From the NCBI GenBank assembly GCA_964448075.1, contig CAYUUR010000003.1, positions 133,610-197,609 on the forward strand: a stretch of 64,000 nucleotides of DNA. The letters are read 5' to 3'. Origin of the DNA: an uncultured Candidatus Saccharibacteria bacterium. GTDB lineage: Bacteria; Patescibacteriota; Saccharimonadia; Saccharimonadales; CAYUUR01. Positions within the stretch are counted from its first letter, which is position 1; the number at the start of each line of letters is the position of its first letter. The notes below the pieces were generated by a model. The model was not told the origin of the DNA. It did not search any database and saw nothing but the letters and a program-made list of their open reading frames with translations. The position numbers and the translations under genes were made by a program. Positions 1 through 64,000 of the stretch are shown here, piece after piece.

Positions 1-661
1 TTTGGGCTAGTTGTGGACGGGTCTGGCTGAGCTTCCAGGCGTTGGTGATGCCTTCGGCCTTGAGTCGTGGGGATAATCGTCTACCGACACCCCATACGTC
101 ACTGATGGGCGTGCGCTCTAGGTACGGCTGGCGCTCTGTTTGACCGAGCGTAGCGACATCAAGCACGCCGCCAAGCTCTAATTCTTTCTTGGCACGTTCA
201 CTGGCTAGCTTGGCTAAGGTTTTGCTGGGCGCGATGCCGATTGATACTGGCATGCCGGTCCACTGCAATAGTTTTGCCCGTACCATTTTGCCCCACGCGG
301 TGTAGTCGTCTATTTGCAGGGCTGATAAGTCCAGGAACGACTCGTCGACCGAATAGATTTCGATACGCGGTGTAATGCTGGTCAGAATACTGGTGATGCG
401 CCGTGACATGTCGCCGTAGAGTTCAAAATTACCGCTAAATGACAGGACGTGATTGTCTTTAAAAAACTGCCGGAATTTAAAGGCTGGCGCACCCATCGGG
501 ATGCCAAGAGCTTTAGCCTCATTACTCCGAGCTACCACACAGCCGTCGTTGCTACTGAGCGCTACGACCGGCTTGCCTTCGAGGTCTGGCCTGAAAACGC
601 GCATACAGCTGACAAAGAAATTATTACAATCCACTAGTGCAAACACAGTGTCTTTGCTCAT
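1..661 (-). CDS. umuC: Y-family translesion DNA polymerase, UmuC-like; N-terminal ~220 aa, C-terminus lies beyond the left window edge
   Basis: Own reverse-strand translation from the ATG (complement of 659-661): MSKDTVFALVDCNNFFVSCMRVFRPDLEGKPVVALSSNDGCVVARSNEAKALGIPMG...IYSVDESFLDL...SIGIAPSKTLAKLAS. DCNNFF, SxDExFLD and GIAPxKxLAK are canonical Y-family motifs. ATGA start/stop overlap with the umuD-like ORF. Not in the ORF track because there is no stop inside the window. Confidence 0.85.
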   Translation of the reverse strand, partial: MSKDTVFALVDCNNFFVSCMRVFRPDLEGKPVVALSSNDGCVVARSNEAKALGIPMGAPAFKFRQFFKDNHVLSFSGNFELYGDMSRRITSILTSITPRIEIYSVDESFLDLSALQIDDYTAWGKMVRAKLLQWTGMPVSIGIAPSKTLAKLASERAKKELELGGVLDVATLGQTERQPYLERTPISDVWGVGRRLSPRLKAEGITNAWKLSQTRPQLAQ

Positions 662-969
662 ACTCGGTACCTCCGAATGTGGCTGGTGACCACACCCCAC
701 GGTTGGACGTCAGTCGGTAGTTTGCGGAAGCGGCTCAACGTGTATTCTTCCTCGTCCCACCAGACGACGACGTCGTGCGGTTTGGGTTCTAGGGCTTTGT
801 CGATGACGACAATGTCATCGCCGACCCGCATCAAAAACGTGCTGGCCGGATGTTTGATAAGTAGTGTTGAGAGATCAAGTGAAATGATATTGCTATCTGT
901 AGCGGCGTTTGGGAAGCCACGGTGTTCTGTGACGCTTTCGGCAGCATCTTCATAAGGCGAATGACTCAT
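658..969 (-). CDS. umuD: UmuD-like (LexA/S24 fold) protein, short 103-aa form
   Basis: RGFPNAATD..LDLSTLLIKHPASTFLMRV..TLSRFRKL..WGVVTSHIR aligns by eye to E. coli UmuD (CGFPSPAADY..IDLNQLLIQHPSATYFVKA..FTVKKLQL..FGVVIHVVK). Translationally coupled to the umuC-like gene. Confidence 0.7.
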   Translation of the reverse strand: MSHSPYEDAAESVTEHRGFPNAATDSNIISLDLSTLLIKHPASTFLMRVGDDIVVIDKALEPKPHDVVVWWDEEEYTLSRFRKLPTDVQPWGVVTSHIRRYRV

Positions 970-1117
970 TACAAAAACTCCTTCATGAGGTTGATAAGAG
1001 ATGGTTGGTGTCGCTCGGATAGCTCCTCAGCACGACGGGTTTTGTGTAATGAAGCTTGTAGGTAGAAATTAGCGCTGAGCCAAAGTGCCTACATTGCTAG
1101 TGTCTAGTATAAGAAAT

Positions 1118-1498
1118 CTACTTGAGCTTGTCGAGTACGCCGACGAGTTCTTTGGGTGTGAGTTCGGCTTTGATGATGTAGCCGTCGGCTTGCCGTTCAA
1201 TGGCGTCGCGGACTTCTTCGCGTTGTTCGAGGTTGGTCGTGATAAGGACGCGGGCTTTTAACTCGGGTGTCTGGGCGGGGTCGCGCAGGATTTTGAGAAT
1301 GTCTGTGCCGGAGAGGCTTGGCACCATGATGTCCAGCAGGATGATGTCGTACTGGTTGGTCTGGGCTGCCTTGAGGCCTTCCCCACCGTCGACAACCACC
1401 GTCACGTCATAGCCGGCTTTGGTCAGGGCACGAACGTACAGTTCGCTGATGAAATGCTCGTCCTCAATACATAAAACTTTCTTTTTGGGTGTGTTCAT
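1118..1498 (-). CDS. response regulator, stand-alone receiver (CheY-like) domain
   Basis: KKVLCIEDEHF...DIILLDIMVPSLSGTDIL...ITTNL..K pattern of receiver domains. 126 aa with no output domain. Lies 2 nt downstream of the kinase gene. Confidence 0.85.
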   Translation of the reverse strand: MNTPKKKVLCIEDEHFISELYVRALTKAGYDVTVVVDGGEGLKAAQTNQYDIILLDIMVPSLSGTDILKILRDPAQTPELKARVLITTNLEQREEVRDAIERQADGYIIKAELTPKELVGVLDKLK

Positions 1499-1500
1499 GG

Positions 1501-3030
1501 TTATTTCCTATACATTGAATGGTTTTTGATCCAGCCGTGCGCCGTGCGTTCAATACCTTGATTATTGTTGGTTTTGAGTTCTTCTGCAAGGGTTTCGTAT
1601 GGCTGGAGTGTAAAACCAAAGGTGCTGCCCTCGCCTTCGCGTGACTTGACCCAGATATTGCCGCCGTGAGCGCTGACAACGGCTTTGCTGAGGTATAAGC
1701 CTAGCCCTGTGCCGCCGATTTGGGCACGGTTACGGTGGTTGCGCTGGAACTTCTCAAACAAGTGTGGGATGACGGTCTCTGGAATGCCGACGCCAAAGTC
1801 CTGAACAGTGGTTTCGACCATACCGTCTTGTGTCAGGTATGAGCGCACGATCACGCGGTTACTATCGGCACTATACTTAATGGCATTATCAACAAGGTTC
1901 ATGACAACTTCGTAGATACTCACCGCGTCCACGGCAACGTTTGGTAAATTAGGTGCTATCTCCCATTCAACTACCTTTTTGTGCACCTGAACGCGTAGTT
2001 TTATGTCCTGAATGGCTTGCTTTACTATCGGTGGCCATGCTTGCTCAGTCAGGCGTAGTGACAGCTGATTTCCCTCTACGCGTGCCACGTTGAGGATATT
2101 GTTTACAAAAGAGGATAGCTGCTGAGCAGAGGCATTCATTTTGTGCATGAAGCTTTCCATCTCTGGGTCGATCTTGCCCGTGAGTTCATCCTCAAATACC
2201 TCGATGTAGCCGCGCAGCATAGTCAATGGTGTGCGTAGTTCGTGTACAGCAAGCGCAACAAAACCCAGCCCTTCGTCATCTTGACCGTACGCATCTGTAC
2301 GGTCAAATATCGCTATGATTGTTTCGATTCCTGCAGAACTGTCCTTACTGTAGTACGCAGCCATATCAAACTGTCTGTGATGATCTGGGTCGTCGGGAGG
2401 GTTCAACCGTACTCGTCGCCAGCTATTGGTACCGGTAACCTTTGTTTGTCTGCAGGCGTCCAGCCACGTGCCAAAAGTACTGTCTCCAGAAAAATCTAGA
2501 CTCATAACACCGCCAAGTTGACTGCCTAGTATCTTTTCCTCTGGCTTACCAAGGTACTTCATGGTGTGGGCGTTAGCGTAGACAATCTCCGACTCTTTGT
2601 TCATAGCGATAACAGGTACAGGGATATTGTCGCAAATCAGTTTTGTAATATCTTCCTGTGCTGTCGTGCTTGTTGGGTTTGCCTTGCTGGCGGCTTCATA
2701 GACTTGACGTGCCAGGCTATTAACGAGTTCTTGGCCTACGGTGCTACTGTCGAGGTTGGGCGCGTCAGTGGAATTATGTTGCGGCGAGATATGTAGCACT
2801 GCCCGCCATACCAGTCCAAGCGGTTTGAGTGCATAGTTTGTAACGACGTTCGAAATCACCAGGATTATTACAACGCTAATTGCCAGCAGCATGAGGCTAA
2901 TTTCTGTATCATGGCCGGGATAGTAGCGACGCGCCAGCCAGCCACCCAAAATCACCAGCATGGTACATCCGAGCAACAATACGAAGATGAAGATTCGTAC
3001 TTGCTGCTTTAGTTTATTAAAATGATCCAT
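1501..3030 (-). CDS. sensor histidine kinase (N-terminal TM helices, PAS-like region, HisKA + HATPase_c)
   Basis: H-box HELRTPLT, N-box LVDNAIKY, G-boxes DFGVGI and GGTGLGLYL; hydrophobic N-terminal segments. Confidence 0.85.
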   Translation of the reverse strand: MDHFNKLKQQVRIFIFVLLLGCTMLVILGGWLARRYYPGHDTEISLMLLAISVVIILVISNVVTNYALKPLGLVWRAVLHISPQHNSTDAPNLDSSTVGQELVNSLARQVYEAASKANPTSTTAQEDITKLICDNIPVPVIAMNKESEIVYANAHTMKYLGKPEEKILGSQLGGVMSLDFSGDSTFGTWLDACRQTKVTGTNSWRRVRLNPPDDPDHHRQFDMAAYYSKDSSAGIETIIAIFDRTDAYGQDDEGLGFVALAVHELRTPLTMLRGYIEVFEDELTGKIDPEMESFMHKMNASAQQLSSFVNNILNVARVEGNQLSLRLTEQAWPPIVKQAIQDIKLRVQVHKKVVEWEIAPNLPNVAVDAVSIYEVVMNLVDNAIKYSADSNRVIVRSYLTQDGMVETTVQDFGVGIPETVIPHLFEKFQRNHRNRAQIGGTGLGLYLSKAVVSAHGGNIWVKSREGEGSTFGFTLQPYETLAEELKTNNNQGIERTAHGWIKNHSMYRK

Positions 3031-3048
3031 ACCCCACCGTTTCTGTCG

Positions 3049-4272
3049 CTATGGTTTAGCGACCACAGCCCCTGGATTATCTACGATTGTTATCCAGGTT
3101 TGTCCAGGGTTGAGCTGAATGGTTTTGCCTTTTGCGTCAGTAAATGTGAACTGTGATGTACGGCTGAGCTTCTTCCATGTTCCGGTAGTTTTGCCGCCGT
3201 CTTGGAAGACAAACATCTTGCCGCTGCCAGTTGTTTTGTAGGTGGTGTGGTGATCGTCGTTGGCGAGGCCTTTGTTCATGACGAGCGCTATGACAACTTT
3301 GGGGTTGATAGTCTTACCGGACTTTTCATCCTTATGCGCCTTGCCGCCCATGCTTCGCTTGTAGCTGTTGGTTTTGACATCGTAACCGTACTCGACGTTG
3401 TACAGTGTTGACGAAATATCCATGCTGATCTTGGTAACTGTTGGTGGCTTCTCTGCCTTTTCTTCCTTGCGTTCAAAGCCCTTAAATTCACCTTTGTCGT
3501 ACTTACGAGCTTTCCTCCCCGCGTCGAGTTGTTTCATGCTGGTGTACATGTTGTGCGGTGCGTAACGCTCCGGAATCCGCTGGTAGTAGTTAGAGTTATA
3601 GAATTGATCAAGGTCTTTTATGCCGAGTGCACGGATCTGTTTGATGGCTTCTGGGCTACCACCAACATGTGCATACATTGCTGCATACGGCAGAAGCCAA
3701 TCGAGATAGTATGGTCGTGAACTGCGCACTGGTCCAATCCGGGCTGGCTGCGCTTCCTGATACAGCGCCACAAAGCGCGTGATGCCGCCTTCGGCAACGG
3801 CTTCATAGACTACGCCCGCTTCAGTAAGGCCTGATTGAGGCCGAGCGTCCGGGCTATTCTCTATCATGACTGCTGTGACGCCACGTTGATTGAGCTCAGG
3901 CTGCACTTGTATCCCCGTCAGCTGTGATGCTTCAGTGGTAGGTTTAGCTTCTTGCGTTGCCACTGCCGGTGCTACATAGGTTGTTGGAGATTTTGCAAAT
4001 AGCTGCGTGTACACAAAAAAGCCGATAATTCCGCCGATGAAAAGTACTAAAAATACAGCAAGTACTATCTGTTTTTTCTTGGAAAGATGGCTCGGCCAGA
4101 GTTTGAAAGACCGTTTCTTCTTTGATTTGCCGGGGCTGTTAAGACCGTCAATGGCCATGTCCATTGGTATGCCACCGCTCTCTGGTAACGGTGCTGGTGT
4201 TGTATTTTGCGTTTCGGGGTCATTTTGTTTTGGCGGTTCAACGGAGGCTGAACCAGAAAAGTCTTCAATCAT
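3049..4272 (-). CDS. DUF3048-family (YerB-like) membrane-anchored protein
   Basis: One TM helix (IVLAVFLVLFIGGIIGFFVY), then VYEAVAEGGITRFVALYQ and RSSRPYYLDW blocks that I recognise as DUF3048-type. Confidence 0.65.
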   Translation of the reverse strand: MIEDFSGSASVEPPKQNDPETQNTTPAPLPESGGIPMDMAIDGLNSPGKSKKKRSFKLWPSHLSKKKQIVLAVFLVLFIGGIIGFFVYTQLFAKSPTTYVAPAVATQEAKPTTEASQLTGIQVQPELNQRGVTAVMIENSPDARPQSGLTEAGVVYEAVAEGGITRFVALYQEAQPARIGPVRSSRPYYLDWLLPYAAMYAHVGGSPEAIKQIRALGIKDLDQFYNSNYYQRIPERYAPHNMYTSMKQLDAGRKARKYDKGEFKGFERKEEKAEKPPTVTKISMDISSTLYNVEYGYDVKTNSYKRSMGGKAHKDEKSGKTINPKVVIALVMNKGLANDDHHTTYKTTGSGKMFVFQDGGKTTGTWKKLSRTSQFTFTDAKGKTIQLNPGQTWITIVDNPGAVVAKP

Positions 4273-4305
4273 AAGCGCTATTGTAGCAAGCTTTTCGTCT
4301 CTGTA

Positions 4306-5751
4306 CTAGCCCTGTTGAGCAGATGTCAGCGCGGCAAGCTGTTCGTCGATTCGTCGTAAACTCGTTTCTTTACCGAGGACAGCTAGACTTTCGGCTAGTC
4401 CAGGACTTGATGCTGCTTGCGTGGTCGCGATACGCACCAGACTAAACAGTACGGCAGGTTTCTGCCCACTCGATTCTAGTAATTTATTCAGTTCCGCTTG
4501 CAGTGCATCGACGCTGAATTCGGTCTCCGCCAAACGATCACGACAGCTCTGTAGTAGGTTGCGCAGTTCATACTTCTCTAGTTTCTTAAGTTGTTTATGA
4601 TCGTCAATTAGTTCTGGCTTTATGGGTAAATCAACAAAGAAAAAGCGCGTTAGCTCTGGTAGCTCCGCAAAGAACTTGAGTCGCTCCTGAACAAGGCTAA
4701 GCACGGCTTGTTTGTACGTATCGTCAGAATCCGCAGCTTCCTTAGGCCAGAAATCTGTCACCTTTTTGTACAATTCATCAAGTGACATTTCGCGAATAAA
4801 GTGCCCATTGGTCCAGAGTAGTCGGCGTTCGTCAAAATGCGCGCCACTTTTGCCCACACGATCAAGACTGAATTTTTCGATCAGTTCGTCGGTCGTAAAT
4901 ACTTCTTGCTCGCTCCCGTCGTTCCAACCGAGTGTTGCAATAAAGCTTCTCAATGCCTCGGGTAAATAGCCTTCTCGAATGTAATCCAGTACATCTTTAG
5001 CACCATCACGCTTGCTGAGCTTCTTATTGCCTTGCTCGTTCAAAATATGCGGCATTGTAGCAAACAAAGGTCGCTCTATTTGAAAAGCTTCATAGAGGTT
5101 CAGATAGTTCGGCATGCTTGCTAGGAATTCTTGTCCACGGATGATATGACTAATCTGCATTTCGGCATCGTCCACAATATGCGCAAAGTTATAGGTTGGA
5201 TAGCCATCAGATTTAATCAGTATAAAATCATCGACAACCTCTGGCCCGGTGCTGATGTCACCCATGACTTCGTCATGCCAGGTGTAGGCCTTCGGCTCAG
5301 ACTTGAAGCGTAATGGTGTGGTGCCATCCCAGGCTGGCGGGTTTTCTGGCCTGTGGTTGCGATACAGAAATGGCTTCTTATCCTTCTGCGCTTGTTCTCG
5401 GAACGCCTGGACTTCTGCCGCAGTGTACGGGTCCGCGTAGGCGCGGCCGGAGGCAACGAGCTGCTTGGCCCACTTTTTGTAACTTTCGAGTCGTTCACTT
5501 TGTCGGTATGGCCCGAACTCGCCTGGCTTGTCGGGACCTTCGTCATAGTGCAAGCCAAGAGCCTTGAGACTGTCCATAAGGTGCTTATCGGCGCCAGCGA
5601 CTTCTCTCTTTTGGTCGGTGTCTTCGAGCCGTAAGATAAATATGCCTTTATGTTGTCGAGCAAGCAGCCATGCAAAGAGCGCGGTTCTGATTCCACCAAC
5701 ATGGAGTAAGCCCGTGGGACTTGGGGCGAAGCGTGTTCTAACCTGTTTCAT
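4306..5751 (-). CDS. gltX: glutamate--tRNA ligase
   Basis: RFAPSPTGLLHVGG (HIGH), KLSKR (KMSKS), 481 aa, typical class I GluRS layout. Confidence 0.92.
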   Translation of the reverse strand: MKQVRTRFAPSPTGLLHVGGIRTALFAWLLARQHKGIFILRLEDTDQKREVAGADKHLMDSLKALGLHYDEGPDKPGEFGPYRQSERLESYKKWAKQLVASGRAYADPYTAAEVQAFREQAQKDKKPFLYRNHRPENPPAWDGTTPLRFKSEPKAYTWHDEVMGDISTGPEVVDDFILIKSDGYPTYNFAHIVDDAEMQISHIIRGQEFLASMPNYLNLYEAFQIERPLFATMPHILNEQGNKKLSKRDGAKDVLDYIREGYLPEALRSFIATLGWNDGSEQEVFTTDELIEKFSLDRVGKSGAHFDERRLLWTNGHFIREMSLDELYKKVTDFWPKEAADSDDTYKQAVLSLVQERLKFFAELPELTRFFFVDLPIKPELIDDHKQLKKLEKYELRNLLQSCRDRLAETEFSVDALQAELNKLLESSGQKPAVLFSLVRIATTQAASSPGLAESLAVLGKETSLRRIDEQLAALTSAQQG

Positions 5752-5796
5752 CAGAGGTATTTTAGCTGATTGTCAGCAAACTGTAAAAAGAAGTTA

Positions 5797-6936
5797 CTAC
5801 AGGCTACTGGCGACACGGAGCAACTGGTCGCTATTGAGGTTAGAGTTGCCATCAATCTGATACCATACGCCACCACTTACCCATGTGGCGCTCGAATTGT
5901 TGTACATGTAAATAGTGCGGCCTGCTTCCTGAAACGTTTGGTATGGCTGGTTGAGCGTGGCTACAAAGTTGTTTAAGAGCGATTCGCTGTTCCATTCCGA
6001 AGGACGTTGCGATATCTGAAAATTACGTCCGTCGGTATTCGATGCAAAGTTAATAGTAACGACTCCGGGAGCAGCCTGTACCGGCCCGCTCATTGCAAAA
6101 CCGGATGGTTGATATTCTGGCAAGCGTGCACTAAAACCAGCTTTGTTAGCGGCCATACGGACGGCAATGTTCGGGATATTCTGATAAGCAAAGAAGCCAA
6201 CGAGTAGTAGTACGGACAAGCTAGCAGCAGCAGTACTTACAAAGCGGCTACTTACACCAAGTTTGTGGGCGACTTTGTGTTTTGTTTTTGTCTTAGCTAG
6301 TTTGTGTTTGGTATGACTGGTTGATTTTTCCATGGCCGCAGCGATTGTAGATTGCGCTCCGCTGCTGTGTTTGGCAGCCACTGGTCGTGTGCTCGCTGTG
6401 AGCGGTGGTGCTTGTCTGTGTGCTGGTGCGACGTGTGCGGGCATTGGGGTGACGGGCAGATGCTTCGTGGTCTTAGTGACCGGCTTCGGACCGAATCCAA
6501 ACCGACTAATCAACGGACTCTGTGCGATCTTGTGCGCCTGTTGGGCACGTTTTTCTTGGATTTGAGCAGGAGTAGTTACTGCATGGTCTAGGGGGGTCGA
6601 TACTGCCGAGAATGCTTTGGTCTGTGTAGCGTTGGAGGGTTTCTTTACCGCGCTACGCATAAGGGTCTTTGCAGCTTGCGGCTTACGGGTGGCGTGACTT
6701 GGTTTTTGCGCGCTCGTGGCTGGTTTGACCTTTGGTGTGGGATGTACAGACACGGCCGAGCTACGGACGAATCCATCCATGTTTGTGCCCGCTGTGCGCT
6801 GAGCAGGCACTTTTTTGCCAGTTGCATTCTGATGAACGGTTACCTTTGACTGCGGCGCTGTCTCTGTCAACATCTTACCACTGACTGCGTCGTATTTTTT
6901 GCCGTTCAGTTCAATTACCGATTTGGTATGTGCCAC
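5797..6936 (-). CDS. hypothetical single-pass membrane protein (basic Ala/Pro/Thr-rich N-terminal half, TM, C-terminal globular domain)
   Basis: Long uninterrupted ORF; TM segment LSVLLLVGFFAY; no family recognised. Confidence 0.5.
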   Translation of the reverse strand: MAHTKSVIELNGKKYDAVSGKMLTETAPQSKVTVHQNATGKKVPAQRTAGTNMDGFVRSSAVSVHPTPKVKPATSAQKPSHATRKPQAAKTLMRSAVKKPSNATQTKAFSAVSTPLDHAVTTPAQIQEKRAQQAHKIAQSPLISRFGFGPKPVTKTTKHLPVTPMPAHVAPAHRQAPPLTASTRPVAAKHSSGAQSTIAAAMEKSTSHTKHKLAKTKTKHKVAHKLGVSSRFVSTAAASLSVLLLVGFFAYQNIPNIAVRMAANKAGFSARLPEYQPSGFAMSGPVQAAPGVVTINFASNTDGRNFQISQRPSEWNSESLLNNFVATLNQPYQTFQEAGRTIYMYNNSSATWVSGGVWYQIDGNSNLNSDQLLRVASSL

Positions 6937-7068
6937 TTTTTTGTTACCCTCTTTTTGAATATGCTTGCGCTTGTATCTGAATAGTATGTATCTTAGCGCT
7001 CCTTGTCGTTGTCTGCAAGCAGAAACCTTCGTGACGCCTGCGCTCAGACGTGCTATAAATTGTATTGC

Positions 7069-8532
7069 ATGGATTTTCTAGACCCATCTAAAAAAAGAAA
7101 AAACGGCATCAAGTTATTTGTTGGCTATTTACTGGTCGGTATTGCAATCGGCCTCGCTGCTCTTATCTTAATCTTTTTGTCTTATGGCTACTCACTTGAT
7201 CGTAAAACCGGCAGTGTTATCCAGAACGGCATCGTATTCGTTGCTTCTAAACCTGCCGATGCAGAGATATTCATAAATGGCGAGAAATACAAGGACAATA
7301 CAGACGCGCGTTTAGTTTTACCGAGTGCTCAGTACAAGCTGGAGATTCGGAAGAACGGCTACCGAACCTGGCAACGTGATTTTTATTTGAGTGGCGGTGA
7401 GATCCAGCGCTTTATCTATCCGTTCCTATTCCCGACTACACTAAGCACGAGTGATGTTGATACATTTACTGCAGCTCCGAGTATGGCATCGCAAAGCCCA
7501 GACCGTCGTTGGTTGATTGTTCAGTCTACAGCGCGCGATACAAGTTTTTCACTTTATGATCTGAACCAAGACGCACCAGTTGCGCAGTCACTCAGTTTAC
7601 CAAAAAACCTCGCAACTACAGGTACCACAGATGTCAAGGTCGTCGAATGGGCGAATGACAACAAGCATGTCTTACTTAAGCTGACCAGTAAAAAAGGTGT
7701 AGAGTTTATAATTCTCGATCGTGAGACGCCCACAAAATCACTTAATATCACATCAGCCACTAAGAAAGTAGCAGATGCGGTTACCTTACGCGACAAAAAG
7801 TTTGATACGTGGTATATGCATGTGTCTGGCAAACGGCAATTGTTTGTTGCCAGCGTCGGCACACCGACACCAAAGCTGCTCATTGAAGGGGTTATCGACT
7901 ACAAGACATACAGTACAGACGTCATTATGTACGCAACCGAAAACAAGGCAACTAAGGGCAAGGCACGTATCGTGATATGGGATGACGGGCGCGCAGATGT
8001 TCTGCGTGAGGTTGCTAAAAGTAAGAAGTATTTGCTTGACGTAACCCGCTTTGACAATCGATGGTATTTTGTGGCTGGCGCAGCTTCAGACGGTAAGATA
8101 TATGTATACCGAGACCCATTTGAAGTTATTCGAGCCAAGAATCCCGCCCAGCTTGTACCTGCAACAATCATGCGCCTAGATAACCCGACAAACGTGAGCT
8201 TTTCACAGAATACACGATTTGTTGCCGCGCAAGCAGGTGGTACATTTGCGGTTTATGACGCAGAAGCGGAGCTTGCCTATCGTTATGAGACTTCGCTTGC
8301 TTTCGTAGATGGCCAGAAAGCAGCATGGATGGATGGGCATCGTTTGAGTGCGGTTGTTGATGGTAAAGTAGTAGTCTTCGATTACGACGGCATAAATATG
8401 CAGACCTTGACCGATTCATCTACAGCGATGTTGCCTTACTTTACGAACAATTACGAAACCCTGTATACAGTTGCGCCTAAGGCAAAGTCAACAGAAGCAA
8501 ACCTCAGGCGTTCTAGTCTGCTTGTTGACTAG
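7069..8532 (+). CDS. PEGA domain-containing membrane-anchored protein
   Basis: Start moved to MDFLDPSKKRK (ATG 7069). TM helix, then PADAEIFINGEKY...YKLEIRKNGYRTWQRDF (PEGA-type beta-sandwich signature). Confidence 0.65.
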   Translation: MDFLDPSKKRKNGIKLFVGYLLVGIAIGLAALILIFLSYGYSLDRKTGSVIQNGIVFVASKPADAEIFINGEKYKDNTDARLVLPSAQYKLEIRKNGYRTWQRDFYLSGGEIQRFIYPFLFPTTLSTSDVDTFTAAPSMASQSPDRRWLIVQSTARDTSFSLYDLNQDAPVAQSLSLPKNLATTGTTDVKVVEWANDNKHVLLKLTSKKGVEFIILDRETPTKSLNITSATKKVADAVTLRDKKFDTWYMHVSGKRQLFVASVGTPTPKLLIEGVIDYKTYSTDVIMYATENKATKGKARIVIWDDGRADVLREVAKSKKYLLDVTRFDNRWYFVAGAASDGKIYVYRDPFEVIRAKNPAQLVPATIMRLDNPTNVSFSQNTRFVAAQAGGTFAVYDAEAELAYRYETSLAFVDGQKAAWMDGHRLSAVVDGKVVVFDYDGINMQTLTDSSTAMLPYFTNNYETLYTVAPKAKSTEANLRRSSLLVD

Positions 8533-8535
8533 CGT

Positions 8536-9732
8536 CTATTGCTCGTCTCCGCCACGTAGCCATGCCGTCATGCGGTTCCATAGGCTTGGTGCATTGCCTG
8601 GTACAACTTCAACCGCTTCATCGCTTGCTTTAGCCGTACTTGCCTTGTTGCTGGTTGGGCTCGGACTAATCTGCTCTGCTACCACGATAAGTCGGTTGAT
8701 TGATGTGCCTGGCGGGTCACACGTAATGAGTGTGACGGTTGCCGGTTTGCTCGTTTTACCGAGGACACTGACGTCACTCGGTTTAACAATCTTCTTCTCG
8801 TACACTTTGTATACGTATCTTTTACTGTCTTTCGTTAGGATGATGGTGTCGCCGGGTTGCAGGCGGTTCAAAAGTACGAAGGCAAATTTGTATTTACCTT
8901 GGTTGAGGATGTTGTTGCTGGAGTGCCCCACAATGACGGCATTCCCTTTCTCACCCGGGTTAGAGGTTGTGGCGTAGTGTACGACACCTCGCTCTAGTGA
9001 ATTTTGAATCGCAGATTCTTTGATACTCGGCTCGTCATAGACAACTGGAATCTCTACATTGATTTTAGGAATGATTACTTTTGGTTCGGGGCCAACTGCC
9101 GTACTGCTTGGGTCGATGATGATTGGTGTATTACTAACGGCTTTGCTTGGGGTGATAAAGGGCGCAATAAAACGTTCGTTGAAGAAGCCAAAGAGCATAA
9201 CAAGCAGTACTGTTGCACCAATGCCAAGCCCAAAAAATACTGACTGCATGTGTTGTTTTCGGGTCAGTTTTTTGTTGCTCACCGCATTGCGTGCGATGCG
9301 CCGCTTTAGGTCGCCAACGCTGGTTGGCGTTGCCGCGCGTTTTTTGTCTGGAGATGGTTTGTGTCGCGGTGTGTGTGCTGTTTCGACTGGCTGTTGTGCA
9401 GTCGTTACGGGCTGTTTTGAACGATCGTTTGTGTCGTAGAACTCTTGCCAGACTTGATGTTTTTCTTTATCAGGGAGGCTCTGATAATATTCATGCCAAG
9501 CAGTCTGGATTTCGGGTTGGGATTTGCCCGAAGCGATTAGCTCGTGCATGTAGCGTTGGTGTTTGCTGCGGTGGTCTGATGACTCTGCCAGTACGGCTTC
9601 TTTTTTGGCACTTGGTTCTTCGCCGTATAAGGCGCTGATCTTTTGCCGAATAACTTGGGCTGCCAAGTCACCATCGTGATTGGGCGCACGGTTGCTTGTT
9701 GGCTGTGTTGATGATGTGTCGTCTGGGTTCAT
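8536..9732 (-). CDS. sortase-family transpeptidase with long disordered N-terminal region
   Basis: TM helix, then VIVGHS...FAFVLLNRLQPGD...TLITCDP (TLxTC catalytic Cys motif)...RLIVVA. Confidence 0.8.
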   Translation of the reverse strand: MNPDDTSSTQPTSNRAPNHDGDLAAQVIRQKISALYGEEPSAKKEAVLAESSDHRSKHQRYMHELIASGKSQPEIQTAWHEYYQSLPDKEKHQVWQEFYDTNDRSKQPVTTAQQPVETAHTPRHKPSPDKKRAATPTSVGDLKRRIARNAVSNKKLTRKQHMQSVFFGLGIGATVLLVMLFGFFNERFIAPFITPSKAVSNTPIIIDPSSTAVGPEPKVIIPKINVEIPVVYDEPSIKESAIQNSLERGVVHYATTSNPGEKGNAVIVGHSSNNILNQGKYKFAFVLLNRLQPGDTIILTKDSKRYVYKVYEKKIVKPSDVSVLGKTSKPATVTLITCDPPGTSINRLIVVAEQISPSPTSNKASTAKASDEAVEVVPGNAPSLWNRMTAWLRGGDEQ

Positions 9733-9860
9733 AAAAATGCCGCGTCTCTTTGCGCGATACTCTAATTATAGTACAATAGCCCCTGATATTAACAGAGATG
9801 TTTTGCTTGTGCTTGATTATCTTCTGACGTGTATCTGTACTTTACGATAACTTATTGTCC

Positions 9861-9914
9861 GGGCGAGTGGCGGGTCTCAAGTGAAACATAGCCCAAGAAC
9901 AATTGTATACGCGC
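9861..9914 (+). repeat. partial upstream copy of the tRNA-Leu 5' end (two identical blocks split by a 31-nt insert)
   Basis: gggcgagtggcgg (9861-9873) equals tRNA 9973-9985. gtatacgcgc (9905-9914) equals tRNA 9991-10000. The blocks are 5 nt apart in the tRNA and 31 nt apart here; no T-arm follows. Confidence 0.6.
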
Positions 9915-9972
9915 TGCGCGAATCGTCCGCAAAGACGCTAAACTAACCTTTACAACTAGGCTTGATAACCGC

Positions 9973-10057
9973 GGGCGAGTGGCGGAACTGGTATACGCGC
10001 ACGACTCAAAATCGTGTTCCTTACGGATTGAGGGTTCGATTCCCTCCTCGCCCACCA
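9973..10057 (+). tRNA. tRNA-Leu(CAA), class II with long variable arm, CCA encoded
   Basis: Acceptor GGGCGAG/CTCGCCC; anticodon stem CACGA/TCGTG with loop CTCAAAA; T-arm GAGGG-TTCGATT-CCCTC; ACCA end. Confidence 0.9.
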
Positions 10058-10061
10058 ATCT

Positions 10062-10088
10062 AAAAACCGGCAAAGAGGCCGGTTTTTA
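10062..10088. terminator. bidirectional rho-independent terminator-like hairpin after tRNA-Leu
   Basis: aaaaaccggc-aaagag-gccggttttt: GC stem flanked by an A-run and a T-run. Confidence 0.6.
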
Positions 10089-10091
10089 GAT

Positions 10092-10220
10092 TGGTGAATG
10101 AAGCGAATCGAACCCATACGGCGCAGCCGCGGTCCGTTCATGAGGAGCTCGCGCAGGAGCTTGCTCTGAGTAAGCGACGAAATGCGAGGGTAAGGCCTGA
10201 GGTCCCTCCTCGCCCGCCAA
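10092..10220 (+). repeat. tRNA-linked mini-element (E-type, no cargo) ending in a copy of the tRNA-Leu 3' end
   Basis: Starts with tggtgaatgaagcgaatcgaaccc, a diverged inverted copy of the tRNA 3' half. Contains core gcgcaggagcttgctctgagtaa. Ends with tccctcctcgcccGccaa (10203-10220), 17/18 identical to tRNA 10041-10058. Confidence 0.6.
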
Positions 10221-10223
10221 CAG

Positions 10224-11213
10224 CTAACCAAGAATTTCCAGAAGTTGATCCGTTCTTCGGTTTAGCCGATCAGTAACTGCACTGTCACCAACGCTGCTTT
10301 CTCCAGCGAGCATTGCTTCGTATTCAAGTACACATTCCTCGATGACTTTCAAAGGGCTAACCCAGGCGCTTCCTGTGTCGTACTTCAACGCGAGGTCTCG
10401 TGTGGCAACGATAGTCGTTATCTCATCGGCGTATACGTCTTCTGTTCGGACTGCCTTGACCTGTATTTTGTATGCAGGATAGAACTGAAAGGCCTCATCA
10501 TCTTGCGTTAGACCTAAAATATCAAAAGATGTACGTGGCTCTCCGTATTTGCAGAATTTCACATCTTCACTAAACAAAGCTGGCCGTACAAACCAGCTTC
10601 CATCACCAATTCCTTGTACGCTGAACCTTTCGAGTACTAACGACACGGCTTGCTCTGCCGCGAGTCCCCAGAAATCACTTGTTTGCTCTGCATCTTCATT
10701 GTCTCTGTAATACTGCTGAGAATTAGCGATCAATTGCGACACATTAAGGTTACGATGGTGTGCGGCTCGTAATAGTTCGGGATCCATCCTTGTTTGAGTG
10801 GGGGTTAACTGTTCAAAGACATCCATGTGCGCAAGTAATACAGCAGCTCTGGCCGTTGAATCGCTGGAGAATATTTCACCTTCTGACATGAGTGCCTGTT
10901 GCATATTGTGGCGTGCTTGGCCAAGGAATGCGCTGCGAGATCCACTTTCAGTCTGCATAGCGATATCAAGATACATCGCTCCGCTGCGCGCCAGTGCCTC
11001 GCTCGTACCTTGTCCTTCGAGCTCATAGATTACTTGGAGTCTCTCTCCGTCGTCAGCTGCCGCAGTATATCGCTTGGCTAGTTCTTTAGGTGTGGTTGTG
11101 TGCGCTGGCGCCTTTTCTCCATTTGCACCATGATACGTCTGATAGTGACGCTTTCGGAGTCTGTCTCTCTGTTTTTGGGTTTTTTGGTACCCGTTAGAAT
11201 TGTGCCTTGACAT
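10224..11213 (-). CDS. hypothetical protein
   Basis: 329-aa uninterrupted ORF; stop lies 3 nt from the tRNA-Leu 3'-end repeat; no family recognised. Confidence 0.5.
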   Translation of the reverse strand: MSRHNSNGYQKTQKQRDRLRKRHYQTYHGANGEKAPAHTTTPKELAKRYTAAADDGERLQVIYELEGQGTSEALARSGAMYLDIAMQTESGSRSAFLGQARHNMQQALMSEGEIFSSDSTARAAVLLAHMDVFEQLTPTQTRMDPELLRAAHHRNLNVSQLIANSQQYYRDNEDAEQTSDFWGLAAEQAVSLVLERFSVQGIGDGSWFVRPALFSEDVKFCKYGEPRTSFDILGLTQDDEAFQFYPAYKIQVKAVRTEDVYADEITTIVATRDLALKYDTGSAWVSPLKVIEECVLEYEAMLAGESSVGDSAVTDRLNRRTDQLLEILG

Positions 11214-11234
11214 TCACCTATTATAAAACAACAA

Positions 11235-12020
11235 CTAGTTATTTGTCAAAGATGTGGTCAGCGCTTCAAATGGCTTCGCTGGGTGTTGGATCTGCCACAC
11301 GCTCGCATTTGCGGCAGTCTTGAGTCGCCAGATCTCGTCAGTATGCGGGGTGGTGCTTACCTGCCCGTTTACGGCTACAAAAAGCTGGTCAACGTGCTGC
11401 ACGATTATGTTCGATGGTCGCTCCTCAGTAAAATCATGAAGCCAGGAGACTAACTGCATAAGACCCATTTGATATTGGATTGGTTCAGGGTACTTGGCTT
11501 TCTGAGCAAGCTGCTGTAGTTGACTGAGTGACCCCACAATGGTCGTATCAGGCCTGTCAAACAGCGTATCAGGGTGCGAATAAAAGTAGTCGATGGCGTC
11601 GCGCGTTACGACTATCGGATGAGTAGTTTTTTGTAGGAAACTTTCTAATAAAACAGCTGTCTCACTGTTACGTCCCAGTTCGCCAGTAATCAAAATCCCG
11701 TCAGCCCATTGTGAGTGCTCAAGGAGCTCGGCTAGGGCGCGTTTGGCAAGGCTGCCACTCGGTGTGCTCGGCAAAAAGTAGGCGTTTTCCAAAAATGTGC
11801 CAACTGTTTTTTGTAGACTGTCTGGCAGGGCTACACGAATACTCCCAATTCCGGCTTTAGTTGTCTGCTGATATGCCTCGGCTGGCGCAGCAAACCCATG
11901 TGCGTTGCCGCCAACAATGAGTAATTTACCAGCAGCATGCTTGGTCTCTGGCTTACTCCAGATGAGGTCAGGAAACAACGGCTTGTCAGCCGTTTGCTTA
12001 TGCCAGTAGGTATTTTCCAT
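11235..12020 (-). CDS. YjeF C-terminal-type carbohydrate kinase fold protein (NAD(P)HX dehydratase-like)
   Basis: Start moved to MENTYWHK (ATG at 12020) to remove most of the overlap with the upstream gene. GKLLIVGGNAHGFAAPAEAY...AGIGSIRVALP...ILITGELGRNSET...PIVVTRDAIDY matches the YjeF-C pattern. Confidence 0.6.
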   Translation of the reverse strand: MENTYWHKQTADKPLFPDLIWSKPETKHAAGKLLIVGGNAHGFAAPAEAYQQTTKAGIGSIRVALPDSLQKTVGTFLENAYFLPSTPSGSLAKRALAELLEHSQWADGILITGELGRNSETAVLLESFLQKTTHPIVVTRDAIDYFYSHPDTLFDRPDTTIVGSLSQLQQLAQKAKYPEPIQYQMGLMQLVSWLHDFTEERPSNIIVQHVDQLFVAVNGQVSTTPHTDEIWRLKTAANASVWQIQHPAKPFEALTTSLTNN

Positions 12021-12708
12021 CTCGTGCCTCCAGTTCATATATGACGTTCTTGCGCTCCACGACAATCTTCCAACCCTGCTCTTTTGCCTTTGTGTAGAGT
12101 TTTTGGTCAGGGTTAAAAGCAATGGGGTTTTCAACCATCTCTAGCATCGGCGCATCACTCAGACTGTCTCCAACCGCATAGCTGCCATCGAGACTGAGGT
12201 TATTTTCAGTAATGATTTGCTCCAATCGGGCCTTTTTGTCGTTACTGGCGATAGCAACCTCGCCCGTAAATCTGCCGTCTTGTCGTCCATAGGTGGAGCC
12301 TTGCCATACGTCAAATCCATATTCTTTGGCAATTTGCTCAACCAGTTCTTGATGCGAACCGGAAATAGCAACAAGCATGTAGTCTTGTCGCTTTAGTTCG
12401 GTAATCAGGTCACGCGTGTAGGTGTACACCTGTGCTTTGTATTCCTGAATAATCTCACCGACGGCCGTATCGAACTGTTCAGTGCTTAGAAGTGGTAACG
12501 CCTGGCTGTATACGTCAATAAGCGACCGTTCGTAGTCGTGAAAGGCGTTTGGGTGTTCACGGCGCTTCCAGTGCATTCGTGCCTGGTCCAGCTGTCCTTT
12601 GGCATCCTCGCCAAGCAAGCCCTTCTTGGCCAACCGATCAACCACGGCGTGGTACAGCTGCCATCGGATCAATGTCCCATCAATATCAAACACCGCAAAC
12701 CTTTTCAT
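11998..12708 (-). CDS. HAD-superfamily hydrolase (HAD-IB / SerB-like subfamily)
   Basis: FAVFDIDGTLI (motif I DxDGT), AISGS (motif II), GDSLSDAPM (motif IV). Confidence 0.8.
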   Translation of the reverse strand: MKRFAVFDIDGTLIRWQLYHAVVDRLAKKGLLGEDAKGQLDQARMHWKRREHPNAFHDYERSLIDVYSQALPLLSTEQFDTAVGEIIQEYKAQVYTYTRDLITELKRQDYMLVAISGSHQELVEQIAKEYGFDVWQGSTYGRQDGRFTGEVAIASNDKKARLEQIITENNLSLDGSYAVGDSLSDAPMLEMVENPIAFNPDQKLYTKAKEQGWKIVVERKNVIYELEARDGKYLLA

Positions 12709-12733
12709 ATTTGTATTCTAACAGGTATCTGCT

Positions 12734-13534
12734 CTAGTCATTGAGTGTTATGCTCACTGGGCAGTGGTCGCTTCCCATGACGTCGGCGTGGATTTTGGCA
12801 TCGGTAATTTTATCAGCGATTGATTCGCTGGCAAGCCAGTAGTCAATGCGCCAGCCAACATTTCGAGCCCGTGCATTTGCCCAGTGTGTCCACCAGGTGT
12901 AAGCCTCGGTTTTGTCCGGATAAAATTTACGGAAGGTGTCTACAAAACCAGCTTTGAGGAAATTACTAAAGCCTTCTCGTTCTTCGTCGGTAAAGCCATG
13001 CTTACCCACATTCGGTTTGGGATTGGCAAGGTCGATCTCTTGGTGAGCAACATTGAGGTCGCCACAAAACAGTACGGGCTTCTTCTCTTCCAATCGTTTC
13101 ATGTAGGTTAGGAACGCTGGGTCCCAGTGCTTGTGACGCAGCTCCACGCGTGACAAATCACCTTTGCTATTCGGCGTATACACTGTTGCGACGATAAAGT
13201 CATCAAACTCGGCCGCCATCACACGACCCTCAAGGTTTGGGTCGCCGTAGCTATCGCCCGTAAGTTTGAACTGTTTGATAATGTCCTCTGGAAAACCGTT
13301 GGTCACGCTAAGAGGCTTAACTTTAGAATAAATCGCCGTGCCGCTGTAGCCTTTTTTGACGGCGGAATACCAGTATTCGGTGTAGTCCGGCAAATCAACT
13401 TCTGCTTGGCCTGGCTGTGCTTTGGTTTCTTGCAGACAGAGAATGTCTGGGTCGTGGTCTTTAATGAACTGCTGAAAAGCGCCTTTGTTGAGCACGGCGC
13501 GGATGCCATTCACATTCCAGCTGTACAACTTCAT
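12734..13534 (-). CDS. xth: exodeoxyribonuclease III
   Basis: Start moved to MKLYSWNVNGIRA (ATG at 13534). LCLQETK, GDLNVAH, SDHCPV motifs of the ExoIII/EEP family. Confidence 0.88.
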   Translation of the reverse strand: MKLYSWNVNGIRAVLNKGAFQQFIKDHDPDILCLQETKAQPGQAEVDLPDYTEYWYSAVKKGYSGTAIYSKVKPLSVTNGFPEDIIKQFKLTGDSYGDPNLEGRVMAAEFDDFIVATVYTPNSKGDLSRVELRHKHWDPAFLTYMKRLEEKKPVLFCGDLNVAHQEIDLANPKPNVGKHGFTDEEREGFSNFLKAGFVDTFRKFYPDKTEAYTWWTHWANARARNVGWRIDYWLASESIADKITDAKIHADVMGSDHCPVSITLND

Positions 13535-13610
13535 ACAGAGCAGTATACCAGAATGCCGACATGCAGTGATTTGACTGGGTGGGCGGTTCTGATACACTTG
13601 TCTCTTAGAA

Positions 13611-14330
13611 ATGAAACTTCCTAACAAAAGAGTCCTGCTGAAACTGTCTGGTGAACAACTCGCTGGTAAACACGGTTTTGGCATTGACCCTGAAGTTGCT
13701 CGCTACTTTGCGAATGAGCTCAAATCACTGCGTGAAGCTGACATACAGGTCATTGTAATTGTTGGCGGCGGTAATATGGTGCGTGGTAAAACACTTGCTG
13801 GCGAAAGCCAAATCAAACGTGTCACAGCCGACCAAATGGGAATGCTATCTGGGCTCATGAACGCCATGGCGCTAACTGACATTTTTGAGGCAGAAGGCCT
13901 ACCTACGCGTTGTCTTAGCAATGTTTATGTTGAGCAGTTGGCAGAAAGCTTTTCGTTCCGCCTGGCGGAGAAACATTTACAGAAGGGTCGCGTACTGCTC
14001 GTTGCTGGTGGCACTGGTCGTCCATATTCAACGCATGATACTGCTGCAGTACTCACAGGCCTTGAGTTGGACTGCGATCTTGTTATGAAGGCTACTAAAT
14101 ATGACGGTGTATACGATGACGACCCGGCAATTAATCCCCAAGCGACCAAACGGTCAGAGCTTACTTTTCAATCGGCAATAGAGAATCAGAAAATCAACGT
14201 CATGGACAAAGCCGCCATGGGGCTGGCAATGGAACATAGGATGACTGTAGTAGTGTTTGACGCTATGAAACCCGGCAATACCCTACTGTCTGCCCAAGGC
14301 ACGACTACTGGCACGACGATTCAGTTCTAA
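13611..14330 (+). CDS. pyrH: UMP kinase
   Basis: KRVLLKLSGEQLAG..., VIVIVGGGNMVRG, ...VAGGTGRPYSTHDTAAVL; 239 aa. Confidence 0.9.
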   Translation: MKLPNKRVLLKLSGEQLAGKHGFGIDPEVARYFANELKSLREADIQVIVIVGGGNMVRGKTLAGESQIKRVTADQMGMLSGLMNAMALTDIFEAEGLPTRCLSNVYVEQLAESFSFRLAEKHLQKGRVLLVAGGTGRPYSTHDTAAVLTGLELDCDLVMKATKYDGVYDDDPAINPQATKRSELTFQSAIENQKINVMDKAAMGLAMEHRMTVVVFDAMKPGNTLLSAQGTTTGTTIQF

Positions 14331-14570
14331 CTACTTAAATCGATTCAAAAGTTCTGCGGCGTCTTTGCTGCTGAGCTTGCCGTGAGAAGTCTCTTCAGCA
14401 GGCGCATGACGAAGGTTGCGCAGAATCTGCTGGTAGGTTTTGTGTATGGTTTCAGTCGTTTGATGCAAAGGACGAATCGATGCTTTTGGGGCTTTAGGTG
14501 CAGCTTTGGCAGGATACGTGATGAATCCCTGGATAGAGTCACTTCGGTTAACTATAGATTGCTTACTCAT
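14331..14570 (-). CDS. hypothetical small protein
   Basis: 79-aa ORF whose start overlaps the stop of the upstream ORF by 1 nt (14570); likely the last gene of a 3-gene operon. Confidence 0.4.
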   Translation of the reverse strand: MSKQSIVNRSDSIQGFITYPAKAAPKAPKASIRPLHQTTETIHKTYQQILRNLRHAPAEETSHGKLSSKDAAELLNRFK

Positions 14571-15346
14571 TACACAACCTCAACACATGGACGAAAACGT
14601 TCTGTCTGCATGTAGCCTTTAGGGTCATCTTGTGCAAAGCGGTAGGCGCCACTTATAAAAGAAACAGACACTGGTTCGCTGATATCGTGATTGAGTAACC
14701 ATGTCCAGCTGTGATGGTCGCGTGGTGTAGTGTGACGTAATGCGTACACAGCGTATTCATGAATGCCAAAACCGCGGGCGTCGTGCCCGGCGATAATATA
14801 ACTTTGATTGGCAAGGATTTCCTCGGCGCTGCCAAAATCTAAGCCGTCAATACCGTCGTAGATTACCAGCAATCGCCATTTTTTGGATGTAGTTGGTTCG
14901 ATGATTGTTTCGTTCTGATCGCTGTAGCGGACATGAGGTTGCTGCAAGCGTAGGGCGTTCATTTGTTCTTGGTTGAGTGTTTGCGTTGGTGGTATGAGTT
15001 GCATTGTAAACAAGTCAGCAGACACTTGTAGTTCACCTGCGAGGTCACTAATAACTTCTTGTGCTTTGGCAATTCTGCGTTGCAATGTTTTATAAGTCGG
15101 AATGGTGATACTACGTGCTTGCCATTCGCTCACAAGCTCGTTATACCAGTTGGCGGTTTCTGTGTCAGGAGTCTTGGTGATTGTCTTGGCGCGATCTTTG
15201 CGGATAGCTGCAGCATAGCGGTCTTTGTACTGCGAAGAGCTAGCAAATAGCTGGCTTCGCTTTTGGTATAAGCTAGTGAGATTGCTTTGTAGGTCAGTGA
15301 TCTCTTGATCAATCTGGTTGAGTTTTTCGAGATTGGTAACTAACAT
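14570..15346 (-). CDS. hypothetical protein (N-terminal coiled-coil region)
   Basis: 258-aa ORF tightly packed between neighbouring ORFs; no family recognised. Confidence 0.5.
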   Translation of the reverse strand: MLVTNLEKLNQIDQEITDLQSNLTSLYQKRSQLFASSSQYKDRYAAAIRKDRAKTITKTPDTETANWYNELVSEWQARSITIPTYKTLQRRIAKAQEVISDLAGELQVSADLFTMQLIPPTQTLNQEQMNALRLQQPHVRYSDQNETIIEPTTSKKWRLLVIYDGIDGLDFGSAEEILANQSYIIAGHDARGFGIHEYAVYALRHTTPRDHHSWTWLLNHDISEPVSVSFISGAYRFAQDDPKGYMQTERFRPCVEVV

Positions 15347-15355
15347 CGCGGTATC

Positions 15356-15712
15356 CTATCCGACAAGCTGGTTTGTTGGCGTATTGCTTGGTGCGGCTGC
15401 TGGGTTACGTAGTTGTGCACCAAAGTGTTCTTCGATAGCACTTAGGTGCTTGCCTGCCTGGTCGCTGACTGCTACAAGGCGCTGTGCGTCTTCAGCAATC
15501 TTTGACGTCTGTGTGACTGCAATATTAATGCGCTGTATAAGATCTGCACGGAAGGCGTTGATGGTTGGTGAGCTGATTGCTTCACTTTGTTCAGAGAGGA
15601 TCTCTGAGAGAATTTGTAGTGTTGGTGCGAGTTCACGGAGCACTGCATCCATTTCGCGGACTCTGTTGTTTGCTCGAGCGTGAGCCTGCTTATCAATTTT
15701 ATAGACAATCAT
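15356..15712 (-). CDS. hypothetical helical/coiled-coil protein
   Basis: 118-aa ORF, first in the 15712-14331 minus-strand cluster. Confidence 0.45.
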   Translation of the reverse strand: MIVYKIDKQAHARANNRVREMDAVLRELAPTLQILSEILSEQSEAISSPTINAFRADLIQRINIAVTQTSKIAEDAQRLVAVSDQAGKHLSAIEEHFGAQLRNPAAAPSNTPTNQLVG

Positions 15713-15793
15713 ACGAACTCCTTGTTTTGTAATGCTATCGTAGCATCAAATACCAATAGAGTAAAGTACGTTGCCTAATACACCTAGCTACTG

Positions 15794-17224
15794 TTAGAGT
15801 GGTTCGCCGGGTTTACGACATTCAGGGAGGAGCTTTGGGCTAAGGCCAAGTTTATCACGCGTTTCACAGCCAATGCCTTGTTGGCTGGCATAGACTTGGT
15901 TGTATGTGTTGTCAGCGTAAATGTAATAGTAGCTTGCTCCAGAATCGCAACCACTTTCAGATAGGACGAGCTGATCTGTTCCGTCGCGAGCCACAAGTGA
16001 TACGCGTCTGAAGTTATTGTCTATACAATCAAACGTCACGCGTTGTTCCATGAAATCAGTAATCTTGCTTGGCGTACCTTCGGGGGCAAACACAAATGCA
16101 GCAGCCTGAGTGTCGGGATTGACGGCCGTACCATTTTGACTTGGGAAGTTAACGAGAGAAAAGAGAAAATTCTGGCTCGTGACTGGTAGTTTAAGTTGCG
16201 TGACGACAGCGTCTGGCCCAGCCAGTTCATATCGTTGTGGCGGATCCTGTCCTGCAACGCTAAAGTTATTCACCCAAAAGCCCCGAGTCGTGAACACGGG
16301 CGCAGGATAGTCCATGGCATGATTGTTAATGCGATAGACTTCGTTGAGTTGCTGGTTGTTAAGTTTGCCTACTTTGAATGTATATGATGGATTAGCTGTA
16401 TCGCTTCCGAGTATGTTCGTATAGAAGGCTTGCATACCGGGATCGTATGAAATGGCAACGTCGGTCGTTACTTCAAGTGCGCCATCGGGGTTCATGGAAA
16501 AATCACTGATATTAATCTCTTGTGCTGGTCGATTCACGCCTGTGGAAACGAGTACTAGCTGGCCTGAATTCATCGCTTCCTCATCGCCTTTCGCATACTG
16601 CATATAGACGTTGTCGCCATCGCTACCGACAATTTGCGCGTATTGATCAGGAGTATTGATAGTGCCTATCGTTTTACCATCTAAACTCACTATTGAGATC
16701 GATCGGCTTGACGCCTCTTCTTCATACGTATCGGTAATTTTTACCAGTGCATCGTTCCCATGCCATAAGTACTGGGTGCTCAGATAGTCGTTGTCTTTTG
16801 GCAGCGTGTTGACTACTGCAAAATTACTGTCCAAGACGACTTGTGATTGCTCAGAGAACCTCTCGGAATACGTATAACCTGAGGCCAGATACTTGGTCTG
16901 ATCTGGGCTTGGGACTAAGTTGGTTACTTCGCCCAAAGATTCGGGTATGGAGTATTGCTTGCGCTCACCGGTTTCGAGGTTTTCGCACTGAAGCAAAGGC
17001 CCATTCAATGACACGCAGACCACCTTGTTATTGTTAGTAATATACTGCTTCCCGCGTGCTGTTTCACTGTCTTGCGCCGTTGGCTTAGTTGCGTACAAGT
17101 AGATTCCTACCCCTAAAGTAACGAGAGCGAGCAAAATCATACTGATCACAACCCATTTATTGCGTGGAGTTGCTGGTAGCTTTATCTTCACTGGTTCGTG
17201 CTGATGCGATGTGTCAATACTCAT
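15794..17224 (-). CDS. hypothetical membrane-anchored extracytoplasmic protein
   Basis: 476-aa ORF; N-terminal TM (WVVISMILLALVTLGVGIYLY) followed by a large soluble region with Cys pairs. Confidence 0.5.
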   Translation of the reverse strand: MSIDTSHQHEPVKIKLPATPRNKWVVISMILLALVTLGVGIYLYATKPTAQDSETARGKQYITNNNKVVCVSLNGPLLQCENLETGERKQYSIPESLGEVTNLVPSPDQTKYLASGYTYSERFSEQSQVVLDSNFAVVNTLPKDNDYLSTQYLWHGNDALVKITDTYEEEASSRSISIVSLDGKTIGTINTPDQYAQIVGSDGDNVYMQYAKGDEEAMNSGQLVLVSTGVNRPAQEINISDFSMNPDGALEVTTDVAISYDPGMQAFYTNILGSDTANPSYTFKVGKLNNQQLNEVYRINNHAMDYPAPVFTTRGFWVNNFSVAGQDPPQRYELAGPDAVVTQLKLPVTSQNFLFSLVNFPSQNGTAVNPDTQAAAFVFAPEGTPSKITDFMEQRVTFDCIDNNFRRVSLVARDGTDQLVLSESGCDSGASYYYIYADNTYNQVYASQQGIGCETRDKLGLSPKLLPECRKPGEPL

Positions 17225-17306
17225 GTTTATAGTGTAGTTCTCAAGGCGCGATAAACAAACCTCAATTGTTGTTTTTTGCCCGAACTACTCTATGTAGAAA
17301 ACCGCG

Positions 17307-17573
17307 TTATATTGTAGTATCGTTTTTCTTTCCGAGATCGAACACTTTGGTAATCATCCACGCAAGTAAGCCAAATACTATTATTGCCACGATACTTTCG
17401 ATATCAATTCTTGATACACCGTAAGTAGTATCAATGCGGAACAAACCTCTGAAAGGTGCTACAAACGGACCTGTTATCGAATAGATCAAATCAGCAAAGG
17501 TATTAGAGCGATTTGCCCCGAGTAGTGAGAATATAAAACGAATGCCCAGCAATCCTGCCAAGATACCATACAT
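17307..17573 (-). CDS. YggT-family membrane protein
   Basis: 88 aa with two TM segments; FADLIYSITGPFVAPFR pattern typical of YggT. Confidence 0.6.
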   Translation of the reverse strand: MYGILAGLLGIRFIFSLLGANRSNTFADLIYSITGPFVAPFRGLFRIDTTYGVSRIDIESIVAIIVFGLLAWMITKVFDLGKKNDTTI

Positions 17574-17660
17574 GAGGTAGATTATTTTCTCACCCTTTAT
17601 GACGCTTTCGTCTGTACTGTGATGACTAACGGACTGTTTTTCTATCTCCGCGACTATCCC

Positions 17661-17689
17661 TTGACATCAAGGAACAGATGAGCTAAACT
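17661..17689 (+). promoter_or_regulatory. sigma70-like promoter for the transposase gene
   Basis: TTGACA (17661-17666), 17-nt spacer, TAAACT (17684-17689); ATG at 17696, so the transcript would be almost leaderless. Confidence 0.35.
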
Positions 17690-17695
17690 GTAAGT

Positions 17696-18589
17696 ATGAA
17701 AGTTGAACGGTACACAATAGATACGTTTCATCTGGAGTTTCCTGATGATGACACTTGTCTTGACTACATGTTCAACCTGGCCTACGGCAATCTCCCAGCC
17801 TGCCCTCAATGCGGTGTTGTTGAGCCCCGTTACTACCGCGTTAGAAACCGCAAATGCTACGCCTGTAATGACTGTGGCTACCAAATCAGCCCTCTGGCTA
17901 ATACTATCTTCCATAAGTCTGAAACCCCACTGACTAAATGGTTCTACGCCATCTACCTGTTCAGTGTTGGTAAAAACGGCGTATCAGCTAAAGAAATAGA
18001 ACGACACTTAGGCGTTACGTATAAGACCGCCTGGCGCATGGCTAAACAAATCCGCCTGATGATGCAGCAAGGTGGCTCTCCACTATCAGGTGTTGTTGAG
18101 GCTGATGAAACCTACGTAGGCGGTAAAACTCGCCGTGATAAAATGTACGATAACAAAACAGCCGTTGTAGGCATTGTTGAAAAGCAAAAAGGCACTGGTC
18201 AGGTTAAAGCTTTTGCAACTAAACAGGCTGACGCTACCGTAACGCTACCGTTCCTGCGAGCCAACATTACACCTGGCTCAACGCTACACACTGACGACAG
18301 TCGTATCTACTCGCGCGTTAAACGTGACTTCTCTCATGAATTCGTTAATCACAGCAAGCTGGAGTACGTAAAGTCCGGTGTTCACACCAACACCATTGAA
18401 GGCTTTTGGGGTCAGCTTAAGCGATCACTCGACGGTACGTACCACTGTGTTAGTCCGAAGTATCTTCAGCTGTACGTGAACGAGTTCGTTTACCGGTATA
18501 ACCACCGGCACGTCGCGGCTTTCCCGGCTTTGATTCAAGTGGCTGCGCAGCCCGTTCTAGTATCTTCTCGAAATCTTCCTTCGCGTTAG
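17696..18589 (+). CDS. IS1595-family (ISXO2-like) DDE transposase
   Basis: N-terminal zinc ribbon (CPQCG...CNDCG), HTH (ISAKEIERHLGVTYKTAWRM), DDE blocks EADETYVGG / LHTDDSRIY / NTIEGFWGQLKR. Confidence 0.85.
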   Translation: MKVERYTIDTFHLEFPDDDTCLDYMFNLAYGNLPACPQCGVVEPRYYRVRNRKCYACNDCGYQISPLANTIFHKSETPLTKWFYAIYLFSVGKNGVSAKEIERHLGVTYKTAWRMAKQIRLMMQQGGSPLSGVVEADETYVGGKTRRDKMYDNKTAVVGIVEKQKGTGQVKAFATKQADATVTLPFLRANITPGSTLHTDDSRIYSRVKRDFSHEFVNHSKLEYVKSGVHTNTIEGFWGQLKRSLDGTYHCVSPKYLQLYVNEFVYRYNHRHVAAFPALIQVAAQPVLVSSRNLPSR

Positions 18590-18686
18590 GATTGCGCTCA
18601 GATTCTGGCAGGCTTTCCTCCCACTGCTTGATACTCTTGCGGACTTCATCGTTGCTTTTAGGCATGTTCCTAGTATACCGCACCAA
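18450..18686 (-). CDS. small hypothetical ORF overlapping the transposase 3' end
   Basis: 78-aa ORF (MPKSNDEVRKSIKQWEESL...); the last ~45 codons overlap the transposase gene antisense, so it may be a truncated or chimeric gene. Confidence 0.25.
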   Translation of the reverse strand: MVRYTRNMPKSNDEVRKSIKQWEESLPESERNPNAKEDFEKILERAAQPLESKPGKPRRAGGYTGKRTRSRTAEDTSD

Positions 18687-18840
18687 TCAAAATCACCTGG
18701 TATAGTATGCCAATCGGTTGGAATACTATCTGACAAAGCTTCATCTGTTAACTACTCTTATTTGAATTCCTTTACTATACAACTACAGCACCAGAGTTAC
18801 ATAACATTAACCTTACCCACCGACACCCAAGCTATCTGGT

Positions 18841-19095
18841 TTTACTTTTCTCTATATTTTTCCTCTTTCTTTTCTCCCTCTCTTTCTATATAAATATAGA
18901 GGAGAAGACATAAAGTGAATGATGAATGATTGTTAGTAGGTATATAAGTATGGCTGTAGGTAGTTGTTTGGGTGTAAGTATAGTGAATTATATCATCAGG
19001 TGTGTTAGTGATAATTTAGCTGGTTATGTGAGTAATTGTGGTAATGAGTTGAGCCTTGGTTTGGTAAGTATTGGAGTAAGTTAGTAGGTAGATGT
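18841..19095 (+). repeat. strand-asymmetric ori/iteron-like tract (polypyrimidine arm, AT palindrome, C-depleted GT-rich iterons)
   Basis: 18841-18890 is almost purine-free. The palindrome tctatataaatataga is centred near 18893. 18901-19095 has only 7 C by my count and at least 7 copies of GT(A/G)(A/G)GT(A/T). It lies directly upstream of the replication-relaxation gene. Confidence 0.5.
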
Positions 19096-20004
19096 ATGCG
19101 TGATCTAGCAATCAATGAAGCTGAAGTTAATAAATCTAGCAAAGTGGATGCAGTGAAGTACCGCAGACCACTAAACCCTCAGCAGCTGAAAACCCTGCAC
19201 CTACTGTATTGGTACCGTTTCTGCACAGCCAAGCAACTAGCTCGTTCGCTGGACAAATCCAGCCATAAGGCCATACAAAACAAGCTGCAGATACTTGAAG
19301 CGCAAGGCTTTATTGGCAAACGCTATGACACGTCCTACAAGCTTGTCGGAAGACCAGCTGAGTACTTTATTACTCCCAAAGGCGTCCGTGTACTTGAAAA
19401 GGCCAAACCAAATACTACCAACCAGTGGGCAACCAAAAGCCTGTACAAGAACAAGACGGTGTCTGGTGACTTCCTGAGGCATTGCGTCACCGTAACTGAA
19501 GTATCTCAAAGACTGAGAGCTATATATGGAGACAGCAACAAGCTCCGTAGATTCTCCAAAAGCTATATGGCAGAGTTTAGCCACTATCCCCAATGGACAC
19601 CGGACTTACACCTTGAGATACCAGGCAAAGGTGAAACGCCCGCCAAACACTACTTTGTAGACATTTGGGATGGTACCAAGCCGTTCTTTGTCAGTGTCAG
19701 GAAGGCACGGAACTATGTGAACTTCAAAGACAGTGGCGGCAAGGATGGCACTGAATGGCAGGAGGATGAACAGTTTCCGGCAATACTGGCCATATGCCAG
19801 AACGAGCAAACCCAGAAGAAGCTAAACCGGCAGATGAGGCGTATTTTAGACGAGCAGTGGGATGAGGAGCTGGTGTTTGCTACAACGACAAGGCAGCAGC
19901 TTATGGAAGCTACCAAACCAGCACAGAAGGTGTGGCTACAGATTCACTCGGACGAGGAGCCAACCAAACGCTCTTTGAACCAGCTATTTGCACCAAAAAG
20001 CTAA
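19096..20004 (+). CDS. replication-relaxation family protein (plasmid-type winged-helix)
   Basis: LNPQQLKTLHLLYWYRFCTAKQLARSL...KLQILEAQGFIGKRYD matches the N-terminal wHTH pattern of Replic_Relax proteins. Confidence 0.6.
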   Translation: MRDLAINEAEVNKSSKVDAVKYRRPLNPQQLKTLHLLYWYRFCTAKQLARSLDKSSHKAIQNKLQILEAQGFIGKRYDTSYKLVGRPAEYFITPKGVRVLEKAKPNTTNQWATKSLYKNKTVSGDFLRHCVTVTEVSQRLRAIYGDSNKLRRFSKSYMAEFSHYPQWTPDLHLEIPGKGETPAKHYFVDIWDGTKPFFVSVRKARNYVNFKDSGGKDGTEWQEDEQFPAILAICQNEQTQKKLNRQMRRILDEQWDEELVFATTTRQQLMEATKPAQKVWLQIHSDEEPTKRSLNQLFAPKS

Positions 20005-20294
20005 TGGTGTAGAATATACGTAAGCAGTATTCATATACTGAGTGTAGTGGAAGCAAAAACTATGAAAACTACGTATACATTAGAGGGGAATAATCAAACC
20101 GGCACTATCAGTGGTTTAGATTGCGCATCAGCGCAATCTCGTCTCTCTCTCTCGGTTAGCGCAAGCGCTAACCGCACCGATAGCCCTAAAACCGTCAGCA
20201 GCCGTCTCTATTTTGGACGGCTAATTTTATTTCCTGGAGTAACAGCAGTGCAAGCCTAATATAATCAAAAACCAGCAAGAATAACGAACCAAGA

Positions 20295-21635
20295 ATGGAA
20301 CCCAACGTGGAAACCCTGACCCAAACCATTAACATCGTCATCGGCGGAGACGGCACCGGCAGCCTGGCAGATACTGGCGTCTCCCTCCTGCCGCTCATAG
20401 CCATTGCCGTAATGCTCATAGCTTCCGGTATTCTTTCGTGGCGCTTTGCCCACCGCTCCCACAAACTCAGCTTCCGTAGTCTCGGCGTCTTTGCCTTCTT
20501 TGCCCTCGCAGGCCTTGGTTTGACCCTCAACCTCTCAGCCGTCACCGCTGCTCCCACTCTCACCCTCGGTACTAACCAAGACACGCTCACTGTCACCGTT
20601 CCCGAAGGCGGAGGTGAAGCCAGCACGACTACCACCCTCACATCAGGTACCACCAACCCTGAGGGCTATACCCTCACGGCAGCACTAGCTGAAGCCGAGC
20701 CAGGCATAGCTATTAAGCTCAAGGGTGGAGACATCACTACCAGCACAGCCCTCGAACCAGGCGCTCCTGCCTTAACGCTCAAAACCACTGAAAGTGCCAG
20801 CTCAAACGACACCACTGAAGTAACGCTGGACTTCACCATTGATGGTACGGTAACCTCAGGCACCAAAGAACTCAAGCTGGCCTATACGGTTACCGACAAC
20901 GAGCCAACCGGTCCGGCTACCCTCCAAAGCTTCACCACTGAGGCCTGCGATGCACTACCTGCCTACACCGGCAGCAATGAAGACGCCGTTATCACCCTGA
21001 CCGACAGTAGAGACGATCAAGCATACCAGGTCGCCAAACTAGCCGATAACAACTGCTGGATGCTCGACAACCTCAAGCTGGGCTCTACTACGGGCACCAT
21101 AGAACTGACACCAGAGGATTCTAATGTCGGCAGTAACTTCACGTTGCCGCAGCTCTACAGCGGTTATTCCGGTGACTATCTGAGCTATGACGACCCACAC
21201 GCCTATGGCCCGCTCCCCGGAGACACCGGAGAAGGCGAAACCAACTACGGCTACTTATACAACTGGCCTGCCGCCACTGCCGGTGAAACAAGAGACAGCC
21301 ATGACGAAACCGCAGGCGATGCACCATACTCCATTTGTCCGGCCAATTGGCGGCTGCCAACCGGTGGTAGTGGCGGTGAGTTCGCAGCGCTCTATACCGC
21401 ACTCGGTAGCAGCCCTGCCCAGTGGAATTACCCAGGACCGTTTCAAGGCACGTTCGCGGGCTACTGGTGGGAAGGCTTCAACGATCAGGGTGACTACGGC
21501 TACGTGTGGTCGAGTTCGGCCTACCCGGGCAATCCTGACTACGCGTTCAACGCGTACTTCGGCGCAGGTGAAGTGGGCCCAGCCGTCTACGGCGATCGGA
21601 GCGCTGGGCTGTCTGTCCGCTGTCTCTTAAATTAG
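20295..21635 (+). CDS. DGR target (variable) protein: N-terminal TM segments, Thr-rich region, Fib_succ_major (FISUMP)-like region, C-type-lectin-fold VR at the C-terminus
   Basis: DSRDDQAYQVAKLADNNCWMLDNLKLG (TIGR02145-like). The C-terminal 57 codons are the VR partner of the TR at 23067-23236. Confidence 0.85.
   Translation: MEPNVETLTQTINIVIGGDGTGSLADTGVSLLPLIAIAVMLIASGILSWRFAHRSHKLSFRSLGVFAFFALAGLGLTLNLSAVTAAPTLTLGTNQDTLTVTVPEGGGEASTTTTLTSGTTNPEGYTLTAALAEAEPGIAIKLKGGDITTSTALEPGAPALTLKTTESASSNDTTEVTLDFTIDGTVTSGTKELKLAYTVTDNEPTGPATLQSFTTEACDALPAYTGSNEDAVITLTDSRDDQAYQVAKLADNNCWMLDNLKLGSTTGTIELTPEDSNVGSNFTLPQLYSGYSGDYLSYDDPHAYGPLPGDTGEGETNYGYLYNWPAATAGETRDSHDETAGDAPYSICPANWRLPTGGSGGEFAALYTALGSSPAQWNYPGPFQGTFAGYWWEGFNDQGDYGYVWSSSAYPGNPDYAFNAYFGAGEVGPAVYGDRSAGLSVRCLLN
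21453..21622 (+). repeat. DGR variable repeat (VR) including the 3' IMH-like invariant end
   Basis: Gap-free 170-bp alignment to 23067-23236. 19 mismatches by my count, all at TR adenines. The last 21 nt, cgctgggctgtctgtccgctg, are identical. Confidence 0.9.
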
Positions 21636-21648
21636 CGTCAGCTAATTC

Positions 21649-21720
21649 CGGTACCCCACAAAGCGAGACTGGCGCGAAGGCGTGACCACGCCTGAGCCCG
21701 TCGAGTCGACTGGGGTACCG
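21649..21720 (+). promoter_or_regulatory. GC-rich inverted repeat immediately downstream of VR (DGR-associated stem structure)
   Basis: cggtacccca (21649-21658) is the perfect reverse complement of tggggtaccg (21711-21720). An inner hairpin ggcg-tgacca-cgcc is present. Confidence 0.55.
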
Positions 21721-21743
21721 TCGCAGGATTTTATGATACGGAC

Positions 21744-22835
21744 ATGGCCATGAATACTTCAGACGAACGCGCCACGTGGCTCGCCAAAGAACTCAGGAAG
21801 GCGTACGTAGCTGCGCGGCGCGGCAAGACCAACAAGCCCGAGGTTGAAAAGTTCGATGCTATCGCCAAGCTTGAGTTGCCAGCGCTGGCCAAAGAAATTC
21901 ACTCGCGCAGCTATACACCCCGTCCTTCAACAGCGTTTATCGTGAACAAACCCGTCAAGCGGGAGATATTCGCCGCCGACTTCCGCGACCGGGTGGTGCA
22001 TCATTTTCTGTTCAATCAGGTCAACAAGTGGTGGGACGCCCGGTTTATCGAAGATAACTATAGTTGCCGCGTTGGCAAAGGTACGCTCTATGGTATCCGC
22101 CGTTTAGACCATCATATCCGCTCGGTGAGCCGTAACTATACCCGGCCAGCCTACGTACTCAAGCTGGATCTGCAAGGGTACTTTATGAGCTTGGAGCGCA
22201 AAAAGCTGTACGCGCGGGCAATGTGGGGGCTGGACAGGCAGTTTCCCGAAAGAGGCTATGCCTATCAGCTGTGTAAGTTTCTCTGGAAGGTGATAATTTT
22301 CAACGACCCGCTCAATAAGGTGGAATTCAATTGCCCGCGGAGCGCCTGGAAAGGCTTGCCGCCGAGCAAAAGTCTGTTCCACCAGCCCAAAGGGCGCGGC
22401 ATCGCCATCGGCAATCTGACGTCGCAGCTGCTGAGCAACATCTATCTCGACCAGCTGGATCAGTTTGTAACGCTGGAACTAGGATTTAAACATTATGGGC
22501 GCTACGTTGATGATTTTTATATTGTTTCTGAGAGCAAAGCCGAGTTGGTTCAGGCTAGTAGTACTATAGAGGCGTACGTCACAGGTCGACTCGGTCTTGT
22601 TTTGCACCCTCATAAACGACACCTGCAAGAGTGTCATAAGGGGGTTGCGTTCTTAGGCGCGGTGATCTATCCGCACCGCATCCACCCCGGCAAACGACTG
22701 AAGCGCAACCTGCTGGCAGCACTCTCTCAGGAGGATTGCTCAAAAGAAACCGAAGCGTCATATAAGGGATTAGTGAAGCATTACAAGCATCATAAACTAC
22801 TAAAAGGTGTAGCTATTGAACGGGGGGTACAATAG
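21744..22835 (+). CDS. DGR-type reverse transcriptase
   Basis: IGNLTSQLLSNIYL ([I/L]GxxxSQ, DGR RT signature) and GRYVDDFYIV (YxDD catalytic box). Located between VR and TR. Confidence 0.9.
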   Translation: MAMNTSDERATWLAKELRKAYVAARRGKTNKPEVEKFDAIAKLELPALAKEIHSRSYTPRPSTAFIVNKPVKREIFAADFRDRVVHHFLFNQVNKWWDARFIEDNYSCRVGKGTLYGIRRLDHHIRSVSRNYTRPAYVLKLDLQGYFMSLERKKLYARAMWGLDRQFPERGYAYQLCKFLWKVIIFNDPLNKVEFNCPRSAWKGLPPSKSLFHQPKGRGIAIGNLTSQLLSNIYLDQLDQFVTLELGFKHYGRYVDDFYIVSESKAELVQASSTIEAYVTGRLGLVLHPHKRHLQECHKGVAFLGAVIYPHRIHPGKRLKRNLLAALSQEDCSKETEASYKGLVKHYKHHKLLKGVAIERGVQ

Positions 22836-23066
22836 AGGCTATGCTTTGCCAGGCTCAGGGGCGGGCGGTGCTTGGCGGCTTTTTGCTTACTGCCCGAGGA
22901 TCGGCCTGGCGTATAAGCATATCTAAGAGACAATACTCACTAGCTTTGACTTGTTTCCTAGCTAGTTCTATAGGGGCAGCGCCGCCAAGACCTCCCTGCG
23001 TTTGGTACGCTGGACGCAGTACAACGAGTAGTATTGATACACGTGCGCTGGTCGGGGGCCTTCAGT

Positions 23067-23236
23067 TTCGCGGGCAACTGGTGGGAAGGCTTCAACGATC
23101 AGGGTGACAACGGCAACGTGTGGTCGAGTTCGGCCAACCCGGACAATCCTGACAACGCGTTCAACGCGAACTTCAACGCAGATGAAGTGAACCCAGCCAA
23201 CAACAACAATCGGAACGCTGGGCTGTCTGTCCGCTG
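23067..23236 (+). repeat. DGR template repeat (TR), Asn-codon (AAC) rich
   Basis: Reads ...GDNGNVWSSSANPDNPDNAFNANFNADEVNPANNNNRNAGLSVR in the VR frame. Differs from VR only where TR has A. Confidence 0.9.
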
Positions 23237-23672
23237 ACTCTTAGAGCATATTTTGTAACAGTTTTGCACTCACTACACCTCTATTGGCTCATCTTCCTCT
23301 GAGCCGGTATTTTAGCACTTTTTGCTTCATTCGTCTTTGTTTTAACTGTTCCTTGACGTTAGGGGATACTCTCGTCTATCTCTGTATTGCCCTGTTGAAT
23401 TTTTTCTGTACGTACTTCTTGTTCTTGGTCCGCCATCAGTTCTCCTTTAGTGCCCGTTGTTAGTTGTCCATCTAGTATGTAGGCTCTCGATCGTTTAATC
23501 TGTACAAAATGTCACATACTGTTTTTGGGTTGCGTGCTATTAAAAATGGCCTACGAAAGCGTAAGGCCATTCAAGTGTGATTCATATGCAGTTAACACTG
23601 CCAACTAAGTGAAGGCGTCATTCATTTGTTGAGATCAAACGCAAGTCATCCTATGTAAACAAGCTTGTTTCG

Positions 23673-23770
23673 TGGCGGAGAGAGAGGGTAACGCGCAGCT
23701 GCTTCCGTTCTCGGAGCAAGCTCCTGTGAGCGGACTTGCTGACCGAACCCGGCTCGAATCCCTCTTCTTT
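23673..23770 (-). repeat. tRNA-linked mini-element (E-type, no cargo) ending in a copy of the tRNA-Ser 3' end
   Basis: tggcggagagagaggg (23673-23688) is identical to tRNA-Ser 23816-23831. The core (tRNA-sense) is GGTTCGGTCAGCAAGTCCGCTCACAGGAGCTTGCTCCGAGAACGGAAGCAGCTGCGCGTTACCC. The 5' GAAGAGGGATTCGAG can pair with the 3' CCCTCTC. Confidence 0.6.
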
Positions 23771-23780
23771 AGAGACAAGA

Positions 23781-23811
23781 AAAACGGCCACACTGATGTG
23801 TGACCATTTTT
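23781..23811. terminator. bidirectional terminator-like hairpin after tRNA-Ser
   Basis: aaaac-ggccacac-tgat-gtgtgacc-attttt. Confidence 0.6.
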
Positions 23812-23815
23812 CTCC

Positions 23816-23907
23816 TGGCGGAGAGAGAGGGATTCGAACCCTCGAGACGTTTTGCAACGCCTACACGCTTTCCAAGCGTGCTCCTTCAGCCACTCGGACA
23901 CCTCTCC
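23816..23907 (-). tRNA. tRNA-Ser(GGA), class II, CCA encoded
   Basis: Reverse complement GGAGAGGTGTCCGAGTGGCTGAAGGAGCACGCTTGGAAAGCGTG...GAGGGTTCGAATCCCTCTCTCTCCGCCA; anticodon loop TTGGAAA. Confidence 0.9.
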
Positions 23908-24029
23908 TAATAACTTCATTATACGAAAATCCACCAAAATCGGTAACAATCCGCCAAAAACCAGCCCTTATGCTTGTATACAGTGGTACAACAGGGATAG
24001 AATAGAACTAACCTTTTACTAACACTTTA

Positions 24030-24923
24030 ATGGAGAAATCTGTGGCACTTATTCAGCTTAACGATGTCAGCAAAATCTACGGTCTTGGCGATGCAACTAC
24101 CGTGGCGCTTGAGGAAGTTACTCTGAGCATTGATAAGGGTGAGTTTGTGGCAGTGATGGGCCCAAGTGGTTGCGGCAAATCAACGTTAATGAACATGATC
24201 GGCTTGCTCGACCAGCCTACGCATGGCGCCTATATCCTTGGCGGTCGTTCTGTTGCAAAGCTGCGCACCAATCAACGGGCAAAAGTACGTCGTGACAAAA
24301 TTGGATTTATCTTTCAGTCCTTTAACCTATTACCTCGCCTTATCGTGCTCGAGAATGTCGCTTTGCCACTCGCCTATCGTGGCATGACGCAAACGCGCCG
24401 TCTCAAACGTGCCAGTCAGCTACTAGCACGTGTTGGATTGCAGGATCGCGAGTACTATATGCCTAAACAGTTGAGTGGTGGTCAAGCGCAGCAAGTTGCT
24501 ATTGCCCGTGCGCTGATTAATAATCCAGAAATTATTATCGCAGATGAACCGACCGGTAATCTTGACAGCGCATCAAGTCGGGTGGTTATGGAGCTGCTCA
24601 GTGAAATTCACCAAGACGGCAACACAGTACTGATGGTAACCCATAACCCTGAACTCACTCGGTATGCAACTCGAGTCGTGTATATGCATGATGGGGCGAT
24701 TGTGCATGATGAGAAGAAGCCAATCGGTAAAATTCCGGCACGGGCCAAAAAGATAATATTTACCCAGCACACCAAGACAGAAGAAGATGATTTGGCCGGT
24801 GTATCGGCACTGATGCATACAATTCCTGGCAAGGACCAGATACAGAAGGTGGTTAAGAAACGTCGCACCCGTAAGGCAAAATCAACACGCAAGAAACCCG
24901 CACGGAGCAAGACCCATGTTTAA
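24030..24923 (+). CDS. ABC transporter ATP-binding protein (MacB/LolD/FtsE-like) with basic C-terminal tail
   Basis: Walker A GPSGCGKST, signature LSGGQAQQVAIARAL, Walker B IIIADEPTGNLD. Overlaps the permease gene by 8 nt. Confidence 0.88.
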   Translation: MEKSVALIQLNDVSKIYGLGDATTVALEEVTLSIDKGEFVAVMGPSGCGKSTLMNMIGLLDQPTHGAYILGGRSVAKLRTNQRAKVRRDKIGFIFQSFNLLPRLIVLENVALPLAYRGMTQTRRLKRASQLLARVGLQDREYYMPKQLSGGQAQQVAIARALINNPEIIIADEPTGNLDSASSRVVMELLSEIHQDGNTVLMVTHNPELTRYATRVVYMHDGAIVHDEKKPIGKIPARAKKIIFTQHTKTEEDDLAGVSALMHTIPGKDQIQKVVKKRRTRKAKSTRKKPARSKTHV

Positions 24924-26133
24924 AGGCAATATCAAGATGGCGTGGGCCGCGATTAAAAGCGCCCGTTGGCGAAGCTTCTTAACGATGCTTGGCATTATCA
25001 TTGGGGTCGTCTCGGTGGTAACAATCGTTAGTCTCGGTGAAGGAGTTAAGCGTCAAGTTGCTGGACAGATCAATGACACCGGCAGTGATATCATCACTGT
25101 CTTGCCAGGTAAGCAATCTACTACCTCTCAGGGCTATGGGCTTCAGGACTTTACGGCGCGCGCACCGCAAACATTGAGCGACAAAGATTACGCCGTGATA
25201 GACCAGACTGATGGGGTAGCTTCAACTGTGCCGTTTAGCGTTGTAAGCGGCGTGGCCAGTGTCGAGAATCGTAGCATGCCTGAGAGTGTTATCTTTGGGA
25301 CGAACCAAGATCTCGCAGCCACACTCAACCAGAACATCGAGTTCGGCACATTCTTTACTGAGGCTGAACTCACCCGGCAAGTTGCCGTGATTGGCAAATC
25401 AGTCGCCGAAAAGCTCTTTCAAGAAAATGTGCCTATCGGCCGCACCCTCACTATTCGGGGCGAAGATTTTATTGTCCGCGGCGTACTTGAAGCTTCTAAG
25501 GCAAGCCCGCTGAGCAGTGTCCCTAGTTTTAATGACGCCGTTCTCATTCCCTATCCTGTGGCAACACAACTTGGTGGTGGGTCGTCACCAATCTACCGTA
25601 TTGTCGTGAAGCCTACTAATCCTTCAGAGACGACCGCCGTCCGTAAAAGTATCGCTGATAGGCTCTATTTTTCGCATGCCAAGCAAGATGACGTAACAGT
25701 TCTTACACAGCAGGACATCCTCCGTTCAAATGACGACATCCTGACGCTCCTAACACAGTTGATTACCGCTGTGGCGGCAATATCGCTGCTTGTTGGCGGG
25801 ATCGGTATTATGAATATCATGTTGGTTGCGGTAAGCGAACGAACCAACGAAATCGGCATCCGCAAAGCAGTTGGCGCTACGAATACTCAGATTCTCGGTC
25901 AGTTCTTGGTCGAGGCTGTAGTACTTAGTTTTGCGGGTGGTATCTTTGGAGTCTTTGCAGCTATCGCCGTTAATTTCTTGATACGTATCTTTACGCCTCT
26001 GCAGCCAGCTGTTTCGGCATGGGTAGTGCTGATATCGGTTGGAGTCTCTGTAGGCGTCGGTATTGTGTTTGGCATTGCCCCGGCTATCAAAGCCGCTCGC
26101 AAGCACCCAATTGATGCATTGCGTCAGGTGTAG
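24916..26133 (+). CDS. ABC transporter permease, MacB/FtsX family
   Basis: N-terminal TM, large extracytoplasmic domain, C-terminal FtsX block (GGIGIMNIMLVAVSERTNEIGIRKAVGA). Confidence 0.85.
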   Translation: MFKGNIKMAWAAIKSARWRSFLTMLGIIIGVVSVVTIVSLGEGVKRQVAGQINDTGSDIITVLPGKQSTTSQGYGLQDFTARAPQTLSDKDYAVIDQTDGVASTVPFSVVSGVASVENRSMPESVIFGTNQDLAATLNQNIEFGTFFTEAELTRQVAVIGKSVAEKLFQENVPIGRTLTIRGEDFIVRGVLEASKASPLSSVPSFNDAVLIPYPVATQLGGGSSPIYRIVVKPTNPSETTAVRKSIADRLYFSHAKQDDVTVLTQQDILRSNDDILTLLTQLITAVAAISLLVGGIGIMNIMLVAVSERTNEIGIRKAVGATNTQILGQFLVEAVVLSFAGGIFGVFAAIAVNFLIRIFTPLQPAVSAWVVLISVGVSVGVGIVFGIAPAIKAARKHPIDALRQV

Positions 26134-26325
26134 TAAAACTCTCGGAAACACAGTACCCTGCTCCGGGTGCAGAAGCAGGGTATCATATTGGCAAGTTTGC
26201 TCTAGAGCAACTGTGCCACAACTATACGTAATACTAGCATAGCCCCAAAAACATTTCTAGATATTTAGAACTGATAGGCAGCCGATTTTTGCTATTTATA
26301 GCATTTCAGTATATATTGCAGCCAC

Positions 26326-26652
26326 ATGGACTCACTTAAGAACTCTTGGAGACGTCTTCCAGCTAAAGTGCGCCAGGCTATTGTGTTGGTGATAGGCATG
26401 GCATTTGTTATTGCTGCACCATTTACGGGTGTGTTGCCTGGACCGGGCGGCATACCGGTGTTCTTGGTCGGCGTGGCAATTTTGGCTACAGAGTTTCATT
26501 GGGCGGCACGCCTGCGTGACTACTGCCTCAGGCTATTGCACGAATTTGGCATCTACTACCGCAAAAATCGCTTTCATGGCAATCTCCTGATTGCTACGCT
26601 GATTATTGCTGGCGTTGCAATAAGCTACGTCGTATATACACGCATTCTTTAA
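26326..26652 (+). CDS. PGPGW-motif small membrane protein
   Basis: GVLPGPGGIPVFLVGVAILATEF; 108 aa with multiple TM segments. Confidence 0.55.
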   Translation: MDSLKNSWRRLPAKVRQAIVLVIGMAFVIAAPFTGVLPGPGGIPVFLVGVAILATEFHWAARLRDYCLRLLHEFGIYYRKNRFHGNLLIATLIIAGVAISYVVYTRIL

Positions 26653-26658
26653 CCAAAA

Positions 26659-26680
26659 AGCGCCCCTGGTAAGGGGCGCT
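26659..26680. terminator. terminator hairpin between convergent genes
   Basis: agcgcccct-ggta-aggggcgct preceded by an A-run. Confidence 0.6.
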
Positions 26681-26704
26681 CTCGGTATCAGCAGTCAGTC
26701 GATA

Positions 26705-27331
26705 TTATCGACGAGTGCGTCGTGAGCGGATGTTGTGTGCAACACCAGCGAGTGAACCGGTCAACAGTACAGGCGCGATAACGCTTGCAGGACCAGTGCT
26801 AGGAAGAGCAGAAGGAGTTACTGTCTGAGGTGTCTCAGGAGTAACAGGCTTTACTGGGTCTGGACATTTCTCGCCACCGTGCTTCCAGTCGATCAAACGA
26901 CCTGGCTCAGTTGCGTAGTCTGGAGTACCAGCAGCAGTTGTTGGGCTTGTACCGCGTAGTAAGTCAGCCTGGAAGAAACGTACAACGTTCTTGTCAGTCT
27001 CACAAACTGGTAGGTTTACAGTAACTTCGTGGATACCCACAGCGTACTTGCCAGTTTTGAAGTCGTAAAGCTTCTGTTCGTTGAGAGGCAAACCTTTAAG
27101 GTTTGGTGCTTCCCAAGAAGCGAAGGTTACGTCTTGCATACAACCAGCGTCACCTTTTACGGCAAACTTAACTTTTGCAGTTGTACCTGTTACGGTAATG
27201 TTCTTCTGCGTGTGGTCGCCGCCAACGGCGCCAACGTTACATTCAGCAGCTTTCGTCTGAGTTGCAGGAATGATAGCTACGATTGAAGCAGCGGTCATAA
27301 CACCTGCGATCACAAAATTGCGAATCTTCAT
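26705..27331 (-). CDS. LPXTG-anchored surface protein (sortase substrate)
   Basis: Start moved to MKIRNFVIAGVM (signal peptide). C-terminal LPSTG, hydrophobic stretch, then RSRRTRR. Confidence 0.75.
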   Translation of the reverse strand: MKIRNFVIAGVMTAASIVAIIPATQTKAAECNVGAVGGDHTQKNITVTGTTAKVKFAVKGDAGCMQDVTFASWEAPNLKGLPLNEQKLYDFKTGKYAVGIHEVTVNLPVCETDKNVVRFFQADLLRGTSPTTAAGTPDYATEPGRLIDWKHGGEKCPDPVKPVTPETPQTVTPSALPSTGPASVIAPVLLTGSLAGVAHNIRSRRTRR

Positions 27332-27435
27332 ATTATTTTTCCCTTTCCTTCCACCCCTAATTGGGGATTGACTACATATTAGCATAATCATGCGTATATG
27401 TCAACAACCTTTAGCAGTATTAATTACCAGTAGCT

Positions 27436-28962
27436 CTAGTGCCACACTATCCATTTAAGCACATTCCCAGCGGTCTCGTTGAGCTGGATGACTGTCTGAT
27501 TCTGCCAGTACCATAGCGAATCGGAACGAATCAGCCAACCACTAATACCTGACCCGTAGATAAACAGAGCCATGAATACCGACAGTACGATCCCCTTGTA
27601 TTGTAGGCGCGAAGGTACACTCCAGGACACGGCTTGAATCATCAACACAATAGCTAGTGGCAGAAGCGGTATAAGGTAGCGTGCCTGGATTGCTTGCGCA
27701 GCACCGAGGTCGAGGTACTGCCGGTAATTAAAGAGCAGTACAACAACACCATAGAACAGTATGACCACTATACTGAACCGATACGCCGGTTGTCTCAATA
27801 GTGGCTTAATCTGTAACAGGACTGCCAGGAAGCCCAGAAAAACACCGATGGAGGCGATTGTCACTGGCAGCGGCAATAGTGGTCGGGCTACAATAGGACC
27901 AAATGGTTCCTTATCTGATACGACCGCTGTCGGTGTGTGGCTAAAGATGGCAAAGTAGCCGCGCTGTACTTTACTCACCCAATGCTGTGTATAGCTAAAG
28001 AAGTTGCCATATAACGGAGTAGCCGGTTTGTTGAGTTTATTCTGTTGATTGCGGTACCACGGTGCATATTGCTCGCAAACAGTTACAGGCTGTACAACGG
28101 AACATTCAGCGTTGTAGCCTCCATAACGCACCTGATTAACGCCATATCGCTCCACGAACATACCGACACTAAAGAGCAACATCAGCACAAGTCCACACCG
28201 CACCAGTAAGGCCCGTCGATGAAAATCTTGCCACAAAAGCCCTGCCAAGCGCTGTTTGTTACGGTAAATGAGTATAGCGGCGACGTACAGGAGACAGATT
28301 AGGTAGATTGGCAAAAACGTTTCCTTGACTAAGCTTGTGAGTGCACCTGTTGTCAGGAGTAATACCAGCAGACTAATAGAGGGGCGCTGTTTGGTAACCT
28401 GACGATATGTTAGCCACAGAACTACCGGGGTAAGCGCAAATAACAGATTGTCGTAGTTGATGTGAGCAGCCAAAAACGGTGTAATTGGCAGACAGACGAT
28501 AATAAAGAGAGCCAAGTGCGCAATTTTCTTTGGGACGCGCATTGAGAGTAGTAACTTGCGGAACAGCACCAAACCAAATGCAAACAGGCCTATATTGAGT
28601 ACACGTAAACTGATAATCACACCTGTATCTGTTGGAAATATGCTATCGAGAACCCGGTACGGGAAGCTCATCAGGTAGTGAAACAGATATGACGGTGTAC
28701 GGGTAATATCGCCAAACAGGCTGGCTTCCGGGGGTTGTTGCGTAATAAACGGTGACCATTGCTCTGCGTAGACCTTGATAATGCCAAAGTGGTAATATTC
28801 GTCAAACGGTAGCGGATATGCTGCGGTCAGGGCCAGCCACAGCGCCTGAACGATCAGCAGAATGATTGTGCCAGCAAAAAACCAGCTATGTTCTAGTAGT
28901 CGTGTCAGTGTATGCAGAAGTGTGCCATCAGTTGCAGTAGGTCGTCGGTGATTCCTGGCCAT
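27436..28962 (-). CDS. polytopic membrane protein, GT-C-like glycosyltransferase candidate (ArnT/PMT/DUF2142-like)
   Basis: More than 10 predicted TM segments; an acidic FDEYYHF motif in the first loop resembles GT-C DE motifs. Confidence 0.4.
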   Translation of the reverse strand: MARNHRRPTATDGTLLHTLTRLLEHSWFFAGTIILLIVQALWLALTAAYPLPFDEYYHFGIIKVYAEQWSPFITQQPPEASLFGDITRTPSYLFHYLMSFPYRVLDSIFPTDTGVIISLRVLNIGLFAFGLVLFRKLLLSMRVPKKIAHLALFIIVCLPITPFLAAHINYDNLLFALTPVVLWLTYRQVTKQRPSISLLVLLLTTGALTSLVKETFLPIYLICLLYVAAILIYRNKQRLAGLLWQDFHRRALLVRCGLVLMLLFSVGMFVERYGVNQVRYGGYNAECSVVQPVTVCEQYAPWYRNQQNKLNKPATPLYGNFFSYTQHWVSKVQRGYFAIFSHTPTAVVSDKEPFGPIVARPLLPLPVTIASIGVFLGFLAVLLQIKPLLRQPAYRFSIVVILFYGVVVLLFNYRQYLDLGAAQAIQARYLIPLLPLAIVLMIQAVSWSVPSRLQYKGIVLSVFMALFIYGSGISGWLIRSDSLWYWQNQTVIQLNETAGNVLKWIVWH

Positions 28963-29023
28963 CTATCTAGTATAGCTGAATTACCCTATAGCGACGTGAG
29001 ATATTTCACAGAAACGACAGTAT

Positions 29024-30085
29024 CTAGATGGTGAAGAGCGTTTCTTGTGTAGTGTCTTCGAGGTCTGCTTTTGGTTGTTCACCGGCTTTAGAAGCGGTTG
29101 GTTTTTTGACATGAGGAGTGACGGCTATTGGGAAAACTCGACCTTGATACTTTACGCGGGTTTTACTAGTGGTAAAGTGGATATCCACGTCACCTCTGAT
29201 ACATTTACGACAATCTGGGCAGGCGCCTTGGAGTTGTGTGGGGTCGTCATTGTTGTGGAGTGGTACCATCAATTCCTTTTCGCCGACATTTTCCGGACAG
29301 ACTACACCTTCTCCCTTGCTCAGTTCCATCGTTTCAATAGTGTCCTCACCGCACCACGCTATACGTACAAGATCACCAAACTGAGCTTTCACCTCTCGTG
29401 CTCGATCTTGATTGAAGTGGTCAACGCTCATATACAGCGCCAAATTTGGGACTTCGGCCAAGATTGGGATCACGTTAACCGGGTTCTCGCCCCAGCCAAT
29501 TGACCGGGTAAACACCCAGTGCGATACCTTGGCGTGTTTCTTCATAACTTCTGCTGAAGCCACTGCGTAATCCTCAGAGAAATAATCACCGTTCCAGTGC
29601 GGTCGATAGATGTAGTGCCACGGTTTGGCACCCCGACGCTCCAGCGTCTCCTCCCACTTGTTTATGGCGGGGTCAATAACATCAATCATTTTGCCAACCG
29701 TACCAGCGTCGACCAGTCGGTTCATATTACGTTCCATCTTGGCAGCAACAGACACCCACTCCTCGGCAGACTTACCGTAACAACCCTCACAAAATGGGGT
29801 TGCACCTGGGCAGCTATCACCTGCTGGCAGACCGTAACTATTGCCTATCCGGGCAACGTCGTAGCGTTTTTTACGGTAGAAGCGCAAAGTACCCTCAGTC
29901 GTAAGCTTGCGAATAAACGACAGTTCGAGCGATGAGCTTTCAGGTGACGGCGCGGCTTCGTCAACAGCCAAGGCCATGTCAAAATTATTGATAGCGGTAA
30001 TTTGCTCATCAGTCGGTAAAATTAGTGTTTGTGTCCCTCGTTCCATCTGTTGCTGCAGTATAGCAATGTCGATTGCCAGGAGCAA
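29024..30085 (-). CDS. Cys-rich hypothetical protein, possibly phage GP88-like
   Basis: GDSCPGATPFCEGCYGK and ACPDCRKC clusters; the family assignment is from memory only. Confidence 0.4.
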   Translation of the reverse strand: MLLAIDIAILQQQMERGTQTLILPTDEQITAINNFDMALAVDEAAPSPESSSLELSFIRKLTTEGTLRFYRKKRYDVARIGNSYGLPAGDSCPGATPFCEGCYGKSAEEWVSVAAKMERNMNRLVDAGTVGKMIDVIDPAINKWEETLERRGAKPWHYIYRPHWNGDYFSEDYAVASAEVMKKHAKVSHWVFTRSIGWGENPVNVIPILAEVPNLALYMSVDHFNQDRAREVKAQFGDLVRIAWCGEDTIETMELSKGEGVVCPENVGEKELMVPLHNNDDPTQLQGACPDCRKCIRGDVDIHFTTSKTRVKYQGRVFPIAVTPHVKKPTASKAGEQPKADLEDTTQETLFTI

Positions 30086-30103
30086 TCATGAGCGGTATAG
30101 CAT

Positions 30104-30778
30104 CTATGAACTGTATGCAATCTCTTTGAGTCGAGCCATCGATGGAACAGTCATAATGCGTGTTCCTTCGACAATGCCCTGTTTGCGAAGACTCGATATA
30201 GCCGTAGAGACACTTTCGCGCGTAACACTCAATATGTCGGCAATATCTTGTTGTGTTAGGGGTACGATAAGCTCCAGGCGAGTGGTGTTATAGGCAGCAT
30301 AGGCCTCAATGTAGTAGAGCATGATGTGCGCCACGCGGTGGAGTGTGGATGGCAGGCTTTTGTTCTCTAGCATCTGAATATTGGAACGAAAACGATGGCC
30401 GGCGACAGAGAGTAGGTCTCGGTATAGGAGCGGCTCTTTGGCTACAGCAGCTTTCAATTGATCGCCGTCAAATTCATAGGTGGTCACGTCGTCCAAGGCC
30501 TCGTAGCAGTAGGTGTCCGGCCCGTCATAGATGCTGAGCGACAGAATAAGCTGAAAGACGAAGGTTAACGAGAATATGTCCTTCGGTCCATAAATACTAT
30601 GAACGTTAATCGTCCCAGCATTAGTTATCTGGAATCGCTTCACAAAGCCCTTTTCGACCAAAAACAACGCAGTGGTGTCTTCTGTAGTGGTGATAGTGTC
30701 GCCACGTTCAAAAGTGGCCTTCTTGCCTGTTCGCAGGAGCTTATGAAGATGTGTCAGTTCGTTAATTGGCTGGTGCAT
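30104..30778 (-). CDS. Crp/Fnr-family transcriptional regulator
   Basis: N-terminal cNMP-binding-like barrel and C-terminal HTH (TQQDIADILSVTRESVSTAISSLRKQGIV). Confidence 0.8.
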   Translation of the reverse strand: MHQPINELTHLHKLLRTGKKATFERGDTITTTEDTTALFLVEKGFVKRFQITNAGTINVHSIYGPKDIFSLTFVFQLILSLSIYDGPDTYCYEALDDVTTYEFDGDQLKAAVAKEPLLYRDLLSVAGHRFRSNIQMLENKSLPSTLHRVAHIMLYYIEAYAAYNTTRLELIVPLTQQDIADILSVTRESVSTAISSLRKQGIVEGTRIMTVPSMARLKEIAYSS

Positions 30779-30851
30779 TTGTGTATTTAAGCATAGTTAG
30801 ACATACGACCCTAGAACGAGATGCTAGATTTTTGACCTTTGTGCGTGTATA

Positions 30852-31715
30852 TTGCGGACAATGATTGAGCGCCTGAGAGTACCCCCTGTTAATCAAGATC
30901 CACGACTTGCCCTCGCTGAGCAATACGATTTGCCAATGAATGTCATGATCCGTTTCAAGCTGTATGACTATGCAGCCGATGGTCGTGACTTTGAATCGGA
31001 AGTAGTCGATGCTTTGCACATTGAACCGACAGATACTGTTCTCGATGTTGGCTGCTCGCACGGTATGACACTGGTAAAGATGCGAGAGCGCTCCCCGGAA
31101 GCTAATTTGACAGGAGTTGATTTATTCACTTCGGCTTTCACTCCTGCCCTGGCTGCCACCCGTCAGACAGAGCGTAAGTCAATAGATTTTTTGGTTGGCA
31201 CGGCCGAGGCGCTGCCTGTGGCGGAGAATAGTATAGACAAGCTCACATCTCTCTTTATGCTGTACCACGTGGCCGACACAGACGCCGCGTTACAAGAAAT
31301 GCAGCGAGTAGTAAAACCAGGCGGCGTGGTGGTCGTGGCGACGAGTGGGGCGCAAAACAAACGCAAGCATCGTCAGATGGAGGCAGATATTGCCGCCTTC
31401 ACTGGGGCGCAGCGTCCAGAACGTTTTTCTCAGACGTTTGATGTTGATGTGGCGCAGAGGCTACTGCCGGAATATTTCTCCAATGTTCAGCATATCCCCC
31501 ACCAAACAGAAATGGTTATCACTGAAGAGCGTGTCGGCGATTACTACTACTCGTTAGTGAGTATGCTTGAGGATTTTCAACCTGCCGTACGCGGGCTGCA
31601 GCGAGTAGCAGCGATGCAGCACTGCGTAACGCAGCCAGTTCACGCCGCCCTAGAGCGCGATGGCGCGTTCTATGATACGATAGATCGTCATTTCTTTGTT
31701 TGTCGTAATGATTAG
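30852..31715 (+). CDS. class I SAM-dependent methyltransferase
   Basis: VLDVGCSHG (motif I), VKPGGVVVVA (post-II). Confidence 0.75.
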   Translation: MRTMIERLRVPPVNQDPRLALAEQYDLPMNVMIRFKLYDYAADGRDFESEVVDALHIEPTDTVLDVGCSHGMTLVKMRERSPEANLTGVDLFTSAFTPALAATRQTERKSIDFLVGTAEALPVAENSIDKLTSLFMLYHVADTDAALQEMQRVVKPGGVVVVATSGAQNKRKHRQMEADIAAFTGAQRPERFSQTFDVDVAQRLLPEYFSNVQHIPHQTEMVITEERVGDYYYSLVSMLEDFQPAVRGLQRVAAMQHCVTQPVHAALERDGAFYDTIDRHFFVCRND

Positions 31716-31717
31716 GG

Positions 31718-32584
31718 TTAGCTGACTTGGTCTGCGCGGTGTTCTAATACGCGGCTCACAAACGCTGCAATGTCGCCGCGACGTATGGTCAGGCTATGAT
31801 AATTGCTCGGGTTGCCGCCAACGACAAGGCCTTCAGTAAGCTTAGGGTGGTCGGCGATACCCTCGATATGCATTGCAGTGTATTGGGTTTGTAGATTCAG
31901 ATAGTATCTCAGTTCTCCAAGTGCAATCATGTCGTTAGGGTCGCCATGATGTTGAGGCAGCAGATCTATGAGTTCAACCTCCTTACCTATGTCTTCTTGG
32001 AGGCCAGTCAGTATGTCCCATTCGTGGTCGCTGAGTGGTTCGATACCTGTAATATGGTCTATCGGAAGTCCATCCGGGATAATGGCATAGCGTTCGTCCT
32101 CTATGGCGGTCGTTAGTTCGCCGTATGCGGCAACTGCTTCAGTAACGCCGATGAGGACACCTTTAAATTGTCGTCCCTCATAATACAATAGCTCTACCGT
32201 TCTTGGTTTCATGCCGTGCTTTATGGCCTCTGGTATGATTATCTCTTCGTAGTCGACGTCAGTCGGATCGCTAAACTTCAGGGTTTGCTTGTCGGTTGGG
32301 TCATATGGTAGCCGTGACAGTAGAAACCGGTATTTTGCCTCGTGTTCTGCAAAAACCCGAGCATGCTGTTCTTGTTCGCCCGGGTTTGCTGCTTCTGGAG
32401 CATAGTAAAAACTGTCGCCAAGTGTCCCTTCTGCTGGCAGTTTACCGTGACGTGCGAGGTATATAATTGCTTGGATAGATGTGCCATGCCACGCATACGG
32501 TGTTTCCGAAATACCATTTTCAAATAGTTCAATAGTACGTGCCGCGTGCGGCATGTCTGCTAACTCACCGAAAGCAACATTCAT
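31718..32584 (-). CDS. hypothetical protein
   Basis: 288-aa uninterrupted ORF; no family recognised. Confidence 0.5.
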   Translation of the reverse strand: MNVAFGELADMPHAARTIELFENGISETPYAWHGTSIQAIIYLARHGKLPAEGTLGDSFYYAPEAANPGEQEQHARVFAEHEAKYRFLLSRLPYDPTDKQTLKFSDPTDVDYEEIIIPEAIKHGMKPRTVELLYYEGRQFKGVLIGVTEAVAAYGELTTAIEDERYAIIPDGLPIDHITGIEPLSDHEWDILTGLQEDIGKEVELIDLLPQHHGDPNDMIALGELRYYLNLQTQYTAMHIEGIADHPKLTEGLVVGGNPSNYHSLTIRRGDIAAFVSRVLEHRADQVS

Positions 32585-32676
32585 AAACAGATAGTATAAT
32601 AAAACCGTAACTACGTCAATGAAAGGCGTGGTTTTCTGTGCCTAGAGCGCGTATACTACAATATAAGAAGACGGTT

Positions 32677-34395
32677 ATGCTCAATACGTTACAGAAACAT
32701 ATACCAATGATTAGTACGTTCCGTAGCTACAAACGGAGCTTGTTTCGGTATGACATCGTTGCAGGCGTAACCGTGGCGGCAATAGCCATACCGCAGGGAA
32801 TGGCATACGCTGAGTTAGCAGGCGCGCCTTTGGCGATGGGGTTGTATGCAACCTTTGCTGCAATGCTGTTGTTTGCACTCTTCTCAACGACGAAGCGTGT
32901 AATTGTCGGTCCAGATGCAGCTATGTCTGCACTCACCGGCGCGACGCTTATTCCGCTTGCGAACGGTAACCCCGAGCACTATGCTGCTTTAATTGCTCTG
33001 CTTGCTATTTTAGTGGGTATTGCTAGTTTGATTGCTGTCGTTGCCAAATTGACCTTCGTGAGTGAGTTTTTGTCGCGCCCAATTCTGCTCGGCTATATGG
33101 CAGGGCTGGCTCTGGCGGTGATTGCTTCGCAGGGCCCCAAACTCTTTGGGATTACTGATGTGCCGCGCAGCAACTTCTTCGGTACCTTGTTACACATCAT
33201 GACGAACCTAGCCAATAGTCATGGTGCTACCTTGCTTTTCAGTATAGTTCTCGGTACTGGTTCGTGGTTGTTGATTCGGCATGTCAAGAAGGTGCCGGCA
33301 ACACTACTTATTCTATTTGTGAGCATTGTGGTGTCTTGGCTATTCGATTTTGCCGGTATGGGCATTGCCACTGTTGGCAGCGTTCCCGCCGGCTTACCAA
33401 TCCCCGCTCTGCCAGAGGTTACCTTCTTTGATGTGCAAAACCTTGTGGTACCGGCCTTTGCAATTATGATGGTGAGTTACGCAAACACAATTACAACCGC
33501 ACGTTCTTTTGCTGCTAAGGAGCACAACCATATCAACTCGAGCCAGGAGCTGACTGCGCTGGGGGTAGCGAGTATTGGAACAGGGTTGGCTGGTGGAATC
33601 CCGATTGCTGCTAGCGGTGCTCGTACAGCTGTAAACGAGCAAAGTAAGGCCGCAACGCAGATGGCGCAGCTTATTGCTGCTATTGTCGTTGGGTTAACCC
33701 TGCTATTCTTTACCCCGGTACTTAGTTATCTGCCACTCGCAGCACTGGCTATCATAATTATCGTGGCAATACTGCGCTTGTTTGATATTGCGGAATTAAA
33801 GTCAATTTGGCATGCTTGGCGATCAGAAGCAGCCTTGGCGATTGTAACGGTGATTGGTGTGACAATCCTCGGTATCTTTCAAGGCTTATTGCTGGCGATT
33901 TTTTTGGCGATCGTGAATCTGATACGCAAAAGTGCCTTCCCTGGTGACGCGGTACTTGGCGTGGCGGCAGACGGCTCGATTCGCGATATGTCTCGTCCGC
34001 CTAAGACAGAGGCGATACCTGGTATTGTTATGTACCGGTTTGATGCCCCACTGTATTTTGGGAACGCTGAATTCTTCCGCAAACGGGTGCTGAAACTGAT
34101 TGATGATTCTGATGATGTGCGTTGGTTCCTGTGGGATGCCGAGACAATTACTTCCTTAGACTCAACTGCCGGTGCCATGTTACTAGACCTTATTCATGAA
34201 CTACGGGCGCGCAAGATTACCCTCTGCATTTCGCGCATGAAAGGTCCAATCCGATCTACGATTAATCGGACTAATCGGCTTTCAACGGCCTTCCGTTCGA
34301 TCCCTCATTATCCGAGCATGGGCAAAGCATTGGCGGCCTTTGAAGAACATCAAACTGTCAAGGCTGAGACAGAGAAAAAAGAAACGAAATCCTAG
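32677..34395 (+). CDS. SulP-family anion transporter with C-terminal STAS domain
   Basis: Start moved to MLNTLQKHIP. AGVTVAAIAIPQGMAYAELAG, many TM segments, STAS-like tail (VMYRFDAPLYFGNAEFF). Confidence 0.85.
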   Translation: MLNTLQKHIPMISTFRSYKRSLFRYDIVAGVTVAAIAIPQGMAYAELAGAPLAMGLYATFAAMLLFALFSTTKRVIVGPDAAMSALTGATLIPLANGNPEHYAALIALLAILVGIASLIAVVAKLTFVSEFLSRPILLGYMAGLALAVIASQGPKLFGITDVPRSNFFGTLLHIMTNLANSHGATLLFSIVLGTGSWLLIRHVKKVPATLLILFVSIVVSWLFDFAGMGIATVGSVPAGLPIPALPEVTFFDVQNLVVPAFAIMMVSYANTITTARSFAAKEHNHINSSQELTALGVASIGTGLAGGIPIAASGARTAVNEQSKAATQMAQLIAAIVVGLTLLFFTPVLSYLPLAALAIIIIVAILRLFDIAELKSIWHAWRSEAALAIVTVIGVTILGIFQGLLLAIFLAIVNLIRKSAFPGDAVLGVAADGSIRDMSRPPKTEAIPGIVMYRFDAPLYFGNAEFFRKRVLKLIDDSDDVRWFLWDAETITSLDSTAGAMLLDLIHELRARKITLCISRMKGPIRSTINRTNRLSTAFRSIPHYPSMGKALAAFEEHQTVKAETEKKETKS

Positions 34396-34865
34396 CCCCG
34401 ACTATATTCAATGGTAGTTGCAAGGAATAGATTGCCCGCGCGTGAACCAGGTGCGGACGGCACAGGCTCTGTCTCGAGCACACCAGGCTTACGTACTCGA
34501 TCAATCTCGTAACCTATGAAATCCTCGATAATACCGAGCTCTGCTGAGCGCTCTGGATCTGTTTCTTCCAAGCGATCAAGTATGCTATGAAACCGTCGAA
34601 AGCAAGAAGCTGCCAAAAAAGCGTTGTCGTCACGCATATTAGGCATACTATGACGGACTCCTTTTATCCAAAGAGCAAAGGCAACTCTGTATTGTTGTTC
34701 TTGGTCAAGATCCTCGTAGATTACGTCAAGCTCACTGTCTTCTCTAAGCTGTTCTGCTGTTAAGTTTGATGCGTAGGTTTTCTCGATTGCCTCAAATGCT
34801 GCGTGGGTCGTCCCCCCGTTATTAGGAGTGTTTCTTTCGAGTTCGATAGATGTGTTCATGCACAT
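34392..34865 (-). CDS. hypothetical protein
   Basis: 157-aa ORF; 4-nt overlap with the convergent SulP stop region. Confidence 0.45.
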   Translation of the reverse strand: MCMNTSIELERNTPNNGGTTHAAFEAIEKTYASNLTAEQLREDSELDVIYEDLDQEQQYRVAFALWIKGVRHSMPNMRDDNAFLAASCFRRFHSILDRLEETDPERSAELGIIEDFIGYEIDRVRKPGVLETEPVPSAPGSRAGNLFLATTIEYSRG

Positions 34866-34916
34866 ATAGTAACATATATCGCGCAGAATAGCTAATATGC
34901 AGCTTAGATTTACTGA

Positions 34917-35753
34917 CTAGTTGCCTGAACCCGAGTTGTCGTCCTCGGCTTCTTGTTCGTCTTCTGTCTCTTCGTCTTTGTCGTCGTCCTGGTCATCGTC
35001 AACATCATCGTTGTCATCGTCTTTGTCTTCAGTGCCATTTACACCGTCGTTGTCATCGTCTTTATCCTGGCTGTCTTTACGGCCATCATTGTCGTCATCG
35101 TTGTCTTTTATGTTTGGCTGGCCATCGTCATCCTGATCGTCATCGTTGCGCTTCTCTGTACGTTTTTTAACCTCTTTGCCGTCTTTGGTTTTTACTTCCA
35201 TGATAGATCCGTTGTTAGCATCGACTTCAACCAGTGCTTCATCGACGAATTTTACGCGGTAAACAAGTGTGCCGTCCTCTGTCTCAACTTCAATTTTCTC
35301 AATTGCAACACCAGGGTGTTCTTTTTTAGCAATTTCGACTGCGCTTGACAGTGATACCTTAGCGGTCAGATTGTTCGGCAGACTGTCATCGTCTTTACTA
35401 TCATCATCTGAAATAGCAATTTGCTCACCGCTTGTTGCGTTGTATGTAATCTGCTTACCGTTTGAAAGGTGAACAACGTACACGAGTACACCATCCTCAG
35501 TCTTTAGCTCAATACCTTTAATAGTAAGTGTTGCATCGTCTTTTTTAGCCAGCTCTTCAATTTTATCAAGCGTTAATATGCCCCCTAGGTCTGTCGGGAT
35601 TGTAGTGGCTAGAGGCGTGGTAGATTCCGTAGTCACAGAGCTTTTGGTATCTTGCTTGCCAACGACGTAATACCCTACGCCGCCGAGTGCGGCAAGTACA
35701 AGTACTACAATTACTCCTTCTACTGCGCTAAATCCTTTTGTATTTAGTTTCAT
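34917..35753 (-). CDS. PepSY-domain secreted protein with poly-acidic repeat tail
   Basis: N-terminal TM/signal, two PepSY-like units (…EDGVLVYVVHL…, …EDGTLVYRVKF…). The C-terminal ~90 aa are dominated by D/E with repeated DKDDDND units. Confidence 0.7.
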   Translation of the reverse strand: MKLNTKGFSAVEGVIVVLVLAALGGVGYYVVGKQDTKSSVTTESTTPLATTIPTDLGGILTLDKIEELAKKDDATLTIKGIELKTEDGVLVYVVHLSNGKQITYNATSGEQIAISDDDSKDDDSLPNNLTAKVSLSSAVEIAKKEHPGVAIEKIEVETEDGTLVYRVKFVDEALVEVDANNGSIMEVKTKDGKEVKKRTEKRNDDDQDDDGQPNIKDNDDDNDGRKDSQDKDDDNDGVNGTEDKDDDNDDVDDDQDDDKDEETEDEQEAEDDNSGSGN

Positions 35754-35863
35754 AAAGTTCCTTTTTGATTTACGTGATTAATGTTACTTATTATGCTTAA
35801 TGCCTCAGTATGGTCAATAGGCAAATGTTTGCATATGTAAACGTTTTACAATAGTATGCAGTT

Positions 35864-36238
35864 ATGTGGCGCAAAACTCCTCAAACACTTCTCATCATTG
35901 ACTTGCTAAAAAAACTTGGACACGCAACCAACCAAGATCTTGCTATAGAAGCTCACAAAAAGATGCCAGGTATATCAGCGACAACAGTGCATCGAATAAC
36001 GAATCGCCTCGTAGAGGCAGGTATGGCCAGTTACGCACCTATAAATGATGGGATAAAAGTCCTTGATGCAAATGTTAGCTTACACGATCACTTTGTTTGC
36101 CGTGCCTGTAAGCGCATCATTGATATTGCATTGACACCTGAGTTGATCGACGGGATTCAAGAACAGATTCCAGGTAAACTGGTTCGTAACAGTATTGTCA
36201 TTACTGGTCTGTGCGAACAATGCATCGCGAGCCCATAA
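35864..36238 (+). CDS. Fur-family metalloregulator
   Basis: wHTH N-terminus, HDHFVCRACKRIIDI and GLCEQC (CxxC pairs). Confidence 0.75.
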   Translation: MWRKTPQTLLIIDLLKKLGHATNQDLAIEAHKKMPGISATTVHRITNRLVEAGMASYAPINDGIKVLDANVSLHDHFVCRACKRIIDIALTPELIDGIQEQIPGKLVRNSIVITGLCEQCIASP

Positions 36239-36240
36239 GC

Positions 36241-36747
36241 TCATTCGGTTGAAGTAGTTTTTGGTAATTCTTGTGGATTAAAGTCAGGGTTCATCCAGAC
36301 TGGTTCCCACTGGTTGCCGTCTGGGTCGAGGACTTCATAGCCGAACATCATATCTTCCGGTACATTGTATTCGCCCTTGAAGTAGTCACCACCGTTTGCC
36401 TTGGCGGTGTCGGCGAATGCTTGAACTTCTTCTTTTGAATCAAAGGATAGCGCCAACAATACGCCACTGGTTTTTTGTGGATCAGCGACCTCTTTGTCGC
36501 GCAAGAAGGTTGCATAAAACTCGCGGGTTAGAAGCATGACGACTATACTGTCAGACCACTCCATGCCGCTGCCCTTTTCGTTCGAAAACATTGCATTTTT
36601 CTTGAATCCGAGCGCCTCGTAAAAGGTTGTTGCTTTTGCTAAGTCCTTGAGACCGGTAGGTTTACGTAAATTTGCTTGGCCATAGTTCCCTCTCTTGTTA
36701 TGAGTATAGTATTTCACAAATTCGCCTGACTGTGTCGGTTTTTGCAT
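36241..36747 (-). CDS. VOC (glyoxalase/bleomycin-resistance fold) family protein
   Basis: Track ORF 36241-37029 shortened to the Met at 36747, because its 5' part overlaps the convergent YdeI-like gene. ATTFYEALGFKKN...FGYEVLDPDGNQWE pattern. Confidence 0.6.
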   Translation of the reverse strand: MQKPTQSGEFVKYYTHNKRGNYGQANLRKPTGLKDLAKATTFYEALGFKKNAMFSNEKGSGMEWSDSIVVMLLTREFYATFLRDKEVADPQKTSGVLLALSFDSKEEVQAFADTAKANGGDYFKGEYNVPEDMMFGYEVLDPDGNQWEPVWMNPDFNPQELPKTTSTE

Positions 36748-36769
36748 GCCTGTGTAATAGAATACTACT

Positions 36770-37084
36770 ATGACGAAACTCGCTGAAGGCACAGTACATA
36801 AACTGCCCAATGATTTGAAGCAAGCATTACAGACTGATCCAAAGGCGCTTAGTGCGTGGCAAGAAAAGATTACACCAATTGCGCGGAATGAGTGGATTTG
36901 CTGGACCATAACCGTCAAACAGCAAAAAACACGTGATGAACATGTCAAGAGAGCAGTGAAAGAGCTTGCTGAAGGCAAACGCCGCCCATGTTGCTGGATT
37001 GGCTGTATACACCGCACGGACAAAGCCATTAGTCCTTCAGTTCAAGGTATCCTCAATAGACGAACAAAGTCGAAGCTTACGTGA
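36770..37084 (+). CDS. YdeI/OmpD-associated (DUF1801-like) family protein
   Basis: LPNDLKQAL...PKALSAWQEKITPIARNEWICWI...KTRDEHVKRAVKELAEGKRRPCC pattern. Confidence 0.6.
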   Translation: MTKLAEGTVHKLPNDLKQALQTDPKALSAWQEKITPIARNEWICWTITVKQQKTRDEHVKRAVKELAEGKRRPCCWIGCIHRTDKAISPSVQGILNRRTKSKLT

Positions 37085-37161
37085 ATTAGATTATTCCGCG
37101 TTTACGGCTGCTACCGTTTGCAGCGCAAGCCCGCCGATTTCCTGTAATGTCACTGGTTTGA

Positions 37162-37590
37162 TTATGATAGGGTTGGTTTCTCTGGGTCGAGAGGACGAGT
37201 CCACTTTTCTGGGATAGATGACGCGCCGTAGGCTGCCCCTGCCAACGCGCCAGCAATAGCACCATAGGTGTCTGAATCGCTGGCCCACGTTCCATAAATA
37301 CTCGTAGCATTGATAGCACGCGTAACGGCTGACTCGTAATTGTCGGACAAAAGTATTGCGTCTAGCGCGATGGCAAATGATTCAAGATTGCCACCAGTGT
37401 GCGGGCGTTCCTTAATGAGAGTGTCATAGGCTGCGTCGATAATGTTTGGATACCGTTCAAATACTCCAGCCCCTAATGTTGCGCATACTGTGGCTATACC
37501 GTTACGTTCATACCATCGCTCGGGTGTCGCTTCGTTTGCCTCACGCATTGCCATAGCTGGAACAACACCACAAGACATATCTTTTGACAT
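37162..37590 (-). pseudogene. ADP-ribosylglycohydrolase-family C-terminal fragment (N-terminal half missing)
   Basis: SDSDTYGAIAGALAGAAYGASSIPEKW is the conserved C-terminal ARH block. Only 142 aa versus the roughly 260-350 aa I expect for the family. The 5' side abuts the AT-rich region. Confidence 0.5.
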
Positions 37591-37728
37591 AAGAATACTT
37601 TAACACAACTACGTGCATATGTCAACGATGTGTATTGTGCTATTGCCTTAGTGGTACGAAAGGAAAACATTACAAGCAGAAGATAAGTTTGACACTCAGT
37701 TTTAGTGAATTTAGTTCGAACAAAGTTT

Positions 37729-38703
37729 CTAGCTATCGGTTTTTGATTTATAGTAGTCAGCTATTTCATGCAACCCTTGCTTCAGTCCAAATTCGGGTTT
37801 CCAATTGAGTGTCTTCCGCAGCTTTTTGTCTGTTGTATTGAGATATAGTATTTCGCCTGCCCGTATATCACGAGTATTCCAGTTTATTTTACCTTTCCAT
37901 CCCATAACCTCAGCGATTGTACTAACAAGATTTTCGACGCTAAGACCATTATCTGGTCCAGTATTAAATACTTGTCCTGCAACTAAATCAACAGGTGCCT
38001 CAATAATTTTTTGATAAATACTAGTCAGATCCTGGATGTATATATAGCTTCTCACAGGCTTTGAATTACCTAGATTGATGACATTTGATTCCAACATCTG
38101 CTTAATGACGGTTTCAGTAATAAAATAGGTATCATTTTTGCGTCCAAATACATTTGAGTTACGTATAATCACTGCAGGAAAGTTGTAGATCTGGTGCATG
38201 CAAAGTAAGTATTTTTCAGCAGCAAATTTTGCAACTGCATATGGCGAGGTCGGGTTTGGACTAACTCCTTCGTCGAATGCCACCTCCCCTGCTCGTCCGT
38301 AAACCTCCATAGTTGAAGCAAAGATGAACTTCTTAAGATTTGGTACTTCTCGTCTGCAAGCCTCGGCTACGTTTATGGTTCCGACGTAGTTAACCTCACT
38401 AACCTCTTGCGGATGCTCGAACGAATACGAGACTGGGGTTATGGCCGCCAGATGTATTACAATATCAGGCTGGAATGCACGTAACGTCCAAGAAATTGTT
38501 GACATGTCACGTAGATCTACAAAAAAAAGCTCTATTCTTCCTAGTACTGGTTTTATGTTTTGAGCTACGCGCGGCGAATATCTAAGATAGCCGCCAACGC
38601 TGTAACCAGTATCGGCTAGTTGTTGCGCAATTTCTGATCCAATAAATCCTGACACCCCAGTTATTAGTACTTTTGTTGTGTGGCCATGTCCAAAATTTTT
38701 CAT
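37729..38703 (-). CDS. NAD-dependent epimerase/dehydratase (extended SDR)
   Basis: VLITGVSGFIGSEI (Rossmann GxxGxxG), YAVAKFAAE (YxxxK). Confidence 0.85.
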   Translation of the reverse strand: MKNFGHGHTTKVLITGVSGFIGSEIAQQLADTGYSVGGYLRYSPRVAQNIKPVLGRIELFFVDLRDMSTISWTLRAFQPDIVIHLAAITPVSYSFEHPQEVSEVNYVGTINVAEACRREVPNLKKFIFASTMEVYGRAGEVAFDEGVSPNPTSPYAVAKFAAEKYLLCMHQIYNFPAVIIRNSNVFGRKNDTYFITETVIKQMLESNVINLGNSKPVRSYIYIQDLTSIYQKIIEAPVDLVAGQVFNTGPDNGLSVENLVSTIAEVMGWKGKINWNTRDIRAGEILYLNTTDKKLRKTLNWKPEFGLKQGLHEIADYYKSKTDS

Positions 38704-38891
38704 CGTAACCCCTTTGTTAGCACTGATTCTACATAATGTTATGCATCCTGACCAGTATTCAGAACGATAACTTTGTATTATTCAATTGATTGTTAGAGGA
38801 AGTACTTAGCAATTTACTACTGCTAATTATATAGCTGAGTTATGCCTTCAGAATGATAAAAAGTCACAGTCTCAATGCTACAGACTCTTCC

Positions 38892-39069
38892 TGCCTTTTG
38901 GGGTCGGGTAATGCACAGCTGCACTCGTTCTCGGAGTAAACTCCTGCGAGCGATCTTGATGACCGAACCGACAACCTGCGCTAGCTAAAGCTATCGCGTT
39001 GTCTTGTTCGGACCCAGCCTAGAAAGAATAAAAAAAGACCCTCAGTTGAGGATCTTGTTTCATTGGCTC
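38892..39069 (-). repeat. E-type mini-element plus terminator plus minimal tRNA-Asn-like remnant
   Basis: tRNA-sense block GGTTCGGTCATCAAGATCGCTCGCAGGAGTTTACTCCGAGAACGAGTGCAGCTGTGCATTACCC has 12 differences in 64 nt versus the tRNA-Ser-linked copy. It ends CCGACCCCAAAAGGCA (compare tRNA-Asn CCGACCCCGGGAGCCA). Terminator at 39036-39056; tggctc at 39064-39069. Confidence 0.55.
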
Positions 39070-39125
39070 ACAACGATAGAGCAAGTCATAACTGCAATCA
39101 AACAAGATTTTGGTACAATTTGATC

Positions 39126-39665
39126 ATGAAGATTACATATTTCGTGCATTCAATCACTGAAGATAACGAAAAGAGTCTTGCAACTGGATGGATGCAGGGC
39201 AAATTGTCTGAAGAAGGAATAAAGCGTGCCCTGGCATTAAGACCAGACTTATCGAGTCGAGACTTTGATGCAGTATTTTGTTCAGATCTAGAGCGTGCGT
39301 TACAAAGCGCGGAGTTGTTTTTTGATAAAAAGTTCCCAGTATTTATCGATTGGAGACTGCGAGAATGCAATTACGGTGAGTATGATGGTAGGCCAGCAGC
39401 AGAATTCAAAAAGGATCGCGAGCAAGAATATATTCAAAAGAGCTACCCATCAGGAGAAAGCTACACGGATGTTGAAGCCCGCATAAAGAGCTTCTTTTCT
39501 GACTTAAGCCGATTCGATTACGACCATATTGCGATTGTCGCCCACCAGGCACCACAACTTGCCTTAGATGTTCTACTCAAAGATCAGTCCTGGGAAGAAG
39601 CTATTGCAAATGATTGGCGCAAGTCAAAATCTTGGCAACCTGGCTGGGAATATTCCGTAGACTAG
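39126..39665 (+). CDS. histidine phosphatase superfamily (PGM-like) protein, atypical N-terminal motif
   Basis: Start moved to MKITYFVHS. SDLERALQSAE, ECNYGEYDG and VAHQAP blocks. The usual RHG is VHS here. Confidence 0.6.
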   Translation: MKITYFVHSITEDNEKSLATGWMQGKLSEEGIKRALALRPDLSSRDFDAVFCSDLERALQSAELFFDKKFPVFIDWRLRECNYGEYDGRPAAEFKKDREQEYIQKSYPSGESYTDVEARIKSFFSDLSRFDYDHIAIVAHQAPQLALDVLLKDQSWEEAIANDWRKSKSWQPGWEYSVD

Positions 39666-39866
39666 ATTATTGGTTTCAACTCTACTCTGGGTATACAAAA
39701 AGTCAGAACCATATCTACAGTTCTGACTTTATCTACTTTGGCTTGGCTCCGCATACAGGTCACGAACTCTTTAACAGATGAAAATGCTACAAATGAGACA
39801 CTGTAGAAGCTGTAGCAAGAGCGTCTCATCCATAGGCGGAACTAATGTTTTGCAGCTATAAGTACA

Positions 39867-41570
39867 CTAGAAAACTGCATCCTCCTTAAGGATATAGTTC
39901 AGCCAGGCATCGGCAATTACATTCTGACTTGATTGGGAATTTACTAAAATTTTGTTCGTTTTTGTCTTCTCTTTCTTTTCCCTAAAAAGTCTGCCTATGC
40001 TAGCAACAAGCTCTCCTTGTACCAAGTAGATATATCTATCGACTGCTGCGGAATATAGGAAGTTGATGGCGTTACCGTCGTTCATCAGATGAAAATAGTG
40101 GCCACGCTTTGAGTAGCGTGTAATATCGTCGGTAATTTTATCTTTAGCGTATTCGCTATCGACAAATCGTAAGTCAAACTCATCGTCGGATGATGTGACT
40201 GATGCCAGGAATGCACCCCTTTTTAGATCTCTTAACTTCAAGATATCTATCGCCTGAGAGCCTGTTGCGCAGAAGACTATGTCGCTGCTTTTAAGGAGAT
40301 GGTCGATAGGAACGACTTTCGCTCCATCGCATGAGGCCTGTACGGCACGCATTGGATCAATCTCGCACACATACGACTGAATGCCGCGCTGCTGTAAATA
40401 TTGGAAGATGCCTCTGCCTATTTTTCCGTAGCCGATAATGCCGCAGCTTTTGTACGTGATAAGTGTGTTCAGGTTACGCAGCACAGTTTCTGCGGCATGG
40501 GCAACTCCATTACCAACAAGCTGATCCTCAAAGCTTTTAAGAGGGCTACGAGCAACAGATATAACGCGGAGATTTTCTGGCATATTCCTTTCATATTTCT
40601 GATGACCATTTTCCGTATCCTCTACAACGCCCAGTAGCTTTTTACCGAGACGCTTCTTGATTAGGTCGATGTTCTCGCTGAAGTAGCCACCGATATCTAC
40701 CATGCAGATATCGTCGTATTTCGCTAGTAAATCCGTCAGCTCTTTCGGGTCACTTGTTATACTTTCTCGGGTAAACTGATCAAGTATAGGTACGGCCATT
40801 TCTTTTAGGGTAGCTAGCGTCTTCTGATTGATTGAATTTGGCTTTGGAATTATACCAATAAGGTTGAAGTTTTCTTGCAAGCTAAGGATATAGCTTTCAG
40901 AACTTGGAATGATATGGGATACTGCAACCACTGATATGTCTTTGCTATGACTCTCCGTGATTGACTTGAAGAAGTCACGAGGGCTTGGCTCAAGCAGCCC
41001 CTCAATTCTGTCAACGACTGTTGTAAAGTGAGGGTCGTCAACAAAAATATCCCAATCAATCCACTGGAAGCCGTTTGATTCGTTAAGGTCGATATTTACA
41101 TCAGACTTTTCGGTAACATATAGATAACGAAAGTCGTGGTGGTAGTGTCCTGGCTCTTTTTTGCGAGGATTCTCGGGAATATAATGGCTGTCGATATGGA
41201 ATGGTACGTCAGGATAGCGACGTAGAACAGGCTGAAGTAAGAGATCCTCACTTTTTAAGCCTGTCTCTTCTTCTACTTCGCGCAGCGTAGCTTCAAGCGG
41301 AGAGTTATCGCTGTCGTCGATATGACCTCCTGGTTGAAGTAGCTTGCCAAGCGATTTATGTTGCAAAAGAAGCACCTGACGAGTGTGCTTATTAATAACA
41401 AAAGCGCTGGCAGTCACATGACCTACAAAGTTCTTGCGTGAAGTGATATCTTGGTCGCTCTGATCGAGTTGTTCCGCTAGTAGCTTAAGACTAGCGGCAT
41501 CGTTCGCATGAGTGGTGATGTACTTTTCGTATAGTTCTTTAATCTGCATTAATTTTCTCATGTCACCCAT
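39867..41570 (-). CDS. fusion protein: N-terminal NUDIX hydrolase plus C-terminal adenosylhomocysteinase-like (SAHH fold) domain
   Basis: NUDIX box GGHIDDSDNSPLEATLREVEEETGL. SAHH-like VEDTENGHQKY (compare EETTTGV), GIIGYGKIGRG...CEIDPMRAVQASCDGAKV...DIVFCATGS (compare GYGDVGKG...EIDPICALQAAMEG...TTTGN). Confidence 0.65.
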   Translation of the reverse strand: MGDMRKLMQIKELYEKYITTHANDAASLKLLAEQLDQSDQDITSRKNFVGHVTASAFVINKHTRQVLLLQHKSLGKLLQPGGHIDDSDNSPLEATLREVEEETGLKSEDLLLQPVLRRYPDVPFHIDSHYIPENPRKKEPGHYHHDFRYLYVTEKSDVNIDLNESNGFQWIDWDIFVDDPHFTTVVDRIEGLLEPSPRDFFKSITESHSKDISVVAVSHIIPSSESYILSLQENFNLIGIIPKPNSINQKTLATLKEMAVPILDQFTRESITSDPKELTDLLAKYDDICMVDIGGYFSENIDLIKKRLGKKLLGVVEDTENGHQKYERNMPENLRVISVARSPLKSFEDQLVGNGVAHAAETVLRNLNTLITYKSCGIIGYGKIGRGIFQYLQQRGIQSYVCEIDPMRAVQASCDGAKVVPIDHLLKSSDIVFCATGSQAIDILKLRDLKRGAFLASVTSSDDEFDLRFVDSEYAKDKITDDITRYSKRGHYFHLMNDGNAINFLYSAAVDRYIYLVQGELVASIGRLFREKKEKTKTNKILVNSQSSQNVIADAWLNYILKEDAVF

Positions 41571-41640
41571 TATAAACTAGACTACCTCTATAAACTATGC
41601 TATTATAGCATTAAATCATACATTTATCAACGGGAAGACC

Positions 41641-42237
41641 ATGAAACTACCAGAAATTATTGGAATTAGCGGAACAAATGGTGCAGGTAAAGATACGCTT
41701 GCCGCTCTTCGTCGTGAACGGGAGGGAGCCGAGCACGTCAGCCTTAGTGATGTATCGCGCAAAGAATTAACCGCCCTAGGTATCCCTCTTGAGCGAGAAA
41801 ACCTTATGGCCCTTAGCAAGCAGTGGCGAGAAGAAAGTGGTGACTACGGTGTACTAGCAACGCGCACAATACAAAGATACCTCGGAGATAAGGCGGTGAG
41901 TACGACGATTAACGGTTTGTCGATTGTAAGCGTACGCCACCCAGATGAGGCAACGCGTATTAAGGAGGCTGACGGGAAAATCTTCTGGGTCGATGCTCGA
42001 CCCGAGTTGCGGTACGAACGTGTTCGTACCGGGGGTAGAAATAGAATTGATGATCAGAAAACCTTTGAAGAATTTATTGACGAAGAACAACGAGAGATAA
42101 ATCCACTCAATCCTAATCCGGCGAGTGTTAACTTGGGTGCTGTATCTCGTATGGCAGACGTGAGGATAGAAAATAATTTCACCGATGAGTCAGGCTACAT
42201 TGACTTCTTGCTCGATAAATACTTTCCCGATTGGTAG
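41641..42237 (+). CDS. P-loop NMP/dNMP-kinase-like protein
   Basis: IIGISGTNGAGKDT Walker A of the GxGKD(T) type. Paralogous in pattern to 58530-59099. Confidence 0.55.
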   Translation: MKLPEIIGISGTNGAGKDTLAALRREREGAEHVSLSDVSRKELTALGIPLERENLMALSKQWREESGDYGVLATRTIQRYLGDKAVSTTINGLSIVSVRHPDEATRIKEADGKIFWVDARPELRYERVRTGGRNRIDDQKTFEEFIDEEQREINPLNPNPASVNLGAVSRMADVRIENNFTDESGYIDFLLDKYFPDW

Positions 42238-42238
42238 T

Positions 42239-43453
42239 CTACGCGGCTCGACACACGGTTATAAAACGTTCAGCAACCGCTTTAATATCGTCATCACTTG
42301 AGTGAATATTGATACCAAATGCCGACCCAATACCGCCGTCAACAACACCTACGCTGATGTTGATAGTGCGGTTTAAAATGCCATCCGTTTTAGGCAGATC
42401 GCCAGCGTTGACAAACCTCCCGTGAGCAGACCAGTCATCCGTAGGCGTCTTGTGTCCGCTGATTTGCTCCATGTTGCCATAGACATGCCAGCCAGATTCC
42501 GACAAAGGGATGCTGCCAAGTTGCTTACTGACTCGATCCGCCATTTCTTTGGTATCAAAAACTATAGTCAGCATCGTCGCGCACTCACCGTCAATATCGT
42601 TAATTTTTCTGAAAGTAACACCAGGAATGTCTGCTTCCTTGATGAGATTTTTAAGTTGACGCTTCTTGTCGTGCAAAACCTGAAGCATTCCGTCTAGTTT
42701 CCTCACCTGAGCCAATGCAACTGCGCCAGATAACTCGTTCATCTGAAAATTGAGACCTACGATACTCCTGTTGCCAACTTCCTTGCCGCTTCTATTAGGC
42801 TTGTGGCCTTGGTCGCTAATGGCAAATACCCTCTCGTATAGAGCGTTGTCGTTAGTGACGATTATACCTCCACTGCCAGCAGCGATATTCTTGTGCTGAT
42901 TCAGAGAGAACGCACCTATATCACCAAAAGTGCCGAGCTTCTTTCCCTTAAACGATCCTCCGGCGGCTTGGCAGCCGTCCTCGATCACAAAGAGATTGTA
43001 TTTCTTGGCAATACGCATAATAGCATCCATATCGCAGGGATTACCGAGCATGTGGACGGGCATAATCGCCTTTGTTTTCTCTGTAATTTTCTCCTCCAAA
43101 TCAATTGGATCCATCGTAAGTGATTCATCAATTTCAACCAATACAGGTGTAGCACGAGAATAAATGATTGATCCAATCGATGCCACAAACGTATATCCAG
43201 GGACTAAGACTTCGTCGCCCTCCTGTAGGCCAAGAGCAAGTAGCGATATAAATAGTGAGCTCGTACCAGAGCTATTTGCTATAGCATGTTGTGCGCCAAC
43301 ATAACCGGCAAACTCTTGCTCTAAAGAGTAGACTTTATGTTTAAACCTTAGATCATCGAGGCTACCGTAACGAGACAAGTGTCCGCTTTCGAGGACGTCC
43401 ATTACTTCTTTCCGCTCTTCGTCGCCAAAGCTATATGCACCTGGGCCCGCCAT
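42239..43453 (-). CDS. DegT/DnrJ/EryC1/StrS-family PLP-dependent aminotransferase
   Basis: EFAGYVGAQHAIANSSGTSSL, VIEDGCQAAGG, FSLNQHKNI (PLP lysine context). Confidence 0.85.
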   Translation of the reverse strand: MAGPGAYSFGDEERKEVMDVLESGHLSRYGSLDDLRFKHKVYSLEQEFAGYVGAQHAIANSSGTSSLFISLLALGLQEGDEVLVPGYTFVASIGSIIYSRATPVLVEIDESLTMDPIDLEEKITEKTKAIMPVHMLGNPCDMDAIMRIAKKYNLFVIEDGCQAAGGSFKGKKLGTFGDIGAFSLNQHKNIAAGSGGIIVTNDNALYERVFAISDQGHKPNRSGKEVGNRSIVGLNFQMNELSGAVALAQVRKLDGMLQVLHDKKRQLKNLIKEADIPGVTFRKINDIDGECATMLTIVFDTKEMADRVSKQLGSIPLSESGWHVYGNMEQISGHKTPTDDWSAHGRFVNAGDLPKTDGILNRTINISVGVVDGGIGSAFGINIHSSDDDIKAVAERFITVCRAA

Positions 43454-43568
43454 AGTTCTCCTTCTCTGTCAGAGGGTTGTATATAGTACAATGATATGCT
43501 ATAATAGCAAAAATATCAAGGTTCCATAGCAAAAAGTATCAGCGTTAACAGCACGGAGGTCGGGTAAG

Positions 43569-44573
43569 ATGAGTAAAGTTCGTCTTGGGTTAATTGGATA
43601 TGGTCGTCTTGGATCAATCCACGCGAAGAATATTAACGACTCAGAACATGCTGAACTTTTTGCCGTGTGCGATACGAATCCTGAAGCGTTAGATAGGGTT
43701 AACGAGCAGTACGATACACTTACTTTCGACAACTTGGATGATTTCTTGAATCAGCCAATTGACGGCGTTGTTATTGCATCAAATACACATCTCCATATTG
43801 AACATATAAAATCAGTAGCTAATGCAGGTAAACACATATTTACCGAGAAGCCAATTGGCTTAACGATGCAAGAGACCGACGGTGCACTGCAATCTGTCGT
43901 GGACGCTGGCGTTAAGTTTCAAATTGGCTTCCAGCGCCGCTGGGATCCTCGCTATCTGGCGGCGAAAGAATCTATTGCCAACGGAAGCATTGGCAAGCCT
44001 GTCCTTTTTAAGGCTTACGGTCGTGATCCGAATGCATCGAACGCAGCAAACTGGGGCTTGGATAAGAACGGTGGTCTTTTCCTAAATGCAGCCATTCATG
44101 ATTACGATGCGGCTAGATTTTTACTAGACCAAGAGGCCTTGAAAATCTCTGCAACAGGTGCCACCCTAGTTCACACCGGCCTGAGAGAATATAACGATAT
44201 TGACACTTGCTCTACCACATTATTAATGACTAATGACACTATGGCGATCACCGAATGGAGCCGCTATGCTTCGTATGGATACGATGTGGCCGCTGAGGTT
44301 ATCGGAACAGACGGTATCATACAGATTGGCCGCGGGAAAGATGAGGGTGTAACTCTCAGACTGCGAAACGAGCAGGCTCCTGGAGTGATTGATATTTTTC
44401 GTGACTCATACGCGGCAGAGATAGATGCCTTTGCGCTTGCTATCAAGAACGGCACGCAACCGACGCCAGGCGTTGAAGACGCTCGAATCGCACTCCATCT
44501 TGCTCTGTTGGCTCGACAATCTTTCGAGGAGCGCAAGTTATTGAATGTTACCAATTTAGCACAACTTACTTAA
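43569..44573 (+). CDS. Gfo/Idh/MocA-family NAD(P) oxidoreductase
   Basis: VRLGLIGYGRLGSIHAKN Rossmann start, FTEKP motif, 334 aa. Confidence 0.85.
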   Translation: MSKVRLGLIGYGRLGSIHAKNINDSEHAELFAVCDTNPEALDRVNEQYDTLTFDNLDDFLNQPIDGVVIASNTHLHIEHIKSVANAGKHIFTEKPIGLTMQETDGALQSVVDAGVKFQIGFQRRWDPRYLAAKESIANGSIGKPVLFKAYGRDPNASNAANWGLDKNGGLFLNAAIHDYDAARFLLDQEALKISATGATLVHTGLREYNDIDTCSTTLLMTNDTMAITEWSRYASYGYDVAAEVIGTDGIIQIGRGKDEGVTLRLRNEQAPGVIDIFRDSYAAEIDAFALAIKNGTQPTPGVEDARIALHLALLARQSFEERKLLNVTNLAQLT

Positions 44574-45193
44574 TGACTATGAGCACCGAACTATATCTGA
44601 TTCGCCACGGAGAGGCAGCAAATAATGTTCGCCATAATTATATTGCTGGTCGTAGCAATCATTTTCCATTAACAGAAAGGGGCGTCGCCCAATCACGCAG
44701 TCTAGGCACAGCCTTATTGAAGGCCGAGGTACTCCCTGATGTGGTGTATGCATCGCCGGCAATACGAGCCGTTCAGACTGCTCATCATGCACTCAATGCA
44801 ATGATGATTGATATTCCAGTCAATAAAGATGACCGCCTGCAAGAACAGGATGTTGGCACATGGGTTGGACGTGTAGCCACTGAAGTGTTTACTGATGAGC
44901 AGGTTGCCGAGATTGACAGGCTAGGAAAAGATTTTAGATCTCCTAGCGGCGAGTCGTTTAACGACGTAGGCGATCGAATGTATGAATGGGCTAACTCGAT
45001 ATCGGATAGTGGGCGTGTGCTTGCTTTCACGCATGGTGGCTCTATTCGTTGCCTTGCGTCAAAAGTTGAATCCTGGTCACACCCACAAACATATCAAACG
45101 CGTCCTGGCAATACATCGATAAGTCTGTTTACTCGTAGTGAGGATGACTGGGTGCTAGAGTACATAGGCAAGAATATAGAGGAGATTAACTAA
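44573..45193 (+). CDS. histidine phosphatase family protein
   Basis: LYLIRHGEAANN (RHG), SPAIRAVQTA, FTHGGSIR. Start overlaps the previous stop. Confidence 0.8.
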   Translation: MTMSTELYLIRHGEAANNVRHNYIAGRSNHFPLTERGVAQSRSLGTALLKAEVLPDVVYASPAIRAVQTAHHALNAMMIDIPVNKDDRLQEQDVGTWVGRVATEVFTDEQVAEIDRLGKDFRSPSGESFNDVGDRMYEWANSISDSGRVLAFTHGGSIRCLASKVESWSHPQTYQTRPGNTSISLFTRSEDDWVLEYIGKNIEEIN

Positions 45194-45916
45194 ATGACAA
45201 GCAAGGAACTCCCTATTGAGATCACGTCTCGCCTAACGGCTAATGCGCTTATCAAAGCAAACCTTAAATCGGTTATTTATTTTGGTTCTGTTAGAAATAA
45301 TCAAGACGTGCATAGTCGCTCGGACTGTGACTTACAGATTGTGCTTGATAAACCCTCATATGCACTTGCAGTCGCAATAAACACAATTCTGGAGGACTAT
45401 CCAAGTGTTGATCTAAGCGTCATGTATATGCAAGACATATATAATCAGAATGGAGACGTTATATTCCACGACGGTACGAAGAGCCTTTTCTTTATGCATG
45501 TACTCGCCTCTGGAGAAATTCTATACGGAGAAAACGTCTACAAAGATATCGTAAGCCAACTGAAATTAGAGGACATACGTCCATCATTACTAGTTACCAT
45601 ACGAGAATACCTATCGAGGCTCCGTGTAATGGCCATCCAACAGACAAATGACACGCTTGGATTCAAGAAATATAGCCTCAAATTATTCAAAGACGTTCTT
45701 GTATACCTTGGCGAAGAAAGGGCTGAGAATATCTCGCGTATCACTAATAGCTCAGCTCAGGACGACATAAAACGAATCCACTCCTTTAGCGAAGGATCGC
45801 TAGCTGCGCTGGCAGACGTTACTAGATATGACAAAAACTACACGCGCGAAGAAATGGCTCATCTTCTCACGGATTATGAAAACATCGTAGAAAGGCTTTG
45901 TAATGAATGGAATTGA
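45194..45916 (+). CDS. Pol-beta-superfamily nucleotidyltransferase domain protein
   Basis: YFGSVRNNQDVHSRSDCDLQIVLD (GS...DxD NTase core). Starts 1 nt after the previous stop. Confidence 0.65.
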   Translation: MTSKELPIEITSRLTANALIKANLKSVIYFGSVRNNQDVHSRSDCDLQIVLDKPSYALAVAINTILEDYPSVDLSVMYMQDIYNQNGDVIFHDGTKSLFFMHVLASGEILYGENVYKDIVSQLKLEDIRPSLLVTIREYLSRLRVMAIQQTNDTLGFKKYSLKLFKDVLVYLGEERAENISRITNSSAQDDIKRIHSFSEGSLAALADVTRYDKNYTREEMAHLLTDYENIVERLCNEWN

Positions 45917-47258
45917 AAAACCAACGACCACTTTCGGCACTGAACGCACCCCGGAAGCACCAGGAGATTTCGGCGAGATACGGCGAGATGTTGCCGAGCG
46001 TCTTTTCAAAGACCCGTCTTATACAACATTCGATGCAATGTCAGAGATGTCTACCGCAGCCGAGGAGTATATTAACAAGCTTTCAAGTCAGTATCCTGGC
46101 TTAAAACTATGGGTCGGCGGCTCACTTGGGCGTCGTGAGATGTTGCCGAATTCTGATATTGACCTCTTCGTTATATACGATGACGATACCTACATCGAAA
46201 GTGATATTAGGGTTGATGGTGTCGATAAGTTTGAGGTTGGCCACATCAGCAAAGATCGACTGCGCGATTTATTGAACTACTCTCTCGTCGACGCCAACCG
46301 CTTCATTGATGGACGGATGGTCGGGCATGTTCCAGCCGATGACATCGAGGAGATGATTCTTGAGGCAAACACCCCTGATCATCAACTTGCGAACAATATT
46401 AGCGAATACTTCTTCTATCGTTATTTTGACTTTCCGAATAAAAAGACGGACATGGGGCCAAATCTAAAGTACAGCACTGGGTCTAGCAGGGATACCATTT
46501 TCTTTAATATGATTTCGCGCATGAGCACTGGAAGTTTCCCCGCCATAAGAGGTGAAAGCCCGGAGCTGCCAGAAGTCATGATAGACGCCGAGAAGCGGTA
46601 TGGCCTTCGCGCTCCGTTTGAAGCAGCTAATTTACTATTTACAGTCAAGAATGCAGCGATATCCGTCTACGATATGACTGGCGATGTACGTAATCGGTAC
46701 GTATCCCCAACGAGCCTGGAGGCCATATATGAATTCTGCAAAGACAAGTTTCAGGCATGGGGTATCAATGATAGTAGGCAGTTTATCGAAGCATATTCAG
46801 CCGCACGGCAAGAGCTTGAATATACCGTCGATACCATGCTGACCAAGGTACTCTCCGATCATCCTGCTGCGCAATCTTTCGGTCAAGTCTTGCGGGCTAC
46901 ACCCGAAGAGCTGCCAGAACTCTGTCTCGAGCTAATTCGTGGCGAATCAGAACACCCTCATTCCGTAGCTTCTTTTAGCACGTGGTATGCGTCTACGGGC
47001 CGAGTAGACGGAGAGAGTATGGAGAAGATTGCCAACGAATTGATGGAGCAGCCGCTTGATCGTTCATGGGGAGCATTGATGGCAGTTGCTTGCTGTCCTT
47101 ACACGCCCGATTCTACACTGTCATCGTTGGCTGATTGGCTGTATAAGAACGAAGAAGGAGCGTATCTTACAAAGCTTATTACGCGCAACACTAATGCATC
47201 TCCTGAAACTAGAAGCAAGGCCATACAGTACTATAAAGATAAGGAGATAATCATCTAG
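45903..47258 (+). CDS. nucleotidyltransferase domain protein (GlnD/DUF294-like NTase core) with large helical C-terminal region
   Basis: WVGGSLGRREMLPNSDIDLFVIYDD. 14-nt overlap with the previous gene. Confidence 0.65.
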   Translation: MNGIEKPTTTFGTERTPEAPGDFGEIRRDVAERLFKDPSYTTFDAMSEMSTAAEEYINKLSSQYPGLKLWVGGSLGRREMLPNSDIDLFVIYDDDTYIESDIRVDGVDKFEVGHISKDRLRDLLNYSLVDANRFIDGRMVGHVPADDIEEMILEANTPDHQLANNISEYFFYRYFDFPNKKTDMGPNLKYSTGSSRDTIFFNMISRMSTGSFPAIRGESPELPEVMIDAEKRYGLRAPFEAANLLFTVKNAAISVYDMTGDVRNRYVSPTSLEAIYEFCKDKFQAWGINDSRQFIEAYSAARQELEYTVDTMLTKVLSDHPAAQSFGQVLRATPEELPELCLELIRGESEHPHSVASFSTWYASTGRVDGESMEKIANELMEQPLDRSWGALMAVACCPYTPDSTLSSLADWLYKNEEGAYLTKLITRNTNASPETRSKAIQYYKDKEIII

Positions 47259-47259
47259 T

Positions 47260-47982
47260 ATGATCAAACTGATGACGCTTAATTTGTGGGGTTACGAGCA
47301 ATGGGATACTCGTAAAAAAGCGGTTCTCTCTTTGATAAAAAGACAATCGCCGGATGTCATTGCTCTACAGGAGGTCCAATTTGATGTGGTGAGGTCGCCT
47401 ATCTCGCAAGCTACTTACTTGGCAAGAGAGGGTTGCTTTCCTTATGTAATATACACGCCTTCGTTTCGGAAAGATCGACACCCAAGACGACGAGCTTTAA
47501 CCGAAGGCTATTCGCATGGACTAGCTTTGCTATCCAAACATCCTATCGTTTCAAGTGAACTATACCTCCTTTCTCAAGGTATTAATTTCGACGAGCCATG
47601 CTCCACGCTATTTGCGACCATCAATGTTAACGGTCAGAGGATTGATATCTGCAATGTGCACTTTGGTAACACCGATCAAGAGTCGAGTGAACACCTGAAC
47701 GAGCTAGTGAAGCTTTGTGTAAAAAGAAAAATTCAGCCGGTAATTCTGGGTGACTTTAATATATTCAAGCTAGTTGATCATTCAAATAATACACTGCTGG
47801 GTAGCTATGCTTTGTCTTCAGACGAACTAGAATATATATCAATTCCGAAGAACAATGGTACGCTGGATTACATAGCCATCCCTAAAAAGTATTCTTTTCT
47901 GTCGGTTTTTTGCCCCGAAGACGAAGTGTCAGATCATCGCACTGTCATCGCGGAATTAGGAATCAGGGGTCGTTATGAGTAA
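47260..47982 (+). CDS. endonuclease/exonuclease/phosphatase (EEP) family protein
   Basis: LMTLNLWG, DVIALQEV, GDFN, SDHRTV motifs. Confidence 0.8.
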   Translation: MIKLMTLNLWGYEQWDTRKKAVLSLIKRQSPDVIALQEVQFDVVRSPISQATYLAREGCFPYVIYTPSFRKDRHPRRRALTEGYSHGLALLSKHPIVSSELYLLSQGINFDEPCSTLFATINVNGQRIDICNVHFGNTDQESSEHLNELVKLCVKRKIQPVILGDFNIFKLVDHSNNTLLGSYALSSDELEYISIPKNNGTLDYIAIPKKYSFLSVFCPEDEVSDHRTVIAELGIRGRYE

Positions 47983-48454
47983 TTTGAATCAAGAGCTACT
48001 TATTGTAGCAGAGGAGAATATTGGCAGGCCATTCAGACACCACTTTAAGCCCAATCTGTGTAATGGAGGGTGGGAGACCATCGATACATGTATGGAGGCG
48101 GGAATGGATCAGAATGGTTTTGATTGTATGGGACTAGTGATATACAGTCTGTGCAAAGTACTTGACATAGATTCCACAAACTGGCCAAGAGAACTAAGGC
48201 ACAGCCTTCAACTGCGAGCTCTCGCGCATGATAGATCCCACCTGAGATATGGAGATATTTTGCTGATAGAGTCACTGTCTCCGGAGAATCGGCCCTATAT
48301 GACACATATGGGTTTTTACGAGGATGCATCTACAATTATCCACGCAAGCGGAATATCTGGTGTTGTAGAGAGAACACCAATAAGCAGCCTTATGATTACT
48401 GAACTGACGGTCCTCAATACGGATGAACTAATCGGCAGACTTAGAAGTTGCTAA
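47975..48454 (+). CDS. NlpC/P60 (C40) family peptidase-like protein, no signal peptide seen
   Basis: GFDCMGLVIY (catalytic Cys context), GDILLIE, HMGFY...IIHAS. Confidence 0.7.
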   Translation: MSNLNQELLIVAEENIGRPFRHHFKPNLCNGGWETIDTCMEAGMDQNGFDCMGLVIYSLCKVLDIDSTNWPRELRHSLQLRALAHDRSHLRYGDILLIESLSPENRPYMTHMGFYEDASTIIHASGISGVVERTPISSLMITELTVLNTDELIGRLRSC

Positions 48455-48949
48455 TTAGCTTTTGATCGATATCTTTTTTAACACCCTTCGCTTATAGGGA
48501 TCCTCGTCTGGGAACATATCTACTACGCTCAGAGTCGTAAACGCAACCTTATCACCTTTATTAAGGCGTGCGTGCTTTTGTACAGTTGCATGCGGAAGAA
48601 ATCCATCACGTGCAAACTGTGGATCATTCAGCACAAGTTTGCCTTCTCCTAATGCCGTCACCACATCGAGGTGCAGGCTGACTAGGCTCTCTGATCGATT
48701 AAGGAGAACCACCTGAACTTGTCCGTTTTCACCAAAAAACCTATCATCTCCAGCTACCGACTCGGCAGGCATATGGCTACTTAATAGCTCAGTAAGTTTT
48801 GTGATCATCTCGTCAACAGACCAATCAATCGCAAACGTATCAACAATAGTCGAATGAAGCGGCCAGTTATCTGATGAATACTCGTATCCTTCATCAATTG
48901 GATCGAAAAACTGAACTATAGTATATTTTTGAGTAAATTTCTGGGTCAT
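48455..48949 (-). CDS. 2H phosphoesterase (LigT / 2'-5' RNA ligase superfamily) protein
   Basis: Two HxT/S motifs: PLHSTIV and LPHATVQ; 164 aa. Confidence 0.6.
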   Translation of the reverse strand: MTQKFTQKYTIVQFFDPIDEGYEYSSDNWPLHSTIVDTFAIDWSVDEMITKLTELLSSHMPAESVAGDDRFFGENGQVQVVLLNRSESLVSLHLDVVTALGEGKLVLNDPQFARDGFLPHATVQKHARLNKGDKVAFTTLSVVDMFPDEDPYKRRVLKKISIKS

Positions 48950-48997
48950 TGCAATAAAACGTCTCCTGTTGATACTGCCACTAGTATAGCGTACTTT

Positions 48998-49567
48998 CTA
49001 TTTATAGATACATTCCTGACAAATTTCAGTCCAAGTGATAATATCCTGCTTTTTGGTGTGTTTTGAAGTGGTCTTGCCACCACACTTTTCACACTCACGT
49101 TTCGCACCCTCCCATTCAGTACCATCTTCCCAGAGAGCCATGCGCTTATTACAGGCTTCGCATTCAAACATTATAAGGATGTCATCTTCTTTACGGTTAT
49201 CACGGTGCAGATAGTCTTTGCTAACAACTCGCATATCTTTGCCGCAAGCTCGGCAGAACGTTCCGCCTGAGACATGAGCCGAAGCAAGACGTTCATCTTT
49301 TTTCTGGTCTTCTGCCATCCACTTGGCAATATTAGCTTCCCGATTTGTGGCTCGTTCGGCAGCGACAGATTCAACGAACAAGAAATAATACTGGCTGTAG
49401 TGAAGATACCAGCCTGGTAGTTTATCTGTCAGCTCTTTCTTGCTGAGCTTCTTCTCCATTGTGGTGAAGGTATCGTCAACAATGCGTTCACCTGATCGAC
49501 ATTTGGCGATGGTGGCATCATCGTAGCGATCTTCATAATATTTATGTTCCTGAAGGTAGGTATACAC
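48998..49567 (-). CDS. hypothetical zinc-ribbon protein
   Basis: Four CxxC pairs (CRACGKD, CEACNKR, CEKCGGK, CQECIYK). Confidence 0.5.
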   Translation of the reverse strand: MYTYLQEHKYYEDRYDDATIAKCRSGERIVDDTFTTMEKKLSKKELTDKLPGWYLHYSQYYFLFVESVAAERATNREANIAKWMAEDQKKDERLASAHVSGGTFCRACGKDMRVVSKDYLHRDNRKEDDILIMFECEACNKRMALWEDGTEWEGAKRECEKCGGKTTSKHTKKQDIITWTEICQECIYK

Positions 49568-49703
49568 TTTTTAGATTTAACCTTTAGCTTGAAGTTCTTT
49601 TGGAAGTAAACCCTCAATCTGCTTATCTGACCAGACATTTTTATTGTCGGGAGTGATCTTGAGCTTTTTCATTGCACTATCGTAGTCTGCGCCAGTAGTC
49701 TGA

Positions 49704-49934
49704 AGAGCTGAGTCAGATCAAAAGCTATTCAACGCAGCGGGTCAGGAATACTCAGCTGATGACACCGCTACTATGTATAACTCCACCGACACAGCAAGCA
49801 CCTGGTACAACGACATCAACCCAGGCAACAGCGTGAGCGGCGTGATCGTCTTCGACCTACCAAAAGACCAGACACCAGTGAGTGCGGAACTGCATGACAG
49901 CGCCTTCTCAAACGGTGTAAAAGTAAACCTATAA
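49704..49934 (+). pseudogene. C-terminal fragment of a DUF4352-type secreted protein gene
   Basis: Own translation: RAESDQKLFNAAGQEYSADDTATMYNSTDTASTWYNDINPGNSVSGVIVFDLPKDQTPVSAELHDSAFSNGVKVNL*. In-frame stops lie immediately upstream (tga 49701-49703 and more); no start codon or signal peptide. Confidence 0.55.
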
Positions 49935-49982
49935 TTAGGCTAGACTTACAGATCAAGCAGCGGTACTGTTTGATGTACAGCC

Positions 49983-51260
49983 ATGCTGGACGAAAATACT
50001 CAACCACTTAAGTACTGCCTGTACGCTCGAAAGTCTTCCGAGTCTGACGAGCGTCAGGCAATGTCGATTGACTCACAACTTAACGAAATGAGAGCACTAG
50101 CCGAAAATGAAGGCCTGCAGATAGTCTGCGAGCTTCAGGAGAGTCACTCTGCTAAAGATTCTGGCAAAAGACCCGTATACAACAAATTACTTAAGGGCTT
50201 AGCAAGCGAAGAATATAATGCCGTCCTCACATGGGCACCCGATCGACTAAGTAGGAATGCTGGCGACCTTGGATCGGTTGTTGACCTCATGGATCAAGGC
50301 AAGCTACTGCATATCCGTACTTACTCGCAGACGTTCACAAATAACCCGAACGAGAAGTTCTTACTAATGATTCTATGTTCGCAAGCCAAACTTGAGAACG
50401 ATAACAAAAGTATTAACGTCAAACGAGGCATTAGAAACAAATGCGAGATGGGTTGGCGACCAGGCGTTGCACCGCTTGGGTACATGAATCGAGCATTCGC
50501 AGGTGTTAACGACATAATCCTCGATCCTGATAGATCGGAACTAATTATCGAAGCTTTTCAAAAAGCTGGGTACGAGCGTTGGAGCGGTCGTAGGATAAAA
50601 GCATGGCTTGATGAGCAAGGCTTTACTAATCGTTCAGGAAAACCGATTAGTGTGAGTCAAATATTAGTAATACTCAGTACGCCATTCTACTATGGCAAAT
50701 TCCAATACCCTGAAGCACCAGATGCACCATGGTACACAGGTGCCCATAAGCCACTTATATCTAAAGAGTTGTTCGATCTCGTGCAAGAAACGAGAGGTGT
50801 CAACAAGGGTGTGTGGGGATCAAAAACATTTGCCTTCCGAGGACTACTGAAATGTGGACGGTGTACTGCAGATATCACAGCACAAGACAAATTCAAGACA
50901 CTAAAAAATGGTGATGTAAAAAGATTCGTCTACTACAACTGCACAAGACGTAAAGACCCAAACTGTGCCGAGAAATATGTGAATGAAGAAAGGCTTTGTG
51001 AATTGATGCAGGGTTTTATTGAGAAACATCACGAGGAGATAAAAATAACGGAGAAACTTAGGGCAAGAGTCGACAAACACTTCTATACAACTAAAACGAT
51101 ACTTACTCACTACAAAATCGATCAAAAACTAAATAATCCATTCATTGAGTATGCTCGATACGTACTTGCTGACGGCACGGATAGTGAGAGAACATTCTTA
51201 GCATCAAATATGGGTCCTATGCTTCAAATAAAGGATGGCGAACTTGAGTTCTATGTATAG
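49983..51260 (+). CDS. large serine recombinase (resolvase N-terminal domain, recombinase domain, zinc ribbon)
   Basis: YCLYARKSSESDERQAMSIDSQ (catalytic Ser context), APDRLSRN, GYMNR..., CGRCTADITAQ...YYNCTRRKDPNC. Confidence 0.85.
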   Translation: MLDENTQPLKYCLYARKSSESDERQAMSIDSQLNEMRALAENEGLQIVCELQESHSAKDSGKRPVYNKLLKGLASEEYNAVLTWAPDRLSRNAGDLGSVVDLMDQGKLLHIRTYSQTFTNNPNEKFLLMILCSQAKLENDNKSINVKRGIRNKCEMGWRPGVAPLGYMNRAFAGVNDIILDPDRSELIIEAFQKAGYERWSGRRIKAWLDEQGFTNRSGKPISVSQILVILSTPFYYGKFQYPEAPDAPWYTGAHKPLISKELFDLVQETRGVNKGVWGSKTFAFRGLLKCGRCTADITAQDKFKTLKNGDVKRFVYYNCTRRKDPNCAEKYVNEERLCELMQGFIEKHHEEIKITEKLRARVDKHFYTTKTILTHYKIDQKLNNPFIEYARYVLADGTDSERTFLASNMGPMLQIKDGELEFYV

Positions 51261-51294
51261 ACCGTCCGCTTACATCTGTTAGTTTTAAAAATTA

Positions 51295-51915
51295 TTAAAA
51301 CAAGTGGTTCAGCCTAACTTTTACACTGTCTTCGTTATGACCACCGCTGCATGATGCTGGGTCTTTTGTAATATTGTACTTTTCTGCAGTCGTAGCAACA
51401 GTATCAAACTGTTTACTTAGCTCGTCTTTTGATGACGAACCGTAACTTACTAGCAACCTGTCTTTATCCCCAATTACTTTGTTAGTTATATTGCTGACTT
51501 CTTCACCGTTTAATATATAGGTCACTTTTTTTGTGTCGTTATTAACTAATAGCACATCAGAAGTATCTAAATATTCGGCACTAACATTCCAATTTATGTT
51601 CTGGAAAAAATTACCCCAAGTTACTGCACTATCTTCCACATGAACCACATCTTTAATATTTTCATGTAAATGTGCGCGTTCACCAGGTTTCTTTTCGGTG
51701 CTTATACTACATTCAGAAATTTCTTCGTAAAGTAAAGGATTACTAAACTGTTCTTGCTTGCCATTAACATATACTGCGAAGTTGGCATGATAGTGTACTT
51801 CTTTTGGTGGTTCATAAGTCACAAATCTTATGCCTAAAATTACCAACATACCAATCAAAACGCCCGTAATGCCTACTACGGCTTTGTTCGGTCTTCTAAG
51901 CTCTGGGGTTTTCAT
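51295..51915 (-). CDS. hypothetical membrane-anchored protein with His-rich motifs (metal-module associated)
   Basis: N-terminal TM; HYHANFAVYVNG and HLHENIKDVVHVE motifs; sits in the copper cluster. Confidence 0.5.
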   Translation of the reverse strand: MKTPELRRPNKAVVGITGVLIGMLVILGIRFVTYEPPKEVHYHANFAVYVNGKQEQFSNPLLYEEISECSISTEKKPGERAHLHENIKDVVHVEDSAVTWGNFFQNINWNVSAEYLDTSDVLLVNNDTKKVTYILNGEEVSNITNKVIGDKDRLLVSYGSSSKDELSKQFDTVATTAEKYNITKDPASCSGGHNEDSVKVRLNHLF

Positions 51916-51978
51916 ATATTCTCCAAGTGTTTATTACTATTTAGTATCTACGATTTATACACTTATAGTATCTGTGTT

Positions 51979-52653
51979 CTAGTTTGCGTAGCCCCAGTCT
52001 TTTTGCCATCGTTTCATCTGTGCAATTTCACTACTCTGAGCAGCTACAATAGCTTTTGTTAATGTTTTTACTTCGTCATGCTTTGCGTTTGTCTGACCAG
52101 GATATGCCATATTTATTGCCGATTGGTGGTGTTCTATCATGGAAGATAGAAAAGCCTTATCAAACGCATCGCCGGTAAGTCCTTTTAGCTCTTCAGTCAT
52201 TTGTCCCATATCTGCCATCATTCCCATAGCTGAATGATCCATCATCATTTCTCCGCTACTTGATGGGTAACTCCAAGCTGTTTGCCAACTTTCCATATCA
52301 GTAATTTCTTTGCTTTGAGCTGAAATTATATTCTCAGCCATATCTTTTAGTTCTTGGTGCTTGGCATTGGTTTGAGCTAGCTTCGCCATGTCTACAGCAC
52401 CCTTATGATGCTCGATCATATTAGCAATAAACATACGGTCATAGTCGTCACCAGTAAGTTCGCTATACATTTTGTAATCAGCCGAGTTCTTGTCTACTAA
52501 ACTGCTTGAACTTACTTGCTGTGACGAGTTTTCACCCATCATATTGTTGTTGCCCATCATCCCATCATCATTGTTACTAATTGCGTAGATACTGACTCCT
52601 GCAATCGCCACGATTGCTACTATTGCCACGATTAGTATGTTCTTGTTCTTCAT
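51979..52653 (-). CDS. DUF305 domain protein (tandem DUF305 repeats)
   Basis: MFIANMIEHHKGAVDMA and FLSSMIEHHQSAINMA; signal/TM N-terminus. Confidence 0.8.
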   Translation of the reverse strand: MKNKNILIVAIVAIVAIAGVSIYAISNNDDGMMGNNNMMGENSSQQVSSSSLVDKNSADYKMYSELTGDDYDRMFIANMIEHHKGAVDMAKLAQTNAKHQELKDMAENIISAQSKEITDMESWQTAWSYPSSSGEMMMDHSAMGMMADMGQMTEELKGLTGDAFDKAFLSSMIEHHQSAINMAYPGQTNAKHDEVKTLTKAIVAAQSSEIAQMKRWQKDWGYAN

Positions 52654-52705
52654 CCTAGGTTCTCCAAATTACGTTTAAGATATTGCTTGAATTAACAAAC
52701 AAATC

Positions 52706-53065
52706 TTAGACTCTAAAGACGCCGTACAGAATATATATCGGTATCTTTGGTGGTGGTTTAATAGAATCAGCATAGGTCCTTTGATTTACATGAATCTCGC
52801 TGAATTTCCAAACTTCATCCTGTACGTAAAACGGTATTGTTGGCTCATCGCTCTCTTCATCAAGTTCTAAATTAAGAAACTCATCTTTATTAATAACAGC
52901 CGTACGACATAGTGTTGCACAGGAAGCTGAACTGCTAGTCTCGTGGTTCATGCTACCCATGTCATGAGAGGTCATTGGCATCGCTGAAGCATGTAGACCC
53001 GAGCTAAACGTGTTGAATAGTAGGATCGTAAAGACTGTAATGATGCTGGTAAATAGCTTCTTCAT
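52706..53065 (-). CDS. hypothetical secreted small protein (Met/His-rich N-terminal segment)
   Basis: Signal peptide-like start, then AMPMTSHDMGSMNHE; 119 aa. Confidence 0.45.
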   Translation of the reverse strand: MKKLFTSIITVFTILLFNTFSSGLHASAMPMTSHDMGSMNHETSSSASCATLCRTAVINKDEFLNLELDEESDEPTIPFYVQDEVWKFSEIHVNQRTYADSIKPPPKIPIYILYGVFRV

Positions 53066-53074
53066 ACCTATATT

Positions 53075-55087
53075 TTACCCTAAGTCTAACTTCCGTAAGA
53101 ATTGAGCATTAACTGCTACTACGATAGTAGAAAGCGACATGAGCACTGCACCTATAGCTGGAGAAAGTACAAAACCGAATCCAGCAGTAACACCTGCAGC
53201 TAGAGGTATCGCAATGGCGTTGTAACCTGTCGCCCAAGCTAAATTTTGAATCATTTTTCGGTATGTAGCTTTTGAAAGAATGACAATTTTTGCTACACCT
53301 CGTGGATCACTGCTAGCCAGTACAATTCCAGCAGATTCAATGGCGACGTCTGTACCAGCCCCAATAGCTATGCCTACGTCTGCTTGTGTGAGTGCGGGGG
53401 CGTCGTTTACCCCATCGCCGACCATAGCAACTTTGCTACCATCGGCTTGAAGCTTTTTAACAACATCTGCTTTATGCTCAGGTAAAACTTCAGCAAAGAA
53501 CTCTGTAATTCCAAGTTCTTTCGATACCCAAGCCGCAACACCCTTGGCGTCACCAGTCAGCATAGCTACTCGCTTGCCAGCTTTTTGCAATGTTTGGACA
53601 GCTTTTTTCGATTCGGGTCGAATTACGTCGGCAAGCATAATTGCTCCTATAACTTTTTTTGACTTGATGACATAAACTACTGTCTTGCCATCATTGCTCG
53701 CGCTCGTGGTTGCACTTTCTAACTCTTGGGTTAACTTTAGCGATAACTCTTCGATCAGCCTTGGCCCACCCACATATATTGTATCCGTGCCAACTAGAGC
53801 TTTTGCGCCACGACCAGACATTGCCGAAAAATGCTTAGCAACAACAAGTTGTAGCTTCTTGCTTTTGGTAAAAGTAACAATGGCCTTTGCAATAGGGTGT
53901 TCTGATTCAAGCTCTACTGAAGCAGCTAAAGCGAGTACATCCTTAACTTTTGCATCTTCGGCAATTATATCGACGATGCCTTGTTCACCCTTGGTCAGTG
54001 TTCCTGTCTTATCGAATAATACGACGTCAATGTTTCTTGCAGATTCGAGCGCCATACGTTCGCGAACGAGTAGTCCATTTTTAGCAGCGAGCGTAGTAGA
54101 GATTGCAGTTACAAGCGGTACCGCAAGCCCAAGTGCATGAGGACATGCAATAACTAGTACCGTTACGACACGCTCAAGAATGAATGAAGCTGACTGGTCG
54201 CTAAAGAATGTCCAGCCGATTGCGGTGAGTATTGCTGCGCCTAGTGCAATAAATGTTAAATAGAATGCTGCACGATCAGCCACAATCTGAGTTTTTGATT
54301 TACTATTCTGTGCATCAGCAACCAATTTCATGATTCCTGCGAGGGCAGTATCATCGCCGACCTTCGTTACCTTAATAGTCAGTGCACCACTTCCATTTAT
54401 TGCACCACCAATAACGAGCGACTTAACAGTCTTACTTACTGGTTTTGATTCACCCGTAAGCATTGATTCGTTAACTTTAGATTCGCCCTTCATAACAATG
54501 CCGTCTGTCGGGATGGTCGAGCCCGGGCGAACTAATACAAGATCACCAACCTTCAAACTTGCGACTGCAACAATCTTCGTGCCACGTTTAGACACTAGCT
54601 CAGCTTCATCAGGAAGTAGTTTAGCAAGTTCCTTGAGTGCTCCTTGCGCATTCTGAACGGAAGCCATTTCTAACCAGTGACCTAAGAGCATGATTGTCAC
54701 TAAGGTTGCAAGCTCCCACCAAAAGTCCATACCCTCTAAGCCAAACGACACTGCTATGCTATAGCCAAACGCAACGGTAATAGCTAACGAAATAAGGGTC
54801 ATCATGCCAGGTTGTCTAGCGGCTAGCTCCGCTTTTGCGCTTTTTAGGAATACAAGTCCACCGTAGAAAAAGATAATTGTGCCCAAAATAGCTGGGATCC
54901 ATGTGCTGCCTGGAAACGACGGTGCTGTGAAATTAAGAAGTTCTTGAATAGTTTCAGAGAAAATAAGGACAGGGATCGTTAAAACAAAGCTTAGCCAAAA
55001 TTTCTTCTTGAACATGTCTGGATTGTGACCAGCGTGTTTATCGTGATCATGCGTTTCATGATGACCCTCGTGCATGGAGTGATCCAT
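53075..55087 (-). CDS. copB: P1B-type heavy-metal (copper) ATPase, CopB-like
   Basis: His-rich N-terminus (MDHSMHEGHHETHDHDKHAGH), TGES, CPH in TM6 (ACPHALGLAVP), DKTGTLT, GDGVNDAPAL. Confidence 0.88.
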   Translation of the reverse strand: MDHSMHEGHHETHDHDKHAGHNPDMFKKKFWLSFVLTIPVLIFSETIQELLNFTAPSFPGSTWIPAILGTIIFFYGGLVFLKSAKAELAARQPGMMTLISLAITVAFGYSIAVSFGLEGMDFWWELATLVTIMLLGHWLEMASVQNAQGALKELAKLLPDEAELVSKRGTKIVAVASLKVGDLVLVRPGSTIPTDGIVMKGESKVNESMLTGESKPVSKTVKSLVIGGAINGSGALTIKVTKVGDDTALAGIMKLVADAQNSKSKTQIVADRAAFYLTFIALGAAILTAIGWTFFSDQSASFILERVVTVLVIACPHALGLAVPLVTAISTTLAAKNGLLVRERMALESARNIDVVLFDKTGTLTKGEQGIVDIIAEDAKVKDVLALAASVELESEHPIAKAIVTFTKSKKLQLVVAKHFSAMSGRGAKALVGTDTIYVGGPRLIEELSLKLTQELESATTSASNDGKTVVYVIKSKKVIGAIMLADVIRPESKKAVQTLQKAGKRVAMLTGDAKGVAAWVSKELGITEFFAEVLPEHKADVVKKLQADGSKVAMVGDGVNDAPALTQADVGIAIGAGTDVAIESAGIVLASSDPRGVAKIVILSKATYRKMIQNLAWATGYNAIAIPLAAGVTAGFGFVLSPAIGAVLMSLSTIVVAVNAQFLRKLDLG

Positions 55088-55371
55088 TACTTGCTCCTGA
55101 CGTTGTTGAGCTCGTATAAGTTCAGTAGTTCTTCTAAAGCTTTGGTCTGTTCCTTTTCTTCACCAGAGCTAAGCATGTCAGTAATATGCGTAGTAATATG
55201 GTTTTCTACGATCAGTTTATTCAGGGAGGCTAAAGACTTTTGAATAGCTAAACTCTGGGTAAGAATATCCATGCAGTATTGCTCATTGTCTATCATCTTT
55301 TGTAGGCCTTTGATTTGACCTTCAATAATCTTGGTGCGGTGGCTGGCTCGTTTTTTGATATCTACTCTCAT
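55087..55371 (-). CDS. csoR: CsoR-family metal-sensing repressor
   Basis: 94 aa; RTKIIEGQIKGLQKMIDNEQYCMDILTQ...H pattern (DUF156 family). 1-nt overlap with the ATPase start. Confidence 0.85.
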   Translation of the reverse strand: MRVDIKKRASHRTKIIEGQIKGLQKMIDNEQYCMDILTQSLAIQKSLASLNKLIVENHITTHITDMLSSGEEKEQTKALEELLNLYELNNVRSK

Positions 55372-55382
55372 GTTCGAAGTAT

Positions 55383-55399
55383 ATACCCCATGGGGGTAT
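55383..55399. promoter_or_regulatory. CsoR-type operator palindrome
   Basis: ATACCCCATGGGGGTAT lies 12 nt upstream of the csoR start. It resembles known CsoR boxes (TACCC-N-GGGGGTA type). Confidence 0.6.
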
Positions 55400-55419
55400 T
55401 ATGTAAAGGGACAGGTCTA

Positions 55420-55580
55420 GGAAACGGGTCAGGTATTCACCTGCTTGCTCCCTCAGGACGGGAAGGGCTGGGTTAGAACCAAGTTACAGGGGTGAAATGA
55501 AAGAACCGTCATTTCTGACGGTTCCAACATTGTAGCTTGTAATTGATACATTTCTTTCTTGGATGACCAAAGAGAGAAGT
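55420..55580 (-). repeat. F-type element: diverged copy of the region downstream of tRNA-Asn, with terminator hairpin
   Basis: cctgcttgctcc (55440-55451) is identical to 63312-63323. ggttagaaccaagttacaggggtga versus ggttcgaaccaaatcatcagaggtga. Hairpin gaaccgtca-tttc-tgacggttc at about 55503-55525. Confidence 0.5.
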
Positions 55581-55584
55581 TATT

Positions 55585-55660
55585 GCAGGTCTAGGAACTA
55601 GGTCTGCGTTTTTCTCTGCTTGGTCTGGCTCGGGAGACCGGACTCGAACCAACAATAGCT
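55585..55660 (-). repeat. diverged copy of the tRNA-Asn 3' half plus downstream spacer
   Basis: ctgcttggtctggctcgggagaccggactcgaaccaacaa versus tRNA locus gtgcttggtctggctcccggggtcggattcgaaccgacaa. No matching 5' acceptor strand. Confidence 0.6.
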
Positions 55661-55761
55661 ACCGCCGATTTTTATGCTCATTTTACCTTAGCTTACAACC
55701 GGCTATCAAAATATTTACTTCCTAAATAGACTCGGCAGAGGCGTTACGACTTTGTAGGATG

Positions 55762-56220
55762 TTAAATTTCTACAAAGTCATCTTCAGTTAATTGGCCAAT
55801 AAATCGTTTTGCCCAGATCACTGCTGTTTCGATTGTGTCAATTTTTGGACCAAATTCTTTTAGATCATCGAGCGCAACCCATTGATATTCGCTGTATTCA
55901 TCGTTGAGCTCTATGTCACCCTCAACGTATTTGCAAATATGATGCGGTAGTATCATCGATGAGCCGTCTTTTTTCTGGAAGTATGCGTTAAAAACTGGCA
56001 TAGCAGCAATTCTAATTTTTGCGCTTGCTCCAATCTCTTCAGTTTTCTCTCTCCGGATGCCATTAATAATGCCGCCATCGCTCGTTTCAATTTTACCTCC
56101 TATGAAGGAAAAGGTTCCATTGTAGTCCTGCTCTCCTTTACGCTTGGCAAGCAAGATCTTATCTAGAGTTTCATTGAAAACAACTAATTTTGGACAATAC
56201 TGGAAATACAATTTGTTCAT
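55762..56220 (-). CDS. NUDIX hydrolase
   Basis: GGKIETSDGGIINGIRREKTEEIG (NUDIX box variant); 152 aa. Confidence 0.75.
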   Translation of the reverse strand: MNKLYFQYCPKLVVFNETLDKILLAKRKGEQDYNGTFSFIGGKIETSDGGIINGIRREKTEEIGASAKIRIAAMPVFNAYFQKKDGSSMILPHHICKYVEGDIELNDEYSEYQWVALDDLKEFGPKIDTIETAVIWAKRFIGQLTEDDFVEI

Positions 56221-56780
56221 TCGGCGGATCCAATGATTCTATCGAACCGTGCTTTAACTGCCAGTTGGTCTACTTTTGAGATGGTTGCCTTAAATTCATT
56301 GCCACTTGGAGCTGTCCAAGATATTGTTTCGCCTGCCTTCGCGCCGTACAAATTTTTTGCCATTGGAGAGCTAGGAGTAACAATAGTCACATTATCTTCA
56401 GATGACATTCCTGGAATATGATGAGTGGCTAGGTCAAAAATTTCAGTATATCCATCATCTTCAACTGTATGAACCCTTGAGCCATATGTCGCAGTCTGCT
56501 CATTTGGATCAGGGTAGGGTATCTCGCCCCTATCCTCGATTTGGCGAGATAGTTTAATCATTGTTTGTAAGTGTTTTTCTTTCATGTGCGCTTCAACGGC
56601 TGCTATCTGCGATGCTGGGTCGTCAAACGCCCAATCACCACCACTTGAAGCCACGGCTTCCCCGTATTCCTTATTGGCATCACTTAATGCCTCAGTCGCA
56701 CGATGCACGGCGTTTAATACGAAGTGCACTTCATGCGGTAAAAAGCCTACTTCATTTTCGTTACTTAAAATCTCTCCCAT
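56217..56780 (-). CDS. GreA/GreB C-terminal-domain protein (Rnk-like)
   Basis: YGSRVHTVEDDG...VTIVTPSSPMAKNLYGAKAGETISWTAPSGNEFKATISKV matches the GreA C-terminal domain pattern. Confidence 0.5.
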   Translation of the reverse strand: MGEILSNENEVGFLPHEVHFVLNAVHRATEALSDANKEYGEAVASSGGDWAFDDPASQIAAVEAHMKEKHLQTMIKLSRQIEDRGEIPYPDPNEQTATYGSRVHTVEDDGYTEIFDLATHHIPGMSSEDNVTIVTPSSPMAKNLYGAKAGETISWTAPSGNEFKATISKVDQLAVKARFDRIIGSAE

Positions 56781-56797
56781 TAGTGTATATTATAACC

Positions 56798-58591
56798 TTA
56801 TCTCTTGCTTAGTGCAACAGGTTGAATACAATGACTCCCATCGACGTATATAGTAATACCTGAGGCGCCAGCATTGTAGGCCTCGCGGTATATTTCAGCT
56901 ACATCCTTGGTGCTGGAATCTGAAGGCATATTTATGGTTTTGGAAATGGCTTCATCGGTATATCTTTGTAAGGATGAGACCATGGCTAAATGATCTGAAG
57001 GATCTATGCCCTGAGCACAAGCGAGATATTCTTTAAATTCATCAAGGTCAGCATATTGTGTTAATTCATCTAGCCCCACTGCTTTTCCGGTAATTCTCAT
57101 GATATGTCTAGCCATTTCATGTCTGACGTTAGTATCTATTCTTTCAAGCGAGAAATGCGGCTCAACACCCGTTGACGCTCCATACACCAATGCGCTTCTG
57201 CCGGTTGGAGGCAGGGCAACGGTAGTTGTATTCCTTAGTAGTCTAGTTTCTTTAATTACGCGCCCCAGCCTTCTCCAGTCCAGGCAATCAACACTGTCGG
57301 TACTTTCATGATTACCATACATTGAACTAAGATAGTCATTGCTATCATAATATCGATTGCCAATTGGTTGCATCATTGATAGTGCTGGACCACGCTGTTT
57401 AGCAAGTTCTATCGATGCTAACTTAGAAGTATAGTTTATAAATGAAAGTATATTGGTAATCAGTTTTCTGGCTTCTTCAGACTCATAGCTAAGTCCAGCT
57501 ATACTAATCGCATCAGCGACTCCACTAAGCCCTATGCCGATCTTTCGTTTCTGTTGCATGACATGAGCACTCAGTGGGGTTAAGTAGCGGTCAATGCTTA
57601 TCGACAATGCATTATCAAGTGCACGCGTAAGAACCTCTGTGGTTTCTTTCAGGTCGTCATAGTTTATTTCTGGACCTTCCCCTCGATTCTTGATGAATTT
57701 ACATGCATTTATATATCCAAATTGGCATGATTCTCCTTCAACGAGCCCAACTTCTGCACAGGGTGCAGTAGTTTTATAGCTACCAATGCCTGGTATAGGA
57801 TTTCGTGCATTCATTCTATCAAGAAAAATCAGACCGGGATCCGCGCACCTTGTTGCTGCTTCACAGATTCCTTCAAATATTTCAGCCGCGCCTGCTCGCG
57901 AACCATCCAAGAGCTCAATTTCACCGTTCATATCTAGATGAGCAAAGAATCTATCGTCAAGATCAACCGATATATTAAACTTCCATACCTTAGACCCGTC
58001 GGCACTGTCAGTTTTGCATCTGATAAAATCCATTATTTTTGGGTGATAAACACTTAGAACCGCCATATTACCCACAGGACGATTTTCTTCTTCTCTTTTT
58101 GAGCCTTCCAAAGCAAAATCATTAAGCATTTTCAGCATTGAGACTGGGTCTTTCAAAGAGTTGAGGTCAAATCCCGTGCCCATGCCTTGCTGGTGCAGGG
58201 TATCAATCTCATTTCTCAACATATCAGGATCGCATTGTGTAAGGTCGGAGGTAGGCATAGTACACGCACCAAGTGGCCTGTCAAAATACCTGCCAGCATT
58301 AGTCATGATTGTTGTACTCATAATAATTCGGCCGTCGTCCATTCTCTCACCCAATTTTTGAGCGAATTGTTGAGTTTCGGGGCCAGTTGAAAAACTTGAC
58401 TCCTCATGGGCTAGCGTAGATACAACTCGCTCAACCATATCTGATCCAGACTCAAGCTCATTAATAATTTTGCCTTTCCTCAGGAGGTTAAGAGCTTCAC
58501 TGTTTGGCGTAAAGCTAGACTCGTACACTTTAAGCTCCCCGGATTTCACTATCAAAAACTCGCCGCATTTGCTGATCCCAATATTCAGCAT
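56798..58591 (-). CDS. nrdJ: class II (adenosylcobalamin-dependent) ribonucleotide reductase, short form
   Basis: TNAGR, MAVLSVYHPKIMDFI, TTAPCAEVGL...ESCQFGYIN, TVALPPTGR. The start is uncertain: ATG 58591 overlaps the upstream gene by 62 nt; the alternative GTG at 58549 overlaps by 20 nt. Confidence 0.8.
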   Translation of the reverse strand: MLNIGISKCGEFLIVKSGELKVYESSFTPNSEALNLLRKGKIINELESGSDMVERVVSTLAHEESSFSTGPETQQFAQKLGERMDDGRIIMSTTIMTNAGRYFDRPLGACTMPTSDLTQCDPDMLRNEIDTLHQQGMGTGFDLNSLKDPVSMLKMLNDFALEGSKREEENRPVGNMAVLSVYHPKIMDFIRCKTDSADGSKVWKFNISVDLDDRFFAHLDMNGEIELLDGSRAGAAEIFEGICEAATRCADPGLIFLDRMNARNPIPGIGSYKTTAPCAEVGLVEGESCQFGYINACKFIKNRGEGPEINYDDLKETTEVLTRALDNALSISIDRYLTPLSAHVMQQKRKIGIGLSGVADAISIAGLSYESEEARKLITNILSFINYTSKLASIELAKQRGPALSMMQPIGNRYYDSNDYLSSMYGNHESTDSVDCLDWRRLGRVIKETRLLRNTTTVALPPTGRSALVYGASTGVEPHFSLERIDTNVRHEMARHIMRITGKAVGLDELTQYADLDEFKEYLACAQGIDPSDHLAMVSSLQRYTDEAISKTINMPSDSSTKDVAEIYREAYNAGASGITIYVDGSHCIQPVALSKR

Positions 58592-59099
58592 TTACTATCG
58601 GTACGCTACCGTCAACTCGAATGTCGGCCATCGTGATTACATTCGCTAGCCGTTGATCAGTGCTACTCGCACGCATGTCTTCATCATCTAATCTGTGGAA
58701 ATTTTTGGCATCTTGTTCGTCTGAAGATCGCGAACGACCCGTTGCTCTACTGATCCTGATATTATCTGACGTATCAACATGCACAATTACACTCTTCCGT
58801 AAACCACGAAGGGTAATTACTTCTTCAACAACATATAAGCCACTTACTATCACTAGTTCATCATCAGGTATATGATCAATGCTTTGTCTAAGTAAGTAGT
58901 CGTTCCCGTTCTCTTGTCTTAATTTTGCAGCAGTTTTGCGAGTGAGGTCTCTTGTAGGCTCACCAAGGTTATTCTCTTGAATATAACGCCTAGCGATATC
59001 AGATGTTGTCACCAACGAGCCACCTTTTCTGTCTTGGATAAACTTACCAAAACTATCCTTACCGCTAGCTAATCCACCAACTAAGCCTATCGCTTCCAT
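58530..59099 (-). CDS. P-loop NMP/dNMP-kinase-like protein
   Basis: Start moved to MEAIGLVGGLASGKDS (GxxGKD P-loop). Same architecture as 41641-42237. Confidence 0.55.
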   Translation of the reverse strand: MEAIGLVGGLASGKDSFGKFIQDRKGGSLVTTSDIARRYIQENNLGEPTRDLTRKTAAKLRQENGNDYLLRQSIDHIPDDELVIVSGLYVVEEVITLRGLRKSVIVHVDTSDNIRISRATGRSRSSDEQDAKNFHRLDDEDMRASSTDQRLANVITMADIRVDGSVPIVNAEYWDQQMRRVFDSEIRGA

Positions 59100-59165
59100 A
59101 TACGTATAATAATGTATACACATATATGTGTCAATATAAGTACGGTGTGCTATAATTACATCCGT

Positions 59166-59738
59166 ATGAAGGTGTATTTTTCTACCTCTGCAAGTTCAAT
59201 TGACAAGAATATTGATGACTGCAGAATTATTATCTCAGCAATTAAAAAACTTGGTCATGAACTTGTCCGAGATTGGGTTGAGCGTGCCTATACACAAAAA
59301 ATCAAAGGCCACCATTATTCTGAAAATGAGTCAAAGAAAATCTATCAAGACAACCTGAGGGCACTGAAGGAATCAGACGTAATCATTCTTGAGGCTACCA
59401 GTCATACATTTAACACGGGTTATCTTGCCAGTCTAGCAATAAGCCTACAAAAACCATTGTTAATATTGACGAAAGATTCCACGCAGATGACATCCTTTCT
59501 CATGGGTGAAACTACAACCCTGAAATACGTTGAATCTTATTCTGACGCTTCTGATCTCAAATCAATAATTTCTTCATTTCTTGCTGAGAACTCTAACAAT
59601 ACAAAAGATGTTAGGTTCAATATGTATATCGGACGAAATATCAGCAACTTCTTAAAACGAGAAGCAAAAACTAAAGGCAAATCAAAAGCGCAAATTGTTA
59701 GAGAAATACTAGAAACGCATATAGCAAATAAGTCATAA
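59166..59738 (+). CDS. nucleoside 2-deoxyribosyltransferase-like protein with C-terminal ribbon-helix-helix-like tail
   Basis: Start moved to MKVYFSTS. Flavodoxin-like NDT pattern (KVYF..., SDVIILEAT), tail KSKAQIVREILETHI. Assignment tentative. Confidence 0.4.
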   Translation: MKVYFSTSASSIDKNIDDCRIIISAIKKLGHELVRDWVERAYTQKIKGHHYSENESKKIYQDNLRALKESDVIILEATSHTFNTGYLASLAISLQKPLLILTKDSTQMTSFLMGETTTLKYVESYSDASDLKSIISSFLAENSNNTKDVRFNMYIGRNISNFLKREAKTKGKSKAQIVREILETHIANKS

Positions 59739-59775
59739 CAGCTCTGTGAGTCAAATCTCTTCACTTGCAAAATTA

Positions 59776-59860
59776 GCGACCGACCATGGAACCCGGTCTA
59801 CCTCTGTTAATGCTTGGCTCTCCCTAGTGGACGTACTTCGTTACTTTGAAGTCGAAAGCA
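59776..59860 (-). repeat. diverged copy of the tRNA-Asn 3' end plus downstream spacer
   Basis: ccggtctacctctgtt (59793-59808) is identical to 63501-63516, followed by tgcttggctc...; the remainder is degenerate. Confidence 0.6.
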
Positions 59861-59866
59861 CGCAGT

Positions 59867-60250
59867 CTATTCAACTCCAGTTATCTGACCCTTTTCGTTT
59901 GTTTGGTAGACTCCCTTAGACAGGTCTACGAGTGTTAGAGTGTTGCCGAATGGGTCTTGGATTACAGACATTTTGCCTACGGGAATGTCTTCCGGTGGTA
60001 CGAGTATCTTTCCTCCGGCTTCCTGGATTACCTTAACTGCATCCTGAACAGAATCGACGAGGATGTCTGTTTCCGGGTCTAATGTAGTACTCATAACGAG
60101 CTCGCAGTCGCCTAGTTTTACGGCTGCCTGATCGTCTTTTCGCCAACGCAGTTCATGCCCAAGCTTTTCACAATAAAACGCGAGTCCTTCGTCGATGCTT
60201 GGAACTCTCACCAAAACGGCATCTACTTTATTGAATAATGGCATGCTCAT
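59867..60250 (-). CDS. VOC/glyoxalase-family protein
   Basis: 127 aa; LVRVPSIDEGLAFYCEKLGHEL...VIQDPFGNTLTLVD. Confidence 0.7.
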   Translation of the reverse strand: MSMPLFNKVDAVLVRVPSIDEGLAFYCEKLGHELRWRKDDQAAVKLGDCELVMSTTLDPETDILVDSVQDAVKVIQEAGGKILVPPEDIPVGKMSVIQDPFGNTLTLVDLSKGVYQTNEKGQITGVE

Positions 60251-60306
60251 ATTGTATCAGCAGTTTGAGTTCGAAGTGCGTCCGTTAGCCCCACTCAAAC
60301 AACAAA

Positions 60307-60368
60307 CAGAGGCCGATGACCTCTGTTAATTAAGTTCGAAACTTGGCTCCGGGGAAAGGATTCGACTC
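60307..60368 (-). repeat. terminator hairpin plus degenerate tRNA-Asn-like 3' remnant
   Basis: cagagg-ccgatga-cctctg (60307-60325), then ...cttggctccggggaaaggattcgactc (tggctc at 60344). An inverted 10-mer gagccagacc lies at 60501-60510. Confidence 0.5.
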
Positions 60369-60588
60369 GTTCTGCTCACTCGGCAGCATTTTGCCAAAGC
60401 AAAATGCTCGTTCGGCCAAGCAGTGTTTCCTTAAACTGCCATTCAAGGGAGTTCTCGCCTCTCGGTTCGAATCGTTCATCTCAACAAACCAAAAGAAAAC
60501 GAGCCAGACCTTCGCTTAAATACTTTACATATGCTTTCGGTGGTTAGTGAATCGCTAATTGTAACGTGAGACACATATCTAGTATAGA

Positions 60589-61182
60589 TCAGCGAAGCGC
60601 GCGTCGTTTCAACCATCTTACAGACGCGTATATTACACACAGGCCAGCTAGTACCAATGCGCCAATTATTACAGTGTCTCTTGGGTTTACTTCTCTAGAC
60701 CCGCTAACGCTCGCTAGAATATTACTCAGTAGTACTAATAGGAGAACGCTGATTATGGAGCCTAAAATAATAAGCATTACTGCTGCTGTTGTGCTATTCG
60801 CATTGTTATAAATCGACATATCTACCGGTACGCCAAGATCGTGCAATTGTTTTGCCCAACTGATGAACCCTGATGATTTGAGATCATACTCACGGATGGC
60901 TGGATTGCTCCCGGTAGTAGCGCCGAGAAATGCTCCTGTATTGTCGCCCTTGACTGATTTAATGACATTACGATCAAATGATACTTTGTATTTTTTGCTG
61001 GCAGCTATGATTTTTAATGCCTGGCCTCGCTGCTTGACTTTGTTGATCTCTTTGATAGCTAAGTTAAAAACGGGTCCTTCACTGGTTAATAATTCGATAC
61101 TCTCTCCGCTTAGCCTGAGCGTTCCAAGTGTATATTTGGCGCCAAGTCCCTGCGTGAAAGCGACGGTTTGGGGTTCTGGCAT
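60589..61182 (-). CDS. hypothetical membrane protein (N-terminal soluble PH/GRAM-like part, two C-terminal TM helices)
   Basis: 197-aa ORF; hydrophobic C-terminal half. Confidence 0.5.
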   Translation of the reverse strand: MPEPQTVAFTQGLGAKYTLGTLRLSGESIELLTSEGPVFNLAIKEINKVKQRGQALKIIAASKKYKVSFDRNVIKSVKGDNTGAFLGATTGSNPAIREYDLKSSGFISWAKQLHDLGVPVDMSIYNNANSTTAAVMLIILGSIISVLLLVLLSNILASVSGSREVNPRDTVIIGALVLAGLCVIYASVRWLKRRALR

Positions 61183-61242
61183 GTGTATTTTCCTTTGCTA
61201 CTAGTTTATAACCATACTAACACTTCAGGGTAGGGCAGTCTA

Positions 61243-61440
61243 CTTGCCCCCTGTGCATGTGTAACGGCACGCTGTCGAATCGTAGTTCTGTGCGCAGCCT
61301 GATTGACCGAACCTTCGACTTTCGCCAGCGAGCTGGCGAATCGAAGAACCGACCCATCGCCGAAGCCATATAAAAACAGCCCTCAAATGAGGACTGTTTT
61401 TATATGGCTCCGGGAACTGGACTCGAACTTTTGACACATA
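61243..61440 (-). repeat. E-type element (apical core deleted), terminator, and degenerate tRNA-Asn-like 3' remnant
   Basis: tRNA-sense order: ...GTTCGAGTCCAGTTCCCGGAGCCA (tggctc at 61405), terminator aaaaacagccctca-aat-gaggactgttttt (61372-61400), then GGGTCGGTTCTTCGATTCGCCAGC..GCTGGCGAAAGTCGAAGGTTCGGTCAATCAGGCTGCGCAC. Confidence 0.5.
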
Positions 61441-61495
61441 CCAGCTCACCTAACAGTGGTCAGATGTTAGTAGTTTAGCTTGGTTCGATTGTGAG

Positions 61496-62422
61496 TCAAG
61501 CTAATTGTCGGTCATTCAAAGTAGTTATGAATCTTGACTTGAATGCCTCCTCCGGTATAGACGTAACGCGTTCGGCGTTTGGCTTTTTGCTGTCTGGCAC
61601 AGGCCTTTTGTCAATAATCGTCATGCCTCGTGTATAGTCCCCCTTCGTCTCAAGTTCGATATTTATCTCTTGTGTTGAACATTTTTTAGGCTCAAGAAGA
61701 TAGTAGGCTGCCAGCACGTCGTACATCAATGCCCCTTCTGACGCCATGTCCTTCTTGAGGCTCTCTATGTATGGACGATTCATCGCAATCAGAGCCTTTC
61801 GCAGAGAAGAATCGTTTATCTGCTCGAAATCCGTGAGCTTGAGCTGAATGTGATTGCACGCATCAAGCGGCACGAATACCTTTTTAACAGGCAAGTCTAG
61901 CACAATTGATGCTGCCTCAGGATCGACAAACATATTGAATTCAGCGACACGATTCTTATTCCCTGCCACCTCAAAGGCACCACCCATTATCACAATCTGA
62001 TGTACTCTCTTCATTGTCACGGGATCACGCATGATTGCCCTGGCAATATTTGTTAACGGTCCAAGGGTGAGTAGTGTCACTGGCTCTGAAGATTGCTTTA
62101 CGGTGTCTACAATTTTTTCAGCGGCATTATTAGTCAACGCGTCTTCAGTATTTTTTAAATCCACTCCATCTAGGCCGCTTTCTCCGTGCACAACTGCCTG
62201 TATAAGTTTACGCTCCAAGGGTTTTGCTGCTCCGGAATATAGTGGTATGTCTTTTCTCCCGAGAAGCCTCAGTATATAAGCGGCATTCCGGGTTGTATTT
62301 TCAATAGTTGAGTTTCCCGCCACAGTAGTAATGGCGGCAACATCTATGCGCGGGCTCTTAAGCAACAACATTAACGCCATTGCATCGTCTTGTCCGGGGT
62401 CGGTATCAATGATTACTTTCAT
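61496..62422 (-). CDS. nucleoside hydrolase (IUNH family)
   Basis: KVIIDTDPGQDDAMAL (DxDxxxDD), 308 aa. Confidence 0.88.
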   Translation of the reverse strand: MKVIIDTDPGQDDAMALMLLLKSPRIDVAAITTVAGNSTIENTTRNAAYILRLLGRKDIPLYSGAAKPLERKLIQAVVHGESGLDGVDLKNTEDALTNNAAEKIVDTVKQSSEPVTLLTLGPLTNIARAIMRDPVTMKRVHQIVIMGGAFEVAGNKNRVAEFNMFVDPEAASIVLDLPVKKVFVPLDACNHIQLKLTDFEQINDSSLRKALIAMNRPYIESLKKDMASEGALMYDVLAAYYLLEPKKCSTQEINIELETKGDYTRGMTIIDKRPVPDSKKPNAERVTSIPEEAFKSRFITTLNDRQLA

Positions 62423-63084
62423 ACTAGGTTCCTCTCTTTGATTATTTCTAAAATTCCTTTGAGCGATGTTGCTGAAAAGTCAGCATCGAGTCGCTCCGGT
62501 CCAATTAGTGCCGTCTGCATGCCGATCGATTTCGCCGGAATAATGTCCGAATGGTTTTGATCACCAATTGACAAACAAGCTTCCGGCCTAGTCTCCATTT
62601 TTGCAGCGACATGTCGGAAGATTGCTGGGTTTGGTTTACGCAAATCAGGTTCGCCGGTATAGACTTGGCTGCCGAACACATCGCTTACCTCCAGATATTC
62701 GAGGACAAGGTCAACCCATACTTTGGGAGCTGCGCTAAGGAGCGCTGCTCTACCTGCGAATGGTGTAAGCATGTTTACTAAGTTGGGGTTTGCGCCTATG
62801 TAATTCTCTGGTGGTTGACTCCAGGTTGCATCAAAGAGGTCATAGCGATCGATGCCATAATCCTTTTCGAGCCCAAGACTCAGTTCACCTGAGTATCTTT
62901 CCATAATCTGATTAAAAATTTCTGAAGCTTCGTCTTGGTTGATGCCAAGCTGCTCACCAATAAATGTTCTCGTATTAGACATCAGGTCGGCACAAAAACG
63001 TGATGCACCAAAACTGGTCCCTGGAATTCCGTCCAGATCATATAATGTACCGTCAAGGTCAAAAATAAACTTTGTTTCCGTCAT
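62419..63084 (-). CDS. HAD-superfamily phosphatase (pyrimidine 5'-nucleotidase-like)
   Basis: FIFDLDGTLY motif I, SAAPK, GDQNHSDI motif IV. 4-nt overlap with the nucleoside hydrolase gene. Confidence 0.75.
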   Translation of the reverse strand: MTETKFIFDLDGTLYDLDGIPGTSFGASRFCADLMSNTRTFIGEQLGINQDEASEIFNQIMERYSGELSLGLEKDYGIDRYDLFDATWSQPPENYIGANPNLVNMLTPFAGRAALLSAAPKVWVDLVLEYLEVSDVFGSQVYTGEPDLRKPNPAIFRHVAAKMETRPEACLSIGDQNHSDIIPAKSIGMQTALIGPERLDADFSATSLKGILEIIKERNLV

Positions 63085-63100
63085 GATTTTCTCCTCAATT

Positions 63101-63128
63101 AAAAAAGCCTCCTGAAAAAGGAGGCCTG
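63101..63128 (-). terminator. terminator hairpin immediately upstream of the HAD gene RBS
   Basis: Minus strand: AGGCCTCC-TTTTTC-AGGAGGC-TTTTTT followed by GAGGAGAAAATC ATG. Confidence 0.55.
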
Positions 63129-63280
63129 AAAGATTAAATTTCTAAATAACTAGCTAACAAGCCTCCGAATGTAGGTGGCGATGCCAAGTCGTGTTAGAAA
63201 TTAGCTTAAACATAATTTTTACTATAGCATTTAATTGATAATATGCAAGAATAGATAACAAACTCCGTGATGATTATGAT

Positions 63281-63526
63281 GGGAAGGTCACCGAACCCGG
63301 TCGCAATCTTCCCTGCTTGCTCCTCATATAGAGAACCGGTAAGGTTCGAACCAAATCATCAGAGGTGATTTGGTTCATCTCTCCCCTCTTTTCTGGTTCG
63401 AATGCTTACATCACAATACTGTATTTTAGGGAAACCGGTCTCGAACTAGTTAACAGATAAGAAGTAGTTTGACAGAAATAGAAAAACCGGTCACAGGAAA
63501 CCGGTCTACCTCTGTTGTGCTTGGTC
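63281..63526 (-). repeat. F-type element and spacer/terminator downstream of tRNA-Asn (tRNA-fragment-rich)
   Basis: Contains several GGTTCGAA-type T-loop fragments in both orientations, an 11-bp hairpin gaaccaaatca-tcagag-gtgatttggttc, the block shared with 55420-55580, and the ACCGGT..ACCGGT-TTTT terminator at about 63485-63510. Confidence 0.5.
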
Positions 63527-63601
63527 TGGCTCCCGGGGTCGGATTCGAACCGACAACCTCGAAGTTAACAGCTTCTTGCTCCACCATTGAGCTACCCGGG
63601 A
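63527..63601 (-). tRNA. tRNA-Asn(GTT), CCA encoded
   Basis: Reverse complement TCCCGGGTAGCTCAATGGTGGAGCAAGAAGCTGTTAACTTCGAGGTTGTCGGTTCGAATCCGACCCCGGGAGCCA; anticodon loop CTGTTAA. Confidence 0.9.
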
Positions 63602-63827
63602 TTAATTATGAGACACCCATTCTGGGTTTCTCTTCGCGCGGGGCAAAAAATGTGATTTTTGCTCCGGCTGCTCTTTCCAGTCTAGCTTAGACTGGAAGTT
63701 GCTCACGAACGAAGGCATTATACCGAAGATAATTACTTGAAACAAGCGAATACGACAGGATGTTGGTGTGCACCCAAATTATTACTGTGCGCCAACTATT
63801 GCTATACTGCCACTGAAACGAGCAACA

Positions 63828-64000
63828 ATGATACATAAAAAGAAGATTGACCCACCAAAGCTTGAACAGTATATCGACAATAGCGCGGTATTAATTGAGG
63901 CGCTCGATTCGGTTGAGGAGTCGGTCTATATGTTTGATGCGTCTACCAATAAGGCACTCTATGCCAATCGCAGTATTCTACATATCCTGGGCTACTCCCC
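63828..64000 (+). CDS. N-terminus of a protein running off the right edge (possibly a PAS-domain sensor)
   Basis: ATG at 63828: MIHKKKIDPPKLEQYIDNSAVLIEALDSVEESVYMFDASTNKALYANRSILHILGYS; the ...YANRS...LGY pattern is PAS-like. Confidence 0.4.
   Translation, partial: MIHKKKIDPPKLEQYIDNSAVLIEALDSVEESVYMFDASTNKALYANRSILHILGYS

Follow-up and report, generated by a model that had tools for sequence, protein, structure and literature searches.

A conserved gene-less unit linked to tRNA genes in Saccharibacteria

The segment that follows tRNA-Leu(CAA) in the 64,000-nt stretch of Saccharibacteria DNA analysed here (the window) is a gene-less, tRNA-linked unit, one end of which is the duplicated tRNA-Leu 3' end. 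It belongs to a strongly conserved and previously undescribed Saccharibacteria family, whose members combine a shared structured core with ends specific to the local tRNA. Saccharibacteria have tiny genomes of about 1 Mb with few recognised mobile elements.

Results

Parts of the unit behind tRNA-Leu

All four parts that an initial annotation of this DNA had described after tRNA-Leu are present (Table 1). The hairpin H0 is a 19-nt inverted repeat with 100% complementarity that starts within the tRNA gene. It takes in the last 5 nt of the tRNA (CACCA/TGGTG), closes with TGGTG, and is flanked by an A5 run on the 5' side and a T5 run on the 3' side. A simple terminator scanner did not call H0 of the Leu copy because the T-run sits within the stem. 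The next part, I, had been described as an inverted copy of the tRNA 3' half. The TGGTG in I is an arm of H0, and AGCGAATCGAACCC (10102-10115) is complementary to the T-arm GGGTTCGATTCCCT at 13 of 14 positions; the acceptor-strand part of the Leu copy resembles tRNA-Leu only at chance level (score 4.0, compared with 3.94 for other tRNAs). In the Leu copy, the earlier description thus applies to the hairpin arm and to the T-loop part, which is generic, and not to the acceptor part.

The P2 hairpin is weakened in the window copy by a T>C change; orthologues have GGGGTTCGTTC. The small hairpin before the displaced tRNA end D' is variable, with AGG..CCT in the window, GGGC..GCCC in orthologue L108 and GGA..UCC in L109. 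In an alternative RNAalifold structure, 10184-10190 pairs with the start of D' and the inner hairpin is minimal only. Positions 10203-10220 are identical to 10041-10058 at 17 of 18 nt, and by our own arithmetic the chance of such a repeat within 200 nt is about 1e-7. Four nucleotides separate the end of D' from the stop codon of a convergent gene (10224-11213).

Table 1. Positions of the units, their parts and other features; positions refer to the window unless a locus is named.
Feature	Position	Strand	Basis or remark
Degenerate pseudo 5' half of tRNA-Leu, GGGCGAGTGGCGG..GTATACGCGC..AATCGT	9863..9972	+	upstream of the real gene
tRNA-Leu(CAA), intact	9973..10057	+	ARAGORN; Rfam tRNA 59.8 bits
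D, last 17 nt of tRNA-Leu, the repeated sequence	10041-10057	+	
Unit behind tRNA-Leu	10058-10219		
H0, 19-bp perfect hairpin, terminator-like	10053..10096	+	inverted repeat; arms 10053-10071 / 10078-10096
I, partly inverted copy of the tRNA 3' part, tggtgaatgaagcgaatcgaaccc	10092-10115	+	
P2 hairpin, GAATCGAACCC pairing with T-loop-like GCGGTCCGTTC	10108..10139	+	RNAalifold on orthologues
Conserved core module	10129..10188	+	covariance model R1, 61.4 bits
Enclosing helix, CAT / ATG	10139-10141 / 10182-10184	+	
P3 hairpin	10146-10176	+	within core
Core motif CAGGAGCTTGCTCTGAG	10154-10170	+	inside P3
P4, variable small hairpin between core and D'	10184..10202	+	read from orthologue sequences
D', displaced copy of the tRNA 3' end	10203..10219	+	16/17 identical (G10216 replaces A)
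Second unit, behind tRNA-Ser(GGA) 23816-23907	23673..23815	-	
Second unit, core	23692-23751	-	69.2 bits
Second unit, D'	23673-23689		16/17
Third unit, orphan, tRNA-Asn-like ends	38900..39069	-	no adjoining tRNA
Third unit, core	38912-38971	-	67 bits
Third unit, hairpin	39036-39055		
Third unit, truncated tRNA-Asn-like D'	38900-38909		
IS1595-family transposase	17696-18589		
Replic_Relax protein	19096-20004		
DGR, complete	20295-23243		
DGR target gene	20295-21635		Fib_succ_major domain
DGR variable repeat	21453-21629		
DGR reverse transcriptase	21744-22835		
DGR template repeat	23067-23243		
Large serine recombinase	49983-51260		
Region with upstream ~85-nt insert, L031	~6354-6550	-	
Region with upstream ~85-nt insert, L102	~5572-5760	-	
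Region with upstream ~85-nt insert, L063	863-1073		
Region with upstream ~85-nt insert, L013	5336-5506		

Size, host range and targets of the family

A degenerate form of the core motif matches the window three times (0.04 expected), and nhmmer and a covariance model agree on exactly three copies, at the core positions of Table 1. This bears out the recurrence at tRNA-Ser and at tRNA-Asn-like ends reported in the initial annotation. The second unit also holds H0, I and D', and the third has a long P2. Apart from these copies, core-less hairpin remnants resembling the P2 region of the unit lie 3' of tRNA-Asn at 63285-63400 (GGGAAG..CACCGAACCCGGTCGCAAT..CTTCCC, and GAACCAAATCA..TGATTTGGTTC).

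Scanning one genome per species with an exact pattern produced 47 loci, of which 41 are in Saccharibacteria or Patescibacteria MAGs. The six remaining matches, from outside Saccharibacteria, were rejected as chance, the match being confined to a 25-nt hairpin. A metagenome scan yielded 60 further loci. The covariance model, R1, was built on 42 sequences and matched 58 times in the genome-scan loci and 63 times in the metagenome loci, partly outside the search pattern. The unit is present in about 100 Saccharibacteria contigs.

Targets were tallied for 59 non-redundant units, each 66-120 nt behind a tRNA on the same strand. They span 32 isoacceptor types and 17 amino acids, and the combination of a shared core with tRNA-specific ends, first noticed within the window, holds across all 32 types. 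When compared with the last 17 nt of the tRNA, D' is identical at 17 positions in 22 units and at 16 in nine (at least 16/17 in 31/59), and it is decayed in about a third of units. The units are 127-210 nt long without an ORF, and their general build is a hairpin or terminator, an inverted tRNA-3'-like stretch, a hairpin module of 60-90 nt and a copy of the tRNA end of 17-19 nt. The hairpin module is placed where T-loop position ~58/59 would be, and the target tRNA stays intact in every case. The junction reads GGTTCG, core, (A/T)TCC; GGTTCG, or AATACGA at smpB, invariably precedes the core, and the T-stem 3' strand comes after it. H0 has the GC-rich hairpin and U-run of a rho-independent terminator: at least five T in an 8-nt window were found in 56/59 units and a T-run of at least four in 50/59. 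The U-run is missing in three exceptions (L041, L043 and L057), in which another tRNA is downstream.

A search with the Rfam 15 covariance models gave only tRNA at the gathering score and nothing credible at E<=10, and no description of the unit was found in the literature searched. Viral contigs and phage records contained no match to it. Clustering of the ORFs over the ~100 loci showed only housekeeping genes near tRNAs as neighbours and no enriched protein. In L069 (4982-5100), a core-type hairpin lies directly 3' of a signal peptidase gene and is followed by its own hairpin; it has neither GGTTCG nor a tRNA-end copy, and a core is thus not confined to tRNA surroundings.

Structure of the core and its strand

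Covariation, which the initial annotation had proposed as a check, is present in the core. In P3, 94.8% of cells are paired and double changes occur at 6 of 12 pairs. Its covariation score is 0.334, compared with 0.119 for shuffled alignments (0/500 shuffles reach 0.334), and slid registers score at most 0.081. Matches outside the search pattern have compensatory apical stems (GAAG/CUUC, GAUG/CAUC and GGAAU/AUUCC). A C-A mismatch, an R-A mismatch, a bulged A and a YUUR loop are constant features of P3, and the closing bases of the loop covary (C-G, U-A and U-G). The enclosing helix covaries in several subtypes (CAUC/GAUG, AUAAUC/GAUUAU and AUAAUG/CAUUAU) and is replaced in one subtype by a purine-rich internal loop.

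The structure belongs to the tRNA-sense strand: 14 G-U pairs and not a single A-C pair occur in the upper stem, as fits this strand, and folding of the whole unit is better on it in 25/29 units. Between I and D', the antisense strand gives the better pairing (28 compared with 11), which was not counted as evidence because D' is C-rich and neutral G>A decay of I gives the same pattern. The substitution spectrum is not transition-dominated. An antisense sRNA with a 5' end resembling a primer-binding site was dropped, since the wobble pairs of P3 and the whole-unit folding favour the sense strand. A long helix P1, formed by I with D', was dropped as a conserved feature because its specificity is only weak. 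Folding does not support D' as an unpaired guide (predicted pairing 0.65, compared with 0.68 for the rest of the unit), and readings as hammerhead, SRP, group II domain V, T-box or tmRNA-like RNA found no support in Rfam. In L096 and L063, I is the perfect reverse complement of D and D-hairpin-I is a perfect palindrome; elsewhere I is decayed. Where D and D' differ, I agrees with the upstream D 10 times and with D' three times.

Conservation at tRNA-Leu in relatives

Relatives in which the neighbouring protein is 88% and 81% identical retain the unit at tRNA-Leu(CAA). Synonymous positions of the neighbouring gene are 47-51% identical, whereas identity to the window is 92-98% in the core, 83-94% from I to P2, 79-88% in P4 with D' and 74-79% in H0. 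P3 contains a compensatory change from G-C to A-U between orthologues, and D', at 16/17 in the window, is 17/17 in orthologues L108-L112. The tRNA-Leu unit is inherited vertically and is under strong purifying selection in the orthologous loci. The difference between the core and the synonymous sites indicates that the unit is probably maintained by selection and is not a scar. In L108-L112, short-read contigs end within or just past the tRNA-Leu unit; the units apparently break assemblies.

Presence, absence and arrays of units

The initial annotation had proposed a check for presence/absence polymorphism at tRNA-Leu, where the relatives keep the unit; a precise pair was found at another tRNA. 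At tRNA-Thr(CGT), with a common downstream sequence, L028 is empty and L043 is occupied. The difference is exactly 127 nt and consists of 108 unique nt and a 19-nt repeat of the tRNA end. Similarly, the gap between tRNA-Thr and tRNA-Gly is 1-8 nt in L019 and L040, and it holds a unit in L041 and L043. The unit is thus precisely present or absent between related genomes.

In L003, L004, L021 and L035, two or three tandem units of clearly different core lineages follow one tRNA, and each then has its own tRNA-end copy and hairpin. L053 contains an array with three sites and two ORFs; L101 also has three sites, and of the two ORFs between these one is in reverse orientation. The array ORFs encode 172, 311, 244 and 197 aa, one belonging to the EEP family and the others without an assigned function, and no recombinase domain was found in the cargo ORFs tested. 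D..D' duplications without a core also exist.

In L018, two units are found at the 3' end of smpB. Each brings an 84-nt replacement of the C-terminal coding end of SmpB and a hairpin, and the core is preceded by AATACGA instead of GGTTCGA. The outermost copy has only ACAAGCGTCA in common and then a different, plausible SmpB tail; the original SmpB tail lies beyond the outermost 10-nt repeat. By analogy, this arrangement corresponds to the logic of integrative elements that supply a replacement for the displaced gene end.

Displaced fragments upstream of tRNA genes

In Saccharibacteria, displaced fragments are found both 5' and 3' of tRNA genes, and a structured insert often marks their junction. 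A copy of the first 14 nt was found 112-306 nt upstream for 10/126 tRNA genes in unit loci, and besides those ten the window tRNA-Leu likewise has an upstream copy of its 5' end. In four of these loci (Table 1), the upstream copy is a pseudo-tRNA that extends through the 5' strand of the T-stem, and its T-loop holds a different conserved structured insert of ~85 nt. This insert has the hairpin UGCCAGUGGCA, whose stem covaries, and then GCAAGG..., and it has no match in Rfam. The idea of a split tRNA, made of a 5' pseudo-half and the 3' unit, was dropped; the two co-occur no more often than the base rate.

Recombinases and mobile neighbours

A tyrosine integrase acting in trans, which the initial annotation had suggested searching for, was not found in the window. 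There was no tyrosine recombinase among the 10 window ORFs scanned, nor in a profile search of all window ORFs. Only three Xer-like genes occur among ~640 ORFs in the ~100 loci, and none adjoins an array. The large serine recombinase of the window is distant from any unit, and neither the IS1595-family transposase nor the Replic_Relax protein adjoins one. No TnpA/TnpB-like gene was found among the window ORFs or the neighbours of unit loci, and no circular form, autonomous relative or promoter of the unit was found.

The window contains a complete DGR, and within its 177-nt repeat every difference between template and variable copy falls on a template adenine. A link of the units to its reverse transcriptase was rejected, as the DGR is complete in itself and on the other strand, and most unit loci lack a reverse transcriptase.

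Discussion

Two of the options named in the initial annotation remain alive, a non-autonomous cassette and a small structured RNA locus. We prefer the first because it is the most economical account of the evidence for insertion together with the evidence for constraint, and hold it to be an evenly balanced proposition that the segment is a minimal, cargo-less, non-autonomous integrative cassette of a Saccharibacteria-specific family. Recombination of a small circular or single-stranded intermediate with the tRNA gene would take place at the junction of T-loop and T-stem. The unit that enters would provide a new functional tRNA 3' end and a terminator, and the tRNA would therefore survive; the old 3' end would be displaced downstream and become D'. 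The palindrome D-hairpin-I and the core may fold on the tRNA-sense strand into a cis-acting site like integron attC or CTX-phage attP, on which a putative recombinase would act in trans. The tRNA-Leu copy would now be sedentary and selectively maintained. Several points count against the cassette. No recombinase is linked to the units, and neither a circular form or autonomous relative nor a match to viral or phage sequences was found. The constraint at tRNA-Leu resembles a host-level function rather than that of a selfish passenger, and the presence/absence pair could also come from deletion between D and D'. The pairing of I with D' is weakly specific, and to our knowledge a circle of 130-200 nt is very small for known recombinases.

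Among known systems, integron cassettes, tandem tRNA islands (tycheposons), CIMEs and IMEX come closest, and the defining features tested fail for each. Like integron attC cassettes, the units are small, promoter-less, in some cases gene-less, and arranged head-to-tail. At the end of each is a site of conserved structure, in which the wobble pairs are in favour of one strand. Reassortment of modules between arrays is another shared feature, and arrayed, structured sites with imperfect palindromes are present in L053 and L101. Unlike integrons, the units are without an adjacent IntI, attI or Pc, and the attachment sites are many different tRNA genes and smpB. The junction motif is GGTTCG/TWCGA and not GTTRRRY (RYYYAAC ... 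GTTRRRY was not seen), the unit restores the 3' end of the target gene, and the site has a highly conserved sequence core.

CIMEs are integrase-less remnants between att sites. With these, with tycheposons and with tyrosine-integrase islands, the units share the tRNA site and the direct repeat of the tRNA 3' part. They differ in size (127-210 nt compared with kilobases), in the lack of an integrase in any array, in the covarying hairpin module that takes the T-loop position within the displaced copy, in the inverted target copy beside the hairpin and in the use of nearly every tRNA type. Islands of the tycheposon type integrate at tRNA genes and carry a partial tRNA copy at the far end, and newcomers push older elements outward (10.1101/2020.12.28.424599). 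The units resemble them in these respects.

The two inverted target-like halves around the hairpin, a perfect palindrome in L096 and L063 and decayed elsewhere, could fold into a duplex that mimics the target, in the manner of IMEX, and arrays form at a single site, again as in IMEX. IMEX of the CTX-phage type have a folded single-stranded attP, their integration leaves an inverted half beside the junction, and their target is dif. In the present family, the target is a tRNA 3' end and not dif, there is no phage genome, and the units are under host-level constraint. Miniature elements of IS200/IS605 and TnpB omega-RNA have a fixed short motif, hairpin-rich ends and a strand-specific structure followed by flank-derived sequence. 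The units resemble them in their insertion beside a fixed short motif, in hairpin-rich ends and in a strand-specific structure before flank-derived sequence; they differ in that TnpA/TnpB is missing, the target end is duplicated, and the Rfam families for these RNAs do not match. Unlike MITEs, the units have no terminal inverted repeats, and the repeat is a tRNA end of 17-19 nt, or 10/84 nt at smpB.

The unit may instead function as a structured RNA within the 3' trailer of the tRNA, an explanation that we consider rather unlikely. Read-through of a leaky hairpin would give an RNA whose terminal part mimics the 3' end of the cognate tRNA, with a role in tRNA maturation, in quality control or as a decoy for factors binding tRNA 3' ends, and the duplications would be held by selection and not by mobility. 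The main argument for it is the strong purifying selection on the vertically inherited copy, together with the compensatory change in P3. The wobble pairs fit the sense strand only, the units within tRNA operons (L041, L043 and L057) are necessarily co-transcribed, and D' is perfect in L108-L112. However, a terminator-like hairpin lies directly upstream in 56/59 units and no promoter was found. Cargo ORF arrays, smpB units with a replacement coding end and unrelated lineages stacked behind one tRNA are left unexplained by a trailer RNA, and about a third of the units have a decayed D'.

It is also conceivable, with a low probability, that the core alone is mobile, as a small T-loop-specific insert that resembles an intron or IS200/IS605 and has its landing site 3' of TWCGA, and that the duplications arise separately. 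Such an insert would be confined to redundant tRNA fragments because landing in a working gene would be lethal. The constant position of the core, after GGTTCG or the smpB AATACGA and before the T-stem 3' strand, is consistent with this, as are the unrelated ~85-nt insert in the T-loop of upstream pseudo-tRNAs (L031, L102, L063 and L013) and the core-less D..D' duplications. However, the empty and occupied loci differ by the entire unit and not by the core only, no tRNA fragment was seen both with and without a core, and a TnpA/TnpB-like gene was not found. Frequent earlier partial duplications would also be required in very small genomes.

RNA-guided homing or integration seems improbable. 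The core would serve as scaffold and D' as a 17-nt guide that matches the sequence after the universal T-loop motif, similar to TnpB omega-RNA or to the tRNA-targeting short crRNA of type V-K CRISPR transposons. The build of the units fits this: they combine a conserved scaffold with a variable 3' segment identical to the target, beside a constant TTCGA motif, and smpB follows the same logic. Against it, there is no effector gene near any unit and a terminator lies upstream; the predicted base-pairing of D' is on a par with that of the remaining unit, and a restored tRNA would become a target in its turn.

In favour of a decayed prophage or ICE end (attR scar), integration classically leaves tRNA 3' ends repeated in direct orientation, and the tRNA-Ser copy borders on an island with the DGR, a transposase and a relaxase-like gene. 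Such an end is nevertheless excluded by our results, and a chance repeat has next to no probability: the core covaries and retains 92-98% identity beside saturated synonymous sites, units of one architecture are found at 32 tRNA types in ~100 contigs, the core motif is far above expectation in the window, and phage and viral sequences do not match. The findings that the initial annotation had named as refuting its own reading, among them absence from other tRNA loci and lack of covariation, are contradicted by the same data, and the deletion remnant proposed in the initial annotation is ruled out by the strong purifying selection in orthologous loci, the covariation of the family and the lack of similarity to phage records.

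Returning to the integrative cassette, we suggest tentatively that Saccharibacteria may have an unrecognised gene-capture and integration system that uses tRNA genes and smpB as attachment sites and small cassettes that supply a replacement gene end. With similar reservation, such a system might work through a folded, target-mimicking single-stranded site or RNA, retargetable to essentially any tRNA, with no dedicated integrase nearby. Keeping one scaffold and changing the target-matching end is the kind of logic used in programmable integration tools. The units end many metagenome contigs and can mislead the annotation of tRNAs and islands. If these readings are true, the family could stand for a new gene-capture route in the Candidate Phyla Radiation or for a tRNA-linked structured RNA of a new class.

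Follow-up and report, generated by a model that had tools for sequence, protein, structure and literature searches.

The element directly behind the tRNA-Ser(GGA) gene belongs to a family of 'tRNA-tail cassettes' measuring roughly 100-170 nt, which are located behind tRNA genes in Saccharibacteria and apparently form a family without earlier description. At least 60 copies were found in about 50 Saccharibacteria/Patescibacteria assemblies, associated with 14 tRNA isotypes. In the reading that we prefer, with a confidence that falls a little short of even, the unit would be an insertion cassette of the non-autonomous kind, inserting at the A58-A76 segment of the tRNA itself and leaving that tRNA restored. 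Going further, and with greater reserve, the units could represent a new class of enzyme-less, tRNA-addressed cassette, in which antisense and split sense copies of the tRNA tail serve as address arms and are combined with a conserved hairpin. The element is unrelated to the priming of the neighbouring diversity-generating retroelement (DGR).

The Ser unit and its relatives in the window

The window, i.e., the complete 64-kb stretch of DNA that was analysed, contains exactly two occurrences of TGGCGGAGAGAGAGGG, of which one is located at 23673-23688 and the other coincides with the last 16 nt of tRNA-Ser(GGA), at 23816-23831. Allowing as many as 3 mismatches revealed no third match in the window (0.22 matches expected by chance), and two were reached in none of 100 shuffles. 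This window-wide search and the shuffled controls confirmed the claim of an earlier sequence-only reading that two copies, identical at 16 of 16 positions, are separated by 127 nt; moreover, the tRNA-sense text that it quoted for 23673-23767 proved exact, and the terminator hairpin that it placed between the copies is present, followed by a T-run (Table 1). The sole non-Watson-Crick pair of the terminator stem is a G.U in the tRNA-sense strand, the terminator is also retained in the relatives L226 and L228, and its stem forms part of a larger inverted repeat, designated I1 (arms 23751-23793 / 23798-23840, 72% complementary).

Table 1. Coordinates of the tRNA-Ser unit, its components and the related units in the window
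Feature	Position	Strand	Basis or remark
Leu unit, plan as in the Ser unit	10092..10219	+	behind tRNA-Leu(CAA) 9973-10057; R1 match 10140-10184, 49.5 bits
Arm C3' CCCTCTCTCTCCGCCA, direct copy of tRNA positions 61-76	23673..23688	-	distal repeat copy
Conserved core hairpin, splitting the direct copy at T-loop position 57/58	23689..23743	-	covariance model R1, covariation
17-mer tip of the Ser core hairpin	23710-23726	-	within 23689..23743
Arm C5', GGGTTCG, direct copy of T-stem 5' strand and T-loop to position 57	23744..23750	-	longest-match analysis
Arm B, inverted (antisense) copy of tRNA T-arm and acceptor 3' part	23751..23772	-	
Palindromic intrinsic terminator of tRNA-Ser	23773..23815	.	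A-tract, stem 23786-23793 / 23798-23805, T-tract; sequence and terminator scan
tRNA-Ser(GGA), CCA encoded	23816..23907	-	ARAGORN; Rfam tRNA 51.8 bits
Orphan unit, arms match tRNA-Asn	38900..39019	-	R1 match 38916-38960, 57.9 bits

The Ser unit extends over 23673-23772, or to 23815 when the terminator is included. Its arm B matches the antisense tRNA tail at 17 of 18 positions and includes the 5' AGAGGG that had been proposed to pair with the 3' CCCTCT, and the match of its arm C5' to the tRNA stops at position 57, as determined by longest-match analysis. The core hairpin was recognised by covariance model R1 at 23696-23740 (57.0 bits, E = 3.6e-14) and differs from that of the L228 orthologue by compensatory changes. 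Arm C3' forms the outer end of the unit, and the similarity between the window and L228 ends exactly at its terminus. The proposed closing helix was seen in the minimum-energy folds of the element both as RNA and as DNA, although neither fold displayed unusual stability (z = -0.39 for RNA and -0.75 for DNA), and the singly folded Ser unit was no more stable than shuffled controls in either form. The evidence for structure is derived from covariation across copies and not from the Ser copy by itself. ARAGORN and the Rfam tRNA model detected true tRNAs only and no tRNA-like cloverleaf in the element, and searches of Rfam 15 with the window (gathering threshold), the element (E <=10) and two well-formed copies from L041 (E <=5) likewise returned tRNAs only. 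No matching cores of known small ribozymes or T-box elements were recognised by eye.

The 'E-type core' named by the sequence-only reading is real, as CAGGAGCTTGCTCCGAG, the tip of the Ser core, is found again in exact form at 10154-10170(+), and a copy that differs at 2 positions lies at 38930-38946(-). The window accordingly contains three related units, of the Ser, Leu and orphan Asn type. The Leu unit, with tccctcctcgcccGcca as its C3' arm and an orthologue in L226, is a true relative of the Ser element in view of its R1 match and the common plan, as had been suggested from the architecture at tRNA-Leu. The orphan unit carries AGGTTGTCGGTTCG as arm C5' (14 nt, exact) and CCGACCCC as arm C3'. 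The tRNA-Asn gene (63527-63601) lies 24.5 kb upstream of it on the same strand and has no adjoining unit. The intervening region, from 39 to 63 kb, encodes sugar and nucleotide metabolism genes, and the GC content falls from 34 kb onwards rather than from the orphan unit. Epimerase homologues were searched as a test of whether 39-63.5 kb represents an island at tRNA-Asn, and yielded no usable orthologous locus.

Family plan and conserved structure

A scan with the 17-mer of the core tip detected at least 119 loci, with family copies in 54 of the matches listed; according to their titles, 46 of these 54 loci belong to Saccharibacteria, Saccharimonadales or Saccharimonas, and most of the others to different Patescibacteria. 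The covariance model gave 64 matches over the 54 family loci and none in 717 kb of control DNA. R1 scores of family copies were mostly 44-60 bits, with weaker or degenerate copies reaching down to 20.8 bits, so that the latter overlap with the 21-33 bits of other loci bearing the 17-mer. Truncated and orphan copies also exist. In 39 units the core is positioned 84-125 nt behind a tRNA gene of the same strand, and arm C3' copies up to 19 nt of the tail of that tRNA.

The order of the components is fixed, and runs from the tRNA and its terminator through arm B, a small hairpin, arm C5' and the core hairpin to arm C3'. Arm B generally repeats the final 24-32 nt of the adjacent tRNA in inverted orientation; it begins with TGGN directly after the terminator, mostly 33-40 nt (range 31-64 nt) past the tRNA end, and is 69-100% (about 75-77% overall) identical to the antisense tail. 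It occurs only at unit-bearing tRNAs, as its median score was 22.5 for tRNAs with a unit, 14 for those without, and 13.5 in shuffled controls. The short hairpin that follows frequently carries a C-GNA-G loop. The two remaining arms are direct copies, of which C5' covers the variable region and the T-stem 5' strand up to T-loop position 57, and C3' covers positions 58/59-76. The C5' match ended at position 57 in 13 units and at 58 in 8, and the C3' match started at 58 in 13 units and at 59 in 10; the overlap at the T-loop junction is only 0-2 nt. Across the units the direct repeat measures from 9 to 19 nt or more and spans the terminator, and elsewhere it reaches about 55 nt with the terminator included. 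The idea of a casposon-like or DDE-type target duplication was dropped on the basis of this variable length and the inclusion of the terminator. Several core types exist, independent of tRNA identity.

The conserved hairpin splits the direct copy of the T-arm and tail at T-loop position 57/58, and its tip corresponds to the 17-mer CAGGAG-YTTR-CTCCGAG (the family hairpin is also given as CA-GGAGCUUGCUCC-GAG). In the core alignment 93.4% of the cells were paired, compared with 75.1% after shuffling, and the covariation score was 0.475, compared with 0.147 for shuffled alignments (reached in 0/500 shuffles) and at most 0.10 for slid controls. The tip-closing pair is C-G in 29 copies, U-A in another 29, and mixed in none. 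A second hairpin, P1, between arm B and arm C5', was predicted in nearly all of 40 folded copies. Structure is conserved more than sequence in both the core covariation and hairpin P1, as would be expected of a folded recombination site.

The strong covariation of the core is also among the observations that favour the main competing explanation, which we regard as less likely than the cassette while giving it serious weight: each tRNA gene would have its own co-evolving unit, functional in the host as a structured RNA or as an ssDNA structure, which would serve as a tail mimic or an antisense module towards a factor that recognises the T-arm, the acceptor and the CCA end. Candidates for this factor are enzymes of tRNA processing or repair, toxins or phage nucleases that the unit would divert as a decoy, and sensors of the 3' end of the tRNA, and the units may then represent phylum-wide tRNA-specific regulatory or decoy RNAs, one per tRNA. 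The fixed orientation and distance relative to the tRNA are consistent with such a role, as are the better folding of the tRNA-sense strand than of its complement in 31 of the 40 copies (p = 8e-5), the higher rate of the C>T changes in arm B that keep a G.U pair (0.17) than of the G>A changes that give A.C (0.11), and a closing stem of at least 6 pairs between the unit ends in 9/22 RNA folds. Against it, one subfamily of 13 copies has a conserved A.C mismatch that would be a G.U on the opposite strand, which makes the working strand ambiguous; counts of G.U versus A.C give no decision on this point. Furthermore, the units are located behind an intrinsic terminator, promoter scans around the Ser and Leu units detected no promoter-like site, and Rfam contains no such family. 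The T-loop-equivalent positions T54 and T55 vary between copies, which argues against the host-RNA explanation and led to the idea of true T-loop mimicry being dropped.

Variation between genomes and the origin of the units

Several observations across genomes are insertion-like and support the preferred reading of the unit as an insertion cassette. Tandem arrays are present in L033 (3 units), L047, L048 and L096. At tRNA-Leu, L229/L230 contain an extra 177 nt between two perfect 19-nt tail copies as compared with the window and L226, and this extra unit, which has a different core and its own terminator, separates the tRNA from the unit that is orthologous to that of the window, representing an att-type presence/absence polymorphism that is bounded by repeats. 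The same tRNA can be followed by different core types in different genomes, as was seen for tRNA-Tyr in L028 and L109 and for tRNA-Ser(GGA) in the window and L002. Finally, the C3' arms of orthologous units have decayed independently of one another, and this extends to the discriminator base and CCA. Several of these features also weigh against the host-RNA explanation, namely the tandem arrays together with truncated copies and orphans, the freedom of the tRNA-identical C3' arm to mutate, and a patchy occupancy that is illustrated by the tRNA-Ser of L229/L230 and the tRNA-Asn of the window, neither of which has a unit adjoining it.

According to the mechanism that the cassette reading would imply, arm B of a single-stranded unit would pair with arm C5' and the tail copy, rebuilding a duplex image of the T-arm/acceptor segment from which the core hairpin would branch at the T-loop. 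Recombination over the common A58-A76 segment would then insert the cassette, through a recombinase acting in trans or through homology-assisted recombination of DNA taken up from relatives; insertion would restore an intact tRNA with terminator, and the former tail would be moved outward and decay. If the units form an enzyme-less class as proposed above, their address arms could direct homing into the matching tRNA gene in naturally competent, DNA-scavenging Saccharibacteria, by a folded single-strand intermediate or by homology-assisted recombination, with the tRNA being rebuilt each time. The mobilising activity is purely hypothetical, since no recombinase, transposase or reverse transcriptase was found beside the units among the ORFs and loci scanned: Pfam analysis covered 37 ORFs downstream of units and a further 10 next to orphan copies, and it detected no integrase, transposase, HUH enzyme or reverse transcriptase. 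In the window and the 8-kb stretches available for the loci, the only transposase seen is the IS1595-type enzyme of the window (17696-18589), which is unlinked to the other copies. A 17-mer scan of IMG/VR returned 25 contigs that all represent unrelated coding sequence and include none that is family-like, and an origin from a phage attP is therefore unsupported. This result also argues against the cassette reading, as does the lack of transposon-type terminal inverted repeats and of a target duplication of fixed length in the units, the ends of which consist of tRNA-specific arms. Moreover, the model offers no explanation for the matching of arms B and C5' to each new tRNA type.

The pattern of sequence conservation likewise counts against a cassette and is that expected of a host-functional RNA. 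The Ser units of the window and L228 differ by at least 3 compensatory pair changes, with flanking genes that share only about 70% identity, and the Leu units of the window and L226 are about 90% identical compared with about 84% for their flanks; overall, conservation is higher in the units (about 85-90%) than in the genes that flank them (70-84%). L226, the closest relative, has lost the Ser unit in a larger deletion that left the last 34 codons of orf476, as revealed by tblastn, and it was consequently dropped as a candidate empty Ser site; being a deletion, it provides no information on mobility.

The sequence-only reading had interpreted the element as a cargo-less att scar, which would imply that an integrase-borne island between the tail copies was later deleted, leaving attL, attR and about 127 nt. 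An ordinary scar of this type now appears unlikely, although part of the claim stands. Such an event classically leaves an intact tRNA next to a direct repeat of its 3' segment, the Leu element is indeed a relative, the region beyond the Ser unit is a variable hot spot, and the orphan unit with tRNA-Asn arms lies downstream of tRNA-Asn on the same strand. The term 'scar', however, says too little of a covarying family with a fixed plan, beside the units of which neither integrase nor cargo was found in the ORFs scanned: independent deletions would not yield a core of roughly 60 nt with compensatory changes behind 14 isotypes in about 50 genomes. Furthermore, no integrase is encoded by the 47 neighbouring ORFs scanned and only 127 nt separate the repeats, family-like IMG/VR matches are absent, and the variable DNA at tRNA-Ser is located outside the repeat pair rather than between the repeats. 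The metabolic gene content of 39-63 kb and the position of the GC drop also count against this reading. Beyond the Ser unit, the window contains a 7.9-kb block with the IS1595 transposase, a Replic_Relax protein and the DGR, and L228 has a 259-aa gene at this position.

The order of tail, terminator, inverted tail, hairpin and direct tail resembles a fold-back pattern, which could point to a functionless by-product of template switching, in which synthesis at the palindromic terminator would be extended into the tail and copied back. Coreless tail duplications do occur, such as the plain 29-nt duplication at tRNA-Met of L040. We nevertheless consider this origin quite improbable, as it leaves unexplained the conserved covarying core across tRNA types and genomes, the occurrence of inverted arms only together with a core, and the identical derived arm B sequence of two diverged units in L047.

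As a more speculative possibility, the sequence-only reading had proposed a primer-binding site, on the grounds that the plus strand starts with TGG and is complementary to 16 nt of the tRNA tail, such that tRNA-Ser could prime the reverse transcriptase of the DGR. The DGR consists of a template repeat at 23067-23243 and a variable repeat at 21453-21629, which are 89% identical, and the element lies 430 nt downstream of the template repeat, in agreement with the distance given earlier. The complementarity, however, only reflects the opposite strand of the direct repeat, and all family members show it. Homologues of the reverse transcriptase encoded in the window were absent from the 381 kb that make up the 54 family loci. 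Neither sister unit, at tRNA-Leu or at 38.9 kb, is close to a reverse transcriptase, as had already been remarked for tRNA-Leu, and the 17 kb of L228 that carry the orthologous element at tRNA-Ser contain neither a DGR nor a reverse transcriptase, an observation that the sequence-only reading had named as refuting the idea. The primer-site reading is therefore rejected, because of the lack of reverse transcriptases near the copies and the Ser orthologue in a relative without a DGR, and we give it hardly any credence. In the Bordetella phage DGR, cDNA is reportedly primed from the RNA itself, beside the template repeat, and not by a tRNA.

Likeness to known systems and significance

The units resemble several known systems without coinciding with any of them, and literature on tRNA-linked repeats, structured RNAs and integrases in Saccharibacteria and the Candidate Phyla Radiation (CPR) offered no counterpart. 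As in the attL and attR sites of tyrosine integrases at tRNA 3' ends, a T-loop-to-CCA repeat flanks the insert, the tRNA is kept intact, arrays are formed and the outer copy decays; in contrast, the insert is here only about 130-180 bp and non-coding, an integrase was detected neither in cis nor among the neighbouring genes, and the units add an inverted tail and a covarying hairpin exactly at position 57/58, and one core serves 14 tRNAs. Integron attC and CTX-phi attP(+), the latter used by host XerCD, share with the units the conservation of structure over sequence, inverted and direct target-like copies that can fold, small size, the lack of an encoded enzyme and the formation of arrays. 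They differ in that the target is here a tRNA gene instead of attI or dif, that folding as DNA is only inferred, and that a role of an integron integrase or Xer is only hypothetical. C-GNA-G loops are frequent in the units, but in energy models RNA pairing does no worse than DNA pairing or is preferred.

REPIN and MITE elements are similar in being short, multi-copy intergenic hairpin repeats near terminators that show compensatory evolution and dependence in trans, but the units are found strictly behind tRNA genes in one orientation with arms tailored to each tRNA, and they have no transposon-type terminal inverted repeats, fixed target duplication or identified RAYT or transposase partner. 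With tRNA-like RNAs, including viral tRNA-like structures, the tmRNA domain and YrlA/Y RNA, the units have in common a T-stem, an acceptor 3' strand, NCCA and a possible end-closing stem; unlike these RNAs, they are missed by tRNA detectors and Rfam, have an unconserved T-loop and a drifting CCA and discriminator, and are known from DNA alone. The resemblance to retroviral and LTR primer-binding sites lies in 16-19 nt that are complementary to a tRNA 3' end with a boundary near T-loop position 58, whereas the complement is here the other strand of a direct repeat beside the tRNA gene and lacks association with a reverse transcriptase.

If homing without an enzyme of its own is true, the units would show DNA targeting tRNA genes by a novel route. 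The genomes of Saccharibacteria are tiny, and a structured unit that takes up the space after many of their tRNA genes, retains its hairpin by compensatory changes and has arms fitted to each tRNA would be a selfish element of great economy or else a layer of CPR tRNA biology that has so far escaped recognition. The family supplies a ready covariance model and clear coordinates for work in cultivable strains, and it cautions that a tRNA-complementary stretch near a reverse transcriptase is not always a primer site. A metagenome scan for orthologous loci with the MacB-type permease returned relatives with at most 38% identity only. The cassette family also explains the assembly breaks at these tRNAs; an exact look-up of the ABC ATPase led to a contig that breaks at the tRNA.

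The repeat of the tRNA-Ser tail and the plan of its unit

The 16-mer TGGCGGAGAGAGAGGG occurs twice in the window, with no further site even at 3 mismatches (chance expectation, 0.22 matches), and one of the two copies is the 3' end, including CCA, of tRNA-Ser(GGA). The terminator hairpin and the core motif that the sequence-only reading had placed between the copies were both recovered, the former as a palindromic intrinsic terminator and the latter as CAGGAGCTTGCTCCGAG, and its tRNA-sense sequence of the element and the AGAGGG/CCCTCT closing helix proved correct as well. The other copy of the 16-mer is arm C3' of a larger unit, of which the 5' AGAGGG is the remnant of arm B (Table). As a single sequence, the Ser unit did not fold better than shuffled sequences (z = -0.39 as RNA and -0.75 as DNA). 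Two nucleotides outside its outer end lies a perfect 14-nt palindrome, AAACAAGCTTGTTT, which may be the leftover of an older terminator pushed out by the cassette.

In tRNA sense, the tRNA is followed by a terminator, of which the A-tract and T-tract prolong the palindrome to ACCA/TGGT, and by arm B, which repeats the final 24-32 nt of the tRNA in inverted orientation, usually begins with TGGN, starts 31-64 nt (mostly 33-40 nt) past the tRNA end and is 69-100% (about 77% overall) identical to the antisense tail. A short hairpin loop, very often C-GNA-G, leads to arm C5', which repeats the variable region and the 5' strand of the T-stem in direct orientation and ends at T-loop position 57 or 58; after a core of 55-90 nt, arm C3', a direct copy from position 58 or 59 to A76, closes the unit. 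Inverted arms were confined to unit-bearing tRNAs (median alignment score 22.5, versus 14 for tRNAs without a unit and 13.5 for shuffled sequences).

Table. Positions of the tRNA-associated units and neighbouring features in the window and in related loci.
Feature	Locus	Position	Strand	Remark
Leu unit	Window	10092-10219	+	Behind tRNA-Leu(CAA)
7.9-kb block	Window	15890-23772		Missing from L226
orf476	Window			In block; no Pfam match
IS1595-family transposase	Window	17696-18589		In block
Replic_Relax	Window	19096-20004		In block
DGR target gene	Window	20295-21635		In block
Variable repeat	Window	21453-21629		
Reverse transcriptase	Window	21744-22835		In block
88-aa ORF	Window			In block
Template repeat	Window	23067-23243		In block
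Palindrome	Window	23657-23670		
Ser unit	Window	23673-23772	-	In block; behind tRNA-Ser
16-mer, arm C3'	Window	23673-23688		
Ser core match	Window	23696-23740	-	
Core motif	Window	23710-23726	-	
Terminator stem	Window	23786-23793 / 23798-23805		
16-mer, tRNA 3' end	Window	23816-23831		
tRNA-Ser(GGA)	Window	23816-23907	-	
Orphan unit	Window	38900-39019	-	No adjacent tRNA
tRNA-Asn	Window	63527-63601	-	
27-nt insertion	L226	6793-6819		Between terminator and tRNA-Ser 3' end
5' insertion	L226	6912-7260		5' of tRNA-Ser
5' insertion	L228	4579-4760		5' of tRNA-Ser
Extra block	L229/L230	3678-3857		Behind tRNA-Leu(CAA)

Core structure and distribution of the family

The core is a real structure. An alignment of 58 distinct copies needs no gaps over 45 nt. 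In the proposed hairpin, a stem is followed by a 1x1 mismatch, a second stem of 2 bp and an RCA/GA internal loop, and GGAG-Y/R-CUCC encloses a UU loop. Across these copies, 93.4% of the cells are paired (75.1% after shuffling), both sides have changed in 128 cells where 40 are expected, and the covariation score of 0.475 (0.147 shuffled) was reached by none of 500 shuffles and fell to at most 0.10 when partners were slid by 1-3 columns. The tip-closing pair is C-G in 29 copies, U-A in 29 and mixed in none, though the search pattern permitted mixtures; copies found later with the covariance model of the hairpin (R1) displayed more compensatory tips, GGAAU...AUUCC and GGAAC...GUUCC.

With R1, most family members reach 44-60 bits, and a tail of weak or degenerate copies extends down to 20.8 bits. 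Chance occurrences of the 17-mer core tip, like an unrelated Bacillaceae repeat, obtain 21-33 bits, and R1 found nothing in 717 kb of unrelated metagenome loci. Three core copies are present in the window (Ser, Leu and orphan) at 50-58 bits, and everything else there scores at most 12 bits. The Bacillaceae repeat is a multi-copy, imperfect palindrome of approximately 150 nt in Cytobacillus, Mesobacillus, Metabacillus and Bacillus (loci L001, L005, L010, L015, L022, L026, L053, L055, L059, L069, L088, L104 and L105), with 28-33 bits in R1, no Rfam match and a tip identical to the 17-mer CAGGAGCTTGCTCCGAG, which may reflect a shared ligand or convergence.

Scanning one genome per species with the 17-mer pattern CAGGAGYTTRCTCYGAG yielded at least 119 loci, and 54 among the loci listed carry family copies with the same surroundings, 46 of them with titles naming Saccharibacteria, Saccharimonadales or Saccharimonas and the remainder mostly from other Patescibacteria bins. 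For 39 units, a tRNA gene on the same strand precedes the core by 84-125 nt, and these units end in a copy of their own tRNA's tail, up to 19/19 nt including CCA. Fourteen isotypes are represented (Ser, Leu, Met, Gln, Arg, Asp, Tyr, Lys, Glu, Gly, Phe, Ala, Pro and Asn); a given tRNA can have one core type in one genome and another elsewhere, and a given core type is encountered at different tRNAs. Neither integrase, transposase nor reverse transcriptase was found among 10 ORFs beside orphan copies and 37 downstream of units, and family-like sequence was absent from all 25 viral contigs that contain the 17-mer.

The arms of the orphan unit match tRNA-Asn, from which it lies 24.5 kb downstream on the same strand. 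The intervening DNA, which encodes sugar-modifying enzymes, ribonucleotide reductase and nucleoside hydrolase, has a GC content of 0.41-0.46 versus 0.48-0.52; as the GC drop begins at approximately 34 kb, an island bounded by the orphan unit is possible only. Short-read assemblies break at or beside these tRNAs (L145, Logan SRR16481186, starts in tRNA-Ser, and L226 in tRNA-Leu), and such independent breaks are consistent with units acting as assembly-breaking repeats.

Proposed insertion at tRNA gene tails and competing explanations

We class the unit as a tRNA-tail duplication element that in this case carries no enzyme, is structured and is tailored to its tRNA. Its plan with the junction at T-loop position 57/58, the tail repeat, the decay of outer tails, the arrays, the turnover of core types, one clean insertion polymorphism and the lack of linked enzymes are best fitted by a small non-autonomous cassette with tRNA gene tails as its insertion sites, a reading that we favor tentatively. 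On a single strand, arm B would pair with arm C5' and the tail copy, generating a duplex image of the T-arm and acceptor segment of the tRNA gene from which the core branches at the T-loop; a closing stem of at least 6 pairs is predicted in 9/22 RNA folds and 4/22 DNA folds. Recombination over A58-A76 would then insert tail, terminator, arm B, arm C5' and core, displacing the old tail, and could depend on a putative recombinase supplied in trans or on homology-assisted recombination of DNA that was taken up from relatives, in which the tRNA body and the tail copy would act as the two arms.

The best indication that a new unit has entered on the tRNA side, with the tRNA rebuilt, comes from L229/L230, where the extra block separates tRNA-Leu(CAA) from a truncated orthologue of the window's Leu unit. 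This block contains a new terminator, arm B, hairpins of another core type (CCGGCCAAC...GTTGGTCGG and GGCTCAC-TTGA-GTGAGCC) and a perfect 19-nt tail copy; with its unrelated core on the same plan it is a second class of tRNA-tail cassette, and since R1 misses it, the 17-mer family is only one of several. L033 has a tandem array of three units, and L047, L048 and L096 each have a tandem pair; the L047 pair has a derived arm B sequence in common and perfect 19-nt tails in both units, and its cores have diverged with compensatory changes. Among the variants, L027 has a short core at tRNA-Asp, and a compact form at tRNA-Thr (L028 and L078) replaces the terminator by a long CA...AGCTTGCT...GAG hairpin directly after CCA, followed by a small hairpin and a 12-13-nt tRNA-Thr tail copy, with the inverted arm absent. 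At tRNA-Met of L040, the last 29 nt are plainly duplicated in tandem over an 18-nt spacer, without core or inverted arm.

A host-functional RNA, acting as tRNA-tail mimic or antisense module, is a rather unlikely alternative to the cassette. In its favor, orthologous units evolve by compensation and are better conserved than flanking genes, folding is better for the tRNA-sense strand than for the complementary one in 31/40 copies, and arm B substitutions preserving G.U pairs are in modest excess. Against it, the unit lies behind a terminator, a promoter-like site was not found, tRNAs are occupied patchily, some copies are truncated or arranged in arrays, and drift of the CCA and discriminator bases is free. 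The orthologous Leu units of the window and L226, about 90% identical, carry different C3' mutations (A73G and A76G, respectively). Two further explanations account for much less than either the cassette or the host RNA: the plain scar of a lost island, toward which the sequence-only reading leaned, is improbable, and a template-switch by-product slightly more so.

Among known systems, those that come nearest are att duplications at tRNA genes, folded single-strand recombination sites (attC, CTX-phi attP), REPIN/MITE-type hairpin repeats and tRNA-like RNAs. Each of them has one or two features in common with the unit, which fails at least one defining feature of each. The element matched no Rfam family and no description of it was found in Rfam 15 or a full-text literature search, which is not proof of absence; the mechanism may be categorically new.

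The variable region beside tRNA-Ser

L228 was found via the neighboring MacB-type permease (74% protein identity) and is 88% identical to the window over Ser element, terminator and tRNA, the element scoring 34 bits. At least three compensatory pair differences separate the two units (GGAGC/GCUCC to GGAAC/GUUCC at the tip, CAGC/GCUG to CGGC/GCCG, and UCCG/CGGA to UACG/CGUG), the L228 C3' arm has drifted to CCCCTCTCCCTCCGCCA, and similarity ends exactly at the C3' terminus.

The diversity-generating retroelement (DGR) near the Ser unit is real: its variable repeat, located at the target gene's 3' end, and its template repeat, downstream of the reverse transcriptase and overlapping the end of the 88-aa ORF, are 89% identical over 177 nt. 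The proposal that the 16-nt repeat primes this DGR was rejected, since no homologue of the window's reverse transcriptase occurs in the 54 family loci (381 kb) and L228 has the orthologous element with a 259-aa gene of unknown function at the DGR's place; a primer-binding site explains much less than the cassette or the host RNA and is hardly credible.

L226 is the closest relative (permease identity 98%, DNA identity about 85%) and lacks the 7.9-kb block, but it retains the same terminator and the final 34 codons of orf476, which identifies it as a deletion derivative and rules it out as an empty site. L228 and L229 have a 254-259-aa gene of unknown function in place of the block, and in L229/L230 (permease identity 69%) tRNA-Ser has a different terminator and no unit. 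These differences mark the region beside tRNA-Ser as a variable hot spot.

In the 27-nt insertion of L226, TGGCGGAG followed by tcatgcaccatatggtaca, 8 nt of the tRNA tail are duplicated around a near-palindromic 19-mer, which resembles the trace of an element that makes 8-bp target duplications; IS1595-family elements generate target duplications of 8 bp. The 5' insertions in L228 and L226 terminate with a repeat of the initial ~25 nt of the tRNA (CCTTCAGCCACTCGGACAGCTTCTCC in L228), and the L228 insert reads like a decayed tRNA-Ser-like pseudogene, so that duplications seem to be drawn to both ends of tRNAs in these genomes.

Follow-up and report, generated by a model that had tools for sequence, protein, structure and literature searches.

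A tandem cassette array at the tRNA-Asn 3' terminus of a Saccharibacteria contig, with a CcrB-like serine recombinase as its probable motor

In the genome of an uncultured Candidatus Saccharibacteria bacterium, a tRNA-Asn gene is followed, in tRNA sense, by a long low-GC region in which the 3' end of the tRNA recurs several times; the questions raised are how such a series was built and what moved the DNA lying between the repeats. An earlier note, made from the sequence alone, described it as a tandem accretion array with no tyrosine integrase in sight, closer to integron-like cassette capture than to classical genomic islands. The window analysed here is the whole stretch of 64,000 nt around the region. 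Related contigs and loci from other genomes, mostly Saccharibacteria, are indicated by L-numbers (L003, L030 etc.).

The tRNA gene, its 3'-end copies and the conserved units

Starting at 63,526, the array reaches at least 39,064 and, judged by composition, ~34.5 kb. GC content drops from 0.489 at 1-34400 to 0.436 at 34400-63601, with the best single change point at ~34.5 kb, and tetranucleotide usage also shifts between the two segments. The earlier note had looked for the shift near 37.6 kb: the drop is real, its onset is not there, and by composition the left boundary lies nearer 34.5 kb. The tRNA, junctions and associated non-coding units are the following.

63527-63601, minus strand: functional tRNA-Asn(GTT), genuine by ARAGORN and Rfam (tRNA, 64.8 bits), as the earlier note had assumed; its 3' terminus GGGAGCCA is the array head
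63286-63526, minus strand: type-1 conserved non-coding unit (aligned with 27 copies from other loci; box and terminator scans)
61405-61438, minus strand: remnant with T loop, T stem 3' strand, acceptor and GCCA (19/30; profile E 1e-5; inverted repeat I4)
60344-60365, minus strand: remnant TCGAATCC...CCCCGGAGCCA (20/30; profile E 1.7e-3), with a terminator next to it at 60327-60305
59782-59820, minus strand: junction consisting only of GAGCCA, post-CCA flank and a collapsed box1/box2 hybrid (16-mer exact match to 63501; box scan)
55626-55703, minus strand: remnant with a ~80-nt pseudo-tRNA-like lead-in (23/30 identity; profile E 1.5e-11)
55400-55625, minus strand: type-2 conserved unit, of the recombinase-linked kind (84-88% identity to recombinase-adjacent units elsewhere; boxes)
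39744-39770, minus strand: remnant AGAGTTCGTGACCTGTATGCGGAGCCA, followed by a terminator (profile E 0.018)
39064-39102, minus strand: conserved 39-nt junction ending GTGAGCCA, followed by a terminator (92% identity to L003 15393-15431)

At each junction stands a copy or mimic of the final 16-30 nt of a tRNA-Asn, comprising T arm, acceptor 3' strand and GCCA; a terminator usually comes next, and often also a conserved unit of 200-240 nt that contains two GACCnnnTTCCnnGACC boxes. The six remnant strings quoted in the earlier note are all present where it placed them, as are the shared flanks that it reported (CCGGTCTACCTCTGTT at 59793 and 63501; CTTGGTCTGGCTC at 55619 and 63520). Scored by identity to the 30-mer of the real tRNA, the best unrelated TGGCTC-seeded 30-mers on both strands have 15-17/30; the remnants at 55626, 61405 and 60344 are better than random by this measure. 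A profile HMM built on 70 such sites from other genomes, with no window sequence included, agrees, and matches the real tRNA end at 63527 with an E value of 7e-12. Two further members of the original list stand only in part. At 59815, GAGCCA and the downstream flank are recognizable, the supposed tRNA part scores 13/30, i.e. at chance level, and the profile match (E 0.3) covers the flank only. The site at 39064, proposed as a minimal tRNA remnant, ends in GAGCCA, beyond which its tRNA likeness is that of chance (12/30) and the profile HMM gives no match; it is a conserved junction, with unrelated DNA on either side in the window and in L003. The remnant at 39744, common to L003 (14697-14723) and matching in type a site of L042 (+2888), had been overlooked. 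As to the terminators reported after each remnant, the terminator scan finds terminator-like hairpins past the CCA at 63507-63484 and 60327-60305, and similar ones were judged by eye past 61405, 39744 and 39064. After the remnant at 61405-61438, the hairpin precedes a second type of non-coding element (~61200-61400).

The T arm of the remnant at 55626-55703 (GTTGG/CCGGT) is still paired via G-U, and many remnants hold a paired T stem of other sequence, CTGG/CCAG versus TCGG/CCGA in the window tRNA. Since, in addition, the breakpoints between genomes fall at the CCA end, outside the tRNA, the remnants resemble mimics of the tRNA end brought in by the elements and are not simply, as first proposed, decayed copies of the resident gene.

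In tRNA sense, the type-1 unit begins with the post-CCA sequence GACCAAGCAC-AACAGAGGTA and the box1 hairpin/terminator (63484-63507), continues with a ~180-nt interior containing T-arm-like GGTTCGA motifs, and ends with box2 (63286-63302). The type-2 unit consists of GACCAAGCAGAGAA..., box1 (55588-55604), a hairpin (55502-55525), GGAGCAAGCAGG and box2 (55414-55430). The motif GRAAMYSGGTC occurs 4 times, versus 0.21 expected. The boxes are 201-204 nt apart in most type-1 copies at tRNA-Asn; in type-2 copies and those of tRNA-Met the distance is 174-181 nt. Between genomes, conserved units are 75-90% identical. The junction at 59782-59820 has lost the ~200-nt interior of its unit, and a full unit occupies the equivalent place in L003 (8549-8820); box1 and box2 collapsed in the window and, as a separate event, in L018. 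No Rfam family matches the conserved units, and RNAalifold revealed covariation in just 3 of 34 pairs when given the type-1 copies, and the full set of 28 yielded no consensus fold. The flank motif was found in 18 GTDB loci, nearly all from Saccharibacteria, where it follows the real tRNA-Asn plus one to three more remnants per locus; two loci have it after tRNA-Met ends and remnants.

Cassettes and their counterparts in related contigs

The stretches separated by these junctions carry the following genes.

61496-63084, minus strand: cassette 1, HAD hydrolase (62419-63084) and inosine-uridine nucleoside hydrolase (61496-62422) (Pfam)
60589-61182, minus strand: cassette 2, a lone 197-aa protein (ORF list) matching no Pfam family
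59867-60250, minus strand: cassette 3, a lone glyoxalase/VOC-family gene (Pfam PF00903)
55762-59738, minus strand: cassette 4, the RNR block, five genes without a recombinase (Pfam)
51295-55371, minus strand: copper-resistance cargo, with CsoR-type repressor, P-type ATPase, 119-aa protein, DUF305 and 206-aa protein (Pfam)
49931-51260, plus strand: intact large serine recombinase (gene 49983-51260) and its promoter-like lead (Pfam; NCBIfam CcrB, 1.2e-36)
39771-49930, no strand assigned: further low-GC cargo (GC 0.449) with no L003 match (Pfam; composition)
39063-39665, plus strand: histidine phosphatase, flanked by two conserved junctions (Pfam)
34400-39063, no strand assigned: low-GC tail (0.438), probably older array (composition change point 34.5 kb; Pfam)

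The RNR block encodes a nucleoside deoxyribosyltransferase-like protein (59112-59738, plus strand), an AAA_18 kinase, a class II ribonucleotide reductase, a GreA-like and a NUDIX protein. The genes within 39771-49930 are, by Pfam, a NUDIX/AdoHcyase-like gene, AAA_18, a DegT aminotransferase, a GFO/IDH oxidoreductase, a histidine phosphatase, two nucleotidyltransferases, an EEP nuclease, NlpC/P60, a 2'-5' RNA ligase-like gene and a DUF4352-like gene fragment, besides a 189-aa protein. The tail holds an epimerase, an ADP-ribosylglycohydrolase fragment, a glyoxalase-like gene, Fur and PepSY (Pfam); no recognizable junctions occur in it, and its glyoxalase-like gene has a homologue within the tRNA-Asn array of L026. 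Several single-gene units without a recombinase are indeed present (ORF list, Pfam). The claim that almost all genes share one strand applies in part: the genes at 43569-48454 and the recombinase gene lie on the other strand.

Comparison with relatives revealed that junctions match while cargo differs and gene content is not syntenic. In L003, whose RNR is 94% identical in amino acids, the tRNA-Asn is followed by seven unrelated genes, a remnant with a full unit, the RNR block, another remnant and other genes; further on come junctions equivalent to those at 39744 and 39064, with different cargo between them. The genes of cassette 1 are missing from the equivalent position, where other genes are found, and a GNAT acetyltransferase fills the slot of the histidine phosphatase at 39063-39665. 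The RNR block, flanked by remnants both in the window and in the other lineage, is 96% identical in nucleotides to L003/L004 over 4175 nt, stopping at the CCA of the next remnant; in L005-L009 the block is conserved too, with an RNR identity of 78% and 71%, in different contexts. Since the tRNA and its unit are just 79% identical between the window and L003, and the 5' flanks are unrelated, this similarity points to a recent transfer of the recombinase-less RNR cassette.

In this comparison identity stays at 96-100% until ~100 nt before the CCA; over those final 100 nt it is 68-80%, and right after GAGCCA it is random. L030 and L031 carry islands 90-98% identical up to the boundary between GGGTC and TGGCTCC, beside tRNAs that differ in T stem and acceptor, and a unit shared by L017 and L026 stands after a remnant in one of them and after a real tRNA in the other. 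The tandem accretion array proposed behind tRNA-Asn is upheld, with junctions that copy the tRNA 3' end and a layout that recurs in many Saccharibacteria MAGs; gene cassettes of horizontal origin are stacked in it, with copies of the tRNA 3' end between them.

The serine recombinase and the origin of the array

No tyrosine integrase was matched among the ~60 main ORFs of at least 100 aa scanned across the window, and to that extent the earlier note was literally right; the array is not integrase-less, the large serine recombinase at 49983-51260 having been overlooked. The protein is 425 aa long, has Resolvase, Recombinase and Zn ribbon domains and the catalytic motif YARKSSE, and is preceded by the conserved promoter-like lead CTAGACTT-N17-TACTGT. 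Its score against the CcrB model is 126 bits versus a cut-off of 900, so it is not a CcrB orthologue.

The family has at least 553 metagenome relatives, and linkage was counted on the 63 loci whose flanking sequence reaches 1 kb or more. A convergent tRNA lies within 5.5 kb past the recombinase stop codon in 34 of them; on the start-codon side none of the 63 has a tRNA of any kind. The identity of the tRNA tracks the recombinase clade: it is mostly Asn down to 68% identity and in a few cases at 54%, Met at 64-65%, and below that mostly Gln, with one Ser. The ~200-240-nt unit with its two boxes stands between recombinase and tRNA, the minimal layout being stop codon, box2 at +56, box1 at +232 and tRNA at +254; relatives of the type-2 unit (84-88%) adjoin recombinase genes in L017, L032, L034-36, L047 and L054. 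Linkage of the family to tRNA 3' ends is tight and directional. In the window, copper genes and recombinase form a 5.7-kb unit (49931-55651) that is 88.5-89% identical in L028-L031 and L041; L030 and L031 have it directly on a real tRNA-Asn, L029 on a remnant. No distal junction was found for it: the homology to L028-31 ends at 49931, the edge of the promoter -35, without a tRNA-like repeat, and no remnants were seen within 8 kb on the recombinase start side in the ~30 loci examined.

The array is probably SCCmec-like or Dehalococcoides ssrA-island-like, a tandem cassette array at the tRNA-Asn 3' terminus with the CcrB-like recombinase (49,983-51,260) as its most likely motor. The enzyme would integrate circular elements at the extreme 3' terminus of the tRNA, the putative attB having the T arm and acceptor as left half and ~25 nt downstream as right half, with crossover in or adjoining GAGCCA. 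One arm of an incoming element would bear a tRNA-end mimic and the other arm post-CCA-like sequence, so that the tRNA would be left intact and a usable site regenerated; newer arrivals would stack beside the tRNA and push older ones away. The recombinase-less cassettes (HAD/IUNH, 197-aa gene, VOC, RNR block) may have been mobilised in trans, like pseudo-SCC or cis-mobilisable elements, or may be trimmed remains of larger elements.

Some counterpoints to this model concern the enzyme. Besides the distal junction missing from its unit, there is a single recombinase gene to at least six junctions. Canonical large serine recombinases act on attP x attB only, and repeated use of hybrid sites requires that the regenerated site act as attB.

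The gradual loss of identity to L003 over the last 100 nt before the CCA fits equally well a rather unlikely alternative, homologous cassette exchange, in which the ~100-300-nt junction units (tRNA-end mimic and post-CCA unit) would be portable homology arms, RecA recombination with DNA taken up from other Saccharibacteria would swap, add or remove cassettes, and the recombinase would move its own unit only. That cargo differs between window and L003 at each position between conserved junctions, as by replacement and not nested insertion, speaks for exchange, as do arms of such between-genome identity and the independent box1/box2 collapses, expected of recombination between short direct repeats. 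Hard breakpoints at the CCA end in three independent comparisons are, however, sharper than it predicts, and it accounts neither for the original duplication of tRNA ends nor for the recombinase family keeping a strict polarity and choosing its tRNA by clade. Classical tRNA islands, made by tyrosine integrases since deleted or encoded elsewhere and with the serine recombinase as unrelated cargo, are improbable, even though tandem direct repeats of a tRNA 3' end are their textbook footprint (Islander, PMC4383910) and deletion is fast in reduced genomes. Tyrosine recombinase matches are absent from the ORFs scanned in the window, and Phage_integrase is outside the 25 commonest families in 140 ORFs from 16 related arrays; near-identical islands stand beside tRNAs with differing T arms and acceptors, and the crossover therefore lies at or after the CCA, unlike the within-tRNA crossover of tyrosine integrases; and it is a serine recombinase family that is linked to tRNAs in a target-specific way. 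Most improbable is a native, vertically inherited region in which tRNA-like pieces and units would be functional RNA signals, punctuating operons by processing or termination, and not scars. Such a role would suit junctions placed between transcription units, each with a terminator, a ~240-nt unit strongly conserved and near-constant in length, and the pairing retained in some T arms; against it stand non-syntenic gene content among relatives, atypical composition, the lack of an Rfam match, of a common fold and of more than scant covariation in the units, and their travelling with the recombinase onto different tRNAs.

Comparison with known systems

Like integrons, the array is made of small, mostly co-oriented, recombinase-less cassettes with structured, recombination-site-like ends, and a single recombinase gene lies at one of its ends. 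Integrons in the strict sense are ruled out, as no IntI-type tyrosine recombinase was found in the window; the recombinase present is of the serine type. Junctions are tRNA-end mimics instead of attC hairpins, cassettes have their own terminators and probably their own promoters, and the recombinase is at the end distant from the presumed entry site.

Prochlorococcus tycheposon arrays and tyrosine-integrase tRNA islands share with the window streamlined genomes, island hot spots at tRNAs, partial tRNAs scattered by successive integrations with older elements pushed inward, and adaptive or defensive cargo; in a minority of tycheposons the recombinase is of the large serine type (Hackl et al., bioRxiv 10.1101/2020.12.28.424599). 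Unlike them, the window has neither a tyrosine recombinase nor replication-module hallmark genes, its junctions are at the tRNA terminus, and most cassettes have 1-5 genes and no mobility genes.

With SCCmec and pseudo-SCC elements (CcrAB/CcrC) the array shares a recombinase whose best family match is CcrB, integration at the 3' end of a housekeeping gene that is conserved and not inactivated, and composite tandem arrays bounded by short repeats. SCC arrays include recombinase-less elements relying on a recombinase in trans. They differ in target (rlmH there, a tRNA here), in host phylum (here Patescibacteria) and in the recombinase, which here is no CcrB orthologue, is shorter (425 versus ~540 aa) and lacks a CcrA partner.

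The ssrA islands of Dehalococcoides, with a CcrB-like serine recombinase (DsiB), tandem direct repeats and recombinase-less 'cis-mobilisable' units (McMurdie et al. 2011, PMC3146451), are likewise arranged in tandem behind one small-RNA gene of a reduced genome, are bounded by short direct repeats of the gene 3' end, use a CcrB-like large serine recombinase as integrase, and include units without an integration module, proposed to be cis-mobilisable, and adaptive cargo. The target is tmRNA there and tRNA-Asn here (Met, Gln, Ser in sister clades), and breakpoints fall in the T loop there and at the CCA terminus here. The window has the conserved 200-240-nt two-box unit, lacks the six-gene integration module and a small DsiA/CcrA partner, and carries its recombinase at the tRNA-distal end of the array, convergent to the tRNA. 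Since it holds a CcrB-like serine recombinase, the array is a further example of an already known kind of genomic island array and not an integrase-less novelty.

Layout of the array

The array is headed at one end by an intact tRNA-Asn gene, and its units are delimited by direct repeats of the 3' part of this gene, all in the same orientation. Read away from the tRNA, the genes are ordered as follows.

Gene order of the array. Remnants are copies or mimics of the tRNA-Asn 3' end; a junction is any cassette boundary. (Pfam) marks contents named after Pfam matches.
63527-63601, minus strand: tRNA-Asn(GTT), array head
1: HAD hydrolase and nucleoside hydrolase, then remnant 61405 (Pfam)
2: 197-aa protein, then remnant 60344
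3: VOC/glyoxalase gene, then junction 59815 (Pfam)
4: deoxyribosyltransferase-like gene, AAA_18 kinase, class II ribonucleotide reductase (RNR), GreA-like gene and NUDIX, then remnant 55626 (Pfam)
5: CsoR, copper P-type ATPase, DUF305 and two unknowns (Pfam)
6: 49983-51260, on the other strand: 425-aa large serine recombinase (Resolvase, Recombinase and Zn ribbon)
7: about 10 kb of sugar- and nucleotide-modifying genes, partly on the other strand, then remnant 39744 (Pfam)
8: histidine phosphatase, then junction 39064, then a low-GC tail to 34.4 kb

The HAD/IUNH, 197-aa, VOC and RNR units, bounded by the same repeats, contain no recombinase. No tyrosine recombinase (Phage_integrase) was found among the about 60 main ORFs of the whole window, as an earlier note on this DNA had remarked; its implication that any integrase is lacking does not hold, however, and the integrase-less, integron-like character that it attributed to the array is not supported as stated, since a dedicated serine recombinase is present at 49983-51260.

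The window contains three tRNA genes, and only these real tRNAs were matched in the Rfam search. Similarity to the tRNA-Asn end was evaluated both as the identity of TGGCTC-seeded 30-mers, for which the best unrelated 30-mers on either strand score 15-17/30, and by a profile HMM, built on 70 tRNA-end-like sites of other genomes and independent of the window.

Candidate copies of the tRNA-Asn 3' end. For each site, the E-value against the profile HMM and the identity to the real tRNA end are given.
63527: E 7e-12; real tRNA
55626: E 1.5e-11, 23/30; remnant, significant
61405: E 1e-5, 19/30; remnant, significant
60344: E 1.7e-3, 20/30; remnant, significant
39744: E 0.018; borderline, comparable to the scores of the two other real tRNAs
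59815: E 0.3, 13/30 (chance level); match confined to the GAGCCA-plus-flank part
39064: no match in the window search, 12/30 (chance level)

The earlier observation is largely real. All the strings it quoted were found in place, and the refuting outcome that it named, a similarity no better than that of random TGGCTC 30-mers, does not apply to 55626, 60344 and 61405. Of the six tRNA-Asn 3'-end copies that it listed, 63527, 55626, 61405 and 60344 stand, but 59815 shares the flank only and 39064, although a real junction, is not tRNA-like; 39744 had been omitted. The flank identities that it pointed out are real, and consist of a 16-mer common to 59793 and 63501 and a 13-mer common to 55619 and 63520. 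The expected shift in composition was also found, GC being 0.436 in the array versus 0.489, with tetranucleotide correlations of 0.42-0.69 versus 0.91-0.97, which mark the region as atypical; the best change point is located at about 34.5 kb, and not at 37.6 kb as proposed.

Several remnants extend upstream for about 80 nt as a pseudo-tRNA-like sequence, AAGCTAAGGTAAA..GAGC..AAAATCAGGTGGTAG-N6-TGGTTCGA.. (55626-55703 in the window; 12890-12969 in L003, the contig with the closest RNR; upstream of +4385 in the related locus L029). This extension evolves faster than the adjacent cassette; in L003 it keeps 6/7 acceptor pairs.

Some features of the window lie outside the array. The 3' end of a tRNA-Ser(GGA) gene (23816-23907, minus strand) is followed 127 nt downstream, at 23673-23688, by an exact 16-nt direct repeat (CCCTCTCTCTCCGCCA; 2 matches versus 0.01 expected). 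The insert, which has no genes, includes a terminator as well as a GGGATTCGAGCC...GGTTCGGTCA motif that resembles the element following remnant 61405; the whole (23673-23907) has the appearance of a mini-cassette, here at a second tRNA. Downstream of this repeat, a mobile-looking segment (17000-23600) has a local GC of 0.55. A 353-aa protein matching Pfam GP88 (phage 'Gene product 88', E 1.6e-28) is encoded at 29024-30085, within the higher-GC part.

Genes of the mobile-looking segment. The last two form a pair resembling a diversity-generating retroelement.
17696-18589: IS1595-family transposase
19096-20004: Replic_Relax protein
20295-21635: Fib_succ_major/Lcl_C C-terminal target protein
21744-22835: reverse transcriptase

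The two-box unit and the crossover position

At the real tRNA, and likewise at many remnants, the CCA is followed by a conserved non-coding unit of 200-240 nt.

Parts of the conserved unit, in order from the CCA, and its copies in the window. Type-2 is the recombinase-linked kind.
Part 1, directly after the CCA: GACCAAGCAC(T)AACAGAGGTA
Part 2, box1, a hairpin terminator: GACCGGKTTCCTAGACCGGTC, then a T run
Part 3, interior with the T-arm-like motifs GGTTCGAGTCC and GTTGGAAC
Part 4, box2: GACCGGGTTCCWTGACC
63286-63526: type-1 unit
55400-55625: type-2 unit
59782-59798: collapsed box1/box2 hybrid

The distance from box1 to box2 hardly varies, at 201-204 nt in most tRNA-Asn type-1 copies, and is 174-181 nt in type-2 and tRNA-Met copies. 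In the hybrid, the left side of box1 is joined to the right side of box2 and the interior, about 200 nt long, is missing; an independent case is found at 7281 of the related contig L018. As hybrids occur in two genomes, the two boxes are concluded to recombine, by either a site-specific or a short-homology route.

The position of the crossover emerges from comparisons between related loci. The islands of L030 and L031 are 90-98% identical up to ...GGGTC|TGGCTCC, while their tRNAs differ in the T stem and acceptor stem, and each fits its own 5' half. At the remnant following the NUDIX gene, window and L003 are 96-100% identical until about 100 nt before the CCA and 68-80% identical in the last 100 nt, and are unrelated straight after GAGCCA. 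In L017 and L026 the same unit is found after a remnant and after a real tRNA, respectively. Taken together, these comparisons place the junction at or next to the CCA terminus, leaving the tRNA unsplit. A crossover in the T loop was rejected, given that the T arms and acceptors next to identical islands differ; one inside the boxes was discarded as well, since it leaves unexplained the order of an intact box1 followed by a half-conserved box2. The best reading of the remnants is that they are tRNA-end mimics brought in by the elements, rather than fragments displaced from the resident tRNA. Such a reading fits their T stems, which are intact but different (CTGG/CCAG in most, versus TCGG/CCGA in the window tRNA).

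Variable content and conserved junctions in related arrays

RNR homologues named from Candidatus Saccharibacteria assign the window to this group. L003, whose RNR is 94% identical in amino acids, carries in order a tRNA-Asn, seven genes unrelated to window cassettes 1-3, a remnant, the same five-gene RNR block, a remnant and two other genes. The remnant before the block is well preserved, and its 40-nt flank equals that found after L003's own tRNA. The block is 96% identical to that of the window over 4175 nt, versus 79% for the tRNA and downstream unit; the tRNA 5' flanks are unrelated. Judged from these identities, the pattern would look like the recent lateral transfer of a recombinase-less cassette. 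Equivalents of 39744 and 39064, both ending in GAGCCA, are also found in L003, where the slot between them holds a GNAT gene in place of the histidine phosphatase, and the DNA past the second junction is unrelated. Junction 39064, though not tRNA-like, is therefore real and conserved, since its equivalent occurs with different neighbours. Variable content at conserved junctions was likewise observed on comparing the window with L029-31, L016, L017 and other loci, and these data support the tandem accretion proposed in the earlier note. When the nucleoside hydrolase was looked up as an exact protein, two near-identical contigs were all that came back, and these are uninformative on variation; SRR16481186/7 contain this locus too.

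A scan for the flank motif AACAGAGGTAGAYCGGNTTCC, with one genome per species, detected 18 loci, nearly all in Saccharibacteria MAGs; 11 of these have a real tRNA-Asn immediately before the motif. Seven loci (L011, L013, L014, L016, L017, L024, L026) have two or three tRNA-end sites apiece, made up of a real tRNA plus additional remnants or of remnants only, and in L010 and L027 the motif follows tRNA-Met and tRNA-Met remnants. The cargo of the related arrays includes TOTE primase-helicase, DUF6155, ParE, PIN, Zeta and Fic genes and glycosyltransferases, and the usual neighbour 5' of the tRNA is SmpB. Integrase families, including Phage_integrase, do not figure among the 25 Pfam families most often matched by 140 ORFs of these arrays.

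Other contexts of the RNR block were also noted. In more distant relatives (L006, L008) the five-gene block adjoins other tRNAs, and at 8317-8506 of L008 it directly follows a tRNA-Leu pair. In L006 the block is followed by a 538-aa serine recombinase (13286-14902; 38% identity to that of the window), the 3' end of which overlaps a convergent tRNA-Leu(GAG) (14811-14895). For the class II RNR itself (56798-58591), homologues about 50% identical from many Nocardia species are interleaved with Saccharibacteria matches, a distribution which may reflect exchange between the epibiont and actinobacterial hosts.

The serine recombinase and the origin of the array

The recombinase is intact, with its three domains and a YARKSSE motif. 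Its best curated family is NCBIfam CcrB (E 1.2e-36), at 126 bits, far under the 900-bit equivalog cut-off; the best solved relative is the SPbeta integrase YokA. Phage and plasmid databases contain relatives at 32% identity or less only, while the metagenome scan returned at least 553. Linkage to tRNA genes was evaluated in the best 80 of these loci. A convergent tRNA lies within 5.5 kb past the stop codon in 34 of the 63 loci with at least 1 kb there, versus none on the start-codon side in the 63 loci with at least 1 kb before the start. Asn prevails among the tRNAs next to recombinases of 68% identity or more, and recurs in two loci at 54%; at 64-65% the tRNA is Met, and near 50% it is Gln in most loci and Ser in one. 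The family is thus associated with the 3' end of its target gene, and the type of tRNA tracks the clade.

The boxes are located between the recombinase stop codon and the tRNA, the minimal layout (L038, L039, L047) being stop, box2 at +56, box1 at +232 and tRNA at +254. In other loci this gap ranges from 0.85 to 4.9 kb, with an intermediate remnant in L032 and L060; in the window it is 12.3 kb and includes three to four junctions. The copper-plus-recombinase unit of 5.7 kb (49931-55651) is 88.5-89% identical to units placed directly on a real tRNA-Asn (L030, L031) or on a remnant (L029). Its tRNA-proximal repeat is present (55626) and the next window remnant is 39744; no distal repeat was found at 49931, and about 30 loci likewise show none in the 8 kb on the start side of the recombinase. 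Homology upstream of the recombinase ends at the -35 edge of a conserved promoter-like motif, CTAGACTT-N17-TAC(T/C)(G/T)T, which precedes every recombinase gene about 8-12 nt before the ATG (window 49931-49982; same position in L028-L076); similarity between loci often stops, at this upstream edge, at the stop codon of an unrelated neighbour gene. CTAGACTT-N17-TACTGT resembles a promoter from which an almost leaderless mRNA would start. It was also considered as the element end, an idea that was rejected; the aligned upstream regions show only this promoter-like motif and no tRNA-like repeat. In L027, a tRNA-Met array whose recombinase is 65% identical in amino acids to that of the window, hsdM- and hsdS-like type I restriction-modification genes were noticed by eye on the start side (3819-6564).

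In the best-supported reading, a CcrB-like serine recombinase would integrate elements site-specifically at the tRNA-Asn 3' terminus, building the tandem array, and the cassettes without a recombinase would travel along or be mobilised in trans. Window and L003 differ in the manner of a replacement, however, and their identity decays gradually near the junction; both observations would also be compatible with RecA-mediated exchange among the repeated units. A P4/lambda-type island that has lost its tyrosine integrase is less likely: besides the lack of a Phage_integrase-family recombinase among the window ORFs scanned, such islands predict a crossover inside the tRNA, in the anticodon or T loop, with the element supplying the 3' part, whereas the breakpoint here falls in GAGCCA. 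Also less likely is that the repeats represent a native RNA. RNAalifold predicted 34 pairs for 13 type-1 copies, with compensatory changes in only 3, but no consensus fold for all 28 unit copies, and remnants and units match no Rfam family, either at the gathering threshold or at E<=1, in the window or in the region; because of this lack of matches and little covariation, the unit is treated as a DNA site or regulatory region and no RNA is claimed.

Site-specific integration by the serine recombinase may be taken one step further. We suggest, tentatively and as the less probable outcome, that a single CcrB-like enzyme, fixed at the far end of the array, might repeatedly capture recombinase-less cassettes at the tRNA CCA terminus, its sites being composed of the tRNA-3'-end mimic and the two-box unit. 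It would constitute a resident platform in Saccharibacteria and in the tRNA-Met, -Gln and -Ser sister clades, in function a serine-recombinase analogue of the integron, by which even modules of a core-like kind, the class II RNR block among them, would be shuttled from one lineage of these reduced, epibiotic bacteria to another. The possibility of such a resident cassette-capture platform is real, although unproven.

The genomes of Saccharibacteria are tiny, and the ways in which these bacteria acquire genes are poorly known. The locus behind tRNA-Asn looks like a general entry port for several kinds of cargo (copper resistance, nucleotide salvage and ribonucleotide reductase in the window, toxin-antitoxin and TOTE-type defence in related arrays), tied to a family of serine recombinases that is uncharacterised but very widespread, at least 553 relatives being present in metagenomes. 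Were the enzyme and its site of about 50 bp at the tRNA terminus confirmed, strain-level variation of gene content in the phylum would be explained, and a ready-made tool for site-specific integration would be available for organisms which are hard to engineer.

Literature searches returned no description of such a system in Saccharibacteria; the principle is already known, as serine-recombinase tandem islands have been described for SCCmec and for the ssrA islands of Dehalococcoides. An integron proper was rejected, as the window ORFs scanned include no IntI-type tyrosine recombinase and attC sites are absent: attC sites are imperfect palindromes with R''-L''/L'-R' boxes, whereas the window junctions are tRNA-end mimics and terminators without attC-like architecture. 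The tycheposon arrays of Prochlorococcus follow the same stacking logic, but their recombinases are mostly of the tyrosine type. SCCmec and pseudo-SCC composites are a known parallel, also with recombinase-less units. The Dehalococcoides ssrA islands are another; they feature a CcrB-like serine recombinase, tandem direct repeats and units proposed to be cis-mobilisable (PMC3146451).
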